From a virus: 37,046 nucleotides of DNA. This document shows, one piece after another, positions 1 to 37,046 of the stretch. Made by a program: the position numbers and the translations under genes. Below the pieces are notes generated by a model. The model did no database searches, was not told the DNA's origin, and worked only from the letters and a program-made list of their open reading frames with translations. Numbering within the stretch: position 1 is the stretch's first letter; each line of letters opens with the position of its first letter. The stretch spans positions 1 to 37,046 of IMG/VR virus record IMGVR_UViG_3300030397_000824; one strand, written 5' to 3'.

Positions 1-2349
1 ATCCCCAGTGTTCAAGACCGTGATTGGTACGAAGATGAATTCGATTGCTTTCGCAGGCTTGATAGCCACGTCAACATACAATTCGTTTCGGTCAATGCGG
101 TCGGGAGTGTTGTTAGACTCGTCACAACGTGCTGCATAGTCGAACAGGGCACGCAGTGATTTCAGACCAGACAGGTAACGTTCCGTAACGATCTGCGCCG
201 AGCGTCGTGTGACAGCGTCGTTCAGTTCGAACAGGAATGGTTCGAGCAGACGGGCAAGGTCATACTTCATCTTGGCGATGAGTCGGGAGACGTTGATTCT
301 GTCTAGTGCAGAGGCAAAGCCTTGGTTTGTCTTTTGTCCGAGAACTGTCAGGCCACGGGATGGCAGGAACGCAATCGGGTTAATGCGATTTTCGTAAAGA
401 ACGTCGCGCTGTGGTTTTGTCAGAATCAGCGGGGTGTAATCACCGTCATTCGACAGGTGACCAACCGAAGCCGCGTTATCGACACGACCGCGCTGGAAGC
501 CAGCCGGTGGGAACCACGGAGCAGCTACCGAGTCACTGAAAGCAATGGTACGCATTGCAATGTGGGTACCCGGCTGCATAACATCTTCGCCGTCAACATT
601 GGTTGTCAGGCACCATGGGTACCAGAAACCAACAAAGGCGTTACCACCGGAAGCGAATCCACGCTCGCCAGTAGCTTCGACGTTGTTTGCATTGGTGATC
701 CACTCAGCCGCAGTAACTTCGCGACCAACCGGAATTCCATTCGGAACCATGAACTTTGGAACATCACATGCTGCGAAGCTGACTTCGTTGTTGTCACCAT
801 TCAGGGTAACCATTTCGTCATACAGTTCTGGGTAACCCGGAGAAGCAATCAACTGGTAGTAGTTGGTTTCTGCACGAATTTCCTGATTCGAAATGAAGAC
901 GGCCTGTAGGGCTTCGACAACCAGATCGCGCTGAGAGCGACGACCAAAGATGTCACCAGTGTTTGGCTCCCAGAAGTTACCGGTCTGAGGAACAACATTG
1001 TATGAGCTACCGTCGAATTCTACGGTAACAGCTTCGAATGCCGGGTTATAAGTCTTCACGGTGTTACGGGTGATAGACTCACCAGTGTTACACCACAGGG
1101 TGTCATTCAGGACAGCAGAAGCAACCGGGTCATCAGGACTGAAGATTACAGAGCTACGGATGTCGATCCACTCACCACTGGTGAAGCGCTTGATAAGCGG
1201 GTATGCGTCCAGTGCTTCCGGAGTAGAAATGTCAACCCAGAAAGAACCCTCGGCAGGGAAACCCGGAGGCGACGCGGAAATAACCTTCTGCGTGCTGGTT
1301 GGGTTGCTGACGGTAGTGGTCTCAACCGGTACCCACTGGTTACCGAAACCAACGTTAGTACCTTCGAGGTACAGCGCGAAGTCAGTAAGGGTATCGTCGA
1401 ACCACAGAGTTCCAGTTTCAGGCTCAGATACAGGAGCATCATTCTGAACAAAGGTGGACAGCGGAATGAAGGTCAATCCGGTGCCGATGAACAGAGGGCG
1501 TGCGCCAGTCGTGTTGATAGAAGAAATGTCTTCCCAAATCGTGTTCTCATTCGGAACAGGCATGATGGTGTCACGGATAACCGTCTGCTGAACCCATACA
1601 CCATCCGCAGCACGGAAACGCTTGAGTTGCAGGTTTACACCACCACCGGAGGAAGTGGTCTTCCACCAGAAGTCACCATCTTCAGAAGCGCCCGGGGTAG
1701 TCGGGGAAACGTGAAGATTGGTAGTACCACCGAAGTCGGTAGACAGGTTTGCATCAGTAGCAGCTTTCCAGATGCCACCGAACTTGTAAACCATAGCGCC
1801 GTCAGCAGTGGAGTAGTCAAAACCCCAGTCGCCGTCAACACCATCAGCCGCAGTAGGAGCAGACTGGAAAACAGTGAAAGAATTCGTATCAGTGATTGGT
1901 GAGAAAACGCCACCAGAACGGACGAAGATTCCACCAACGACTGCATCAGAATCAATCCAGTATGTGCCATCAGGTGGCGGCTCAACCGGCTCTTGATCTG
2001 AAGGAACCAGAGCACCCAAGTCAATTGGAGCACGCAGGATGAATGCACGGCTACCACGACCCAAGAAGGAGTGGGCACCGAGCAATGCGTATTCGTTGGT
2101 TTCGTCACCATGGACCGGCTCACCGGCAGAGGTTACGAAGACTGGGTTACCGTAGTTCAGCAGCAGTTCGCGCTGTGAAGTGATCAAACGAAGAACGTCA
2201 GACTCGGTAGTACCGGGGGCCGTTGCTTGTCCGTCCGAAGAAATCTTGTTTGCTCGTGTTGCGATAACGTAAAGCGGAATCGTCTGAGGATTAGGCTCGG
2301 AATAAATCGAGGCGTCTGTGAGGGTCACATTGACCGCAGGACTCGTCAT
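1..2349 (-). CDS. gp18: Contractile tail sheath protein (T4 gp18-like); 3' end runs off the window
   Basis: Absent from the ORF track. Minus-strand ATG at 2349 with AGGAG SD. N-terminus MTSPAVNVTLTDASIY...LITSQRELLLNYGNP...ETNEYALLGAHSFLG; window edge reads KPAKAIEFIFVPITVLNTGD in the same frame, a typical sheath C-terminal motif. Both ends translated by hand; the interior was not checked codon by codon. Confidence 0.93.
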   Translation of the reverse strand, partial: MTSPAVNVTLTDASIYSEPNPQTIPLYVIATRANKISSDGQATAPGTTESDVLRLITSQRELLLNYGNPVFVTSAGEPVHGDETNEYALLGAHSFLGRGSRAFILRAPIDLGALVPSDQEPVEPPPDGTYWIDSDAVVGGIFVRSGGVFSPITDTNSFTVFQSAPTAADGVDGDWGFDYSTADGAMVYKFGGIWKAATDANLSTDFGGTTNLHVSPTTPGASEDGDFWWKTTSSGGGVNLQLKRFRAADGVWVQQTVIRDTIMPVPNENTIWEDISSINTTGARPLFIGTGLTFIPLSTFVQNDAPVSEPETGTLWFDDTLTDFALYLEGTNVGFGNQWVPVETTTVSNPTSTQKVISASPPGFPAEGSFWVDISTPEALDAYPLIKRFTSGEWIDIRSSVIFSPDDPVASAVLNDTLWCNTGESITRNTVKTYNPAFEAVTVEFDGSSYNVVPQTGNFWEPNTGDIFGRRSQRDLVVEALQAVFISNQEIRAETNYYQLIASPGYPELYDEMVTLNGDNNEVSFAACDVPKFMVPNGIPVGREVTAAEWITNANNVEATGERGFASGGNAFVGFWYPWCLTTNVDGEDVMQPGTHIAMRTIAFSDSVAAPWFPPAGFQRGRVDNAASVGHLSNDGDYTPLILTKPQRDVLYENRINPIAFLPSRGLTVLGQKTNQGFASALDRINVSRLIAKMKYDLARLLEPFLFELNDAVTRRSAQIVTERYLSGLKSLRALFDYAARCDESNNTPDRIDRNELYVDVAIKPAKAIEFIFVPITVLNTGD

Positions 2350-2386
2350 TTTGTCGTTCTCCTGAAGGAAATTTTGTTATGTTGAT

Positions 2387-2392
2387 TATTTA
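2387..2392 (-). promoter_or_regulatory. Late-promoter-like TAAATA upstream of the sheath gene
   Basis: GGGTAAATAATC on the minus strand, about 38 nt before the ATG; resembles the T4 late TATAAATA core and recurs before structural genes. Confidence 0.65.
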
Positions 2393-2442
2393 CCCGGGAG
2401 TGCCTATATACGTGGTATGATCCTAAAACATAACTGCTACCA

Positions 2443-3531
2443 ATGTCACGGTTAACCACAGAAGAATTCATCTCACGAGCTAATAAAGTTCATGGAGATA
2501 TTTATGATTATGGAGAAGTTAAATATGTCAATGCCGCAACAAAAGTGACAATTGGTTGTAAAAAGCATGGGAATTTCACACAGCGACCGGGAGATCATAC
2601 CCGAGGGCAGGGTTGCCCAAAATGTGGTTATGATAAAAATCGTCGAGATAAGCAATTCATCGAGCGGGCAAAATCCATACATGGAGACAAATATGATTAC
2701 TCCGAAGTGGTATACAAAAGAACCGATCAGAAGGTAACAATAATTTGTCCAGACCATGGAAAATGGCAGACTAAACCAATGACTCACCTCAGTGGATCAC
2801 GGTGTCCCAAATGTGCATCCCTTCTAACACACGACGAGTTTCTTCAGAAAGCATTCGATATTCATGGACCAAAATATAACTATGACAAGACCATTTTCAC
2901 GGAGACCCGGAATGATGTAATTATAACGTGTCTCGATCACGGAGATTTTGTTCAGCGTGCCAGTGCCCATTTGTTAGGCAACGGTTGTAAACAATGTGCT
3001 GATGATAAACGCCGCCTGACTACTGAGGATTTCATCCAGCGATCACATGATATTCATGAGGGATTCTATGATTATTCAAAGACAGATTACGTAAACTCCC
3101 ATCAATATGTGACAATAACCTGTCCAATTCACGGGGATTTCCAAACAAAACCATATAATCATCTACAGGGAAGGCGCTGCCGTCGTTGTTTTTATGATAA
3201 TCACCCGGGTGGTTACACCGAGGAGGTATTCAAATTAAGACCGGAACTCCGTACATTGCCGGGAGTATTCTACATCACCGAATATGAATTCCCGAAGGAA
3301 CACTTCATTAAGGTCGGCATCACGCAGCACACCGCGTATTCGCGTGCCAAGAGTTATTGGCAATATGCGACTGTGTTAGTTGAGACGCCATTACCATTGT
3401 ACGATGCATTCGTTCGGGAACAGGAAATATTACATCGTTCCGAGTTGCAGCAGTTCAAGTATTACCCAAAGAGCATCCGTGCAGGAAACACAGAGTGCTT
3501 CACTTTAGACGTTAAGCCGTATCTGTTTTGA
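2443..3531 (+). CDS. Putative free-standing homing endonuclease: four DUF723-like zinc-binding repeats plus a C-terminal GIY-YIG/T5orf172-like domain
   Basis: Four repeats of F..A..HG..YDY...Y......V.I.C..HG.F......H..G..C..C, then GVFYITEY...FIKVGIT...TECFT. Opposite orientation to both neighbours. Confidence 0.8.
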   Translation: MSRLTTEEFISRANKVHGDIYDYGEVKYVNAATKVTIGCKKHGNFTQRPGDHTRGQGCPKCGYDKNRRDKQFIERAKSIHGDKYDYSEVVYKRTDQKVTIICPDHGKWQTKPMTHLSGSRCPKCASLLTHDEFLQKAFDIHGPKYNYDKTIFTETRNDVIITCLDHGDFVQRASAHLLGNGCKQCADDKRRLTTEDFIQRSHDIHEGFYDYSKTDYVNSHQYVTITCPIHGDFQTKPYNHLQGRRCRRCFYDNHPGGYTEEVFKLRPELRTLPGVFYITEYEFPKEHFIKVGITQHTAYSRAKSYWQYATVLVETPLPLYDAFVREQEILHRSELQQFKYYPKSIRAGNTECFTLDVKPYLF

Positions 3532-4018
3532 GATCATCTCGCAAAACGTAGAATACGTGCATATCACCAAACGGTGGTGCAGAGAATTGTTCCTCATCGG
3601 CCAGCGAGTATCCAACTTTGGTCATTCGGCCTGCCAACCGTTTTGCCATCTTTGCGTAGGTGACATCACGACCTTCGTCGATGAGTGCTGCCACGGCGAA
3701 TGCTTCGGGTTGTTCGGACCCGAGGAATTCTTCAAATATCTTGATTGCGGTTGAGAACACGAGGAATTCATTTCCAGTTCCGAGCAGATAGTTCCCCGAA
3801 ACAAGGTCACCACCCTGATAGTTAGCTATCAAGGCACCCATTACAGTTTCGAATTGTTGCGGAATTGGAGATGATGAGAACGGCATGAAGTTGGTTTCAT
3901 ATGGCATCATAATGACTGCATAGGGGATATCTTCAACTTCAAAGGTTGCCGCAGGCACTCCCATGAAATCATGCCACTCGTAATCTGCTGTCTTGTCAAA
4001 AAGTTCCAGTAATTTCAT
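3512..4018 (-). CDS. Hypothetical protein, possible internal virion protein
   Basis: 168 aa ORF with ATGA coupling to the upstream gene; starts MKLLELFD. Confidence 0.7.
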   Translation of the reverse strand: MKLLELFDKTADYEWHDFMGVPAATFEVEDIPYAVIMMPYETNFMPFSSSPIPQQFETVMGALIANYQGGDLVSGNYLLGTGNEFLVFSTAIKIFEEFLGSEQPEAFAVAALIDEGRDVTYAKMAKRLAGRMTKVGYSLADEEQFSAPPFGDMHVFYVLRDDLKTDTA

Positions 4019-4437
4019 TTTGGTGTTCCCACGATGGCTGGAACAGATTTCCGTCCAGCAACAAAGGATGCAGCAGTTCTATGCCACCCATCCCATATGT
4101 GCCATTCCCCAACATCGTTATATACCATAATTATGGGTTCTTGAATTTCTTCTTGTGCCAAATGCGCCCAACGTGATTTCCCTTCTGGTTCGTCGCTCAT
4201 CGGATCGGTCCACATTTCGTTTTCTTGCTTAAACCACTCAACCCAATCTTCCAATTTATCCAATCCTGATTCGGCACTTTTACCAAGAAAAACTTTTAGA
4301 GGAAGCTCTGGAACTATTTCCCAATTATATTCGGATGCAGGTTTATCTTCGAGATTGTTATCGTACTCGAAGTAACTAGCTTGTTTCTCCAATTCATCCG
4401 GAGAATACATTTCGAAGAGCGTAACAATCTGTTCCAT
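4015..4437 (-). CDS. ParB/Srx-like N-terminal domain protein
   Basis: Start placed at ATG 4437 (TAATG overlap with the gp15-like stop). Motif EPIIMV...HIWDGWHRTAASFVAGRKSVPAIVG matches the ParB/sulfiredoxin DGxHR signature. Confidence 0.7.
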   Translation of the reverse strand: MEQIVTLFEMYSPDELEKQASYFEYDNNLEDKPASEYNWEIVPELPLKVFLGKSAESGLDKLEDWVEWFKQENEMWTDPMSDEPEGKSRWAHLAQEEIQEPIIMVYNDVGEWHIWDGWHRTAASFVAGRKSVPAIVGTPK

Positions 4438-5324
4438 TATCCGAAGGTCTCGAAACGGAGGGTGTCTTCCTCGTCTGCTCTGATTACACACTTGTCCAGT
4501 TGTTCCAGATCATTGAATAACAAGGTATCCGCCATGACGGTTTCACCATCGTAGGTTCCCAAGTCTAAAATCGGAACATGGATTTCGTGGATGTTTTTGG
4601 TTTCCAAAACTTTGACAGGTGCCGACAACCACATGACCGTTCGGAACGACATTGAGTGAACGGTAAACGAGTCGGAATTGGTTCCGTCAGCCTGTACACT
4701 TTCTACACGGATGTCACCATCAAAATTCAAGGTGGATAAGAAACCCCAGTCAGCCATTCCATTGGATAACGCGATGTCGAGTTCCGGATTAAACACAACA
4801 CCGATTTGTTCGATGAGTTGGAATGCTTGGTCCTTGTTTGAAGTCCAGATAGCCAATTCAAATGATACTTCGTAGGGGACCGGCATGTAACGCTCGACCG
4901 TGGTTTTCTTACCGGGCTGTCCAACAATAAGCTTTCCATCAGGATCGCGGGCTCTCTCGATGAATTGAAGTTTCTCGATGTGTTGTGGTTGTTGACGCCA
5001 GTCAGCTTTCTGAGCAAACCCGGTATCGATGAGTGACATGATTGGAAGGTATGCTACTGTATTCTCGGAACCACCCTGAAGAATATAACCAACAGCCCTG
5101 TCCATTCCACCGTAGATGATAGGCACATCCATGAAGTGATGCTTCCCGTCGCGTTGGACACCAGTCCGAACTTGATAACCGGCGAACGCCGCCAACACCT
5201 GTACTATGAGGCGCTTAAACTGGGCATCGTAGAAGAACGGCTTCCGGCGTAGGCCAGATAGTGATCGTTCTGGAGCATCAATGATAGTGCTCTGCTTTTG
5301 TGTTTCTGGCTGTCGTTGTGTCAT
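4437..5324 (-). CDS. gp15: Tail sheath stabilizer / tail terminator (T4 gp15-like)
   Basis: FFYDAQFKR...VPIIYG...LPIMSL...MPVPYEVSFELAIWTSNKDQAFQLIEQI...FNP, in neck/tail context. Confidence 0.85.
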   Translation of the reverse strand: MTQRQPETQKQSTIIDAPERSLSGLRRKPFFYDAQFKRLIVQVLAAFAGYQVRTGVQRDGKHHFMDVPIIYGGMDRAVGYILQGGSENTVAYLPIMSLIDTGFAQKADWRQQPQHIEKLQFIERARDPDGKLIVGQPGKKTTVERYMPVPYEVSFELAIWTSNKDQAFQLIEQIGVVFNPELDIALSNGMADWGFLSTLNFDGDIRVESVQADGTNSDSFTVHSMSFRTVMWLSAPVKVLETKNIHEIHVPILDLGTYDGETVMADTLLFNDLEQLDKCVIRADEEDTLRFETFG

Positions 5325-6085
5325 TTACGTCGTATCCTGATTAGTGATGGGTCCATAACCATGCGAACCGTGGCCATCGGTCCATCACCTCTGTAGTTAT
5401 CCTTAATCATGTGCACGTCAATGATGTCGTATCCCAACTCATCAACAATTGCAGCCAGAGATGTGGTAGAAAGTGTGCCACCGTCACCGCGAATCTGATG
5501 AGTAAATTGATCAATCAGGCGCTTGACACTCATTTCATCCATGCCATCCTGCACCAAGGCATTCTTCAGTGAGGCAACCTTGATACCACGAAAGTTTTGA
5601 CCAGCACCACTAATTTCTAATGTCTTACCGGGCGCAACATCAACTTCAACCACCCCCGGGACAGCAGCTTGATAGTCGAAGGCTCTTCGGTCATCGGCAT
5701 AGGTTCCGGCAACGTCTTGTCGGTCGCTCAGGAATATAGGTTTACGAATCGTCTTTCTGGTTCGTAATGCCGCTGCCGCATCCAACAAATCCATGTAAGG
5801 GTCAGACCCACTCGGATACTTTTCAAGCTCCTGCTGAATTTGCATCCACTTCTTCGGGTCAGTAATGTAATCAACGCTTTCAGTACGAGATTCGAAATTA
5901 TCCCCGAGCTTCTGTAATTCAGGAGTTCCGTGATACCATGTTCCGTCTTCAGCCAATTCGTACTCGGTTGCATCAGTGGGCAACGGATAAATGGTTGGAC
6001 CACCCGGGAGATCGCGGGATAGGAAGAAGGAATTGTCCATACCTTCCGGTATTTCGGTTCGTCCCATTAATTCCTGAATCTTCAT
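5321..6085 (-). CDS. ADP-ribosyltransferase-like protein (ART-PolyVal-like)
   Basis: WYHGT ... IFLSD...AGTYA ... LGYDII..H..KD ... VMDPSLIR follows the motif order of ART-PolyVal domains. Confidence 0.6.
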   Translation of the reverse strand: MKIQELMGRTEIPEGMDNSFFLSRDLPGGPTIYPLPTDATEYELAEDGTWYHGTPELQKLGDNFESRTESVDYITDPKKWMQIQQELEKYPSGSDPYMDLLDAAAALRTRKTIRKPIFLSDRQDVAGTYADDRRAFDYQAAVPGVVEVDVAPGKTLEISGAGQNFRGIKVASLKNALVQDGMDEMSVKRLIDQFTHQIRGDGGTLSTTSLAAIVDELGYDIIDVHMIKDNYRGDGPMATVRMVMDPSLIRIRRK

Positions 6086-7335
6086 CCTTTCTGTTCACCT
6101 TCGTTTTCATTGATCTCGAACGATTCCTTGTTCTCGGTTTTCTCTTCATAAGAAAGATCAGAACGATCATGGCGGCTCGTGAACACGTCATGGATACTTT
6201 TCAGTTCCCAATTACGTTCACGGTCTTCATCAGAACGGTCGGACATGAATTCTCGAAGTTGAACAACCCAGTTGTATGGTTGCCATTCTCGTTTGTTGTC
6301 CTTTTCCATCAGCTTCCAGCGCTGGTTTTCAGCGAACCGGTAAAGACGATTTGGTACGAAGTCAACACGCAGGAACCAATCACCAATCTGAGGATCGGAT
6401 GGGAAGTCTGCACCTTGCTCGACGGGCTCGCCATTATCAGGCTTCCCGTCGCCAGTCCATCGGTACGGTTTGCGGTCCGGATGGTCCGGACAGAAATATA
6501 ATAACGTGGTATCGAACCACGTGGTGTTCACATACTCGCGTGCCTTTTCTTGATTGGCTTGAGTCATCGACATCATGGCATCGAGATTCGACATCTGTTC
6601 TGCCAAGTTCTTTCCGTATTCGTCCATGCGATGGAAAAGGTCGAGGAATTCTTGCTGATGACGCATTGGGCGCAACACGATTGCTGATACGTGACGGGCA
6701 TACATTGGGTCGATGCCGGTCGGTGACCACACAATGGAACTCACCTCGTACCATTTGTTTGCAACACGACCGTCGATACCAACTTCACGTAGGTGGGGCA
6801 TCTCAATAACATCACCCGGGGCCAGTCGCCGCTCGCATTGTCGTTCCATTTCTTCGGTGTGGACTTCGATGGTGATAACATCATTCGATAGGGCCATACC
6901 AAAGCGAGCATATTCGAGTTCGTTCTGGCTGACCGTGTAGACCACACGGAGTATCGGAATCTCATCAAAATCGTATTCTCGATCCCGGTTCTCATTCAAT
7001 ACTGTATCTTGGACACCCAAGAAAGAACCAACATCAGTCGGTCCTTCATTTTTCGGTCCAAACGGATTTTCCCGTTGGTCATCTACGTCGAATAGGTTTT
7101 CTTCGTCGTCAGTGTCCGGGCCATGAGGATCATGCTTGACACCAAACTCATCTTCATCCTGAAGGAATGTTCCTTTCATGCGATAGACGTTGACATCAAC
7201 ACCACCCATGTCAATGTGCATCTTGATGAGATCGCTGGTGAACTGGCTAGTTTTGGTTTTGTTACCAAAATGGGAAGCCCCGTTCGTATCTTTAGCGAAC
7301 CAAGAGAATGGGTTTTTAGGCTGAAATTTAGGCAT
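6082..7335 (-). CDS. gp14: Neck / head-tail connector protein (T4 gp14-like, large-phage type)
   Basis: HIDMGGVDVNVYR, QDTVLNENRDREYD, ARFGMAL, RRLAPGDVIEMPHL; lies between gp13-like and gp15-like genes. Confidence 0.7.
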   Translation of the reverse strand: MPKFQPKNPFSWFAKDTNGASHFGNKTKTSQFTSDLIKMHIDMGGVDVNVYRMKGTFLQDEDEFGVKHDPHGPDTDDEENLFDVDDQRENPFGPKNEGPTDVGSFLGVQDTVLNENRDREYDFDEIPILRVVYTVSQNELEYARFGMALSNDVITIEVHTEEMERQCERRLAPGDVIEMPHLREVGIDGRVANKWYEVSSIVWSPTGIDPMYARHVSAIVLRPMRHQQEFLDLFHRMDEYGKNLAEQMSNLDAMMSMTQANQEKAREYVNTTWFDTTLLYFCPDHPDRKPYRWTGDGKPDNGEPVEQGADFPSDPQIGDWFLRVDFVPNRLYRFAENQRWKLMEKDNKREWQPYNWVVQLREFMSDRSDEDRERNWELKSIHDVFTSRHDRSDLSYEEKTENKESFEINENEGEQKG

Positions 7336-7457
7336 TATCCGAACACCAGTACTATTCCCGCAGCCACGCCAAACACAACTCCCCAGAACACGATATGTAC
7401 TAGGTTGAGCTTGAGGTCATCAGGTGCTCTTTTGTTGAGTTTGTCTAGCCACTTCAT
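7335..7457 (-). CDS. Small single-pass membrane protein (40 aa)
   Basis: Below the ORF-track cutoff: MKWLDKLNKRAPDDLKLNLVHIVFWGVVFGVAAGIVLVFG*. GAGG SD; its stop overlaps the gp14-like start (TAATG). Confidence 0.7.
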   Translation of the reverse strand: MKWLDKLNKRAPDDLKLNLVHIVFWGVVFGVAAGIVLVFG

Positions 7458-7460
7458 GTT

Positions 7461-8294
7461 TTAACCTCTGATTGGTTGCGGAACCATCGAACCATCGATG
7501 TACAGTAGCAGATCGTCTTCGAGTTTTTCTTTTTCAGCCAGTCCTTCAGACACCAATTGCTCACCCTTCATGGTAGTACCACCTTGGGCACCCGGGATGG
7601 TTGCAAAGACACGATATTTTTCACCAAGGATAATCTTCATTTCAGCGAGGTGATAATCTCGAAGCCATCTAGCAGCGAAGTGATCCTTCAACAATTCTAG
7701 ATAAGATTTCAGAACCATGGATTCAATCAGTACTTCTTCCTGTTGTTGTGGAACCTGAGTCAGGAAAAGAGAATTCGTTTCGGTGCGGAACACAAACTGA
7801 AGTTCACGAACGAAAAGTCGGTCGAGTGTTTCTTGATATTGGAGAACCAAATCATAGGAAACCAAATCGAAGGCCGCACCGTTCTGCCCGATGCCACCAC
7901 GAAGCAACGTGTTGGCCGTAGCGGCTCCAAAACTTTCGAAGGCACCTGAGCCACCAGAACTTCCACCAAAGAGGCCACGGGCTCTCCAAATGCGAATGAC
8001 GTTGTCTACGCGTTCGTCCAATATTATCTCTTGGATTCCGGGCTGTAGCTGAAGGGCAGTCCACGATTTGTATACGGAACCACCACCGACTTGTCGATAG
8101 GTATCGACAGCCAACTGCCACGCGGTCGAATAATCATCATCTTCCAAATGGACATCAATGCTGGAACCACCCAGACGAATGTAATTGTTGTAATACATCC
8201 GTTCTAGGAGCCGATGGGTCTCTGGATTATTGGTCTCGTGGTCGGCTGGCTGCATCAATTCAGCGTTCGGACCGCCACCTAGTTGTGTTGGCAT
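7461..8294 (-). CDS. gp13: Neck protein (T4 gp13-like)
   Basis: Start placed at ATG 8294 (GGGAG SD). IRLGGSSIDVHLEDD...WLRDYHLAEMKIILGEKYRVFATIPGAQGGTTMKGEQL...EKEKLE is a gp13-type pattern. Confidence 0.85.
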   Translation of the reverse strand: MPTQLGGGPNAELMQPADHETNNPETHRLLERMYYNNYIRLGGSSIDVHLEDDDYSTAWQLAVDTYRQVGGGSVYKSWTALQLQPGIQEIILDERVDNVIRIWRARGLFGGSSGGSGAFESFGAATANTLLRGGIGQNGAAFDLVSYDLVLQYQETLDRLFVRELQFVFRTETNSLFLTQVPQQQEEVLIESMVLKSYLELLKDHFAARWLRDYHLAEMKIILGEKYRVFATIPGAQGGTTMKGEQLVSEGLAEKEKLEDDLLLYIDGSMVPQPIRG

Positions 8295-8320
8295 TCGCGT
8301 GTTCTCCCGATTGGTGTAGT

Positions 8321-8326
8321 TATTTA
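8321..8326 (-). promoter_or_regulatory. Late-promoter-like TAAATA for the neck operon
   Basis: TCGGTAAATAAC about 27 nt upstream of the gp13-like ATG. Confidence 0.65.
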
Positions 8327-8484
8327 CCGAAGTTTCTTGACTTTTAATTGATGAAGAAAGATATATAGAGGTAGGTGTACGATTTCTTCGAATCGGCACT
8401 GAGTATAAAAGTCCGAAGGCGGTAAGCCCTTGCGTGTTCAGCAAGGCCATTAAAGACCTCCGGCAGTACAATGGAGAAAGTATC

Positions 8485-9462
8485 ATGTATAACTCGACAC
8501 GTGAGTTCGAGGCTTGCATTCTTGTGAATGGTAAGCCAGTCACCGAAGTCGTCCACAACGGACAGACTTTCATCGAAGGTCGTAAGAAGTCTACTTACGA
8601 ACTGTATTTCCGCAACAATTCCAGCCAGCAAGTTCTGGTAGTTCCGTCTGTGGATGGCTTGTCAGCTATCGACGGTCAGAGTGCTGGTAAGGATTCCCCG
8701 GGCTATGTTGTTGATCCATGGAGCGATGTTACCGTTCCGGGTTGGACAGTGAATGGTCAGGAAGCTGCGGAATTCATCTTCCATGCTCAAAACGCGTATT
8801 ACGACGATGAGCAAACCTACGCAGAAGAGATGGGCGAAGACGAACGCAATCAGGGAGCCATCGGTTTTATGGTGTTCCGTCAAAAGCCTGCTCCAATTCG
8901 TAAGGCGTTTTCTAGCAGCCGTGCAAAACACCCATATCGACGAAACATGTTTGAATACGATGTGAGGGGGACAGGTAGTCCACCAAATAGTATTCTTCGT
9001 GGTTCGAGTGGTAATGTCCACAATGCTAGTTTTGATGCCAACTCGGTTTTGAATGTATCTAACACTATTGCTGGATCAGTTGGGTCAGCGGATAATGTTG
9101 CAACTTACACTGTCAACACATCCGACAATCTGGGCAACAGTGTGACGATGGATTTTATGGATGTAGATGAAGGGAAGTCCCTCGGGACCGGGTTCGGTGA
9201 AGCCGTTGAGTTCGAAACCCAACAGGTTGAGTTTCGACGTGAAGCAAATCCGTGTGCTGTTTTTGCGTTTTATTACGACACGGTTAAGAATCTTCGTCGC
9301 ATGGGTGTTCCAGTGGAACACTTCAATCGGCACTATTCCGAATCAATTACCAATGCCCCAAATCCTTTTCCAGATTCACCAGAAGTAACGGGGTACGCAA
9401 CTGCTCCCAGAGGGTGGACCGGTAAAGGTACGCGGGGTCGTCGTAGAAAGACACGTTCTTAA
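8485..9462 (+). CDS. Hypothetical protein, beta-rich N-terminal domain; upstream partner of the vWA gene
   Basis: ATG 8485 with GGAG SD preferred over the GTG at 8434. VPSVDGLSAIDG...GYVV...VPGW...AAEFIF. Confidence 0.75.
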   Translation: MYNSTREFEACILVNGKPVTEVVHNGQTFIEGRKKSTYELYFRNNSSQQVLVVPSVDGLSAIDGQSAGKDSPGYVVDPWSDVTVPGWTVNGQEAAEFIFHAQNAYYDDEQTYAEEMGEDERNQGAIGFMVFRQKPAPIRKAFSSSRAKHPYRRNMFEYDVRGTGSPPNSILRGSSGNVHNASFDANSVLNVSNTIAGSVGSADNVATYTVNTSDNLGNSVTMDFMDVDEGKSLGTGFGEAVEFETQQVEFRREANPCAVFAFYYDTVKNLRRMGVPVEHFNRHYSESITNAPNPFPDSPEVTGYATAPRGWTGKGTRGRRRKTRS

Positions 9463-9485
9463 GCCTTAACCTAGAGGAAATTCCA

Positions 9486-10259
9486 ATGGCTGATTTGAAA
9501 GTAAAAACCAACCGGGGCAGCAAGAAAGCTAAGACCCTACGCGCCGACACCATCATCACCATCGTGCTTGATGGATCGGGTTCCATGAATAGTATCACGG
9601 ATGCAACACTTGAGGGATACAACGAGTTCATTCATAAACAGCGAGAGGAAGACGGTAAAGTTCTCGTCTCTCTGGTTATCTTTGACTCGACGTGGGAAAC
9701 CAATAGTGAGGGCCACACATACTTTGGTGGGAATCAAAAACTGCGGATGATTCGTCCATATACCGCATTGGACCTTGATGAGGTTCCTGAGTTAACTCGT
9801 GAGGTTTACGAGGCTCATGGTGGTACTCCGTTGCGTGATGCAATCGGACGAAGCATCGGTTTCACAGATGACATTCATCAGCGTATTCACAAAGATGACG
9901 AGCCGGATACCTTGATGGTTATTATCACCGATGGTGGTGAGAATACCTCTCAGGATTTCGGTGCTGGTTTGATTAAGGAAATGATCAAATCACGTGAAGA
10001 TGACGGATGGACATTCATTTACATGGGTGCCAATCAGGACTCTTGGTCCGAAACGCAAAATCTTGGATTCAATCAGGGCAACGTTATGAACTACGTTGCT
10101 CATGATATCAAAGAGGGTGCGTTTGCTAAGGTGGCGGCATCAACTGCAACTTATCGTTCCATGTCCAGTTCAGCTAAGGCGGGTGGTCTTGTTGGAACGT
10201 ACACCACGACATCATTCTTTGATGATGCCGGGGTGACGGAAGACTCTCCGGTAGAGTAA
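9486..10259 (+). CDS. von Willebrand factor A (vWA) domain protein
   Basis: Complete MIDAS: IVLDGSGSM, GGTPLRDAIG, VIITDGGEN; GWTFIYMGANQD. Confidence 0.92.
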   Translation: MADLKVKTNRGSKKAKTLRADTIITIVLDGSGSMNSITDATLEGYNEFIHKQREEDGKVLVSLVIFDSTWETNSEGHTYFGGNQKLRMIRPYTALDLDEVPELTREVYEAHGGTPLRDAIGRSIGFTDDIHQRIHKDDEPDTLMVIITDGGENTSQDFGAGLIKEMIKSREDDGWTFIYMGANQDSWSETQNLGFNQGNVMNYVAHDIKEGAFAKVAASTATYRSMSSSAKAGGLVGTYTTTSFFDDAGVTEDSPVE

Positions 10260-10260
10260 T

Positions 10261-10587
10261 CTACTTGCGATGATGGGGGAGCGTCGTCTTCTGGCGATGC
10301 TTCTCCATCCGCTCTCGGGCCAATTTGTTCTTGGGAAGATTGCGGCGTCGTTTTTCGTCCCGCACCGTTTGGTAATACCAGATTCCTACCAACCCAACAA
10401 GAAAAATTACAAAGGCCAGCAGAATCCACCCCAAAAGGAAGATTGGCCACAGGGCCATGGTAACGTACAACCACGGGTCCGCCCATGAGAACGGAATGTC
10501 GCTGGTCAGTAAGTGATAAAGGATGCCGATGCCGAGCCAGATGACGAAGCCAACGGAACCGAATTTGATTGTAACTTCACGTTTCAT
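10261..10587 (-). CDS. Small membrane protein (about 2 TM segments, basic tail)
   Basis: Hydrophobic segments and an Arg/Lys-rich C-terminus; ATGA coupling. Confidence 0.7.
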   Translation of the reverse strand: MKREVTIKFGSVGFVIWLGIGILYHLLTSDIPFSWADPWLYVTMALWPIFLLGWILLAFVIFLVGLVGIWYYQTVRDEKRRRNLPKNKLARERMEKHRQKTTLPHHRK

Positions 10588-10799
10588 GAGGTTTCTCCAA
10601 GTACCTTTTCAACTTCCTGCTTGAGCAACGGGTCCATAAAATCTGAACAATCGACCGGGCAGTGTTTTTTCATCACCTGAGAAAGGAGATCAACGAGGTG
10701 GTTCTGATACGCCTCGCACGAATCGATTGCGCTGTTGTACCCTTCCAGATACGACATGTTAGGAGACATGCTCATTACGATTTTGTTTGGCTTTCTCAT
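10584..10799 (-). CDS. Hypothetical protein
   Basis: 71 aa, GAGG SD, part of a tightly packed minus-strand run. Confidence 0.6.
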   Translation of the reverse strand: MRKPNKIVMSMSPNMSYLEGYNSAIDSCEAYQNHLVDLLSQVMKKHCPVDCSDFMDPLLKQEVEKVLGETS

Positions 10800-10802
10800 A
10801 AT

Positions 10803-11030
10803 TTACCTCGCTTTCATAATTTCTTCGCGCATCTTATGGATGTTCGATGCTACCCCATACGATGCGTTGCTGTCGTTGATTGCTACTTCGGCAACACCCT
10901 TCAGTTTGAAGGCAGTTTCCTGCCATACCTTTTCCATTTCGATGGGTGTCAACTTGCCGAAGTCTCGGATGGTTTCCGCACTACGTATGATTTCGTCTGC
11001 GGTATCGTAATACAGTTGGTCTTGGTTCAT
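10803..11030 (-). CDS. Hypothetical protein
   Basis: Start at ATG 11030 (ATGA overlap with the upstream stop). Confidence 0.6.
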   Translation of the reverse strand: MNQDQLYYDTADEIIRSAETIRDFGKLTPIEMEKVWQETAFKLKGVAEVAINDSNASYGVASNIHKMREEIMKAR

Positions 11031-11218
11031 ACCAGCATCCCCCAACGGTCTTGTTCATTGAAGTAACCAACCATGGTGGTGTCGTCCTCGACGAAGTGTT
11101 CACCACTCTGATCAGTAGTCGTTCGAAGGCCACGCTCTTCCGCCGCCGTCTTCCACAACTCCAAGTTGGTGAAAGTGCGAACGGTTGTGCCTTCGATATA
11201 AATCTGTTCTTCAGACAT
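11027..11218 (-). CDS. Hypothetical protein
   Basis: 63 aa with GGAGAAGG SD. Confidence 0.65.
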   Translation of the reverse strand: MSEEQIYIEGTTVRTFTNLELWKTAAEERGLRTTTDQSGEHFVEDDTTMVGYFNEQDRWGMLV

Positions 11219-11228
11219 TACCTTCTCC

Positions 11229-11489
11229 CTAACGCAATACTATGAGGCTTGTGAGGGTGCTAATTATAGCAGATACGAATAGAACCAAAACGAAACCTAC
11301 CGCACGTTTGTTGTTTGGGATGTTGAATTCCGTTCGGAGAGCATCGAACAGAACAATCAGTAATGCTGCTGCTCCCACGTATGCCGCCAACGCGGTGGTG
11401 GTGCTTATGGAAATAACCACCATCAAAAATCCGAGCAATGCACCTACGAATGCGCTGAATGTGTAATATGCTATACGTTCCATCATCAT
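11229..11489 (-). CDS. Small membrane protein (about 3 TM segments)
   Basis: Almost entirely hydrophobic; GGAG SD; coupled to the upstream gene. Confidence 0.7.
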   Translation of the reverse strand: MMMERIAYYTFSAFVGALLGFLMVVISISTTTALAAYVGAAALLIVLFDALRTEFNIPNNKRAVGFVLVLFVSAIISTLTSLIVLR

Positions 11490-11791
11490 TCTCCCTTTAC
11501 CGGTGCGCTAATATGCACTCGCTGTTCGAGCCATGCCCAACCCACTCCGTCGATGGCAATGAGTTCGGCGTCTGTCATGTGCTCGCGTGACTTTTGTTGG
11601 TCGCGGTCGGCGTCGTCTTCGATCCAGTCGATGCGTTCGTCGATAACGCACATGGCTTCCTTCTTGGTGCTTCCACCATCAATCGGCCAATGCGACATGC
11701 CTTCTTCACGAATGCGCCAACCAGTGGCATCGACTGCAAGTTCGTAACCACGATACGCGTAGTGACCGGTTGCGATTTTCTTGGCTCCCAT
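11486..11791 (-). CDS. Hypothetical protein
   Basis: 101 aa, AGGAG SD, TAATG coupling. Confidence 0.65.
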   Translation of the reverse strand: MGAKKIATGHYAYRGYELAVDATGWRIREEGMSHWPIDGGSTKKEAMCVIDERIDWIEDDADRDQQKSREHMTDAELIAIDGVGWAWLEQRVHISAPVKGE

Positions 11792-12009
11792 TACGAGAAC
11801 TCCTTGCCGTCAGGATCGGGCTTAATGCGGGCTTCGATGTCGTCAACCAATTCGTTCAGGCAGATATCTTCCGGGTAGTTCACAACAACTCGGAGAATGT
11901 CACCTTCAACCTTCGCGTGTATCGAAGACTCGGGGCAGTTGATTCTAGCAGCAGCTTCGTAGCCGCGCTCCAAACCACCATCAGGTTTCAATTCAAATCG
12001 TAATTCCAT
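11791..12009 (-). CDS. Hypothetical protein
   Basis: 72 aa, GAGGA SD, directly downstream of a sigma70-type promoter. Confidence 0.65.
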   Translation of the reverse strand: MELRFELKPDGGLERGYEAAARINCPESSIHAKVEGDILRVVVNYPEDICLNELVDDIEARIKPDPDGKEFS

Positions 12010-12036
12010 GGCAAATTCCTCTCAATTAATACGTGC

Positions 12037-12065
12037 ATTTTAACACACGTTTGGACTTTTGTCAA
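12037..12065 (-). promoter_or_regulatory. Sigma70-type early promoter
   Basis: TTGACA-17 nt-TAAAAT with an extended TG. Confidence 0.75.
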
Positions 12066-12436
12066 GAAAGTTCGTTGCGTTCGAAGGCGATTTGTTCGGC
12101 TTCCCAGTCGCCATTAACGTAGGCTTCTGAACCATAAGCTGCCGGAATTTCCTTCCAGTAATCCATGTTTAAATCCGGCTTGGTGGTGTTGAGATGATGA
12201 GCCAGTTCTTCCAAACGCGCAGAAGAAACGTCGCTTTTGGTAGTACCGTTAGGATAGGTGAGAGCCGTAGTTTGATTAGCAAAGCGACGACCAGTGGGGG
12301 TTTCAGCGATGATGTAATCAGCGTCACCATGGATGGCACCGCGAGGATTGCTCATGTCAGCCATTTCGGAATTGTAATCCACAACGACGATGTCAGTGCG
12401 GACGAAATAATTCAATTCGTTGAAGTTAATATCCAT
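12062..12436 (-). CDS. Hypothetical early protein
   Basis: 124 aa, GAGG SD, own consensus promoter. Confidence 0.7.
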   Translation of the reverse strand: MDINFNELNYFVRTDIVVVDYNSEMADMSNPRGAIHGDADYIIAETPTGRRFANQTTALTYPNGTTKSDVSSARLEELAHHLNTTKPDLNMDYWKEIPAAYGSEAYVNGDWEAEQIAFERNELS

Positions 12437-12469
12437 GTGTTCTGCCTCTCAACTCTCAATTGAAAGTAC

Positions 12470-12497
12470 ATTATACACGATTCTCAACTTTTGTCAA
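12470..12497 (-). promoter_or_regulatory. Sigma70-type early promoter
   Basis: TTGACA-16 nt-TATAAT; shares CTTGACAAAAGT with the promoter at 12065. Confidence 0.75.
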
Positions 12498-12514
12498 GAA
12501 ATTTCGGAGGACGG

Positions 12515-12841
12515 TTATTCCGCAGTTGGGGCTGTAGCACTTTCGTTTAACCCTTTGATTTTACCGCGTTTTTCGGGATCAGCAGGATTTACTAACTCGC
12601 AACCACCACGCTCTCCAACAAAAATTTGGCGTATAGAACGGTTGGTAATTGCATCCATGCCAGACTCGTTGACCTTCCCGACCTCGATGACTACCTCAAG
12701 CATGCTGTTGCTTGCAAAGGGGTAAACCTCGAACCGCTTGTATTCGAACTCATCACCGTGATTAGTGATGACTTGCTCGTGAAGTGATTCAATAGTTTTG
12801 AGTTGGGAGGGAGTAACTGGAACTCCTTTATATTCCGTCAT
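12515..12841 (-). CDS. Hypothetical protein
   Basis: 108 aa ORF in the early run. Confidence 0.65.
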   Translation of the reverse strand: MTEYKGVPVTPSQLKTIESLHEQVITNHGDEFEYKRFEVYPFASNSMLEVVIEVGKVNESGMDAITNRSIRQIFVGERGGCELVNPADPEKRGKIKGLNESATAPTAE

Positions 12842-12842
12842 G

Positions 12843-13265
12843 TTATTGGAACATCCGATTCAGGTCGTTGCCGTTTTTTGATGCCGGAGCGTTCTCTTGT
12901 ACACAAGCATTCCAGTATTGTTTAAACCAATCGCTTCGTAGTTCTTTGCTAGCGATGACATCATCCCCCAACTCTTCGTAAACAAATTTGGTCAGTTCGT
13001 GAAGTTCAGTTTCTCCGTCGGGATCGGGCGGCACGCCATTCTCTTTAGCTACGAAGCGGTAAAGTTTAATGTCCCACTCGTTCTGAAGTTGAGCTTCTTC
13101 GTAAGTGAAACCAGCAGCCCGTCGTGTAGCCAGTTCCATCGCGGTTTGGGTTTTGCTGTAGCACATAGTCATATGAGGTGCCGGTGTTGGTTGTTGTGCC
13201 CCAAGCGTACCGACACAAGCCAGACCAAACAGGAACGTAAAGTAGATGAGAATGGCTTTGTTCAT
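12843..13265 (-). CDS. Putative secreted/periplasmic protein with a signal peptide
   Basis: ATG 13265 with GGGAG SD; MNKAILIYFTFLFGLACVGTLGA looks like a signal peptide. Confidence 0.65.
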   Translation of the reverse strand: MNKAILIYFTFLFGLACVGTLGAQQPTPAPHMTMCYSKTQTAMELATRRAAGFTYEEAQLQNEWDIKLYRFVAKENGVPPDPDGETELHELTKFVYEELGDDVIASKELRSDWFKQYWNACVQENAPASKNGNDLNRMFQ

Positions 13266-13293
13266 GATGACTCCCGAAAGTTTTTCATATTTC

Positions 13294-13322
13294 AATATAC
13301 TCCGGTCGGCATTACCTGTCAA
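13294..13322 (-). promoter_or_regulatory. Sigma70-type early promoter
   Basis: TTGACA-17 nt-TATATT. Confidence 0.7.
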
Positions 13323-13327
13323 CCGTG

Positions 13328-13333
13328 TAAATA
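13328..13333 (+). promoter_or_regulatory. Late-promoter-like TAAATA
   Basis: GTGTAAATAGT upstream of the ORF at 13367, back-to-back with the early promoter. Confidence 0.6.
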
Positions 13334-13366
13334 GTATATAGTCAAAACACCACTGAGAGAACAAAC

Positions 13367-13780
13367 ATGGGTCACAGCCTTCTTGGAAAAGACGTAGACG
13401 ATATTTTGATTGAATTTTATGGTCCGCACACTGGTCGTAATTATTTCGAAACTACGGTCTCACCACAACTCCAACTTCAAGTTTTTGGAGCAGACCCGGC
13501 TGATTCTGTTATCGTTGAGCGGAACACCACCCTCATCATGTTTGGTACCAACAATTCAAACGCAATTGGTAGTACGCCAGTTCGCGGTGGTAAGCTGGAG
13601 CCATCTCGGGTTCCGGCAGACTGGGTTGCTGTTGGTGCTGCCGTAACTGTTGGCGACGGGCTTGTTACACGTGCTCTTCCTGCTGAAGATTTTGAGCACG
13701 GCGTTCGTGTTCGCGTTGTTACTAAAACCGATGGTCGTCTGGGTGCTGGTAGCGTAACAGTTGCTACTCAGTGGAACTAA
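13367..13780 (+). CDS. Probable small virion structural protein (beta-sandwich, decoration/spike-base-like)
   Basis: Beta-strand-rich, Val/Gly/Thr-rich, late promoter upstream. Confidence 0.55.
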   Translation: MGHSLLGKDVDDILIEFYGPHTGRNYFETTVSPQLQLQVFGADPADSVIVERNTTLIMFGTNNSNAIGSTPVRGGKLEPSRVPADWVAVGAAVTVGDGLVTRALPAEDFEHGVRVRVVTKTDGRLGAGSVTVATQWN

Positions 13781-14150
13781 AACGATTCCGTCGTAAGTTT
13801 CTCCAAGACCGCGATACAATCTTCAAATTATTTTCTACATGAAGACCGCACACCCGCCGTCCCCGTATGGGGATGTCGTGAACTATATGCATCGCGATTC
13901 CCATTTGGGCTTCCAGTCTCCTAGCTTCTAATTCCAACCGCTTGATGGCCTCGTGGTCTGTCCATGATGGAGTTGCCTGTTTTAGATGCTTATTGTGCCG
14001 GTATCTTGTTTGTTGAACTACGTGTTGGTCTGGGTTCTCCTGACGAAAGTTTCGGGCTTTTTTTCTGGTGCACACAATACATCCTCGGTTCGACCGATAT
14101 CTTTCTGTTCCACCGCAGTGTTTGCAAGGTTTTCCTTGATATGTGCGCAC
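13764..14150 (-). CDS. HNH endonuclease-like protein with an N-terminal zinc finger (possibly degenerate)
   Basis: YQGKPCKHCG...RY...CIVC, then QATPSW...HIVHDIPIRGRRVCGLHVENNLKIV, matching the phage HNH pattern DHIIPL.G..VCGLHV..NL. Confidence 0.8.
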   Translation of the reverse strand: MRTYQGKPCKHCGGTERYRSNRGCIVCTRKKARNFRQENPDQHVVQQTRYRHNKHLKQATPSWTDHEAIKRLELEARRLEAQMGIAMHIVHDIPIRGRRVCGLHVENNLKIVSRSWRNLRRNRFSSTE

Positions 14151-14186
14151 AACTCAACCATTAACATACTTTCTGTACTGTTTACT

Positions 14187-14192
14187 TAAATA
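14187..14192 (+). promoter_or_regulatory. Late-promoter-like TAAATA
   Basis: CTTAAATACAG upstream of 14251. Confidence 0.55.
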
Positions 14193-14250
14193 CAGTCGTT
14201 AAACAAATTGTGCAAATCGCGCAAAACAATCAATTAATGGAGAATCAATA

Positions 14251-16530
14251 ATGTCTCAACAGATGCTTTCTCAGACGGGTGCTGCTGCACCGGCTCCGGG
14301 TGGTACTGGTCCGATTGTCGCCTTTCCGGGTAGCAACGGAATTCGACTGATTCAGGTTAACCCTGCTGCGGGCACTCCGCTCACGGGTACTCTGGAAATT
14401 CGTGGTACCAACAAGCCCGCTCCGGGTGCTGGCGACTTCGCCGTCATCGCGACCATCGACTTTACCGGTCACACTGGTCCGTTTACTCTGTACGTTCAGA
14501 ACTCTTCTACCAGCATGCAGGTTGCTCTTACGGCTGTCTCTTCTGGTCAGGTTTCTGTTTTCGGTGACAGCAACGACGGTGCGCTCGTTGGTGGTTCCGG
14601 TACTTCTCTTTCACAAGCAACTGCGGTTGTTACAGCACAAAGCACTGTAACCGTTGTTGGTCAGTTCGTTCACGTAGCTGCTGCTACCGTTCCGTCTATC
14701 ACTTCTGATGACGTTGTTTACGCACTCGACTTCAATAGCACTGTTACTGATGAGCTTGCCAAGCATGACGCAATCCTCGAAGGCATCACCCTCGCTGGTG
14801 TTACCGTTGCGGACCTCAATCTGCTTGCTGGTAAAGACGCATACGGTCTGACAAGTGCCGATCTCTGCAAGCTGGCAGACATCGACGCATCGGCTTCCGA
14901 AATCAATTTCCTGACTGGTGTAACCAGTGGTGTTCAAGCACAAATTGATGGCAAAGCTGACGGCGCTGGTATTGACCTGACTGGTCTTACCGTTTCAGCC
15001 ACAGACTTCAACACGTTCTTTGACGTTGCACCTACAGTTGCTCTGTCGTTCCTGAACACTGCTTTCACTGGTCTGGTTGCTACTGCTGCCGATCTGAACG
15101 CTCTGGCTGGTACGGCTGGTGACGTTGCTGCTGCTGACTTTGTCAAGCTTGGTGACATCACTGCTTCTGCATCCGAAATCAACACGCTGAACGGTCTGCT
15201 TGCTGCTGCTACTGAACTGAACATTCTTGCTGGCACATCTGCTGACGCAAGTGACATCAATGCTATCGCCGGTATCGGTGGTCTGGGCATCGACATCACT
15301 GAACTTCAGCACCTTGTCGGTCTGACTGAAAACGTTCAAACTGCACTCGACACCATCACTCCTTTGGGTGGTCTGACCTCTTCGGTTGACGACCTGAACC
15401 TACTGACTGGTGCGTTCGCTGGTACTGGTGCTTTCTCTGGTGGTGCTATCACTTCCGCAGAAATCGCTCACCTGAACGGTGTTTCTTCCGGTATTCAGGC
15501 TCAATTGGATTCCAAGCGTAACACTGCCGACACAATCGGTATCGCTGAAATCACTGGTGCGTCTATCACGACCACCGAACTGAACTACCTGTCTGGTTCA
15601 ACTGCTAACATCCAAGCTCAGATTGATGCTCTTGGTGCTGGTGCTATCACCGCTGCTGGTGGTACGTTCACTGGTCCGATCTTCATCTTCGACGGAACCG
15701 CTGCTGCTCCGGGTCTTGGTTACGCGTCTTCTAACGATTCTGGTTTCTACCTCTTTGGTGCAACCGGCATTGGTATGACCGTAGCTGGCACTCGTGCTGG
15801 TACGCTGGATGGCACCAACTTGATCATCGGTGATAACCTCACCTCTGGTCAGCCGTTGGCTAAGCACTCTGGCATGGGCGAGTCCGATCCGACTTGGGCG
15901 TTTGTTGGCGACGAAGACACTGGTATGTACCGTGTCGGTCCTGACTCTGTTGGTATCGCTGCTGGTGGTACTGAGATGGCTCGTTTCGACGACACTGCTG
16001 GTGAAGTTGTTCTTGGTGGTGCTTCCGCTGGTAACCACGACGTTCGTGTCACTGGTATCTTCCAAGGTATCAAGGAACTGGGTCGTGTATCGGTTTCTGC
16101 TGGTGCTACCTCGGCTGCTGCTCCGAAGACCTCTCCGATCTACACCGTGCCTGCGGGTCGTACCGCAATCGTCACTCAGATTCTCGTTCGCCTGACGGCA
16201 GCGGTTGTCGGTGGCGGTGGTTACGTGACTGGTCCTCCGGGTAACAACACCCTTGAGTTGAACATTGGTTTCACCGCAGCAACCTACGATGAAATCGTGG
16301 ACAACACCACGAACACCGGTATCTGGAACCCGGGTACATACGACTTCGATACCGCGATGCAGGTAATGCCTTTGGGCGCTGGTGACAACACCTTCCCTGC
16401 TATCTCTGGTAGCGCTGGTGCAGACTATCAAGCCCTCTCGGCTGGTGCTGTTTTGACCGCGTATGTCGGTACTCTGGCGAACCTTGATACGTTCGACCTC
16501 GACATCATCGTTTTCGGTTACGAACTGTAA
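14251..16530 (+). CDS. Fibre/whisker-like virion protein, probably high copy
   Basis: Repeated [AT]..(E/D)(L/I)N.L.G and GV.S.IQAQ(I/L)D motifs; DGTAAAPGLGY and P..AF.GD.DTGMY fibre motifs; beta-rich termini; strongly biased codon use. Confidence 0.75.
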   Translation: MSQQMLSQTGAAAPAPGGTGPIVAFPGSNGIRLIQVNPAAGTPLTGTLEIRGTNKPAPGAGDFAVIATIDFTGHTGPFTLYVQNSSTSMQVALTAVSSGQVSVFGDSNDGALVGGSGTSLSQATAVVTAQSTVTVVGQFVHVAAATVPSITSDDVVYALDFNSTVTDELAKHDAILEGITLAGVTVADLNLLAGKDAYGLTSADLCKLADIDASASEINFLTGVTSGVQAQIDGKADGAGIDLTGLTVSATDFNTFFDVAPTVALSFLNTAFTGLVATAADLNALAGTAGDVAAADFVKLGDITASASEINTLNGLLAAATELNILAGTSADASDINAIAGIGGLGIDITELQHLVGLTENVQTALDTITPLGGLTSSVDDLNLLTGAFAGTGAFSGGAITSAEIAHLNGVSSGIQAQLDSKRNTADTIGIAEITGASITTTELNYLSGSTANIQAQIDALGAGAITAAGGTFTGPIFIFDGTAAAPGLGYASSNDSGFYLFGATGIGMTVAGTRAGTLDGTNLIIGDNLTSGQPLAKHSGMGESDPTWAFVGDEDTGMYRVGPDSVGIAAGGTEMARFDDTAGEVVLGGASAGNHDVRVTGIFQGIKELGRVSVSAGATSAAAPKTSPIYTVPAGRTAIVTQILVRLTAAVVGGGGYVTGPPGNNTLELNIGFTAATYDEIVDNTTNTGIWNPGTYDFDTAMQVMPLGAGDNTFPAISGSAGADYQALSAGAVLTAYVGTLANLDTFDLDIIVFGYEL

Positions 16531-16555
16531 TCAATAGCGGGTGTCATGCTCCAAC

Positions 16556-16587
16556 AAAAAAGGGAGGCCATTATGGTCTCCCTTTTT
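16556..16587 (+). terminator. Rho-independent terminator (possibly bidirectional)
   Basis: AAAAA-AGGGAGGCCA-TTA-TGGTCTCCCT-TTTT directly after the 14251 gene. Confidence 0.85.
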
Positions 16588-16596
16588 GCTTTTAAG

Positions 16597-16602
16597 TAAA
16601 TA
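16597..16602 (+). promoter_or_regulatory. Late-promoter-like TAAATA
   Basis: AGTAAATAATAC between the terminator and 16638. Confidence 0.65.
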
Positions 16603-16637
16603 ATACAGAACAACAAATAACTGCGGAATAACCACCC

Positions 16638-18926
16638 ATGTCACAACAGCAATATTGGCAATTTGAAATTTTCGGCACCGACCCGGACATCATTGGCTTC
16701 TTCGGTGATGCCGGTATTATCCTCCCGGGCGGTACAACCGCTGAACGTCCATCGTCACCCTCTGTAGGACATATTCGTTACAACACCGACCTCGGACAAT
16801 TTGAGGGATTCAACGGTGGTTGGCTTACTTTCGAAACTGGTGCTGCTACCACGTTCGACGCGCTGACTGATACCCCTGCTGGTAAAGCCGGTAGTGCCAA
16901 TCGTGTGATGATTGTTAACTCCGGTGAAACTGCGCTTGAATATTCTTCGGCTCTGACACTGGAAAACGACGGCACGCTTCTTGTCGGAACAGCTTCATAT
17001 GAAACACTCGTTGTTACTGATGACGTAGTTCCAAACAAGCGCTATGTTGATGACCAAGACGCTCTTCAATTGTCATTGTCTGGCGGCTTGATGACCGGCA
17101 CCATTACGATGGGTGGTAATGCGATTTCTGGTCTTCCTCTTACTCCGACTGCTGCAAGCGAAGCGGCTTCGAAAAGTTATGTTGATGGACTGTTTGCTGG
17201 TATTGATCGCAAAGAGTCTGTTCGCCTTGCTACAACCACTGACCTGAACAGCGAAACTGGTGATTCATGGGTACCCGCAGGCTCCGGTGTTGGCAAGACG
17301 ATTACTTCTGATGCAAACACTGCCACCATTGATGGTGTCGCTGTTGTAAACGGTGACCGTATTCTTATCAAGGACGAAGCCGGTGATATTGACAATGGTA
17401 TCTACGACGTGTCTGGCGTTGGTGGTGCTGCTGTTGTTCTTACCCGTTCAACTGACATGGATGGTACTCCTTCGAACGAAGTGAGTGGTGGTACCACGAC
17501 CTTCGTCGTTGAAGGTACAACTAATGCTGCGACACAATGGTCTGTCATTCATGATGGAAGCCTGACTGTAGACACCGATCCAATGGTGTGGACCGTAACC
17601 ACTATTCTTTCCGGAACATTTCTGGAACTGGCTGGTGGTACCATGGTTGGTAACATCACATTCGGTGCTGCTAGCACTCAAATTCTCGGAGACACCACGA
17701 CTACCACAGTTCCCTCATACTCCTTTGTTGGTGATACTGGAACTGGTCTCCACCAAACTTCCGGAGCAGGAACCCTCGCTCTCGTAATCGGTGCAACTTC
17801 CTCGTGGAACTACACTGCAACGGCGCTTACTCCTGCTGTTACCGAAACTCAAGATATTGGTTCGGCTGGCCTGAAGATGCGCGATGTCTACGCAGATCAC
17901 TTTCTGCCTAACTTCGGTGCTGCTGGCGATCCGAGCTACAGCTTCGAAGGCGACTCTGACACCGGTATGTTCAATGGTGGCGGAGATGATTTGGAATTCG
18001 CAATCGGCGGAACTATCGTTGCTTCTTTCACCACATCAGAACTCGACCTTACTGCTCCTGATGGGACTGGTGCTGGTGCCGGTGGCGTTATTGATATCAA
18101 CGCCGGTACTGGTGGCGCAACTGGTGATGGTGGTACCGTGGCAATTACCGCTGGTTCTGGTGGTGGTACTTCCGGTGACGGTGCTGATATTACACTAACC
18201 GGTGGTGGTGCAACTGACGGTAGTGGCGGTAACATCGACTTACTCGCCGGATCAGGTGCAGGAACGAACCAAGCCGGTGGTGGAGTTACCGTTTACGGTG
18301 GTGACAGTACTGGCTCTGCCGATGGTGGACCGGTCGCACTTTCTGGTGGTACTGGCGGAACAACTGCTGCTGGTGGTTACATCAACATTACTGCTGGTGA
18401 TGGTGGTGCTACCTCTGGTGACGGTGGATCGGTTACTATTACCGGTGGTGATGTAAGCAGCGCGTCCGGAGATAACGGTGGTTCAGTTACATTGGTTGCT
18501 GGACAAGGTTCTACCTCTGACGAGGATGGAACAATTGTATTCTCCACACAACGTTCGAGCGAGATTGAAGTTTTCTATGGTTACTCTGAGACAGGTGTAA
18601 CCGGCGCAGCAACCACCCTCATGACTATCCCTATCCCATCTGACGATAGTGCTATTTTCGAAGTCTTTGGAATTGCGCGGAGCGATAGTGCAACTGCTGG
18701 TTTCCGAATCTTTGGTGTTGTAGAGGAAGATGGTGGAGCTACGATTGCTGGTTCGACCGCAACTGATACATCAAACTCTGGAGGCGACTCGGCAGATTGG
18801 AACCTAACGGTTGATGTTAGTGGTTCTAACCTGATAGTTGTTACCGACAACGACGCTGAAGACGTTGATTGGAAACTCAAAGTCCGACTGACAAGTATCA
18901 ACCTTCCATTTGGTGGCGGATCATAA
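16638..18926 (+). CDS. Tail-fibre-like protein with Gly-rich repeats
   Basis: GTTAERP..P..GHIRYNTD, FDALTDTP, AASKSYVD, KESVRLATT...GDRILIKDE...NGIY fibre motifs, then GGxVxITAG repeats. Confidence 0.8.
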   Translation: MSQQQYWQFEIFGTDPDIIGFFGDAGIILPGGTTAERPSSPSVGHIRYNTDLGQFEGFNGGWLTFETGAATTFDALTDTPAGKAGSANRVMIVNSGETALEYSSALTLENDGTLLVGTASYETLVVTDDVVPNKRYVDDQDALQLSLSGGLMTGTITMGGNAISGLPLTPTAASEAASKSYVDGLFAGIDRKESVRLATTTDLNSETGDSWVPAGSGVGKTITSDANTATIDGVAVVNGDRILIKDEAGDIDNGIYDVSGVGGAAVVLTRSTDMDGTPSNEVSGGTTTFVVEGTTNAATQWSVIHDGSLTVDTDPMVWTVTTILSGTFLELAGGTMVGNITFGAASTQILGDTTTTTVPSYSFVGDTGTGLHQTSGAGTLALVIGATSSWNYTATALTPAVTETQDIGSAGLKMRDVYADHFLPNFGAAGDPSYSFEGDSDTGMFNGGGDDLEFAIGGTIVASFTTSELDLTAPDGTGAGAGGVIDINAGTGGATGDGGTVAITAGSGGGTSGDGADITLTGGGATDGSGGNIDLLAGSGAGTNQAGGGVTVYGGDSTGSADGGPVALSGGTGGTTAAGGYINITAGDGGATSGDGGSVTITGGDVSSASGDNGGSVTLVAGQGSTSDEDGTIVFSTQRSSEIEVFYGYSETGVTGAATTLMTIPIPSDDSAIFEVFGIARSDSATAGFRIFGVVEEDGGATIAGSTATDTSNSGGDSADWNLTVDVSGSNLIVVTDNDAEDVDWKLKVRLTSINLPFGGGS

Positions 18927-18945
18927 TAATTAAAGAGAACTAAAC

Positions 18946-21102
18946 ATGGCTGATATAAGAAAAAATCTAGGCGAAGATTCGATTACTCTTCCATCGACTT
19001 CGGCTCCATCTGATACCACCAACAAACTGTATAATGACGGTGGTACGATTACGTTTGACGGTGCAGCGTTGGGTAGCGGTAGTGGCGACGTAACTAAAGT
19101 TGGTACCCCAGTGGATAACCAAGTTGGTGTCTGGACTGGTGATGGAACTATTGAAGGTACGGCGGACTTCCAATGGGATACCGCAAGTGACACACTTACG
19201 ATTGGTGATGGTACGGTAGTTACTCCGGGAATCACGATGAATGGTTCTGCGACTGGTATACCCGTCATCCGATTCCAACAACTTGGTTCAAATCAAGTAA
19301 TCGTTCAATATGTTGATGGTTTCTCTGAATTTCGTATTAATACTACTGGTGCCGATGATATTTCATTTTGGACGAATGGTACTGAACAAGTTTATATTAG
19401 TGGTGCTGCCGCTAACGAAGGTAACCTGAATCTGGTTACTGGTGATCTTCAATTTTCAGAAAGATCGGACCATAATGTATCTGCTCCAGCCGCCAGCCAA
19501 GGTTACTTGTGGGTTCGCGATGATACCCCAAATGTTTTGGTATTCACTGACGACACTGGTACTGATACTGTTCTCGGGGCCGGTGGTGGCGGTGGTGGTG
19601 ATGAAATATCCGATGTTGATGGTGATACTCGAATTCGTGTTGAAGCTGCTGCTGACGAAGACATCATTCGATTCGATACGGGTGATTCCATTGCTGGATT
19701 TCCGGCACAAGCGAATACCGCAATTTTGTCATCCGCACAGTTTACTATTGGCCTCCCTGCTGCAACAGGTGCTACAACCGGTGGACCAGTTAGTTTAACT
19801 GGTGGTACTGGTGGACCAACTGGTGATGGTGGTAATGCTACACTTGCTGCTGGTTCCGGTGGTGCAACTTCCGGTAATGGTGGTGACGTATCAATAACAT
19901 CTGGTGCTGGCCCAACGTCTGGCACCGGTGGTGACATTTCTCTTACTGCTGGTGCTGGTAATTCTGGTGACGGAGGTGCGGTAAACATCACAGCCGGTGC
20001 TTCTAGTTATACTGGTGGTGATTCATTCGGTGGTGCTATTTCTCTCGTAGCAGGAAACTCTGCTGCGGGCGCTGATAATGCATACGGTGGTGCTATTAAC
20101 CTTACTGGTGGTAGTGCAACTGGTACTTCCGGCGATGGTGGTACGATTGCTCTTACCGCTGGTGCTGGTGGTTATTCCCCGGGTCAGGTTACCATTACTG
20201 GTGGTGCTGTTGGAACCGGACAGGGTGATGCAGGAGATGTTGTCATAACTGGTGGTACTGGTGATGGTAACAACTATTACGGTGGTGATATAACCATTAC
20301 TGGTGGTGCTAATGATTATGCTGCGGCAACTGCTTATGGTGGTAGCGTTAATATCTATAGTGGTGGCGCGGGGACTGGCTATGCTGGTAGCGTTTACATT
20401 GTCGGTGGCGTCGGTGGTGATACCAGTGGTAGTGTTTACATCACGGGTGGTAGCGGTTCCGGTGGTGGTGTTCCGGGCTCTGTGAATCTAACTGGTGGTG
20501 GTAGTAGTGGTAGTGCGAACGATGCTGGAGACGTTATCATCAATGGTGGTATAGCTACTGGTGCAAACCGTGGTGGTGATGCGTCCATTAACGGTGGTGA
20601 CGGTGGACCAACCGGTGGACAAGGTGGTTCGGCAACAATGATCGCTGGTGATGGCGGTTCTACTTCCGGAGATGGACAAGGTGGTCTTGTTCAATTGCGT
20701 GCTGGTGATGGTGGTCCTACCAACGGTGCTGGTGGTGATATTACTCTTACTCCGGGTGCTGGTTCTGGAACCGGTACCGATGGCGCGGTAATTATTTCAC
20801 AATCTAGTGCTGCACCAACGACTCCGGCCAACAAATTCTATAACCTAACTGGTGATATCTACTGGGGTGGAAATCTTTTATCCACCATCCATTCAGAATC
20901 TTTCGTTAATGGTGATCTGGCTGGCGGGGTTCTAACCGTTACCCATAGCTTGGGTCGTCAGTACGTTCATGTGAGCGTCTATGATAATAATAACGAATTG
21001 ATCCAGCCAGATACAGTAACGGCGACTTCCACATCCGCAACGGCGATTGATCTAACTTCCTTTGGTACGCTGACGGGCACTTGGAATGTTGTAATTTCGT
21101 AA
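18946..21102 (+). CDS. Gly-rich modular fibre protein
   Basis: Shared modules (KLYN.GG, GDVTKVGTPV, ERSDH/LWVR.DTPN, DGDT.I.VE.AADED), about 20 Gly-rich repeats, C-terminal THSLG..V.VSVYD domain. Confidence 0.8.
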   Translation: MADIRKNLGEDSITLPSTSAPSDTTNKLYNDGGTITFDGAALGSGSGDVTKVGTPVDNQVGVWTGDGTIEGTADFQWDTASDTLTIGDGTVVTPGITMNGSATGIPVIRFQQLGSNQVIVQYVDGFSEFRINTTGADDISFWTNGTEQVYISGAAANEGNLNLVTGDLQFSERSDHNVSAPAASQGYLWVRDDTPNVLVFTDDTGTDTVLGAGGGGGGDEISDVDGDTRIRVEAAADEDIIRFDTGDSIAGFPAQANTAILSSAQFTIGLPAATGATTGGPVSLTGGTGGPTGDGGNATLAAGSGGATSGNGGDVSITSGAGPTSGTGGDISLTAGAGNSGDGGAVNITAGASSYTGGDSFGGAISLVAGNSAAGADNAYGGAINLTGGSATGTSGDGGTIALTAGAGGYSPGQVTITGGAVGTGQGDAGDVVITGGTGDGNNYYGGDITITGGANDYAAATAYGGSVNIYSGGAGTGYAGSVYIVGGVGGDTSGSVYITGGSGSGGGVPGSVNLTGGGSSGSANDAGDVIINGGIATGANRGGDASINGGDGGPTGGQGGSATMIAGDGGSTSGDGQGGLVQLRAGDGGPTNGAGGDITLTPGAGSGTGTDGAVIISQSSAAPTTPANKFYNLTGDIYWGGNLLSTIHSESFVNGDLAGGVLTVTHSLGRQYVHVSVYDNNNELIQPDTVTATSTSATAIDLTSFGTLTGTWNVVIS

Positions 21103-21114
21103 GAGAAAAATAAT

Positions 21115-21312
21115 ATGAAACTGAGAGTAAGCATACGCAAAGCGCTGAAGCAATATGTCACTGACAATGGTCCTTGTTCTTCTGAAGAAGCTGTTGTTAG
21201 TTGTACCATGACTGGAAAGCCGGAGCGCCGGGTTCGTCGGATTTTGGGCATGATGATTCGTGCCGGTAAAATCGTCGAAACAGGAAACGGGGATCAAATC
21301 CGTATTCCATAA
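21115..21312 (+). CDS. Small basic protein, winged-helix-like pattern
   Basis: 65 aa filling the gap between two fibre genes; helix-helix-helix (ERRVRRILGMMIRAGKI) plus beta-hairpin pattern. Confidence 0.55.
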   Translation: MKLRVSIRKALKQYVTDNGPCSSEEAVVSCTMTGKPERRVRRILGMMIRAGKIVETGNGDQIRIP

Positions 21313-21332
21313 AATAACAAGGCAAAAGAATT

Positions 21333-23489
21333 ATGGCAAAGCGTACAGGTGATATTGAATTAATTGGTGCCGTGACCGCGCCTGATGGTGCAGCGGCAAC
21401 TAATGTTGGTGAAGATATTTCTTTCACCGCTGGTACTGGTAATACTACCGGTGCCGGTGGCGCTATCACGATCACTGGAGGTGTTGGTGGAAACGCGGCT
21501 GACGGTGGTGATATCACAATTACTGGTGGTGGTGCAAACGCTAACGGTGGTGAGCCCCCAATTTTTGGTGGTGACATTAATATCACTGGTGGTGCAAATG
21601 TTTATGCCGGTGAATATGCTTATGGTGGTGCAGTAAACATTACCGGTGGTAACGGTGGCGGAACCGGTGGTGATGTCAACATTACCGGTGGTATTTCTAC
21701 TAGTACATACGATTCCGGTTCCGTTCGTATTACTGGTGGTGAAGGTGGTAACTTTTCCGGTGAAGTAGAAATACGCGGTGGTGATGGTGCTGCGAGTCGA
21801 GAGCCGGGGGGCATTCAAATATACAGTGGTCGAACTGGTATTGGTGGTTCTTTTGACGCTGGTACTGTAGGGATTTATGGTGGTGTGGGTTACGAGGGGT
21901 ATGCCGGTGGTAATGTCAGTATTTTAGGCGGTTCTGGTAATGGAGCCGGTGGTGCTGGTGACGGTGGCTACGCTCGAATTGCCGGGGGTAATAGTGGAAC
22001 AACCGCCGACGGTGGTCAAGTTCAAATTACAGGTGGTAATGGCGGTGCAACATCAGGTGATGCTGGCGACATTGTTATAACACCGGGTACCGCAGCGGGC
22101 TCTGGCTCTGATGGTGCTATTGTAATTTCTCAAACTGCTGCTCCCACTGTAACGACAGACAAACTTTATAACGTTGGTGGTACTCTTACTTGGAACGGTA
22201 CCGACATTTCGACTGCTGGTGGTGATGTCACCAAAGTTGGTACACCTGTCAATAATGAACTTGCTGTTTGGACAGGCGACGGGACTCTCGAAGGTGAGTC
22301 AGAACTTACATTTGTTGGTGGTGCGTTAACTGTCGGCATAACGGCTGGTGGTGAATTACGTTCTGGTACCGGTCAAATTCTATCTATCACCCCGGGATCA
22401 GGTGGTGTTGGAATGAACATCAATGGTTCCTTCAACGCAGCCGGAACAGGTGGTCTTACAACTGTTTCTGGTGGTACCTCTGGAAACGCAGATGGTGGTA
22501 ACCTTGTCCTGCAAGGTGGTGCTCCTGCTGCTTCCGGTGATGGCGGTGATGTGACCATCAACGGTCGTGATGGTGGTGCTACTTCTGGTGATGGTGGTAG
22601 TGTCTTAATCACTTCCGGTACTGGTTCTGATCAGGGCGATGGTGGTAATATCACTCTGACCCCGGGTTCCGGTGCTGGTGCTGGTACCGATGGTATCGTA
22701 AATTTTGTCGGCCAAACAAGCGCATTGGATGTTTCCGGTGATATTACCCTTAACGATTCTGGTTTTGGTGGAGTTATTTCTAACCCGACTGATCGCATAT
22801 TTAATTTCCAATCTGGTGATGCCGCAGAATCGGCAATGCGTTTTCAAAGTAGTGGTGCTGTAACATTCGGTCACATCTACGGAAACGCTTCAGACTTTGG
22901 TATCTACGATGATTCTCTTGTTGCAGCGGTTACTGTCTCTAGCAGTGGTAGTGTCACTATCCGTGACAGCGGTACTGGTCGAATTGCAACAGACGGTCAA
23001 GGAATCAACGTTACCGGTGAAATGGATATTACCAGTCATGTTAATTTAGGTGCGCTATCTGACCTCGTTTTCACTGAAAAAGCTGATCATACGTCAACTC
23101 CTACAGCGGGGTTTGGTTACCTATGGACCCGTAATGATTCTCCCAACACTCTGATATTCACAGACGATGCTGGAACAGATCATGACCTAACTGCTGCTGG
23201 TGGTGGAAACAATCTCTCAGTAACAACAGTAACGGGAACATCATTCACGGCGGCTGCATGGGATGCAGTAATGGTCGATGATGACACCGCAGGGTCCACG
23301 GTAACTATTACGCTTCCGGCTGGTTCTACTGACGATCAAATCGTTGTCAAGAAGTTGGGTACAACTGCTAACGTAATTGTTGATGGAGATGCTTCTGAAA
23401 CGATTGACGGTGCTACTACTTTTACTCTTACTGCACAATACGCTTCCGTATCTTTGATTTGGAACGGATCAGAATGGAGCATAATCTAA
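21333..23489 (+). CDS. Gly-rich modular fibre protein with a C-terminal adaptor-like domain
   Basis: N-terminus MAKRTGDIELIG; shared modules; C-terminus TITLPA...IVVKK...ETIDG...SVSLIWNGSEWSII. Confidence 0.8.
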   Translation: MAKRTGDIELIGAVTAPDGAAATNVGEDISFTAGTGNTTGAGGAITITGGVGGNAADGGDITITGGGANANGGEPPIFGGDINITGGANVYAGEYAYGGAVNITGGNGGGTGGDVNITGGISTSTYDSGSVRITGGEGGNFSGEVEIRGGDGAASREPGGIQIYSGRTGIGGSFDAGTVGIYGGVGYEGYAGGNVSILGGSGNGAGGAGDGGYARIAGGNSGTTADGGQVQITGGNGGATSGDAGDIVITPGTAAGSGSDGAIVISQTAAPTVTTDKLYNVGGTLTWNGTDISTAGGDVTKVGTPVNNELAVWTGDGTLEGESELTFVGGALTVGITAGGELRSGTGQILSITPGSGGVGMNINGSFNAAGTGGLTTVSGGTSGNADGGNLVLQGGAPAASGDGGDVTINGRDGGATSGDGGSVLITSGTGSDQGDGGNITLTPGSGAGAGTDGIVNFVGQTSALDVSGDITLNDSGFGGVISNPTDRIFNFQSGDAAESAMRFQSSGAVTFGHIYGNASDFGIYDDSLVAAVTVSSSGSVTIRDSGTGRIATDGQGINVTGEMDITSHVNLGALSDLVFTEKADHTSTPTAGFGYLWTRNDSPNTLIFTDDAGTDHDLTAAGGGNNLSVTTVTGTSFTAAAWDAVMVDDDTAGSTVTITLPAGSTDDQIVVKKLGTTANVIVDGDASETIDGATTFTLTAQYASVSLIWNGSEWSII

Positions 23490-23936
23490 ATGTCATATCT
23501 ACTACCCCAGAATGCTGGATCAGTTCAAACAACAGGTACATTTACACCAGCACTTACCCCCACTACTTCCGGAAGCATAACACTTGGTGATGATACCCTA
23601 AGTTACATCAAAACGGGACTTCATGTTCATATCGAAGGTTTTATCGATGTGGGCTCCACAAGCAGTCCGGTCGGCAATCTAACGCTAACTGGTCTTCCGT
23701 TTACATCTGAAGCAAGTGCCGTATCGTCTGAACACCTGAATGGGTTTCCAATCGTATCAGAACAATGGAGTTCCGCACCAGCAAACCTATTGATAGGACG
23801 GATTGGTGGTGGAAGCACAACAATTATTTTCTTGGATGGGGCGAACGGGACGGGTGGTACTAGCGCTGTATCGGCGGGTGACGTTCAATCATCAACGGGT
23901 TTTTACTTTAATTTCTCGTATACAGCGAACGCATAA
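23490..23936 (+). CDS. Fibre tip / receptor-binding-like domain protein
   Basis: GTFTPAL...YIKTG..VHIEG.I...LTLTGLPF pattern of phage fibre C-terminal beta domains. Confidence 0.65.
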   Translation: MSYLLPQNAGSVQTTGTFTPALTPTTSGSITLGDDTLSYIKTGLHVHIEGFIDVGSTSSPVGNLTLTGLPFTSEASAVSSEHLNGFPIVSEQWSSAPANLLIGRIGGGSTTIIFLDGANGTGGTSAVSAGDVQSSTGFYFNFSYTANA

Positions 23937-23962
23937 ATTAACATCATAGGTGTGGAAAACAA

Positions 23963-26005
23963 GTGGCCAAACGAACCGGTGGAATTGAATTAGTTGGTGG
24001 AATTATCTCTGCATCAGGTGCAGCTATTGGTGATCCCGGCGACAATATTAATATCACTGCGGGAGCGGGCAACGCGACATCAGGTGATGGTGGTTCCGTA
24101 AATCTAACAGCGGGTGCTGCTGTCGGTGCCGCTTCAAACCATGATGGTGGTGATGTTGTTCTTACCCCGGGTGCCGGAGTTGGTTCCGGTTCCGTTGGTG
24201 GTGTTGTTATAACGCCCGTTGGAACACCTACAGACACAACCAATAAACTCTATAATGATGGCGGTGCCCTTACGTGGAACGGGACTGATATTTCCACAGG
24301 CGGAAGCGGTGATGTCACAAAGGTCGGAACCCCAGTAGATAACCAAGTTGGTATCTGGACCGGTGACGGTACACTCGAAGGCGATGCCATTTTCACACTG
24401 AACAATTCCGCACCAACCGCAACGCTCACGTTTGGTGATGGTTCGACCATCGTAAGCCCAAATATCACCATGAATGGTACTGCCGCTGGCAGTCCTATTA
24501 TCAATTTTCAGCAGGGTGGTGTACAGCGCGGTTCTGTTGGGTTCTTTGATAATATCGGTGGCTCGGCGGATACTGTCAGAATCACTTCTCAGTCTGGTCC
24601 CGTTCAACTTGCGCCCACCAACTCGTTAACACTTACCGCAACCAACGGTGAGGGTATTGAACTGTTTGATGGCGGGATAGTATTCAACGAGCGTGCTGAT
24701 CATGCTACTACCCCCGTTGCGGCCAAGGGTGAATTGTGGGTTCGCAACGACACTCCTAATACTCTCGTGTACACGGATGACACGGGTACCGACTTTGACC
24801 TTCTAGCGGCTGGTGGTGATGTAACCAAAGTCGGTACTCCAGTTGATAATCAAATTGGTGTGTGGACCGGTGATGGAACCATTGAGGGGGATACTAATTT
24901 CCAATGGAACGGTAGCGTTCTATCCATTGGCGCAAGCGGGTGGCAACTAAGTGGGTTAAACACCACTACTTTCACATTCACTGGAGGAGCCGCTGGAACT
25001 GTTCAATTATTGATTGAGAATTCTGCCAATACTGATCTTGGTTCGATAATCGCACGGACTACCGGTTCTGGACAAATTGGTTTCACTGATGCCGGTGGTG
25101 GTAATACGTACATCGCAGAAAATGATGGTGACCATATTTGGTCTACAGATGGTGCTACCGAGATAATGCGGCTTAATAGAATTGCCGCTGGTGATGGTGT
25201 CCTTGAGTTAACTGGTAGTTTGGCTATCGACGAGCGCTCCGACCATGCCTTGACACCGACAGCCGGAATCGGTGAAATTTGGGTCCGTAATGATTCTCCG
25301 AATTCTCTGATGTTCACAGATGATGCTGGTACAGATTTTGTATTGAATAGTACTTCGGCAGGCGGTTCAGATACCCAACTACAATACAATAACGGTGGAG
25401 TTCTGGGAGGAATAGCTGGTACAGTATGGGACGATATTAACGGTGATCTTCGTTTCAACTCAACATTCACCGGACCATTCTTTTTCATCAACGGTAACAC
25501 AGTTAACGGTTCTGATTTCGTAGCCAACATTGGATCGAACAACAATTCACTGAGTGGCGAAATTCTGGGAATTGATTACTCGGGCACAAACAGCGCGGAC
25601 ACGCTGCGTATTAATAATACTGGTACCGGTAGAAACCTTGTTGTTCAGGATAATGGTTCCACGGTCATGTCCATTGCGGCGACTGGATACATCGATGATT
25701 ATCCCGGTTCTCCTGCCGATGGTGAGGTTCTTACGTGGAACACTTCAAATGGTAGAGCCGAATTTACTGCCGCCAGTGGTGCTTCGAAGTTTGCTCAAGA
25801 CAACACCACAACCGCAACATCAGAAGTATTCAACCATGCTTTGGGTTCCCTTGATGTCATCGTTCAGGTTTTTGATTTAACAGTATCTCCCCGTGAACAA
25901 TTTGTACCAACCACAGTGGAAATAACTGACGCCAATAATGTAACGATTACGGTTCCGACTGCGCCGGGTGCTGCTGGTGAATATCGTGTCGTTGTGATGG
26001 CGTAA
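23963..26005 (+). CDS. Modular fibre protein
   Basis: GTG start; MAKRTGGIELVG N-terminus; two GDVTKVGTPV and two ER.DH modules; GSDTQLQYNNGG; C-terminal NHALG..DV.VQVFD domain. Confidence 0.8.
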   Translation: MAKRTGGIELVGGIISASGAAIGDPGDNINITAGAGNATSGDGGSVNLTAGAAVGAASNHDGGDVVLTPGAGVGSGSVGGVVITPVGTPTDTTNKLYNDGGALTWNGTDISTGGSGDVTKVGTPVDNQVGIWTGDGTLEGDAIFTLNNSAPTATLTFGDGSTIVSPNITMNGTAAGSPIINFQQGGVQRGSVGFFDNIGGSADTVRITSQSGPVQLAPTNSLTLTATNGEGIELFDGGIVFNERADHATTPVAAKGELWVRNDTPNTLVYTDDTGTDFDLLAAGGDVTKVGTPVDNQIGVWTGDGTIEGDTNFQWNGSVLSIGASGWQLSGLNTTTFTFTGGAAGTVQLLIENSANTDLGSIIARTTGSGQIGFTDAGGGNTYIAENDGDHIWSTDGATEIMRLNRIAAGDGVLELTGSLAIDERSDHALTPTAGIGEIWVRNDSPNSLMFTDDAGTDFVLNSTSAGGSDTQLQYNNGGVLGGIAGTVWDDINGDLRFNSTFTGPFFFINGNTVNGSDFVANIGSNNNSLSGEILGIDYSGTNSADTLRINNTGTGRNLVVQDNGSTVMSIAATGYIDDYPGSPADGEVLTWNTSNGRAEFTAASGASKFAQDNTTTATSEVFNHALGSLDVIVQVFDLTVSPREQFVPTTVEITDANNVTITVPTAPGAAGEYRVVVMA

Positions 26006-26008
26006 ATA
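26003..26008 (+). promoter_or_regulatory. Late-promoter-like TAAATA overlapping a stop codon
   Basis: GCGTAAATATAAG about 25 nt upstream of 26033. Confidence 0.45.
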
Positions 26009-26032
26009 TAAGAATAATTTGAGGCAAGAATA

Positions 26033-28276
26033 ATGAGATTTGGTGAAGTCGAACTGCTAGGAAATATCATCTCCGCAGATGGTGCTGCTGCTGGTGACCC
26101 GGGTGACAATATTACTATAACCGCTGGTTCTGGTAATGCTACGTCCGGTGATGGTGGTTCGGTTAATATTTCCGCTGGTGTTGGTGTTGACGCAGGCGAC
26201 GGTGGTAACATCAACCTTACCCCGGGTGCAGGCGCAGGAGCGGGTTCAGCCGGTGCTATCATCATAGCTCAAACTGCTGCTCCTACCGTAACAACCGACA
26301 AACTATATAACGACGGCGGTGCCCTTACATGGAACGGAATAGACATATCCGCTGCTGCTGGTGACGTTACTAAAGTTGGAACCCCAGTTGATAATCAGGT
26401 CGGTGTTTGGACTGGTGATGGAACGATTGAGGGCGATGCCAATTTTGTTTGGACCGGAACCACACTTGATGTTAATGCAACCATCACACTCGGAACACAG
26501 AATTGGATAATTGGTGGTAACGGTACATCGCGGCTCACAATAAATTCGAATGATGTTGTTTCTTCGGGTATTACGTTTAACGATAGTGCTGGTGGAACAG
26601 TTGGCCATGTCTATGGTGATGATGACATTTACCTTGCAGCGGCAAACAACGACATAACTTTTCGTGGTCGTCAAAATGGTGCTGCTATCATGTACCACGA
26701 TGATGTTGAGAAGTGGCATACAACCAATAATGGTGCAGCCCTAGATAGCGGACAACGCATTAACTTCGATGGGTCCGTTGGTACTGGTGATACATACATA
26801 ATTTCCGACGCTACTGATGTATTGAATCTCTACGCTGGTGGCTCCGCTCTTGATTGGGACGGTACTACCGTCGGTGGTACACTGGGTGAACTTCGGTTTA
26901 CCGAACGCGCAGATCACGCATCGATTGTTACAGCCGGAGAAGGTTACTTGTGGGTTCGGAATGATACTCCTAGTAGCTTGATATTCACCGATGATGCTGG
27001 TACTGATGTTGATCTAACAGCGATCAACGCGGCTGGAATATCAGGAACCCCGGTAAACAATCAAGTCGCCGTATGGGTAAATGATTCTGATATCGAAGGC
27101 GCTTCTGGTTTAACCTACGATGGAAATGAGCTTTTTATCTCTAGTTCATCAGCAGAAGTATTGGCTATCAATGATACCGGTGGAGCTACCGCAGCCGCCA
27201 CCGACACCCGAATGACATTCCAAGGTAATGGAGCAGTTCGTGCCAGACTGCGATACTCGGGTGGAGATTTCCGCATGGAAAATCTCGAAGGACCAATCGA
27301 CCTAAGTCCTGCACTCAGTAGTGGTGATGAAATCATCGATATTCTTCGGGGTGGACTACAGTTTCTTGAGCGGGCAGATCATCCAGTAACCGCAATTCCG
27401 GCACGTGGCCAGTTGTGGCTTCGTAATGATACACCAAACGTTTTGGTCTTTACCGATGATGCCGGAACAGATCACGATTTGACTGGTGGCGGAACTCCTA
27501 TTAGCATATCGGATGCCGACGGTGATACCCAAATTCAGGTTGAAGAAGCTGCTGATGAAGATACCATTCGATTCGATACCGGTGACAACGTAACTGGTTT
27601 CCCTGCTCAAGCGAATGCTTTGATTGTATCGTCTGGTCAATTCACTCTTGCCCTACCCGCTGCAAACGTTGCAGCAACCGCTGGCGGTGATGTATCCCTG
27701 ACAGCCGGTGTTGGTAACACAACTGGTACCGGTGGTGATGTATCTCTAACAGCCGGTGCGGGTGGTGCGACTGCTGCGGGTGGTGCGGTTTCCGTAACTG
27801 CTGGTGATGCTGGCGCAACCTCGGGTGATGGTGGTTCCATCACAATTACCGGTGGTGACGCAAGTGGTTCCGGTGATGGTGGTAGTATCAACCTTGTTCC
27901 GGGAACCGGTGCAGGTACGATTGGTATTGATGGTAAGACCAACGTTACCAACCTCGAAGCTCCAATGCCACTCAATAACCAGACTGGAACAACGTATGGT
28001 CCGGTTTTGGATGACGCTGATAAAATGATTACGCTGAACAATGCTTCGGCGGTCACGGTAACAATACCAGCCAACTCGTCTGTTGCCTTTCCGATTGGAA
28101 CCAAATTGAACTTTATGCAATTGGGTGCCGGTCAGGTGACTATTGCAATTACGACAGACACGCTGAATATTCCATCTGCGTTAACAGCAAACCTTACTGA
28201 GCAATATGCGACGGCAACTGCGTTGAAAGTAACAAGCACATCTTGGGTACTATTTGGTAACCTAGAGGCAGCGTAA
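26033..28276 (+). CDS. Modular fibre protein with a C-terminal adaptor-like domain
   Basis: MRFGEVELLGNIISADGAA N-terminus; shared modules; C-terminus NNQTGTTY...VTVTIPANSSVAFPIGT...QLGAGQVTI...WVLFGNL. Confidence 0.8.
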   Translation: MRFGEVELLGNIISADGAAAGDPGDNITITAGSGNATSGDGGSVNISAGVGVDAGDGGNINLTPGAGAGAGSAGAIIIAQTAAPTVTTDKLYNDGGALTWNGIDISAAAGDVTKVGTPVDNQVGVWTGDGTIEGDANFVWTGTTLDVNATITLGTQNWIIGGNGTSRLTINSNDVVSSGITFNDSAGGTVGHVYGDDDIYLAAANNDITFRGRQNGAAIMYHDDVEKWHTTNNGAALDSGQRINFDGSVGTGDTYIISDATDVLNLYAGGSALDWDGTTVGGTLGELRFTERADHASIVTAGEGYLWVRNDTPSSLIFTDDAGTDVDLTAINAAGISGTPVNNQVAVWVNDSDIEGASGLTYDGNELFISSSSAEVLAINDTGGATAAATDTRMTFQGNGAVRARLRYSGGDFRMENLEGPIDLSPALSSGDEIIDILRGGLQFLERADHPVTAIPARGQLWLRNDTPNVLVFTDDAGTDHDLTGGGTPISISDADGDTQIQVEEAADEDTIRFDTGDNVTGFPAQANALIVSSGQFTLALPAANVAATAGGDVSLTAGVGNTTGTGGDVSLTAGAGGATAAGGAVSVTAGDAGATSGDGGSITITGGDASGSGDGGSINLVPGTGAGTIGIDGKTNVTNLEAPMPLNNQTGTTYGPVLDDADKMITLNNASAVTVTIPANSSVAFPIGTKLNFMQLGAGQVTIAITTDTLNIPSALTANLTEQYATATALKVTSTSWVLFGNLEAA

Positions 28277-31068
28277 TGTTAATCCTTGGTAGCATTAGCG
28301 TTCAGTCTACTATCACGGCAAGCGGTAACGATGTTGGCCGTGGTAGCTCCACGGCGCGTTCTAATTATCTAGGCACCTTGTCTATTGCCAAGACTTTCGA
28401 ATATTTGTTTGAAGGTGGTGATCCGGATTATCTTCTGGAAGAAGGTGGTGATACAACCAATGATTTGTTTGTTGGTGATTCTACTGTTCTGCCTACCTTT
28501 TCTCAGCCAGCGCTTTCGTTTGCATCTTCGGATTCTATAACGTGGCCAAATGACGATTCTTTTGCTCAATTAGAAGGTACTGGTAATTGGGGTACCGGAA
28601 ATTATATCTACGAACTATGGTACCAACAATCCGATTATACCGGTCATGGATTGGATGAAAATACCGATGATGGTTTCGTCCAAATGATCGGTGCGGCGAA
28701 CAATAGCACTCGATACTTGGGACGTTATTTTAATGGCATATCTGGCGGAAACGAAGTATCTTATTTTCCTGCCGGTGGAAGAACCGGGAATAGAAACTGG
28801 GAATCTTTTGTTGATACGTATGGGGACGATGTCCCACATCAATTGCTAGAAGTACACGAGTCCGCCAACCGAGATAACTATCTTGTGATACTGGATGGAA
28901 TTCCGATTGCAAGCGGAACAGACTCGGATGGGGTAATCCAAAGTTGGGATAATGCCAACGACATTGCATTCAATGGTAATGCAGCGCTGGCTGATGCTCA
29001 GCGTTCTGGTGCAACTATGGGATCATTCACACTATACGACAACGGTGAAAACGTCACCTTGCAAATGGCACGTGAGTTGTTTGAAGTTAGTGCATTAAAC
29101 AATCAGGATATGCTCACAGTTCCGAAGTGGGTTCCATTAGATGCAGAAAACGTCACGGTCGAACCGTATATGTTCAATGTGGTAACAATGGGTGATGTAT
29201 CAGGGGCAACTGGTGTACGCTCTGGCGCAATTCCTCGCGGCAATGGTGTTGGTAAAGTTTACTTTGAATTTGAAGTTATTGATCAAGGAGATAACACATC
29301 AGCAAGCCGTGTTGGTATTCGACGAATGATAACAATCGCTGATGTGGGTGATGTGACCGATGCGTCAGAAGATGGTCAAAAACACCATTTCTATATTGAT
29401 TCAAACAACATTGAGTATGATGACGAAATCGACACTGGGGTAGATGTTGATCCATTAACAATCGGAATGCGTACCGGTGTTACGATCATGGTAGCCATTG
29501 ATTGGAGTACGGGTGATTTTTGGTTTGGTCGTGATGGAACATGGGGAGATAATAGCGGTGATCCCGCAACCGGTGCCAATCCGGTAGACACAATTGATCG
29601 CAACACTAACTGGGCTGCGCATGTTTGGAATAATGGGACATCCGGTAATAGTGTTGTCCGTCTCAAGACCCACCTACATGAAATGTTGTATACACCACCG
29701 AGTGGGTTTACTGCATGGACTGGTAATATAACACCCGAGGTTGGTGGGCGTGGCCCAATTGCTCGCCGTGCCGCCATCGATAGTATGGGTTCCCAAATTG
29801 ATCGAGAATATAAGTGGGAGGGTACAACCACGACATATCTGTATGATTTCAATGAAACTAATAAGCGATATCCATTAATTGAAGGTAGTGGTATGGGTGA
29901 GCGCACTCTAGGTGGTGCGCAACTTAGTCATGCCTCGGTTGATTCCGTAAATTGGGGTAATTCCAGTAATGATCCATTTGTTAATAATACGGCTAATATT
30001 TCGTTTGATAATGCGGCACACACATGGGAACTGTGGTTTCGGCAACCAGATAATTCGCAAGACCTGTCGATTCTGATTGGTGCAACCAACAATACTAATA
30101 TTGTACTGGGTAAACCTACTGCGGCAATTAATATGCCAGCCGCACGTAACAATTTTAATGCAACATTGGCATGGGAATCAGAAATTGATGTCTATGGTGA
30201 TAATCAAGCACACCAACTTATGGAAGTCCATGATGGTGCAAACGGAACTGATTACTTTGTTACGCTTGACGGGATGCCGGTTGCTAGTGGATCAAATAGT
30301 GGGTTTTGGGGGATTCTTTCCGCTGGAGCGTACCGATTCAATAGCGATGGCGCTAGCGGCGATGGTTCCGATGCGTCGGGTGCAGACTTTGGTTCATTTA
30401 CCCAATATCGCGGGGGTCCAAGTTTGACATTGTTTGATTGTCGAAAATTATTCCGGGCTTCAGCGCTATCTGGACACCAAATGTTGACCTCCCCACAATG
30501 GTGTGCACTCGACTCTGTGAATTGTACATTTGGTGGAACAGGGAACAAAGATGTTACACTGGGCGATGTATCTAGCAACACTGGTGCTCGTTCCTACGCA
30601 ATACCAAGAAACGGAAAAGTATATTTTGAAATCGAAGTGCTAGCCCAAGGTGATAGTACATTTGGCCGGGTTGGTGTTCGTAAGCTTCTTGATCGCTTCA
30701 ATGTTGGTGATAATGCGGTAGAAAATGCGTCGGATATATTCTACCAAGTTAATACGAACTTTAACGATGGTGATGGTAGTATAGGAGCTACCGGACTTAG
30801 TAGCCAAACCACAGGACTTATCATGCAGTGTGCCATCGATTGGGATACCGGAAATCTTTGGTGGGGTAATGATGATACATGGGCATCAAGCGGCGAGCCC
30901 GATACCGATACAAACCCACTTGTGGTTATAGATGATGAAGAAGATTGGGCCGTTTGGGTTGGTGTGAACGGCGCTGTTGGTAACCAGCAATATCGATTGG
31001 TCACCGCAGCCGGAGATTTGAACCATACACTTCCAACCGGATACTCTGCATGGGAAGATGCAGACTAA
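28276..31068 (+). CDS. Putative adhesin / receptor-binding protein with two tandem [ConA/LamG-like + SPRY-like] units
   Basis: Internal duplication: ELW(Y/F).Q...IGA.NN...D.YGD...HQL.EVH...LDG.P.ASG and GKVYFE.EV..QGD...RVG.R...AIDW.TG..W.G....W...P.G..AW, each twice. TAATG coupling. Confidence 0.75.
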   Translation: MLILGSISVQSTITASGNDVGRGSSTARSNYLGTLSIAKTFEYLFEGGDPDYLLEEGGDTTNDLFVGDSTVLPTFSQPALSFASSDSITWPNDDSFAQLEGTGNWGTGNYIYELWYQQSDYTGHGLDENTDDGFVQMIGAANNSTRYLGRYFNGISGGNEVSYFPAGGRTGNRNWESFVDTYGDDVPHQLLEVHESANRDNYLVILDGIPIASGTDSDGVIQSWDNANDIAFNGNAALADAQRSGATMGSFTLYDNGENVTLQMARELFEVSALNNQDMLTVPKWVPLDAENVTVEPYMFNVVTMGDVSGATGVRSGAIPRGNGVGKVYFEFEVIDQGDNTSASRVGIRRMITIADVGDVTDASEDGQKHHFYIDSNNIEYDDEIDTGVDVDPLTIGMRTGVTIMVAIDWSTGDFWFGRDGTWGDNSGDPATGANPVDTIDRNTNWAAHVWNNGTSGNSVVRLKTHLHEMLYTPPSGFTAWTGNITPEVGGRGPIARRAAIDSMGSQIDREYKWEGTTTTYLYDFNETNKRYPLIEGSGMGERTLGGAQLSHASVDSVNWGNSSNDPFVNNTANISFDNAAHTWELWFRQPDNSQDLSILIGATNNTNIVLGKPTAAINMPAARNNFNATLAWESEIDVYGDNQAHQLMEVHDGANGTDYFVTLDGMPVASGSNSGFWGILSAGAYRFNSDGASGDGSDASGADFGSFTQYRGGPSLTLFDCRKLFRASALSGHQMLTSPQWCALDSVNCTFGGTGNKDVTLGDVSSNTGARSYAIPRNGKVYFEIEVLAQGDSTFGRVGVRKLLDRFNVGDNAVENASDIFYQVNTNFNDGDGSIGATGLSSQTTGLIMQCAIDWDTGNLWWGNDDTWASSGEPDTDTNPLVVIDDEEDWAVWVGVNGAVGNQQYRLVTAAGDLNHTLPTGYSAWEDAD

Positions 31069-31124
31069 TGGATCGATAGCTTAATCAACTTGTATTCTAA
31101 TAATAGTGGTATTATATTTTCTTC

Positions 31125-32420
31125 ATGAAAATATTTGGCATCGGTCTATCCAAAACGGGGACAAATTCACTAACCATAGCGTTACAAAAGCTTGGTTATA
31201 ACATAGCTCATTACCCGCCACCTAATATGTTCGAAGTCCTCGCGGTAGACGATTTGGATGGTTGCACGGATATCCCCACCGCATTACGATTCAAGGCACT
31301 AGATAAGAAGTTCCCGGGCAGTAAGTTCATATTGACTATACGGGACAAACCCTCGTGGATACGATCAATACAAGACCATTATCAACGTCGTCCGGCATCT
31401 ACCTTAAATGACTGGGGTAAACAAAACCGAATTGATTTATATGGTGGTCTCACCATAGACGAATGTGATTTTGGAAAAGCCTACGAGGACCATTTATTCG
31501 ACGTGTACGAATACTTCGGAAACGACCGTGATAATGACCTATTGGTGTTAGACATTGGATGGGACAACAAGTGGGAATTGTTGTGTAATTTCTTGGGACA
31601 TGATGTCGTTAACGAGCCCTATCCGGTCGCAAATGAAAAACCAAAACAAACCAAGACCATCGATGCTGTTTATCCATATGCATCCCAAGGCGCAAAATGG
31701 GAAGAGTTACGTTACTCAATCAGATCACTTCATAAGAATTTCCTAGACCTTCGCGATATATGGGTTGTCGGTGATGGCAACCAACCATGGATGCAGGGAA
31801 CAAAGTATATCGAAGCGAAGCGGAGTTACGATTATAGTGAAGATGCCTTCATTAAAAATTATGACTATACTCGGATGCTTTTGATAGCGGCCTTGAATCC
31901 GGAAATAAGCGATCCTTTCCTTGCTATCAATGATGACCATTATCTACTTGCACCCACCACAGGGGAACTAATTGATGAGCGCGTCATGGTTCGGGAGGAC
32001 ATGTCCGCATTTACCGCAGAACAACGAGCAAGTGCCGATTCGGAATGGCAGCGTGCTATGTGGGAGCAGTACGACCGCTTACGTGCTGTGGGACTGGGTG
32101 GCTGGAACTTTGAATGCCACACGCCCGTATTGGTGGAAAAACAAAAACTCCTTCATACATGGTCTTATTTTGGTTACGGTGAAGGAAAATTGATTTGGAA
32201 ATCTGCATATTTCAATATGTTTCCTCCGACCAACACGAGTGCTTCGTTATCGGAAGTATCCGGGCATAAGTTCGGTGCTTATAAGGAATTATCCTATACC
32301 GAAATAAAACAGCGGGGCGGAGAGGCAATTTACTTGAATCATAATGACGAGGGATTGAACGACCACCTCAAACAATATATCCAAGAGCGGTTCCCTAATC
32401 CCTCTCCATATGAGGTTTAA
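31125..32420 (+). CDS. Sulfotransferase-family domain fused to a Stealth-like sugar-phosphate transferase domain
   Basis: N-terminal IFGIGLSKTGTNSL..AL..LGY, FPGSKFILTIRD..SW..S, WELLCNFLG; C-terminal IDAVYPY, EELRYSIRSL.KN, FLAINDDHY, HTP, and terminal FP.PS.YE. Confidence 0.75.
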   Translation: MKIFGIGLSKTGTNSLTIALQKLGYNIAHYPPPNMFEVLAVDDLDGCTDIPTALRFKALDKKFPGSKFILTIRDKPSWIRSIQDHYQRRPASTLNDWGKQNRIDLYGGLTIDECDFGKAYEDHLFDVYEYFGNDRDNDLLVLDIGWDNKWELLCNFLGHDVVNEPYPVANEKPKQTKTIDAVYPYASQGAKWEELRYSIRSLHKNFLDLRDIWVVGDGNQPWMQGTKYIEAKRSYDYSEDAFIKNYDYTRMLLIAALNPEISDPFLAINDDHYLLAPTTGELIDERVMVREDMSAFTAEQRASADSEWQRAMWEQYDRLRAVGLGGWNFECHTPVLVEKQKLLHTWSYFGYGEGKLIWKSAYFNMFPPTNTSASLSEVSGHKFGAYKELSYTEIKQRGGEAIYLNHNDEGLNDHLKQYIQERFPNPSPYEV

Positions 32421-32436
32421 CAATCCACTTTATCGG

Positions 32437-32442
32437 TAAATA
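32437..32442 (+). promoter_or_regulatory. Late-promoter-like TAAATA
   Basis: TCGGTAAATATAGTTA upstream of 32466. Confidence 0.65.
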
Positions 32443-32465
32443 TAGTTAGTGATTAGGAACTAACT

Positions 32466-33116
32466 ATGTCAAAAGACGATTTCTGGAAAACCGTTTCCCT
32501 AGACCCTACCGGGGTCGTGGCTGGAACGTATAACATTCCACAACTTACTATTTCAGAAGACGGTCGTATCACCAGTGCATCCGGTGGTTCGGTGTCTACT
32601 GTTTCCACTGTATCCACAATTGCCGACCTTCCATCAGTCGTGGCACCATCCAATGGTGACTTGGCGGCGGTAATGGATGATGGGTCAGGAAACGAGCAAC
32701 TGTATATCTGGAATGATGCCAATTCCGACCTTGGGAATCCATTGCTTCGTTGGCGTTTGGTTGGTTCTACCGAGACTTCGGTAACTCGTAAGGACTATCG
32801 TCAAAGTATTATCGACATCACCGCCGTGCAGGACATCGATTCAGTAATTCCTGATACCGGAATCATCAAACGCGTTACCGTGGAAATCACCACACCGTAT
32901 TCGGGCGGTGCTACGATGGAAATACAGGATGCCGGTTCATTTGTTTATATGCCATTTTCGTCCATAAATCCTCAATTAGCAGGAACATACATCGAAGATT
33001 TATCAGGTAATGTGAACACCATTGCAACAAATGGGTCCGGACAAATCCGGGCAATTGTCGGTGGTGCTCCGGGTGTTGGAGATGGCGTAGTTTACGTCGA
33101 ATGGATTAACGGTTAA
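32466..33116 (+). CDS. Virion structural protein with a tail-fibre repeat
   Basis: TGVVAGTY....TISEDGRITSAS matches the GV.AGTY..VTVD..GR.T fibre repeat; beta-sandwich-like C-terminus. Confidence 0.65.
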   Translation: MSKDDFWKTVSLDPTGVVAGTYNIPQLTISEDGRITSASGGSVSTVSTVSTIADLPSVVAPSNGDLAAVMDDGSGNEQLYIWNDANSDLGNPLLRWRLVGSTETSVTRKDYRQSIIDITAVQDIDSVIPDTGIIKRVTVEITTPYSGGATMEIQDAGSFVYMPFSSINPQLAGTYIEDLSGNVNTIATNGSGQIRAIVGGAPGVGDGVVYVEWING

Positions 33117-33502
33117 CTTCCGTATTTGTCAATCAACTCATAAATTTTGTCTTCGATGTGTTTCAGCACTTTCGGAGCATGAGTTTTCAGGTCGGACAAT
33201 CCAGTACCAAAACCTTCGGTAGGGAACACCACTGTCTTTCCTGCTGACAGAAGTGTTTCCACTACGATGAAATCTTCATCGATTTTCGCAGTACAAACTT
33301 CGAATTCATCATCAGAATAAAATGATGTTGGGAGATCGTTGGGATGCTTCTTGGTACGAATACCGATGGCATTGCGCTCGCCACGCATTTCTTTGGCTTG
33401 TCCGCCCAGACCTACACGGTCATCATTGTCACCAAAACAATAAAATAGGTCCGGGTTCAGTTCGAGGTCGGAACGGTAAATTCGATATTGGAATATAATC
33501 AT
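33113..33502 (-). CDS. Phage protein of the FGDN..R.G.GGQA type (DUF7831-like)
   Basis: RSDL..NPD.FYCFGDN..RVGLGGQAKEMRGE.NAIGIRTK...VVFP.EGFGTGL. Confidence 0.65.
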   Translation of the reverse strand: MIIFQYRIYRSDLELNPDLFYCFGDNDDRVGLGGQAKEMRGERNAIGIRTKKHPNDLPTSFYSDDEFEVCTAKIDEDFIVVETLLSAGKTVVFPTEGFGTGLSDLKTHAPKVLKHIEDKIYELIDKYGS

Positions 33503-33504
33503 AA

Positions 33505-34380
33505 TTATTTCTCCCGGGAATAAGATTCGACGACGAATTTCATCATCTCGTGATCCATCTCCTGTTTCATTTCAGCCCACTCAGGGGTCTCTGTTCTGTC
33601 ACGGTCGTACAGGGTTTTAGCGATTCGGTAATCACCCCGACCCTCGTAATGGTCGAAACACATACCTACTACAGTTTCGTACATGACAGCGAAGAGAGGT
33701 TCATACTCTTCCTGTCCCATGTTACCTGTTTTCAGACGCATGACTACGTTTCGCATAACGCCAGTCGGAACATATGTGATTTTTCCTTCGTCTACGTAAG
33801 AGATAAGGAAAAGAAAAATTCGGATTGCGTTTGCAGCCTTCTTTGGCTTCCATCCATTTTTGATTGCATCGTCGTGGGCTTTGAGTGCCATGAACCATGC
33901 AGCACGAATGTTCGCAACCACATTCATTTCCACCATTGGTTTGAGGAAAGCCTGAATGATATAAGCAAAATCTGGCCGAGCCTTACACGTTGGTGAGAAT
34001 ATTGCTTCAAAATGATTCATACTTCCCTTCAAAACGAATTGGATGTATTTGTGAGCAGCAGAAAGTTGACAATCGAAGGCGTCAGTCACGAAGTTGAATT
34101 GGGGAAATGACGTATTGTAAAAGTCAGAAAGATTCGGCATGTAAACTGCCTTCATATCCAAATCCGAGTCTTCGGTTAGTAAATCGTAATTTACCGACCC
34201 TACCGGCGCAACCATGAGAATGTCGCGGGTGCCGTTGCATTCTTCAGTCCATTCTTCTAGCGCCGGGGCCAGAGCCGAGTGGATATCACCCATGTCTGGC
34301 TGTGAAGCAAAACGCTCAGGATGACTGAGCATATCAAGAACGAAATTAACGGCGCTTTCCGCCTTTCCAACTGACATCAT
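33505..34380 (-). CDS. DNA polymerase beta-superfamily nucleotidyltransferase (RlaP-like)
   Basis: Start placed at ATG 34380 (or 34377). GSVNYDL.T.DSDLD.KAVYMP signature. Confidence 0.8.
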   Translation of the reverse strand: MMSVGKAESAVNFVLDMLSHPERFASQPDMGDIHSALAPALEEWTEECNGTRDILMVAPVGSVNYDLLTEDSDLDMKAVYMPNLSDFYNTSFPQFNFVTDAFDCQLSAAHKYIQFVLKGSMNHFEAIFSPTCKARPDFAYIIQAFLKPMVEMNVVANIRAAWFMALKAHDDAIKNGWKPKKAANAIRIFLFLISYVDEGKITYVPTGVMRNVVMRLKTGNMGQEEYEPLFAVMYETVVGMCFDHYEGRGDYRIAKTLYDRDRTETPEWAEMKQEMDHEMMKFVVESYSREK

Positions 34381-34390
34381 TGAAGTGGCC

Positions 34391-34579
34391 TTATTTGGAA
34401 ACGGTGCGCCAGTGATCGGGACCACGCGAGACATGGAACGTCCACTCCTTGGCAACTTCCGGGTTCTCCGGACGCTCACCCTGAAACGAGTCACGTTGTG
34501 CTTTCGCTTCGAGTTTGTTGGTGAAGCCGTCTTCGACGACCGCGTTGCCTTTTTTGACACAGAATAGATTGTTAGCCAT
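34391..34579 (-). CDS. Small hypothetical protein (62 aa)
   Basis: ATG 34579 with GAGGAG SD: MANNLFCVKKG...HVSRGPDHWR. Confidence 0.7.
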   Translation of the reverse strand: MANNLFCVKKGNAVVEDGFTNKLEAKAQRDSFQGERPENPEVAKEWTFHVSRGPDHWRTVSK

Positions 34580-34591
34580 GGTGCTCCTCGC

Positions 34592-34639
34592 TTGACAGGT
34601 TATTTGATGAAATATACAATACTTTACATCGATTGTCAA
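34592..34639. promoter_or_regulatory. Overlapping bidirectional sigma70-type promoter
   Basis: Plus: TTGACA(34592)-17-TACAAT(34615-34620). Minus: TTGACA(34639)-17-TATATT(34616-34611). Confidence 0.75.
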
Positions 34640-34651
34640 TGAGCACGCATC

Positions 34652-35320
34652 ATGAAGACTCCACCGAAGTACCCAAGTACACAACATTGGCCGTTCTCCG
34701 AAACGGTACATCGTGATGATACGATTTCGCTGTATAGCGAGAACTTCGTGGGCGTCCCTGTGGTCGTCACAGAGAAGATTGACGGTGGTAATACCTGTCT
34801 GTACCGTGGCGAGGTTTTCGCACGCTCAGTGGACACTCCGTGCCGTGAGGGATGGATGGGAATGGTACGCAAGCATCACGGCTGGAAAACCAACGGAAGC
34901 CGGTTCGAGGATTATGCTTATTACGGCGAGGACATCTTCGGTATTCATTCCATCGAGTACGAACCAGTCCGGGAACAGGATACCTTTCATTTGTTTGCGG
35001 TCCGTCAAACCAGTCAGGATTGGTGGTGTTCATGGAGCACGGTTGAAGATGCCGCGAAAGACCTTGATATGAAAACCGCACCAGTAATTTTCCGTGGTGT
35101 ATTTCATAAGGTAGACGACATTACCAAGTTTTTCCGCGAGGAACTTCGTAAGCCATCAACCATTGGTGGTGATCGCGAGGGATTCGTTATGCGCCATGAG
35201 TTCGGATTCACCCACAACGAGTTCAAAAAATCCGTTTGCAAATACGTTCGCCCGAACCATGTACAGACCGACCAACACTGGCGACGGAATTGGCAACCTT
35301 GTAAATTACTCGGAGATTAA
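34652..35320 (+). CDS. ATP-dependent RNA ligase family protein
   Basis: KYPSTQHWPFS, TEKIDGGNT (motif I KxDG), FARS, YGE, FHLFAV, REGFVMR, KYVR. Confidence 0.9.
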   Translation: MKTPPKYPSTQHWPFSETVHRDDTISLYSENFVGVPVVVTEKIDGGNTCLYRGEVFARSVDTPCREGWMGMVRKHHGWKTNGSRFEDYAYYGEDIFGIHSIEYEPVREQDTFHLFAVRQTSQDWWCSWSTVEDAAKDLDMKTAPVIFRGVFHKVDDITKFFREELRKPSTIGGDREGFVMRHEFGFTHNEFKKSVCKYVRPNHVQTDQHWRRNWQPCKLLGD

Positions 35321-35321
35321 A

Positions 35322-35924
35322 ATGAACAACGAAATTATCGACATGCTGGTGCACCCGTTCAACCACAAGTGGACCGTTCAGGGATTGGGAATGATGCGGA
35401 CATACCTCGATGAAACCCGGCGTCTTCATATCTGGCATTCGGCGCTTAAAGTTCCGGGTGCTACTCCACTCCATGATCACCCATGGGATTTCACATCAGA
35501 AATCATATTCGGCAACATGAATCAAAATCGTTTCGAGATTGTCGAGGGAGAAACTTCATTACACCCGGTACCCATGATGAAACAAAAAATTCAGTGTGGT
35601 GAGGGTGGAGATATGGTTGGTGAGCCCGAGGAGGTTCGGTTGGTTGCAAAACCAATGGAAACTTATTACGAGGGACAATGGTATTCACAAGAGGCCCATG
35701 AGATTCATGATACCTTTCCGATGGATAACACCATCACCATAATCAACCGGGTATACCACGAGAACCGTGACTTCGCAAATGTATATTACGCGAAGGGCGG
35801 GGAATTCGTCAGTGCTCATCCCCGCCCCGCTTCTCCAGCCGAGGTGTTGTTTATCACCCGTGAAGTGTTACGCGCCTATCAGGCTTCTGGGTCTTCCAGT
35901 TCCGGAATATTTCGTCCGGCATGA
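35322..35924 (+). CDS. Cupin-fold metalloprotein
   Basis: Start at ATG 35322 with GGAG SD. RLHIWH...LHDHPWDFTS.I..G...EIH metal-binding pattern. Confidence 0.7.
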   Translation: MNNEIIDMLVHPFNHKWTVQGLGMMRTYLDETRRLHIWHSALKVPGATPLHDHPWDFTSEIIFGNMNQNRFEIVEGETSLHPVPMMKQKIQCGEGGDMVGEPEEVRLVAKPMETYYEGQWYSQEAHEIHDTFPMDNTITIINRVYHENRDFANVYYAKGGEFVSAHPRPASPAEVLFITREVLRAYQASGSSSSGIFRPA

Positions 35925-36388
35925 TCGACTGATGTGATCGCGTAAGATTTCGGCTTTTCTTCTTCCGGAATTTCCCGTTTCAGATTGACCAGAAGCATTC
36001 CGTTTTGAATAAACGGAGGATACTCGTCAGATACTTTGACGTGTTCTCCGAGGCGGGTAATAAAACGGAAATTGCGCTTGGCAAGCCCCTGATGTATGTA
36101 TTCTGATTTAACATCATTGGCTACATCTGAGTCGTCGTGCGCACCACTGATTATCAGGTGGCTGTTTTCAACCACAACCGACAATTCATCCGGACGGAAA
36201 CCAGCAACCGCAACTTCGATGATCCACGAGTCATCACTGGTTTTGATGATGTTACGTGGTGGATAACCGGCTTGCGCACTGATGGCAGCACGAAGGTCAT
36301 TTACCAACGGATTGAATCCCAGAACACCGGGATGAGAAAAGAGAGATTCGAGGTCATCAAAGACACTCATCATGTTTTGCTTGGACAT
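35879..36388 (-). CDS. hsp20: Small heat shock protein Hsp20 (IbpA-like)
   Basis: YPPRNI.K...IEVAVAGF..DEL.V...YIHQGLAKRNF...NGML.V.L.REIPEE.KP. Confidence 0.95.
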   Translation of the reverse strand: MSKQNMMSVFDDLESLFSHPGVLGFNPLVNDLRAAISAQAGYPPRNIIKTSDDSWIIEVAVAGFRPDELSVVVENSHLIISGAHDDSDVANDVKSEYIHQGLAKRNFRFITRLGEHVKVSDEYPPFIQNGMLLVNLKREIPEEEKPKSYAITSVDHAGRNIPELEDPEA

Positions 36389-36394
36389 AATATG

Positions 36395-36471
36395 CCTCCT
36401 CTTAAAGCAAGGTTAATTACAAAATGGACCCTTTCGGCGTCCGCTTAAATGAGTTCCATTCGGCAACTCAT
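36395..36471 (-). promoter_or_regulatory. ROSE-like RNA thermometer in the hsp20 5' UTR
   Basis: Three hairpins; the last is CCUUGCU-UUAAG-AGGAGG, with the ROSE U(U/C)GCU motif pairing to the SD. Confidence 0.7.
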
Positions 36472-36478
36472 ATAACTA

Positions 36479-36484
36479 TATTTA
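36479..36484 (-). promoter_or_regulatory. Late-promoter-like TAAATA for hsp20
   Basis: CATAAATATAGTTA immediately upstream of the first leader hairpin. Confidence 0.65.
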
Positions 36485-36510
36485 TGGTCTATGAACTGAA
36501 AAATCAATAA

Positions 36511-37046
36511 TTATAATCCGGGTATGTCCCCAAGAACATGCCTAACGACTTCCTCGTAGTATTCCCAATCAACAAATGTTTCCCTGTAATGAGATGGAGT
36601 CGTATAATCAATGAGGTCAAACTTCATCTGGAATTGTTTTTCCAACTCATGGTGATGGTACTCGGGATGAAGTTCTTCGGTAGTAATATTGATTGCTTCC
36701 GGGAATAGATCGAATAAGGATTTTGATTTCTGAATTATGGTCCAGTAAACAATATCCAGATATCGGTAATCCGTGAATCCGTTTCCATACAACTTTCCGG
36801 TACCACGAAACTGAATCGGGTCAACTCGTGAGGATTGATACCATGATTGACGGGTCATTCGTGAAATAATTGACGCCATGGAACTCGCTTCATCCATTCT
36901 GCGAAGGGTGACAAAGGTAGCGGGCAATTCACTCAAATAATGGATGTATTCTCTACCATGTCCGCAGACGATGGTTTTGAATGCCGCATTTTTATTCTTG
37001 GCCAAGAATTTATCAACGTACTCACTATCGCGGTCCCACGCGCTTA
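36511..37046 (-). CDS. Hypothetical protein, 5' end beyond the window
   Basis: The frame stays open upstream of 37005 to the window edge (...SAWDRDSEYVDKFLAKNKN...). Confidence 0.6.
   Translation of the reverse strand, partial: SAWDRDSEYVDKFLAKNKNAAFKTIVCGHGREYIHYLSELPATFVTLRRMDEASSMASIISRMTRQSWYQSSRVDPIQFRGTGKLYGNGFTDYRYLDIVYWTIIQKSKSLFDLFPEAINITTEELHPEYHHHELEKQFQMKFDLIDYTTPSHYRETFVDWEYYEEVVRHVLGDIPGL

Follow-up and report, generated by a model that had tools for sequence, protein, structure and literature searches.

Why one phage should carry six consecutive fibre-like genes of 680 to 762 amino acids, all lying between positions 14251 and 33116 and all read in one direction with four further genes (g1 to g10), is the question that this locus raises. 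The window analysed here, 37,046 nucleotides long, is the start of a 103,442-bp record (IMGVR_UViG_3300030397_000824) that CheckV places at 28% completeness, and its source is an uncultured T4-like jumbo phage. The locus has genes for a tail sheath and for gp15-, gp14- and gp13-like proteins as neighbours, with a sheath protein that shares 36% identity with its counterparts in the Rak2-like and Phosso jumbo phages, and capsid, portal, gp5-like and gp6-like genes follow further along the same contig. The six fibre-like genes described in the initial annotation are confirmed as open reading frames (g1, g2, g3, g4, g6 and g7). That annotation was also right in finding no baseplate genes in the window; these lie at about 64-90 kb of the contig, 35-50 kb from the fibre locus. 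We contend, with moderate confidence, that in this T4-like jumbo myovirus the region is a hypervariable locus for receptor-binding fibres, in which one fibre gene has been expanded and whose fibres most likely sit on the tail. The features of the locus are collected in Table 1.

Table 1. Features of the fibre locus, with positions counted from the first nucleotide of the window.
Feature	Position	Strand	Remarks
TAAATA late-promoter-like motif	14187..14192	+	64 nt before g1
g1, 759-aa conserved fibre protein	14251..16530	+	fold model, fold matches, conservation, synteny
Terminator-like hairpin, strong, after g1	16557..16587	+	14-pair stem, then T run
TAAATA late-promoter-like motif	16597..16602	+	41 nt before g2
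g2, 762-aa fibre	16638..18926	+	clade-conserved N-part, Gly-rich block, own C-terminal domain
g3, 718-aa fibre: KLYN, GDVT-ERDH unit, DGDT, long Gly-rich, KLYN, small class-B beta-sandwich tip	18946..21102	+	
g4, 718-aa fibre: Gly-rich, KLYN, GDVT, Gly-rich insert, ERDH, class-A tip domain	21333..23489	+	
g5, 148-aa tip-like protein	23490..23936	+	starts directly after g4 stop, same frame
g6, 680-aa fibre: short Gly-rich, KLYN, two GDVT-ERDH units, ancestral class-B C-terminal tip	23963..26005	+	
TAAATA late-promoter-like motif	26003..26008	+	30 nt before g7
g7, 747-aa fibre: Gly-rich, KLYN, two GDVT-ERDH units, DGDT, Gly-rich, class-A tip domain	26033..28276	+	
g8, 930-aa ConA-like lectin-type protein, 2x(LamG-like + SPRY-like)	28276..31068	+	start overlaps g7 stop
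g9, 431 aa, Sulfotransfer_4 + phrog_7999 domain resembling Stealth CR2	31125..32420	+	
TAAATA late-promoter-like motif	32437..32442	+	29 nt before g10
g10, 216-aa conserved protein closing the locus	32466..33116	+	

The motif TAAATA occurs 27 times on the contig, and 19 of these sites sit 21-96 nt upstream of a same-strand gene start, where 0.98 would be expected (P 7.6e-22). Genes preceded in this way include those for the capsid, portal and baseplate, a gp26-like protein and a 3385-aa virion protein, together with g1, g2, g7 and g10 within the locus. This supports the prediction that the locus genes are read from late-type promoters, like the capsid and baseplate genes. We infer that the proteins are in the virion.

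Counting by regular expression and by eye reproduced the motif numbers given in the initial annotation, with five copies of KLYN, five of GDVTKVG plus one degenerate copy (g7, about residue 333), six of ERxDH..FTDDxGTD and two of DGDT..EDxIRFDTGD (g3 and g7). The same annotation regarded the genes as mosaics of modules in different order; the sharing of modules stands and the difference in order does not. Module order is colinear and cyclic (Gly-rich, KLYN, GDVT, insert, ERDH, with GDVT..ERDH repeated, then DGDT and Gly-rich), and the fibre genes begin and finish at differing phases of this single cycle. A single unit of 85-220 aa has GDVT at one end and ERDH at the other. We found no Pfam or PDB match for it, and its profile retrieves 7,081 cluster representatives with a threshold of E<=1e-3, or 3,911 with E<=1e-10. 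Given that the module copies have diverged in DNA (61-79% identity) with their peptide motifs kept, long-term selection is indicated. The g6 and g7 proteins are paralogous (E 1e-105). Several other loci (L009-L017) have fibre modules in common with the window but none of its neighbouring genes, and to judge from these sequences fibre modules cross phage lineages.

For one stretch of shaft, g6 residues 88-320, a homotrimer model reached a score of 0.84 against 0.00 for the best of three controls, which strengthens the earlier view of the genes as encoding fibre proteins with shared modules. Contact agreement between runs is 95% or better, partner pLDDT is at least 88, and the interface of about 890 contacts extends along the whole of the modelled shaft. 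Of 30 proteins solved as one-chain pairs, 20 attained this score mark, as did 1 of 23 single-chain structures, counts that are only rough here because the job used three g6 copies and a custom 28-row alignment, and thereby differed from the calibration set-up. The g6 unit has no sequence match among solved structures, so that a pass by memory of sequence likeness is unlikely. According to this model, the fibres are most likely intertwined homotrimers built from the cyclic modules.

Each of g2, g3, g4, g6 and g7 terminates in a compact tip-type beta-sandwich, and these tips differ: those of g4 and g7 are of class A and homologous to each other (E 7e-6), those of g3 and g6 are of class B. Both class-A tips precede a coupled gene, which bears out the earlier description of two fibres with coupled tip genes. 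The g4 stop, a single TAA, abuts the g5 ATG in the same frame, with GGAG 10 nt upstream of the g5 start, and g7 and g8 overlap as TAATG. The g5 protein matches the C-terminal parts of phrog_17970 and of the tail-fibre family phrog_14879, and corresponds to the C-terminal 116 aa or so of a protein from Vibrio phage K452 that is 623 aa long and annotated 'tail protein'. Residues 646-745 of g7 match phrog_21978; the g7 tip is found in 222 Gordonia phage records, with 'minor tail protein' or 'tail protein' among the matches listed, and the C-terminal domain is 37.6% identical to PhiJL001 gp87 (E 3e-7).

The second coupled protein, g8, is internally duplicated, and its model (pLDDT 76.5) matches neurexin LNS1-6 and the SPRY domain of RyR in Foldseek (probability 1.0, E 6e-11), while the Pfam SPRY match is below threshold (E 0.033; 14.7 bits, cut-off 26.3). 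Homologues of g8 bear Laminin_G_3 (PF13385) and F5_F8_type_C (PF00754) domains. Four siphovirus contigs have a homologue (38-44% identity) as the last gene of their tail module, where its start overlaps the preceding gene, which encodes a DUF2793 protein of 226-227 aa matching tail-fibre PHROG families. That DUF2793 protein and the g7 tip both match phrog_21978. Similarly, gp87 of the cultured phage PhiJL001, which has the g7-type end domain, is followed by gp88 with three Laminin_G_3 stretches. The g7-g8 pair is like the PhiJL001-like and GTA-like siphovirus arrangement, in which a short DUF2793 or gp87-type fibre precedes a ConA-like lectin protein; here, however, the phage is a myovirus and the arrangement has been grafted onto a modular fibre of 747 aa, and BLAST gave no significant match of gp88 to g8 or of the DUF2793 protein to g7. 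These comparisons support g8 as a separately encoded tip-type protein whose coupling to a fibre end is conserved, and it is likely a glycan-binding tip. The class-A domain may serve as a platform on which a distal protein, translated on its own, docks (g5 on g4 and g8 on g7), gene order being what points to docking of g8 on a fibre.

The origin of the array can be approached through its relatives, which conserve g1 and g10 on either side of a hypervariable stretch of DNA. After g1, one relative (L081) has genes of 1078 and 1268 aa, another (L082) a single 2696-aa gene, and further sets are of 900, 63, 1511 and 1052 aa and of 356, 2266 and 673 aa (L083). The most complete comparison is with G001 (360 kb, 91% complete, capsid protein 94% identical), in which one 1310-aa gene occupies the spot, followed by a g10 homologue (53%) and then by shared backbone genes. 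The N-terminal part of this fibre is like g2 (52% over its first 442 aa) and its tip is like g6 (73%). The 2696-aa fibre of L082 likewise has a g2-like beginning (62% over 591 aa) and a g6-like end (62%); across L081, L082 and G001 the last 70-92 aa of g6 are 62-73% identical to the fibre C-terminal end. Given that the single gene of G001 combines the g2 N-part with the g6 tip, the array appears to have grown from one fibre gene. Comparison with relatives therefore supports a simpler origin, namely that one ancestral fibre gene was expanded at a hypervariable spot, and the locus is an elaborate case of a known variable host-recognition locus. On this reading, g1 and g10 would bracket a hot spot at which relatives hold one to three very long fibre genes, and duplication with module exchange would have led to five fibre genes of about 700 aa (g2, g3, g4, g6 and g7), with g2 retaining the ancestral N-terminal attachment part and g6 the ancestral tip.

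Placement of the fibres on the virion is the next issue. The N-terminal 460-600 aa or so of g2 are clade-conserved and presumed to be an attachment part. Residues 155-360 match tail-fibre domains, including a 'tail fiber' of Melnitz and a 'tail protein' of RsoM1USA among cultured phages. The g2-type N-terminal part is absent from g4, g6 and g7, which have just a shared Gly-rich turn and no separate N-terminal domain. Annotated matches in cultured phages are mostly 'tail fiber', 'tail protein' or 'minor tail protein', the exception being that of g2 (residues 155-358) to phrog_2647, 'head decoration'. None of g1 to g10 matched T4 gp34-gp38 families, baseplate-attachment domains or solved fibres (Pfam, PHROG at E<=0.01, sequence against structures), so that the case for placement on the tail, which we consider most likely, comes from how distant domain matches are annotated and from analogy.

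The phrog_2647 match is one of several observations that would suit 'hair' fibres as accessory structures of the head, neck or sheath, anchored on capsid or neck by a cement-like jellyroll domain of g1, decorating the particle and not the baseplate, and making reversible first contact with host glycans, a reading that we regard as unlikely. In the fold model of g1 a beta-sandwich at the N-terminus is followed by a shaft of helical repeats, then by a beta region and, at the C-terminus, by a jellyroll, and the best solved matches of its end domains are capsid cement or decoration jellyrolls. Residues 601-759 match that of KHP30 (Z 8.8, rmsd 3.7, 116 aligned) and residues 1-121 that of BPP-1 (Z 7.4), many unrelated sandwiches scoring within 1-2 Z of these; KHP40 (Z 7.3) and Pam1 (Z 7.0, Foldseek E 1.6e-4) follow. 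Between beta-sandwiches, however, Z scores of 7-9 are reported for unrelated folds as well, and where BFVD matches of g1 carry a name it is that of a fibre or tail protein. Its family (more than 70 clusters, 43-87% identity) has a nearly constant length of 744-769 aa and a fixed synteny, the order sheath, gp15, gp13, ..., g1 being kept in relatives. Position also speaks for hairs, as the locus adjoins the neck genes gp13-gp15 and is remote from the baseplate genes, and on the T4 map the whisker gene wac sits beside gp13-gp15; the long-tail-fibre genes of T4 are nevertheless likewise far from its baseplate genes. On an unrelated contig (L092), a 3810-aa protein with GDVT-ERDH units is encoded between the portal and prohead protease genes, in a head-gene neighbourhood. 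Jumbo phages with hairs are known, Rak2-like ones among them, and for the hairs of phage CBB the encoding genes have not been identified (PMC5259590, PMC13282480). Against this reading, tail-annotated proteins are matched by the g2 domain, by g5 and by the tip of g7, and the g8 homologues lie distally in the tail modules of siphoviruses. The coat of head and sheath hairs proposed in the initial annotation is unsupported, as nothing puts the proteins on head or sheath.

A reading that we hold to be quite unlikely is that of a single compound fibre, with segments joined end to end or branched as in gp34-35-36-37, g2 proximal, g6 distal and g3, g4 and g7 inserted or branching, all derived by fission of a giant gene. 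The one L082 protein that runs from g2-like to g6-like, and the two genes of L081 that do so together, would suit it, as would the differing phases at which genes start and stop in one cyclic module series and the direct opening of g4, g6 and g7 with the Gly-rich turn. The fibre genes g2, g3, g4, g6 and g7 all close with a compact tip, however, and none with an open shaft, and their summed length of 3625 aa exceeds any relative's fibre. Also, the N-terminal motif shared by g4, g6 and g7 was not found inside the long fibres examined, which leaves no obvious fission point, and Pfam and PHROG revealed no joint proteins of the gp35 or gp36 type.

It can also be speculated, at similarly low odds, that the locus encodes an undescribed multi-fibre organelle, in which paralogous trimers are possibly held on the neck, head or sheath via g1, carry plug-in tips (class-A domains with g5 or g8) and are modified by g9, which might instead act on bound host glycan. 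If this were true, the GDVT-ERDH unit would be a new and very widespread structural family of viral fibre shafts.

Returning to an expanded receptor-binding locus, a close parallel is the T4 cluster of genes 34-38, which encodes trimeric fibres, is transcribed late and is well separated from the genes for the baseplate; in it the conserved proximal part comes first, the variable receptor-binding distal part last and small accessory genes at the end. The present locus is alike in being a late-motif fibre cluster, apart from the baseplate genes and trimeric by model, with a comparable pattern of conservation. It differs in gene number, which varies from one to at least six in close relatives, and in having another module vocabulary and no recognised hinge proteins. 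The locus does not map one-to-one onto gp34-gp38, the fixed set named in the initial annotation: no family match emerged from Pfam and PHROG scans, and the gene number is not fixed. Several tandem receptor-binding protein genes, thought to widen host range, are also found in the Klebsiella phages RaK2 and phiKp24 and in CBA120 and G7C-type phages (PMC13282480). Those sets are mostly beta-helix depolymerases with dedicated N-terminal docking domains, whereas the shafts here are repeat modules and three genes share the Gly-rich-turn N-terminus. Pfam and PHROG gave no beta-helix, pectate-lyase or gp10-like family in g1 to g10, only a sub-threshold Phage_depo_C match in g4 (22.5 bits against a cut-off of 25). 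The fibres would most likely act as alternative or additional host-recognition fibres, widening or hedging receptor use. With the hairs of jumbo phages (CBB sheath whiskers, Y3, and PTm1 capsid fibres) the locus has in common the jumbo setting, a related broad group and many fibre genes (PMC5259590, PMC13282480). The mosaic adhesive trimer (MAT) fibres of Bdellovibrio, which are cellular and not viral, are also a family of trimers that combine shared shaft modules with diverse tips, a likeness of idea only (PMC10769870).

A relative retains the right-hand part of the array, with a fibre gene, g8, g9 and g10. Together with ten long intact frames that have start codons, mostly ribosome-binding sites and four late-promoter motifs, and with peptide motifs maintained in the diverged module copies, this makes it very improbable that most of the genes are non-functional pieces of a giant fibre gene broken by stops, even though g4 and g5 are one TAA apart in the same frame and g5 corresponds to the C-terminal end of longer tail proteins elsewhere. 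Within this right end, g9 has neither a TAAATA motif nor a clear ribosome-binding site upstream. The sulfotransferase/Stealth-like fusion suggested for it in the initial annotation holds for the first half: residues 41-172 match Sulfotransfer_4 (PF17784) with 90.8 bits against a cut-off of 22.8. Of Stealth only CR2 was detected, below its cut-off (30.4 against 39.4 bits), and CR1, CR3 and CR4 were not found in Pfam. The fusion recurs at the locus, a 431-aa protein of the g9 type occupying the same place in a relative; L081 also has a sulfotransferase there (114.7 bits), and no match was found in G001. This g9 protein may be an accessory enzyme, putatively a sulfotransferase joined to a phosphosugar-transferase-like domain, that travels with the g8 cassette. 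As for g10, neither Pfam nor cultured phages gave a match and PHROG gave just a marginal one (phrog_5181, E 0.0095), but the protein is 53% identical over its full length to that encoded just after the lone fibre gene of G001, and a 219-aa gene takes its place in a relative.

The host range of a phage is decided by its receptor-binding fibre loci, which to our knowledge are essentially unannotated in uncultured marine jumbo phages. The locus studied here comprises ten co-oriented open frames, numbered g1 to g10 in order and encoding proteins of 759, 762, 718, 718, 148, 680, 747, 930, 431 and 216 aa. The motif counts of the initial annotation were reproduced (five KLYN, five GDVTKVG plus one degenerate copy, six ERxDH..FTDDxGTD and two DGDT..EDxIRFDTGD), as was the module sharing it had seen among the fibre genes. 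The genes g3, g4, g6 and g7 are clear paralogues (E 1e-105 for g6 against g7) and have Gly-rich blocks in common with g2, and the alignments of g1 with other locus genes are weak (E 1e-9 at best, 21-26% identity).

The sequence modules had been described as differing in order between genes. Module HMMs built from the window's own copies reveal instead one cyclic order in the four genes, running Gly-rich, KLYN, GDVT, a variable insert, ERDH (GDVT to ERDH may repeat), DGDT and then Gly-rich and KLYN again; entry points, exit points and copy number vary between genes. A single unit, the shaft unit, extends from GDVT to ERDH and spans 85-560 aa among 55 units from homologues. These spans cluster at about 90 and about 160-220 aa, which identifies the middle as an optional inserted domain. 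The Gly-rich blocks have a period of 48-51 nt. DNA identity between module copies is only 61-79% and long identical stretches are absent, so that the paralogues seem to be old and kept by selection; recent duplication and ongoing homologous recombination were rejected on the same grounds. An earlier suggestion of a plug was also rejected, as a search inside at least 400 related fibre proteins did not find the N-terminus shared by g4, g6 and g7. This N-terminus looks like the opening turn of the Gly-rich repeat.

The shafts match no Pfam family and no solved structure by sequence, and PDB sequence searches with g1, g2, g7 and g8 returned nothing meaningful. Megablast against 50,697 phage records, run with positions 1-12000 and with the entire locus, gave no match, and neither did tblastn of g6, the DGDT module and g10 against cultured phages, so that the shaft modules are absent from cultured phages at that sensitivity. 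A trimer was modelled from three copies of g6 residues 88-320 (KLYN, one unit and the next GDVT) with a 28-row unit alignment. The homotrimer passed with a score of 0.84, against 0.00 for the best of three controls. The pass mark is reached by 20 of 30 proteins whose solved structure is a pair of one chain and by 1 of 23 whose solved structure is a single chain, which is a rough guide for a job with three copies and its own alignment. The runs agreed in at least 95% of contacts with pLDDT of at least 88, and about 890 contacts extend along the entire length. This predicted pattern is as expected of an intertwined trimeric shaft, with the figures expressing model confidence and not a measurement, and the proteins with these shafts are predicted to be fibres.

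Cluster representatives matching a profile of the unit number 7,081 at E<=1e-3, 3,911 at 1e-10 and 444 at 1e-30; the proteins are 420-3810 aa long and contain as many as 13 stretches. The ten top unit-bearing proteins looked up are metagenome proteins from contigs of phage size and have no informative names. In the nine best loci retrieved with g7, fibre modules are shared with the window and neighbouring genes never are, which argues that the modules move between phage lineages. With thousands of clusters, a confident trimer model and neither a Pfam family nor a solved structure, the unit, together with its KLYN and DGDT joints, is well suited to structure determination and to use as an annotation profile. 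A 3810-aa protein with eight fibre-unit stretches is encoded on an unrelated 55-kb contig (L092), where portal and prohead protease genes flank it and genes for glycosyltransferase, methyltransferase and radical-SAM proteins form a block immediately upstream; it is possibly a head-associated or glycosylated fibre. A 17.8-kb contig (L091) encodes a 1493-aa protein with five such stretches directly after a 2694-aa ART-PolyVal polyvalent protein.

The relatives of the locus were reached through a protein collection and not by flanking-gene searches; the flanking nucleotidyltransferase yielded no related loci, and searches with g1 and with a VWA-like gene near the neck genes yielded one viral contig each. 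The g1 family comprises more than 70 clusters (744-769 aa, 43-87% identity) on contigs of up to 411 kb, and in every relative examined g1 holds a constant position after the sheath-gp15-gp13 block. It is followed by genes of 1078 and 1268 aa in the relative L081, by a single 2696-aa gene in L082, by 900, 63, 1511 and 1052 aa in a third contig and by 356, 2266 and 673 aa in L083. The genome G001 (360 kb, 91% complete), with a capsid protein 94% identical to that of the present phage, has exactly one fibre gene after g1. Its 1310-aa product resembles g2 in the first 442 aa (52%) and the end of g6 in the last 70 (73%); a 74-aa gene, a g10 homologue (53% over the entire length) and then the window's backbone genes follow. 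The 2696-aa giant of L082 likewise shows 62% identity to g2 over 591 aa at its start and 62% to g6 at its end, and in L081 a g2-like start and a g6-like end are spread over two genes. The 189-aa gene after the L082 fibre showed no significant direct BLAST match to g10.

We conclude from these comparisons of gene content that g1 and g10 are the fixed flanks of a hypervariable locus, that g2 has kept the ancestral N-terminal (presumably attachment) part and g6 the ancestral tip, and that g3, g4, g5, g7, g8 and g9 are lineage-specific additions. Given that g1 and g10 bracket the variable locus across the clade, host-range evolution, whether by one gene or many, could be surveyed directly in metagenomes. 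A short motif at the g2 N-terminus (residues 29-65) occurs in 213 phage records, mostly of T4-like cyanophages; nearly all the matches listed are annotated as hypothetical, and a tail fibre of a Methylophilales phage is also included. It may be a common attachment element.

The C-terminal tips fall into class A (g4 and g7, E 7e-6), class B (g3 and g6, E 1e-3) and the separate type of g2. The coupling of tip genes reported initially was upheld, with the g5 start abutting the g4 stop and g7 and g8 overlapping in TAATG, and a translationally coupled downstream gene follows class-A fibre genes only. The genes g4 and g5 share a reading frame, with one TAA followed directly by ATG; this junction may mark where one gene was split long ago or be an occasional stop readthrough site giving a longer isoform. 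In Vibrio phage K452, approximately the last 116 aa of a 'tail protein' (623 aa) resemble g5. The g8 model has four ConA-like sandwiches (pLDDT 76.5) with fold matches to neurexin LNS repeats and ryanodine receptor SPRY regions (probability 1.0), and homologues of g8 carry Laminin_G_3 and F5/8 type C domains. In four siphovirus contigs a g8 homologue ends the tail module, in which the tape measure precedes Phage_BR0599, Phage-tail_3, DUF2793 and the g8 homologue, whose start overlaps the end of a 226-227-aa DUF2793 protein with matches to tail-fibre PHROG families; a match to phrog_21978 is common to this protein and the g7 tip. In PhiJL001, a cultured phage, gp87 has a g7-type domain at its end (E 3e-7); next comes gp88 with three Laminin_G_3 stretches. 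Direct BLAST was not significant for the DUF2793 protein against g7 or for gp88 against g8, and the link therefore rests on PHROG and Pfam families together with gene order. On that basis the class-A domain would act as a docking platform and g8 as a glycan-binding distal tip, and this pairing of docking domain and ConA-like lectin, common to myoviruses and siphoviruses, would be a portable host-recognition cassette.

The sulfotransferase/Stealth-like fusion proposed for g9 was confirmed in its sulfotransferase part (Sulfotransfer_4, 90.8 bits against a threshold of 22.8), but Stealth CR2 reached 30.4 against a threshold of 39.4 and CR1, CR3 and CR4 were not found. A relative also has a 431-aa fusion of Sulfotransfer_4 with a Stealth_CR2-like part, flanked by a g8-type cassette and by a g10-sized gene, and the L081 locus ends with a sulfotransferase too; no match to g9 was found in G001. 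Within the variable locus, g9 is accessory, and its product may modify either fibres or host glycans.

Concerning the position on the virion, we lean slightly towards a tail-mounted set of receptor-binding fibres. Tail annotations on matches to the g2 domain, the g7 tip and g5, the siphovirus tail-module context of the g8 homologues and the named BFVD matches of g1 all point to the tail, and the fibre genes 34-38 of T4 also lie apart from its baseplate genes. The initial annotation had proposed a combinatorial fibre coat, and an accessory coat on the head, neck or sheath now appears unlikely; in its favour are the location near neck genes, the fact that hairy jumbo phages exist, a g2 match to phrog_2647 (labelled 'head decoration') and jellyrolls resembling cement proteins at both g1 ends, although the Z values of the latter (7-8.8) are within the range for unrelated sandwiches. 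In phage CBB, no genes are known to encode the hairs (PMC5259590, PMC13282480). A compound fibre of serially joined proteins is also unlikely, slightly more so than the coat.

Multi-fibre phages are familiar, as are fibre loci that are modular and hypervariable, and current ideas are not overturned here; rather, known modular phage-fibre evolution is extended to a new group with a new vocabulary. New are the units lacking Pfam or PDB entries in thousands of clusters, the g1/g10 landmarks, fixed in an uncultured clade of jumbo phages, the documented expansion of a single gene into at least seven arrayed genes, and the recurrent cassette of class-A tip and lectin.

Locations of the fibre locus, late motifs and accompanying features
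Feature	Location	Strand	Source
Fibre locus, g1-g10	window 14251-33116		
g2 N-terminal motif	window 16638-16850		
g4/g5 junction	window 23487-23492		
TAAATA sites	window 14187, 16597, 26003, 32437, 36484		late-motif scan
TAAATA sites, examples	contig G000 42005, 47014, 51039, 76581		late-motif scan
VWA-like gene	window 9486-10259		
HNH endonuclease gene	window 2443-3531	opposite	
Thymidylate-synthase homologue	G001:C1:152832-155990		
3810-aa fibre-unit protein	L092:10001-21433		
Polyvalent protein and the 1493-aa fibre-unit protein after it	L091:1468-14037		

Genes for a tail sheath and for gp15-like, gp14-like and gp13-like proteins lie upstream of the locus, and the sheath protein is about 36% identical to the sheaths of Sinorhizobium phage Phosso and Rak2-like jumbo phages; synteny with the Phosso sheath-gene region was not found. 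The window makes up the opening 37 kb of a 103,442-bp viral record (28% complete by CheckV), which further along encodes a major capsid protein, a portal, a gp5-like hub lysozyme, a gp6-like wedge protein and a 3385-aa virion protein. The exact T4 late box, TATAAATA, has no match in the window. TAAATA occurs at 27 sites on both strands of the contig, 19 of them 21-96 nt upstream of same-strand starts (0.98 expected, P 7.6e-22), and behaves as a putative late-promoter core of this phage. Given that it precedes the capsid, portal, gp26-like and 3385-aa protein genes as well as g1, g2, g7 and g10, the fibre locus is presumably late, like the structural genes. Sigma-70 and terminator scans remained at background levels, except for a 14-pair hairpin with a T run after g1, and g9 lacks both the late motif and a clear ribosome-binding site.

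The VWA-like gene beside the gp13-like neck gene encodes a conserved protein of 257 aa (23.1 bits against the Pfam threshold of 23.8) and is kept in the same position in relatives, with 71% identity in the relative L077. An HNH endonuclease gene lies between the sheath and neck genes, and several related copies are found in the structural region of G001. The thymidylate-synthase homologue of G001 has 1052 aa against 392 aa in G000, includes a typical intein C-terminal block (..VHNS) and probably carries an intein; the SbcC-like gene of G001 is also about 350 aa longer.

Follow-up and report, generated by a model that had tools for sequence, protein, structure and literature searches.

Candidate docking of N-terminal head peptides by C-terminal beta-sandwiches in the segmented fibre array of a giant uncultured phage

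We sought to understand how the pieces of a virion fibre could find one another when each piece is encoded by a gene of its own. The source of the DNA is a giant uncultured phage that encodes its virion fibres in separate pieces. The stretch analysed here (the window) comprises 37,046 nucleotides, positions 1 to 37,046 of IMG/VR record IMGVR_UViG_3300030397_000824, and sequence searches within the source covered a 103-kb record, or ~28% of the genome. The first-pass annotation had read a C-terminal domain shared by two fibre proteins as a socket for an N-terminus shared by three, and had suggested that the protein with both parts could self-extend into fibres of variable length. The genes and the parts discussed below, each protein being called by its first coordinate, are as follows.

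14251..16530, + strand: 759-aa first gene of the array, conserved in relatives
16638..18926, + strand: proximal fibre segment; N1 start class, KVRLT end class
18946..21102, + strand: fibre segment; N2 start class, type-B HxLG end
20857..21099, + strand: type-B HxLG sandwich, predicted socket for long AKRTG-type heads (from alignment and hhalign)
21115..21312, + strand: 65-aa ORF that separates the B-socket gene from the long-head gene that follows
21333..23489, + strand: fibre segment; long head, PF25692-like beta-sandwich end
21333..21368, + strand: long head, 12 codons; predicted plug for the B socket
23490..23936, + strand: 148-aa separately encoded putative knob and distal tip; 'MSY..PQ' start class
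23963..26005, + strand: fibre segment with GTG start; long head and type-A HxLG end
23963..23998, + strand: long head of 23963, followed by a 26033-like neck
25760..26002, + strand: type-A HxLG sandwich, predicted socket for short MRFG-type heads
26033..28276, + strand: fibre segment; short head, 'LEAA' end class
26033..26062, + strand: short head, 10 codons; the peptide docked in the complex model
28276..31068, + strand: 930-aa putative distal protein with two tandem halves
32466..33116, + strand: 216-aa conserved gene, last of the array in relatives

Shared heads and sandwich ends

Every ORF named in the first pass was confirmed. A related head of 10-12 residues opens three of the fibre proteins, 21333, 23963 and 26033. 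The common N-terminus seen in the first pass was confirmed by sequence matches of the first 60 residues: residues 1-60 of 23963 matched the start of 26033 at 74% identity (E 3.9e-19) and the start of 21333 at 47% identity (E 2e-9), and besides these two the 103-kb record returned only matches to internal Gly-rich repeats. The N-termini are shared as a mosaic: over residues 1-12, 23963 is identical to 21333 at 10 of 12 positions, and the 'neck' that follows (residues 13-52) is identical to 26033 at 32 of 40 positions and to 21333 at only 10 of 26. Two head types can be told apart, a short MRFG-like type (26033) and a long AKRTG-like type (21333 and 23963), with a core pattern common to both. 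Mean pairwise identity among long heads was 84%, against 39% over the next 30 residues, and among short heads 62%, against 26% over the next 30. What marks a docking peptide, a short conserved N-terminal stretch on the attached protein, is found here in the 10-12-residue heads. Residues 1-45 of 23963, used in a word-index search, retrieved no sequence but their own, and GenBank phages gave no match to the locus by megablast or to the 23963 protein by tblastn.

The C-terminal HxLG domains of 18946 and 23963 are homologous (28% identity) and fall into subtype A (23963) and subtype B (18946), which profile-profile comparison with hhalign joined at 97% probability (E 9e-11). Both window copies match the profile motif H-x-L-G ... 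V.V.V[YF]D ... P ... [YW].VV. The shared domain reported in the first pass therefore stands, with a correction to its motif: three residues, not two, separate LG from the first V. The AF2 model of type A is a compact seven-strand beta-sandwich (pLDDT 90.8, pTM 0.78). Fold searches of the PDB with this sandwich returned generic matches only (best Foldseek E 0.07, best VIA Z 6.7), the N-terminal region of CBA120 TSP4 matched at noise level (Z 4.8), and the type-B profile found chance-level matches in the PDB. Matches of this generic kind demonstrate neither novelty of the fold nor a tie to gp10-like domains. No Pfam family matched it, and it overlaps with the C-terminus of phrog_16122.

The HxLG sandwich is a generic, common repeat module. 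In a representative library its profile had 1613 matches at E<=1e-3, and 129 of the best 150 contain tandem copies. It is not confined to fibres: the last ~70 residues of a 242-aa capsid decoration protein, PDB 9nx3, align with the type-A profile (E 0.01) over a region that takes in the HxL motif and the YRV..V.G end. In that protein the domain presumably points outward as a free module, and we know of no partner peptide for it; a literature search on 9NX3 found no relevant paper.

The remaining genes give the array its frame. Homologues of 14251 sit before the N1 fibre gene in four relatives (L016, L019, L024, L057), and its C-terminal 95 aa are 65-90% identical to the homologues in L016 and L019; no sequence in Pfam, PHROG or the PDB matched it. 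The N1 start of 16638 is common to the first fibre of the same four relatives, and this start class opens every related array. The end of 16638 is 54% identical to that of L017_1106, and a PDB sequence search with the protein gave no match. Short ORFs of 60-62 aa resembling 21115 are found at the corresponding position in L016, which has two, and in L058; 21115 itself had only a weak match to DUF5817_CT (E 0.019). At the far side of the array, homologues of 32466 occur in L016, L019 and L057, with 55-66% identity for L016 and L019.

The two segments without a sandwich of the HxLG kind end in different domains. Against PF25692 (Phage depolymerase C-terminal beta-sandwich, Pfam gathering cutoff 25 bits) the isolated 21333 domain scored 27.6 bits (E 4e-6) and the whole protein 22.5; L016_7358 has an end 90% identical to this one, and the 21333 stop codon abuts the start of 23490. 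The end of 26033 is a distinct domain (the C-terminus of phrog_21978), 75% identical to the end of L016_9716, and the gene shares one base with the start of 28276. The halves of 28276 are 37% identical to each other (E 2e-73), and its only other match was a weak, sub-threshold one to SPRY (E 0.0037). For 23490, an AF2 model built from three sequences, with pLDDT only 67, has a knob/head fold. At that pLDDT of 67 the model matched the C-terminus of the Dettilon tailspike (Z 11.8, rmsd 5.6, 141 aligned residues, 27% identity) and, with Z 7-9, the heads of reovirus sigma1/sigmaC and of the receptor-binding proteins (RBPs) of Listeria phage PSA and lactococcal phages. A role for 23490 as a fibre chaperone was dropped in view of the knob fold. 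Where the first pass saw 'adaptor-like' ends followed by tips, a tip is tentatively supported for 23490 at the level of fold, and 'adaptor-like' is an interpretation, not an observation.

Which end precedes which start

We compared which end class precedes which start class, also in relatives where the order of segments has changed. In the window, 26033 begins 27 nt after 23963, and 18946 is followed by the conserved 65-aa ORF and then by 21333; as the first pass had noticed, the next fibre gene after each HxLG end starts with a head, with the small ORF intervening at one of the two junctions. Among relatives, a type-A end was followed by a short head at 6/6 junctions (window, L016, L017, L056, L065, L066) and a type-B end by a long head at 5/5 (window, L016, L017, L024, L058), giving zero crosses in 11 junctions while the segment order is permuted. 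Two further pairs behave similarly. The KVRLT end precedes an N2-type start at 3/3 junctions (window, L017, L024), and the PF25692-like end precedes an MS[YH]..PQ start at 3/3 (window, L016 and an NCBI contig with proteins P0018 and P0130, whose junction was read from gene sizes and the proteins' own termini). From phage to phage, the N1, N2 and long starts are found on proteins with differing end classes. In the fused relatives L031 and L041 the chain runs on past the sandwich into a segment resembling the split heads, and the cultured phage PaBG shows the same end/start pattern in gp229/gp228.

The head of 23963 does not lie next to a B socket, yet the long type has been kept on a 26033-like neck, so that linkage of adjacent DNA cannot explain this case. 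A head and a socket occur together in two proteins, 23963 and L016_4576, and each of them is heterotypic.

We also counted start motifs at 84 non-redundant junctions from IMG/VR and metagenomes. With motifs that were defined after the data had been seen, a related start was present in 40 following genes compared with 62/516 other ORFs, and a strict start in 14/29 following genes compared with 7/385. Of 70 upstream proteins in the broad sets, 27 themselves bear this kind of start and 14 come close to matching the start of their following gene, which means that tandem paralogues account for part of the enrichment. Since the motif is post hoc and tandem paralogy confounds the count, we regard the broad-motif enrichment as weak support for pairing. 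One motif 'hit', in L059, is simply a sulfotransferase's P-loop start. The sandwich also occurs as a free end: an A-type fibre is the last fibre gene in L019/L020, L057 and L059, and one relative, 91% complete, has no head-bearing gene. By eye, alignment A3 gave no link between the sequence of the socket edge strand and the presence of a following gene.

A model of one joint

The first-pass annotation had proposed modelling a trimeric C-domain against an N-terminus, and we predicted the complex formed by three copies each of 23963 residues 600-680 and 26033 residues 1-60. The pair scored ipSAE 0.91 and the best of three controls 0.00, the score being the model's own confidence in a 3+3 run on shallow custom alignments outside the tool's calibration. 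A mark of 0.91 is reached by 58/80 solved complexes and by 2/110 mismatched pairs; structure models usually pass close cousins of a true partner, and the score is not informative on class specificity. At least 96% of contacts agreed between runs, with partner pLDDT of at least 84. The predicted contacts fall on the head, where residues 1-5 and 9-11 of 26033 meet socket residues 645-652 of 23963; all predicted socket contact residues are 638, 645-652 and 664-666. Searches among solved complexes gave nothing similar (Foldseek E 0.07 and VIA Z 6.7 at best), so recall of a known structure by the model is unlikely. Together, the tracking of classes across junctions, the conservation of the heads and this model support a docking of the head by the sandwich of the preceding segment, as predicted in the first pass. 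Most likely, the small terminal beta-sandwich of one piece holds the opening 10-12 residues of its successor.

Proposed assembly, alternatives and known systems

In the assembly that we propose, the virion fibre would be put together non-covalently from segments that are made separately and are probably trimeric, the end of one attached to the start of the next. The last ~80 residues of a segment would form the seven-strand HxLG sandwich, whose edge strand and neighbouring loops would bind the head of the next segment, type A taking the short MRFG-like head and type B the long AKRTG-like head. At least two more end/start classes would act alike, KVRLT with N2 and PF25692-like with MSY..PQ. A stem of 16638 and then 18946 would present a single B socket at its end, for which the long-head proteins 21333 and 23963 would compete. 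Occupation by 21333, carrying the 23490 knob, would yield a short fibre; occupation by 23963 would yield a long one, in which its A socket takes 26033, followed by 28276. Pair specificity, and with it the competition at the B socket, we infer from the classes. To the reading as a whole, segments joined through end/start pair classes with competition for the B socket, we assign a probability of roughly 0.55. A bolder version, in which at least four end/start connectors form a portable assembly code and each virion carries a random mix of the two fibre types with no DNA rearrangement, is tentative, and we would sooner doubt it than assert it.

The self-extension of 23963 suggested in the first pass is not supported, because a long head, which follows B ends, and an A socket, which precedes short heads, are combined on the same protein; judged by adjacency, its pairing looks heterotypic. 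Binding of its own head in its own socket, with variable-length fibres capped by 21333 or 26033, would draw on the presence of both parts in one protein, on the core pattern common to the two head types, on the difficulty that structure models have in telling close cousins apart, and on the distant arrays L044 and L118/L121, in which similar heads sit on consecutive socket-bearing proteins. The perfect sorting of the 11 junctions and the heterotypic make-up of both head-and-socket proteins make it very improbable, though a limited form would keep a slight chance if head specificity is loose. Competition for the B socket, giving short knob-tipped and long lectin-tipped fibres, is more likely. 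Of the idea that fibres are diversified at assembly, polymerisation to variable length thus falls away, and two alternative distal assemblies would take its place.

Two other arrangements have to be weighed against competition for the B socket. The fibre proteins could be parallel paralogues, each anchored to the virion through its own N-terminus, with the HxLG domain merely a distal Ig-like decoration or adhesion module and the tracking of classes a consequence of co-inherited adjacent DNA. The generic, often tandem nature of the sandwich and its presence in a capsid decoration protein fit such a picture, as do the free ends in several relatives and the many upstream proteins that share a start motif with their following genes; recombination within repetitive shafts would keep an adjacent end and start together without any binding. 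However, four or five separate docking sites on the virion would then have to come and go with the array, and the picture leaves unexplained why heads are conserved far above necks, why the unlinked long head of 23963 is retained, and why the complex scored 0.91 against 0.00 with contacts exactly on the head. We consider it unlikely. A single collinear chain in gene order, 16638-18946-21333-23490-23963-26033-28276, would need neither branching nor competition if 23490 were a gp35-like connector receiving the 23963 head. All other junctions do follow gene order, and T4 places the small protein gp35 between its fibre halves (PMC3004832). Yet the 23490 model has, at moderate confidence, a knob/head fold typical of distal receptor-binding ends, its L016 homologue precedes a LamG gene instead of a long-head gene, and elsewhere the long head always comes after a type-B sandwich (5/5). 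The chain in gene order seems improbable to us.

Docking peptides of fibres are already established in Klebsiella phage and coliphage systems, and the present case would extend a known principle. In K1-5/SP6, G7C and Klebsiella phages KP32/KP34, a conserved N-terminal peptide of 7-29 aa docks a secondary RBP on a domain of another protein; the peptides vary by phage group and the modules are exchangeable (PMC6872550, PMC13352976). In KP32, assembly fails if either partner is lost (PMC13352976). The predicted likeness lies in a short conserved N-terminal peptide that docks one fibre protein on another. Those phages form side branches from a T4gp10-like socket located N-terminally in the primary protein, whereas here the socket would be a C-terminal HxLG beta-sandwich giving end-to-end extension, and a single array combines several distinct classes of end/start pair. 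The T4gp10-like family was not detected, and 18946 and 23963 gave no Pfam match.

If the joints are real, they would provide a readable wiring rule for the multi-gene fibre arrays of uncultured phages: the end class of a gene would name the gene that attaches to it, turning 'hypothetical proteins' into an assembly diagram. Such a rule would explain how segments are reshuffled among relatives with assembly kept, and how alternative host-binding tips could be displayed without invertible DNA. The HxLG/head pair is small (~80 aa plus ~12 aa) and is present in many environmental phages as well as in PaBG; it had no match among the Pfam families or solved complexes searched.

The long tail fibre of T4 is likewise built of consecutive trimeric segments, gp34-gp35-gp36-gp37, with genes in assembly order and non-covalent end-to-start joints (PMC5537660, PMC3004832). 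The likeness is one of logic only, and six of the window's proteins gave no Pfam or PHROG match to the gp34-gp37 families at E<=1e-3. T4 makes one fixed chain with a monomeric hinge; the putative joints here look like portable cassettes, ordered differently from relative to relative, with one socket apparently contested by two proteins. The sheath was best matched (35-37% identity) by jumbo myoviruses whose genomes measure 348-469 kb and which we take to be kin of Rak2. A hyperbranched multi-fibre apparatus is found in the jumbo myoviruses Rak2, phiK64-1 and phiKp24 (PMC9700779, PMC10253068, PMC6872550). They share with the present array many fibre genes in one array and conserved N-terminal peptides. 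Their fibres are mostly depolymerase spikes joined via T4gp10-like domains; in the present array a depolymerase domain was looked for and not found, and the shafts are Gly-rich, with putative HxLG joints.

Heads and ends of the fibre proteins

The fibre proteins of the array (14251 to 33116, + strand; genes are named by their start coordinates) are built as mosaics from a small set of recurring modules: Gly-rich repeats, the motif 'KLYN', and a ~150-aa unit that spans 'GTP..N..W' to 'ERADH..LW.RND..FTDD' and is present in one or two copies per fibre protein. The ORFs described in the first-pass annotation exist as stated, and its observation that several of them share starts and ends was confirmed. 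Three proteins, 21333, 23963 and 26033, open with related sequences, to which no further matches were found in the 103-kb record. Internally, these three align with 18946 only from about residue 11-12 onwards; the first 10-12 residues, here called the head, are therefore specific to the N-terminus. The C-terminal ends of 18946 and 23963 are likewise homologous (28% identity; profile-profile comparison 97% probability, E 9e-11) and represent subtypes B and A, respectively, of a beta-sandwich that we refer to as the HxLG sandwich. Of these predicted sockets the 103-kb record contains one of type B and one of type A, together with three heads, long in 21333 and 23963 and short in 26033.

Mean pairwise identity among long heads (n=6) was 84%, versus 39% over the following 30 residues, and among short heads (n=6) it was 62% versus 26%. 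Judged by their sequences, the heads behave as units. In 23963 the N-terminus is a mosaic in its own right, with a head identical to that of 21333 at 10/12 positions and a neck identical to that of 26033 at 32/40. Its head is also the only one that lacks its predicted socket in the adjacent gene, the upstream gene being 23490.

Pairing of end and start classes across relatives

We compared the gene contexts of homologues, including syntenic relatives that share the flanking genes (14251-like on one side; 32466-like, DUF7831, RlaP and RNA-ligase on the other) and carry arrays of different composition.

Fibre arrays in gene order, each gene given as start class-end class (starts: N1, N2, MSY, long, short; ends: A, B, KVRLT, LEAA, PF25692-like). 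L numbers denote related loci.
Window: N1-KVRLT, N2-B, long-PF25692-like, knob, long-A, short-LEAA, 28276
L016: N1-A, short-B, long-PF25692-like, MSY-LEAA, then further genes
L024: N1-B, long-KVRLT, N2-...
L017: ...B, long-KVRLT, N2-A, short-...
L019/L020 and L057: N1-A only

The start class of a gene tracked the end class of the preceding gene although the order of segments is permuted between arrays. Type A was followed by a short head at six non-redundant junctions (window, L016, L017, L056, L065, L066) and type B by a long head at five (window, L016, L017, L024, L058), while a KVRLT end preceded an N2 start, and a PF25692-like end an MS[YH]..PQ start, in 3/3 cases each. No cross-pairing of classes occurred in the junctions compared. 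In three of the five B-to-long-head junctions the two genes are separated by small ORFs (60-65 aa, one or two per junction) from a family that lies inside fibre arrays:

Window 21115-21312 (+), small ORF
L016 6944-7126 and 7143-7331, small ORFs
L058 881-1069, small ORF

The usual place of these ORFs is between a type-B-ended gene and a long-head gene; after type-A ends, L062 carries a 61-aa ORF whose start is similar, and an NCBI contig carries another of 61 aa, a candidate member by its size. The family has only a weak DUF5817_CT match (E 0.019); a role in assembly or as a small DNA-binding protein is conceivable.

Two features of L017 deserve mention. At positions 1-1105, upstream of its long-head gene, an intact type-B sandwich (963-1088) stands at the end of a frame otherwise broken into short ORFs; either the gene has decayed or assembly introduced a frameshift. 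In the product of 1106-4126, the LEAA-type end domain of 26033 lies internally, at residues ~90-215 within a longer fused protein, so that array end domains can be internal as well as terminal.

On a wider scale, among IMG/VR loci retrieved by the A and B profiles, an M-x-[FYTHW]-G start occurred in 14/29 genes directly after a C-terminal HxLG domain and in 7/385 other ORFs, and a broader motif occurred in 40/84 following genes (non-redundant junctions, metagenome contigs included) versus 62/516 other ORFs, both motifs having been defined post hoc on data already seen. Part of this enrichment is due to tandem fibre paralogues, since a start of this kind is also present in 27/70 upstream proteins, and in 14/70 the start nearly matches that of the following gene. 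In the fused proteins L031 and L041, a segment resembling split heads continues the chain past the sandwich, which provides a weak fusion/fission ('Rosetta stone') argument. The same pattern as in the window was present in the cultured Pseudomonas phage PaBG (L054, 207756-210823), where an HxLG-like sandwich is present in gp229, in gp228 and in gp227 (70 aa), and head-like peptides open gp229 and gp228; in this phage the joint could be tested.

The HxLG sandwich and the predicted joint

A complex of three copies of 23963 residues 600-680 and three copies of 26033 residues 1-60, folded with a separate alignment for each, reached an ipSAE of 0.91 in all three runs compared with 0.00 for the best of three controls, where ipSAE is the model's own confidence and does not separate close cousins, and where the tool's calibration at that mark (58/80 solved complexes, 2/110 mismatched pairs) is only a rough guide because copies and own alignments differ here. 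The runs shared at least 96% of contacts, with partner pLDDT of at least 84. Confident contacts joined head residues 1-5 and 9-11 to socket residues 638, 645-652 and 664-666 on an edge strand and neighbouring loops, with modelled in-register pairing of socket residues 647-650 and head residues 2-5. By our reading of the starts listed, many distant following genes share the contacting head positions (M1, an aromatic residue or Thr at 3, G4, G10).

The sandwich itself is widespread. A profile search of 1.84 billion representatives returned 1613 proteins at E<=1e-3; among the best 150 of these, 129 had at least two copies, as counted from a search table showing up to 12 matched stretches per protein, and 20 of the 21 single-copy proteins had the domain at the very C-terminus. 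Its model is a seven-strand beta-sandwich (pLDDT 90.8) with generic structural neighbours only. Residues 170-242 of PDB 9nx3 chain A, the C-terminal domain of a capsid decoration protein of solved structure, aligned with the type-A profile at E 0.01, motifs included; a literature search on 9nx3 found no paper. Being widespread, tandem and present in 9nx3, the domain is a common Ig-like building block rather than a dedicated socket by nature, of which A (23963-like) and B (18946-like) are sharply conserved subtypes at fibre ends. In three lineages (L019/L020, L057, L059) an N1-to-A protein is the terminal or sole fibre gene, followed by a Stealth, sulfotransferase or 32466-like gene, and no head-bearing gene was found in a relative that is 91% complete. 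The sandwich can thus be a free distal end, with docking an added use.

The general principle of fibre docking is already known. In K1-5/SP6, G7C and Klebsiella phages, secondary receptor-binding proteins dock through short conserved N-terminal peptides (PMC6872550; experimentally validated, PMC13352976) onto a T4gp10-like branching domain (PMC6872550), and T4 gp34, gp35, gp36 and gp37 join end to end (PMC5537660, PMC3004832). The joints predicted here from sequence and model resemble both systems, but their receiving domain is a different one and C-terminal, and there are several pair classes, which relatives arrange in different orders. Pfam and PHROG searches (E<=1e-3) placed none of the six proteins searched in the T4 fibre families, and Pfam gave no match to a T4gp10-like family.

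Proposed fibre assembly and genomic setting

We propose, with a probability of about 0.55, a docking chain in which the HxLG end of one segment would receive the head of the next. Under the class rule, 18946 (B) would take 21333 or 23963, and 23963 (A) would take 26033. Since the B socket would fit either long head, one stem may carry two alternative distal assemblies, 21333 with the putative knob protein 23490, or 23963, 26033 and 28276. Pairs could also be preserved without function: each gene's end lies on DNA adjacent to the next gene's start, and recombination within the repetitive shafts would keep the two together. Head conservation and the complex model argue for more than linkage, which cannot account for the conserved head of 23963 because the predicted socket is not adjacent to it.

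The first-pass annotation had proposed that 23963, carrying both plug and socket, could self-extend, with 21333 and 26033 capping chains with different tips. This interpretation is partly supported. Class tracking, head conservation and the complex model support its socket for the head; for self-extension a long head would have to enter an A socket, a pairing never seen in adjacency, and on this sequence evidence it is very improbable. A strictly collinear chain through 23490 we consider a minor alternative to the docking chain with two distal assemblies.

The model of 23490 (148 aa; moderate confidence, pLDDT 67) has the knob/head fold of viral attachment proteins, matching the Dettilon tailspike C-terminus (Z 11.8, rmsd 5.6, 141 aligned) and the reovirus sigma1/sigmaC, PSA and lactococcal RBP heads (Z 7-9). 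28276 (28276-31068, +; 930 aa) is a tandem duplication of two ~465-aa halves (37% identical, E 2e-73), the second with a sub-threshold SPRY match only; the L016 array has no homologue. The 21333 stop codon adjoins the 23490 start, and the 26033 end and 28276 start overlap by one base, spacing that often accompanies translational coupling.

The window opens a 103-kb IMG/VR record, of which it is the first 37 kb; at an estimated completeness of 28%, the full genome would be roughly 370 kb. T4-type genes (tail sheath, sheath stabiliser, head-tail adaptor) flank the array, and the sheath finds its best matches (35-37% identity) in jumbo myoviruses with genomes of 348-469 kb, including Sinorhizobium phage Phosso, Serratia phage BF and Xanthomonas phage XbC2. 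The array adjoins neck genes, not baseplate genes, and matches PHROG families that include 'head decoration' and 'tail fiber'; with this position and mixture, tail, neck and head fibres are all candidates. Two further genes were noted nearby:

2443-3531 (+), HNH endonuclease gene (phrog_681/559), on the opposite strand, inserted between tail sheath and neck genes
31125-32420 (+), sulfotransferase/Stealth_CR2 fusion gene after the fibre array

In relatives, a Stealth-only gene (L019 14132-14938) or a sulfotransferase-like start (L059) directly follows the terminal type-A fibre, which points to a conserved link of the fibres with an enzyme that modifies glycans or sulfate.
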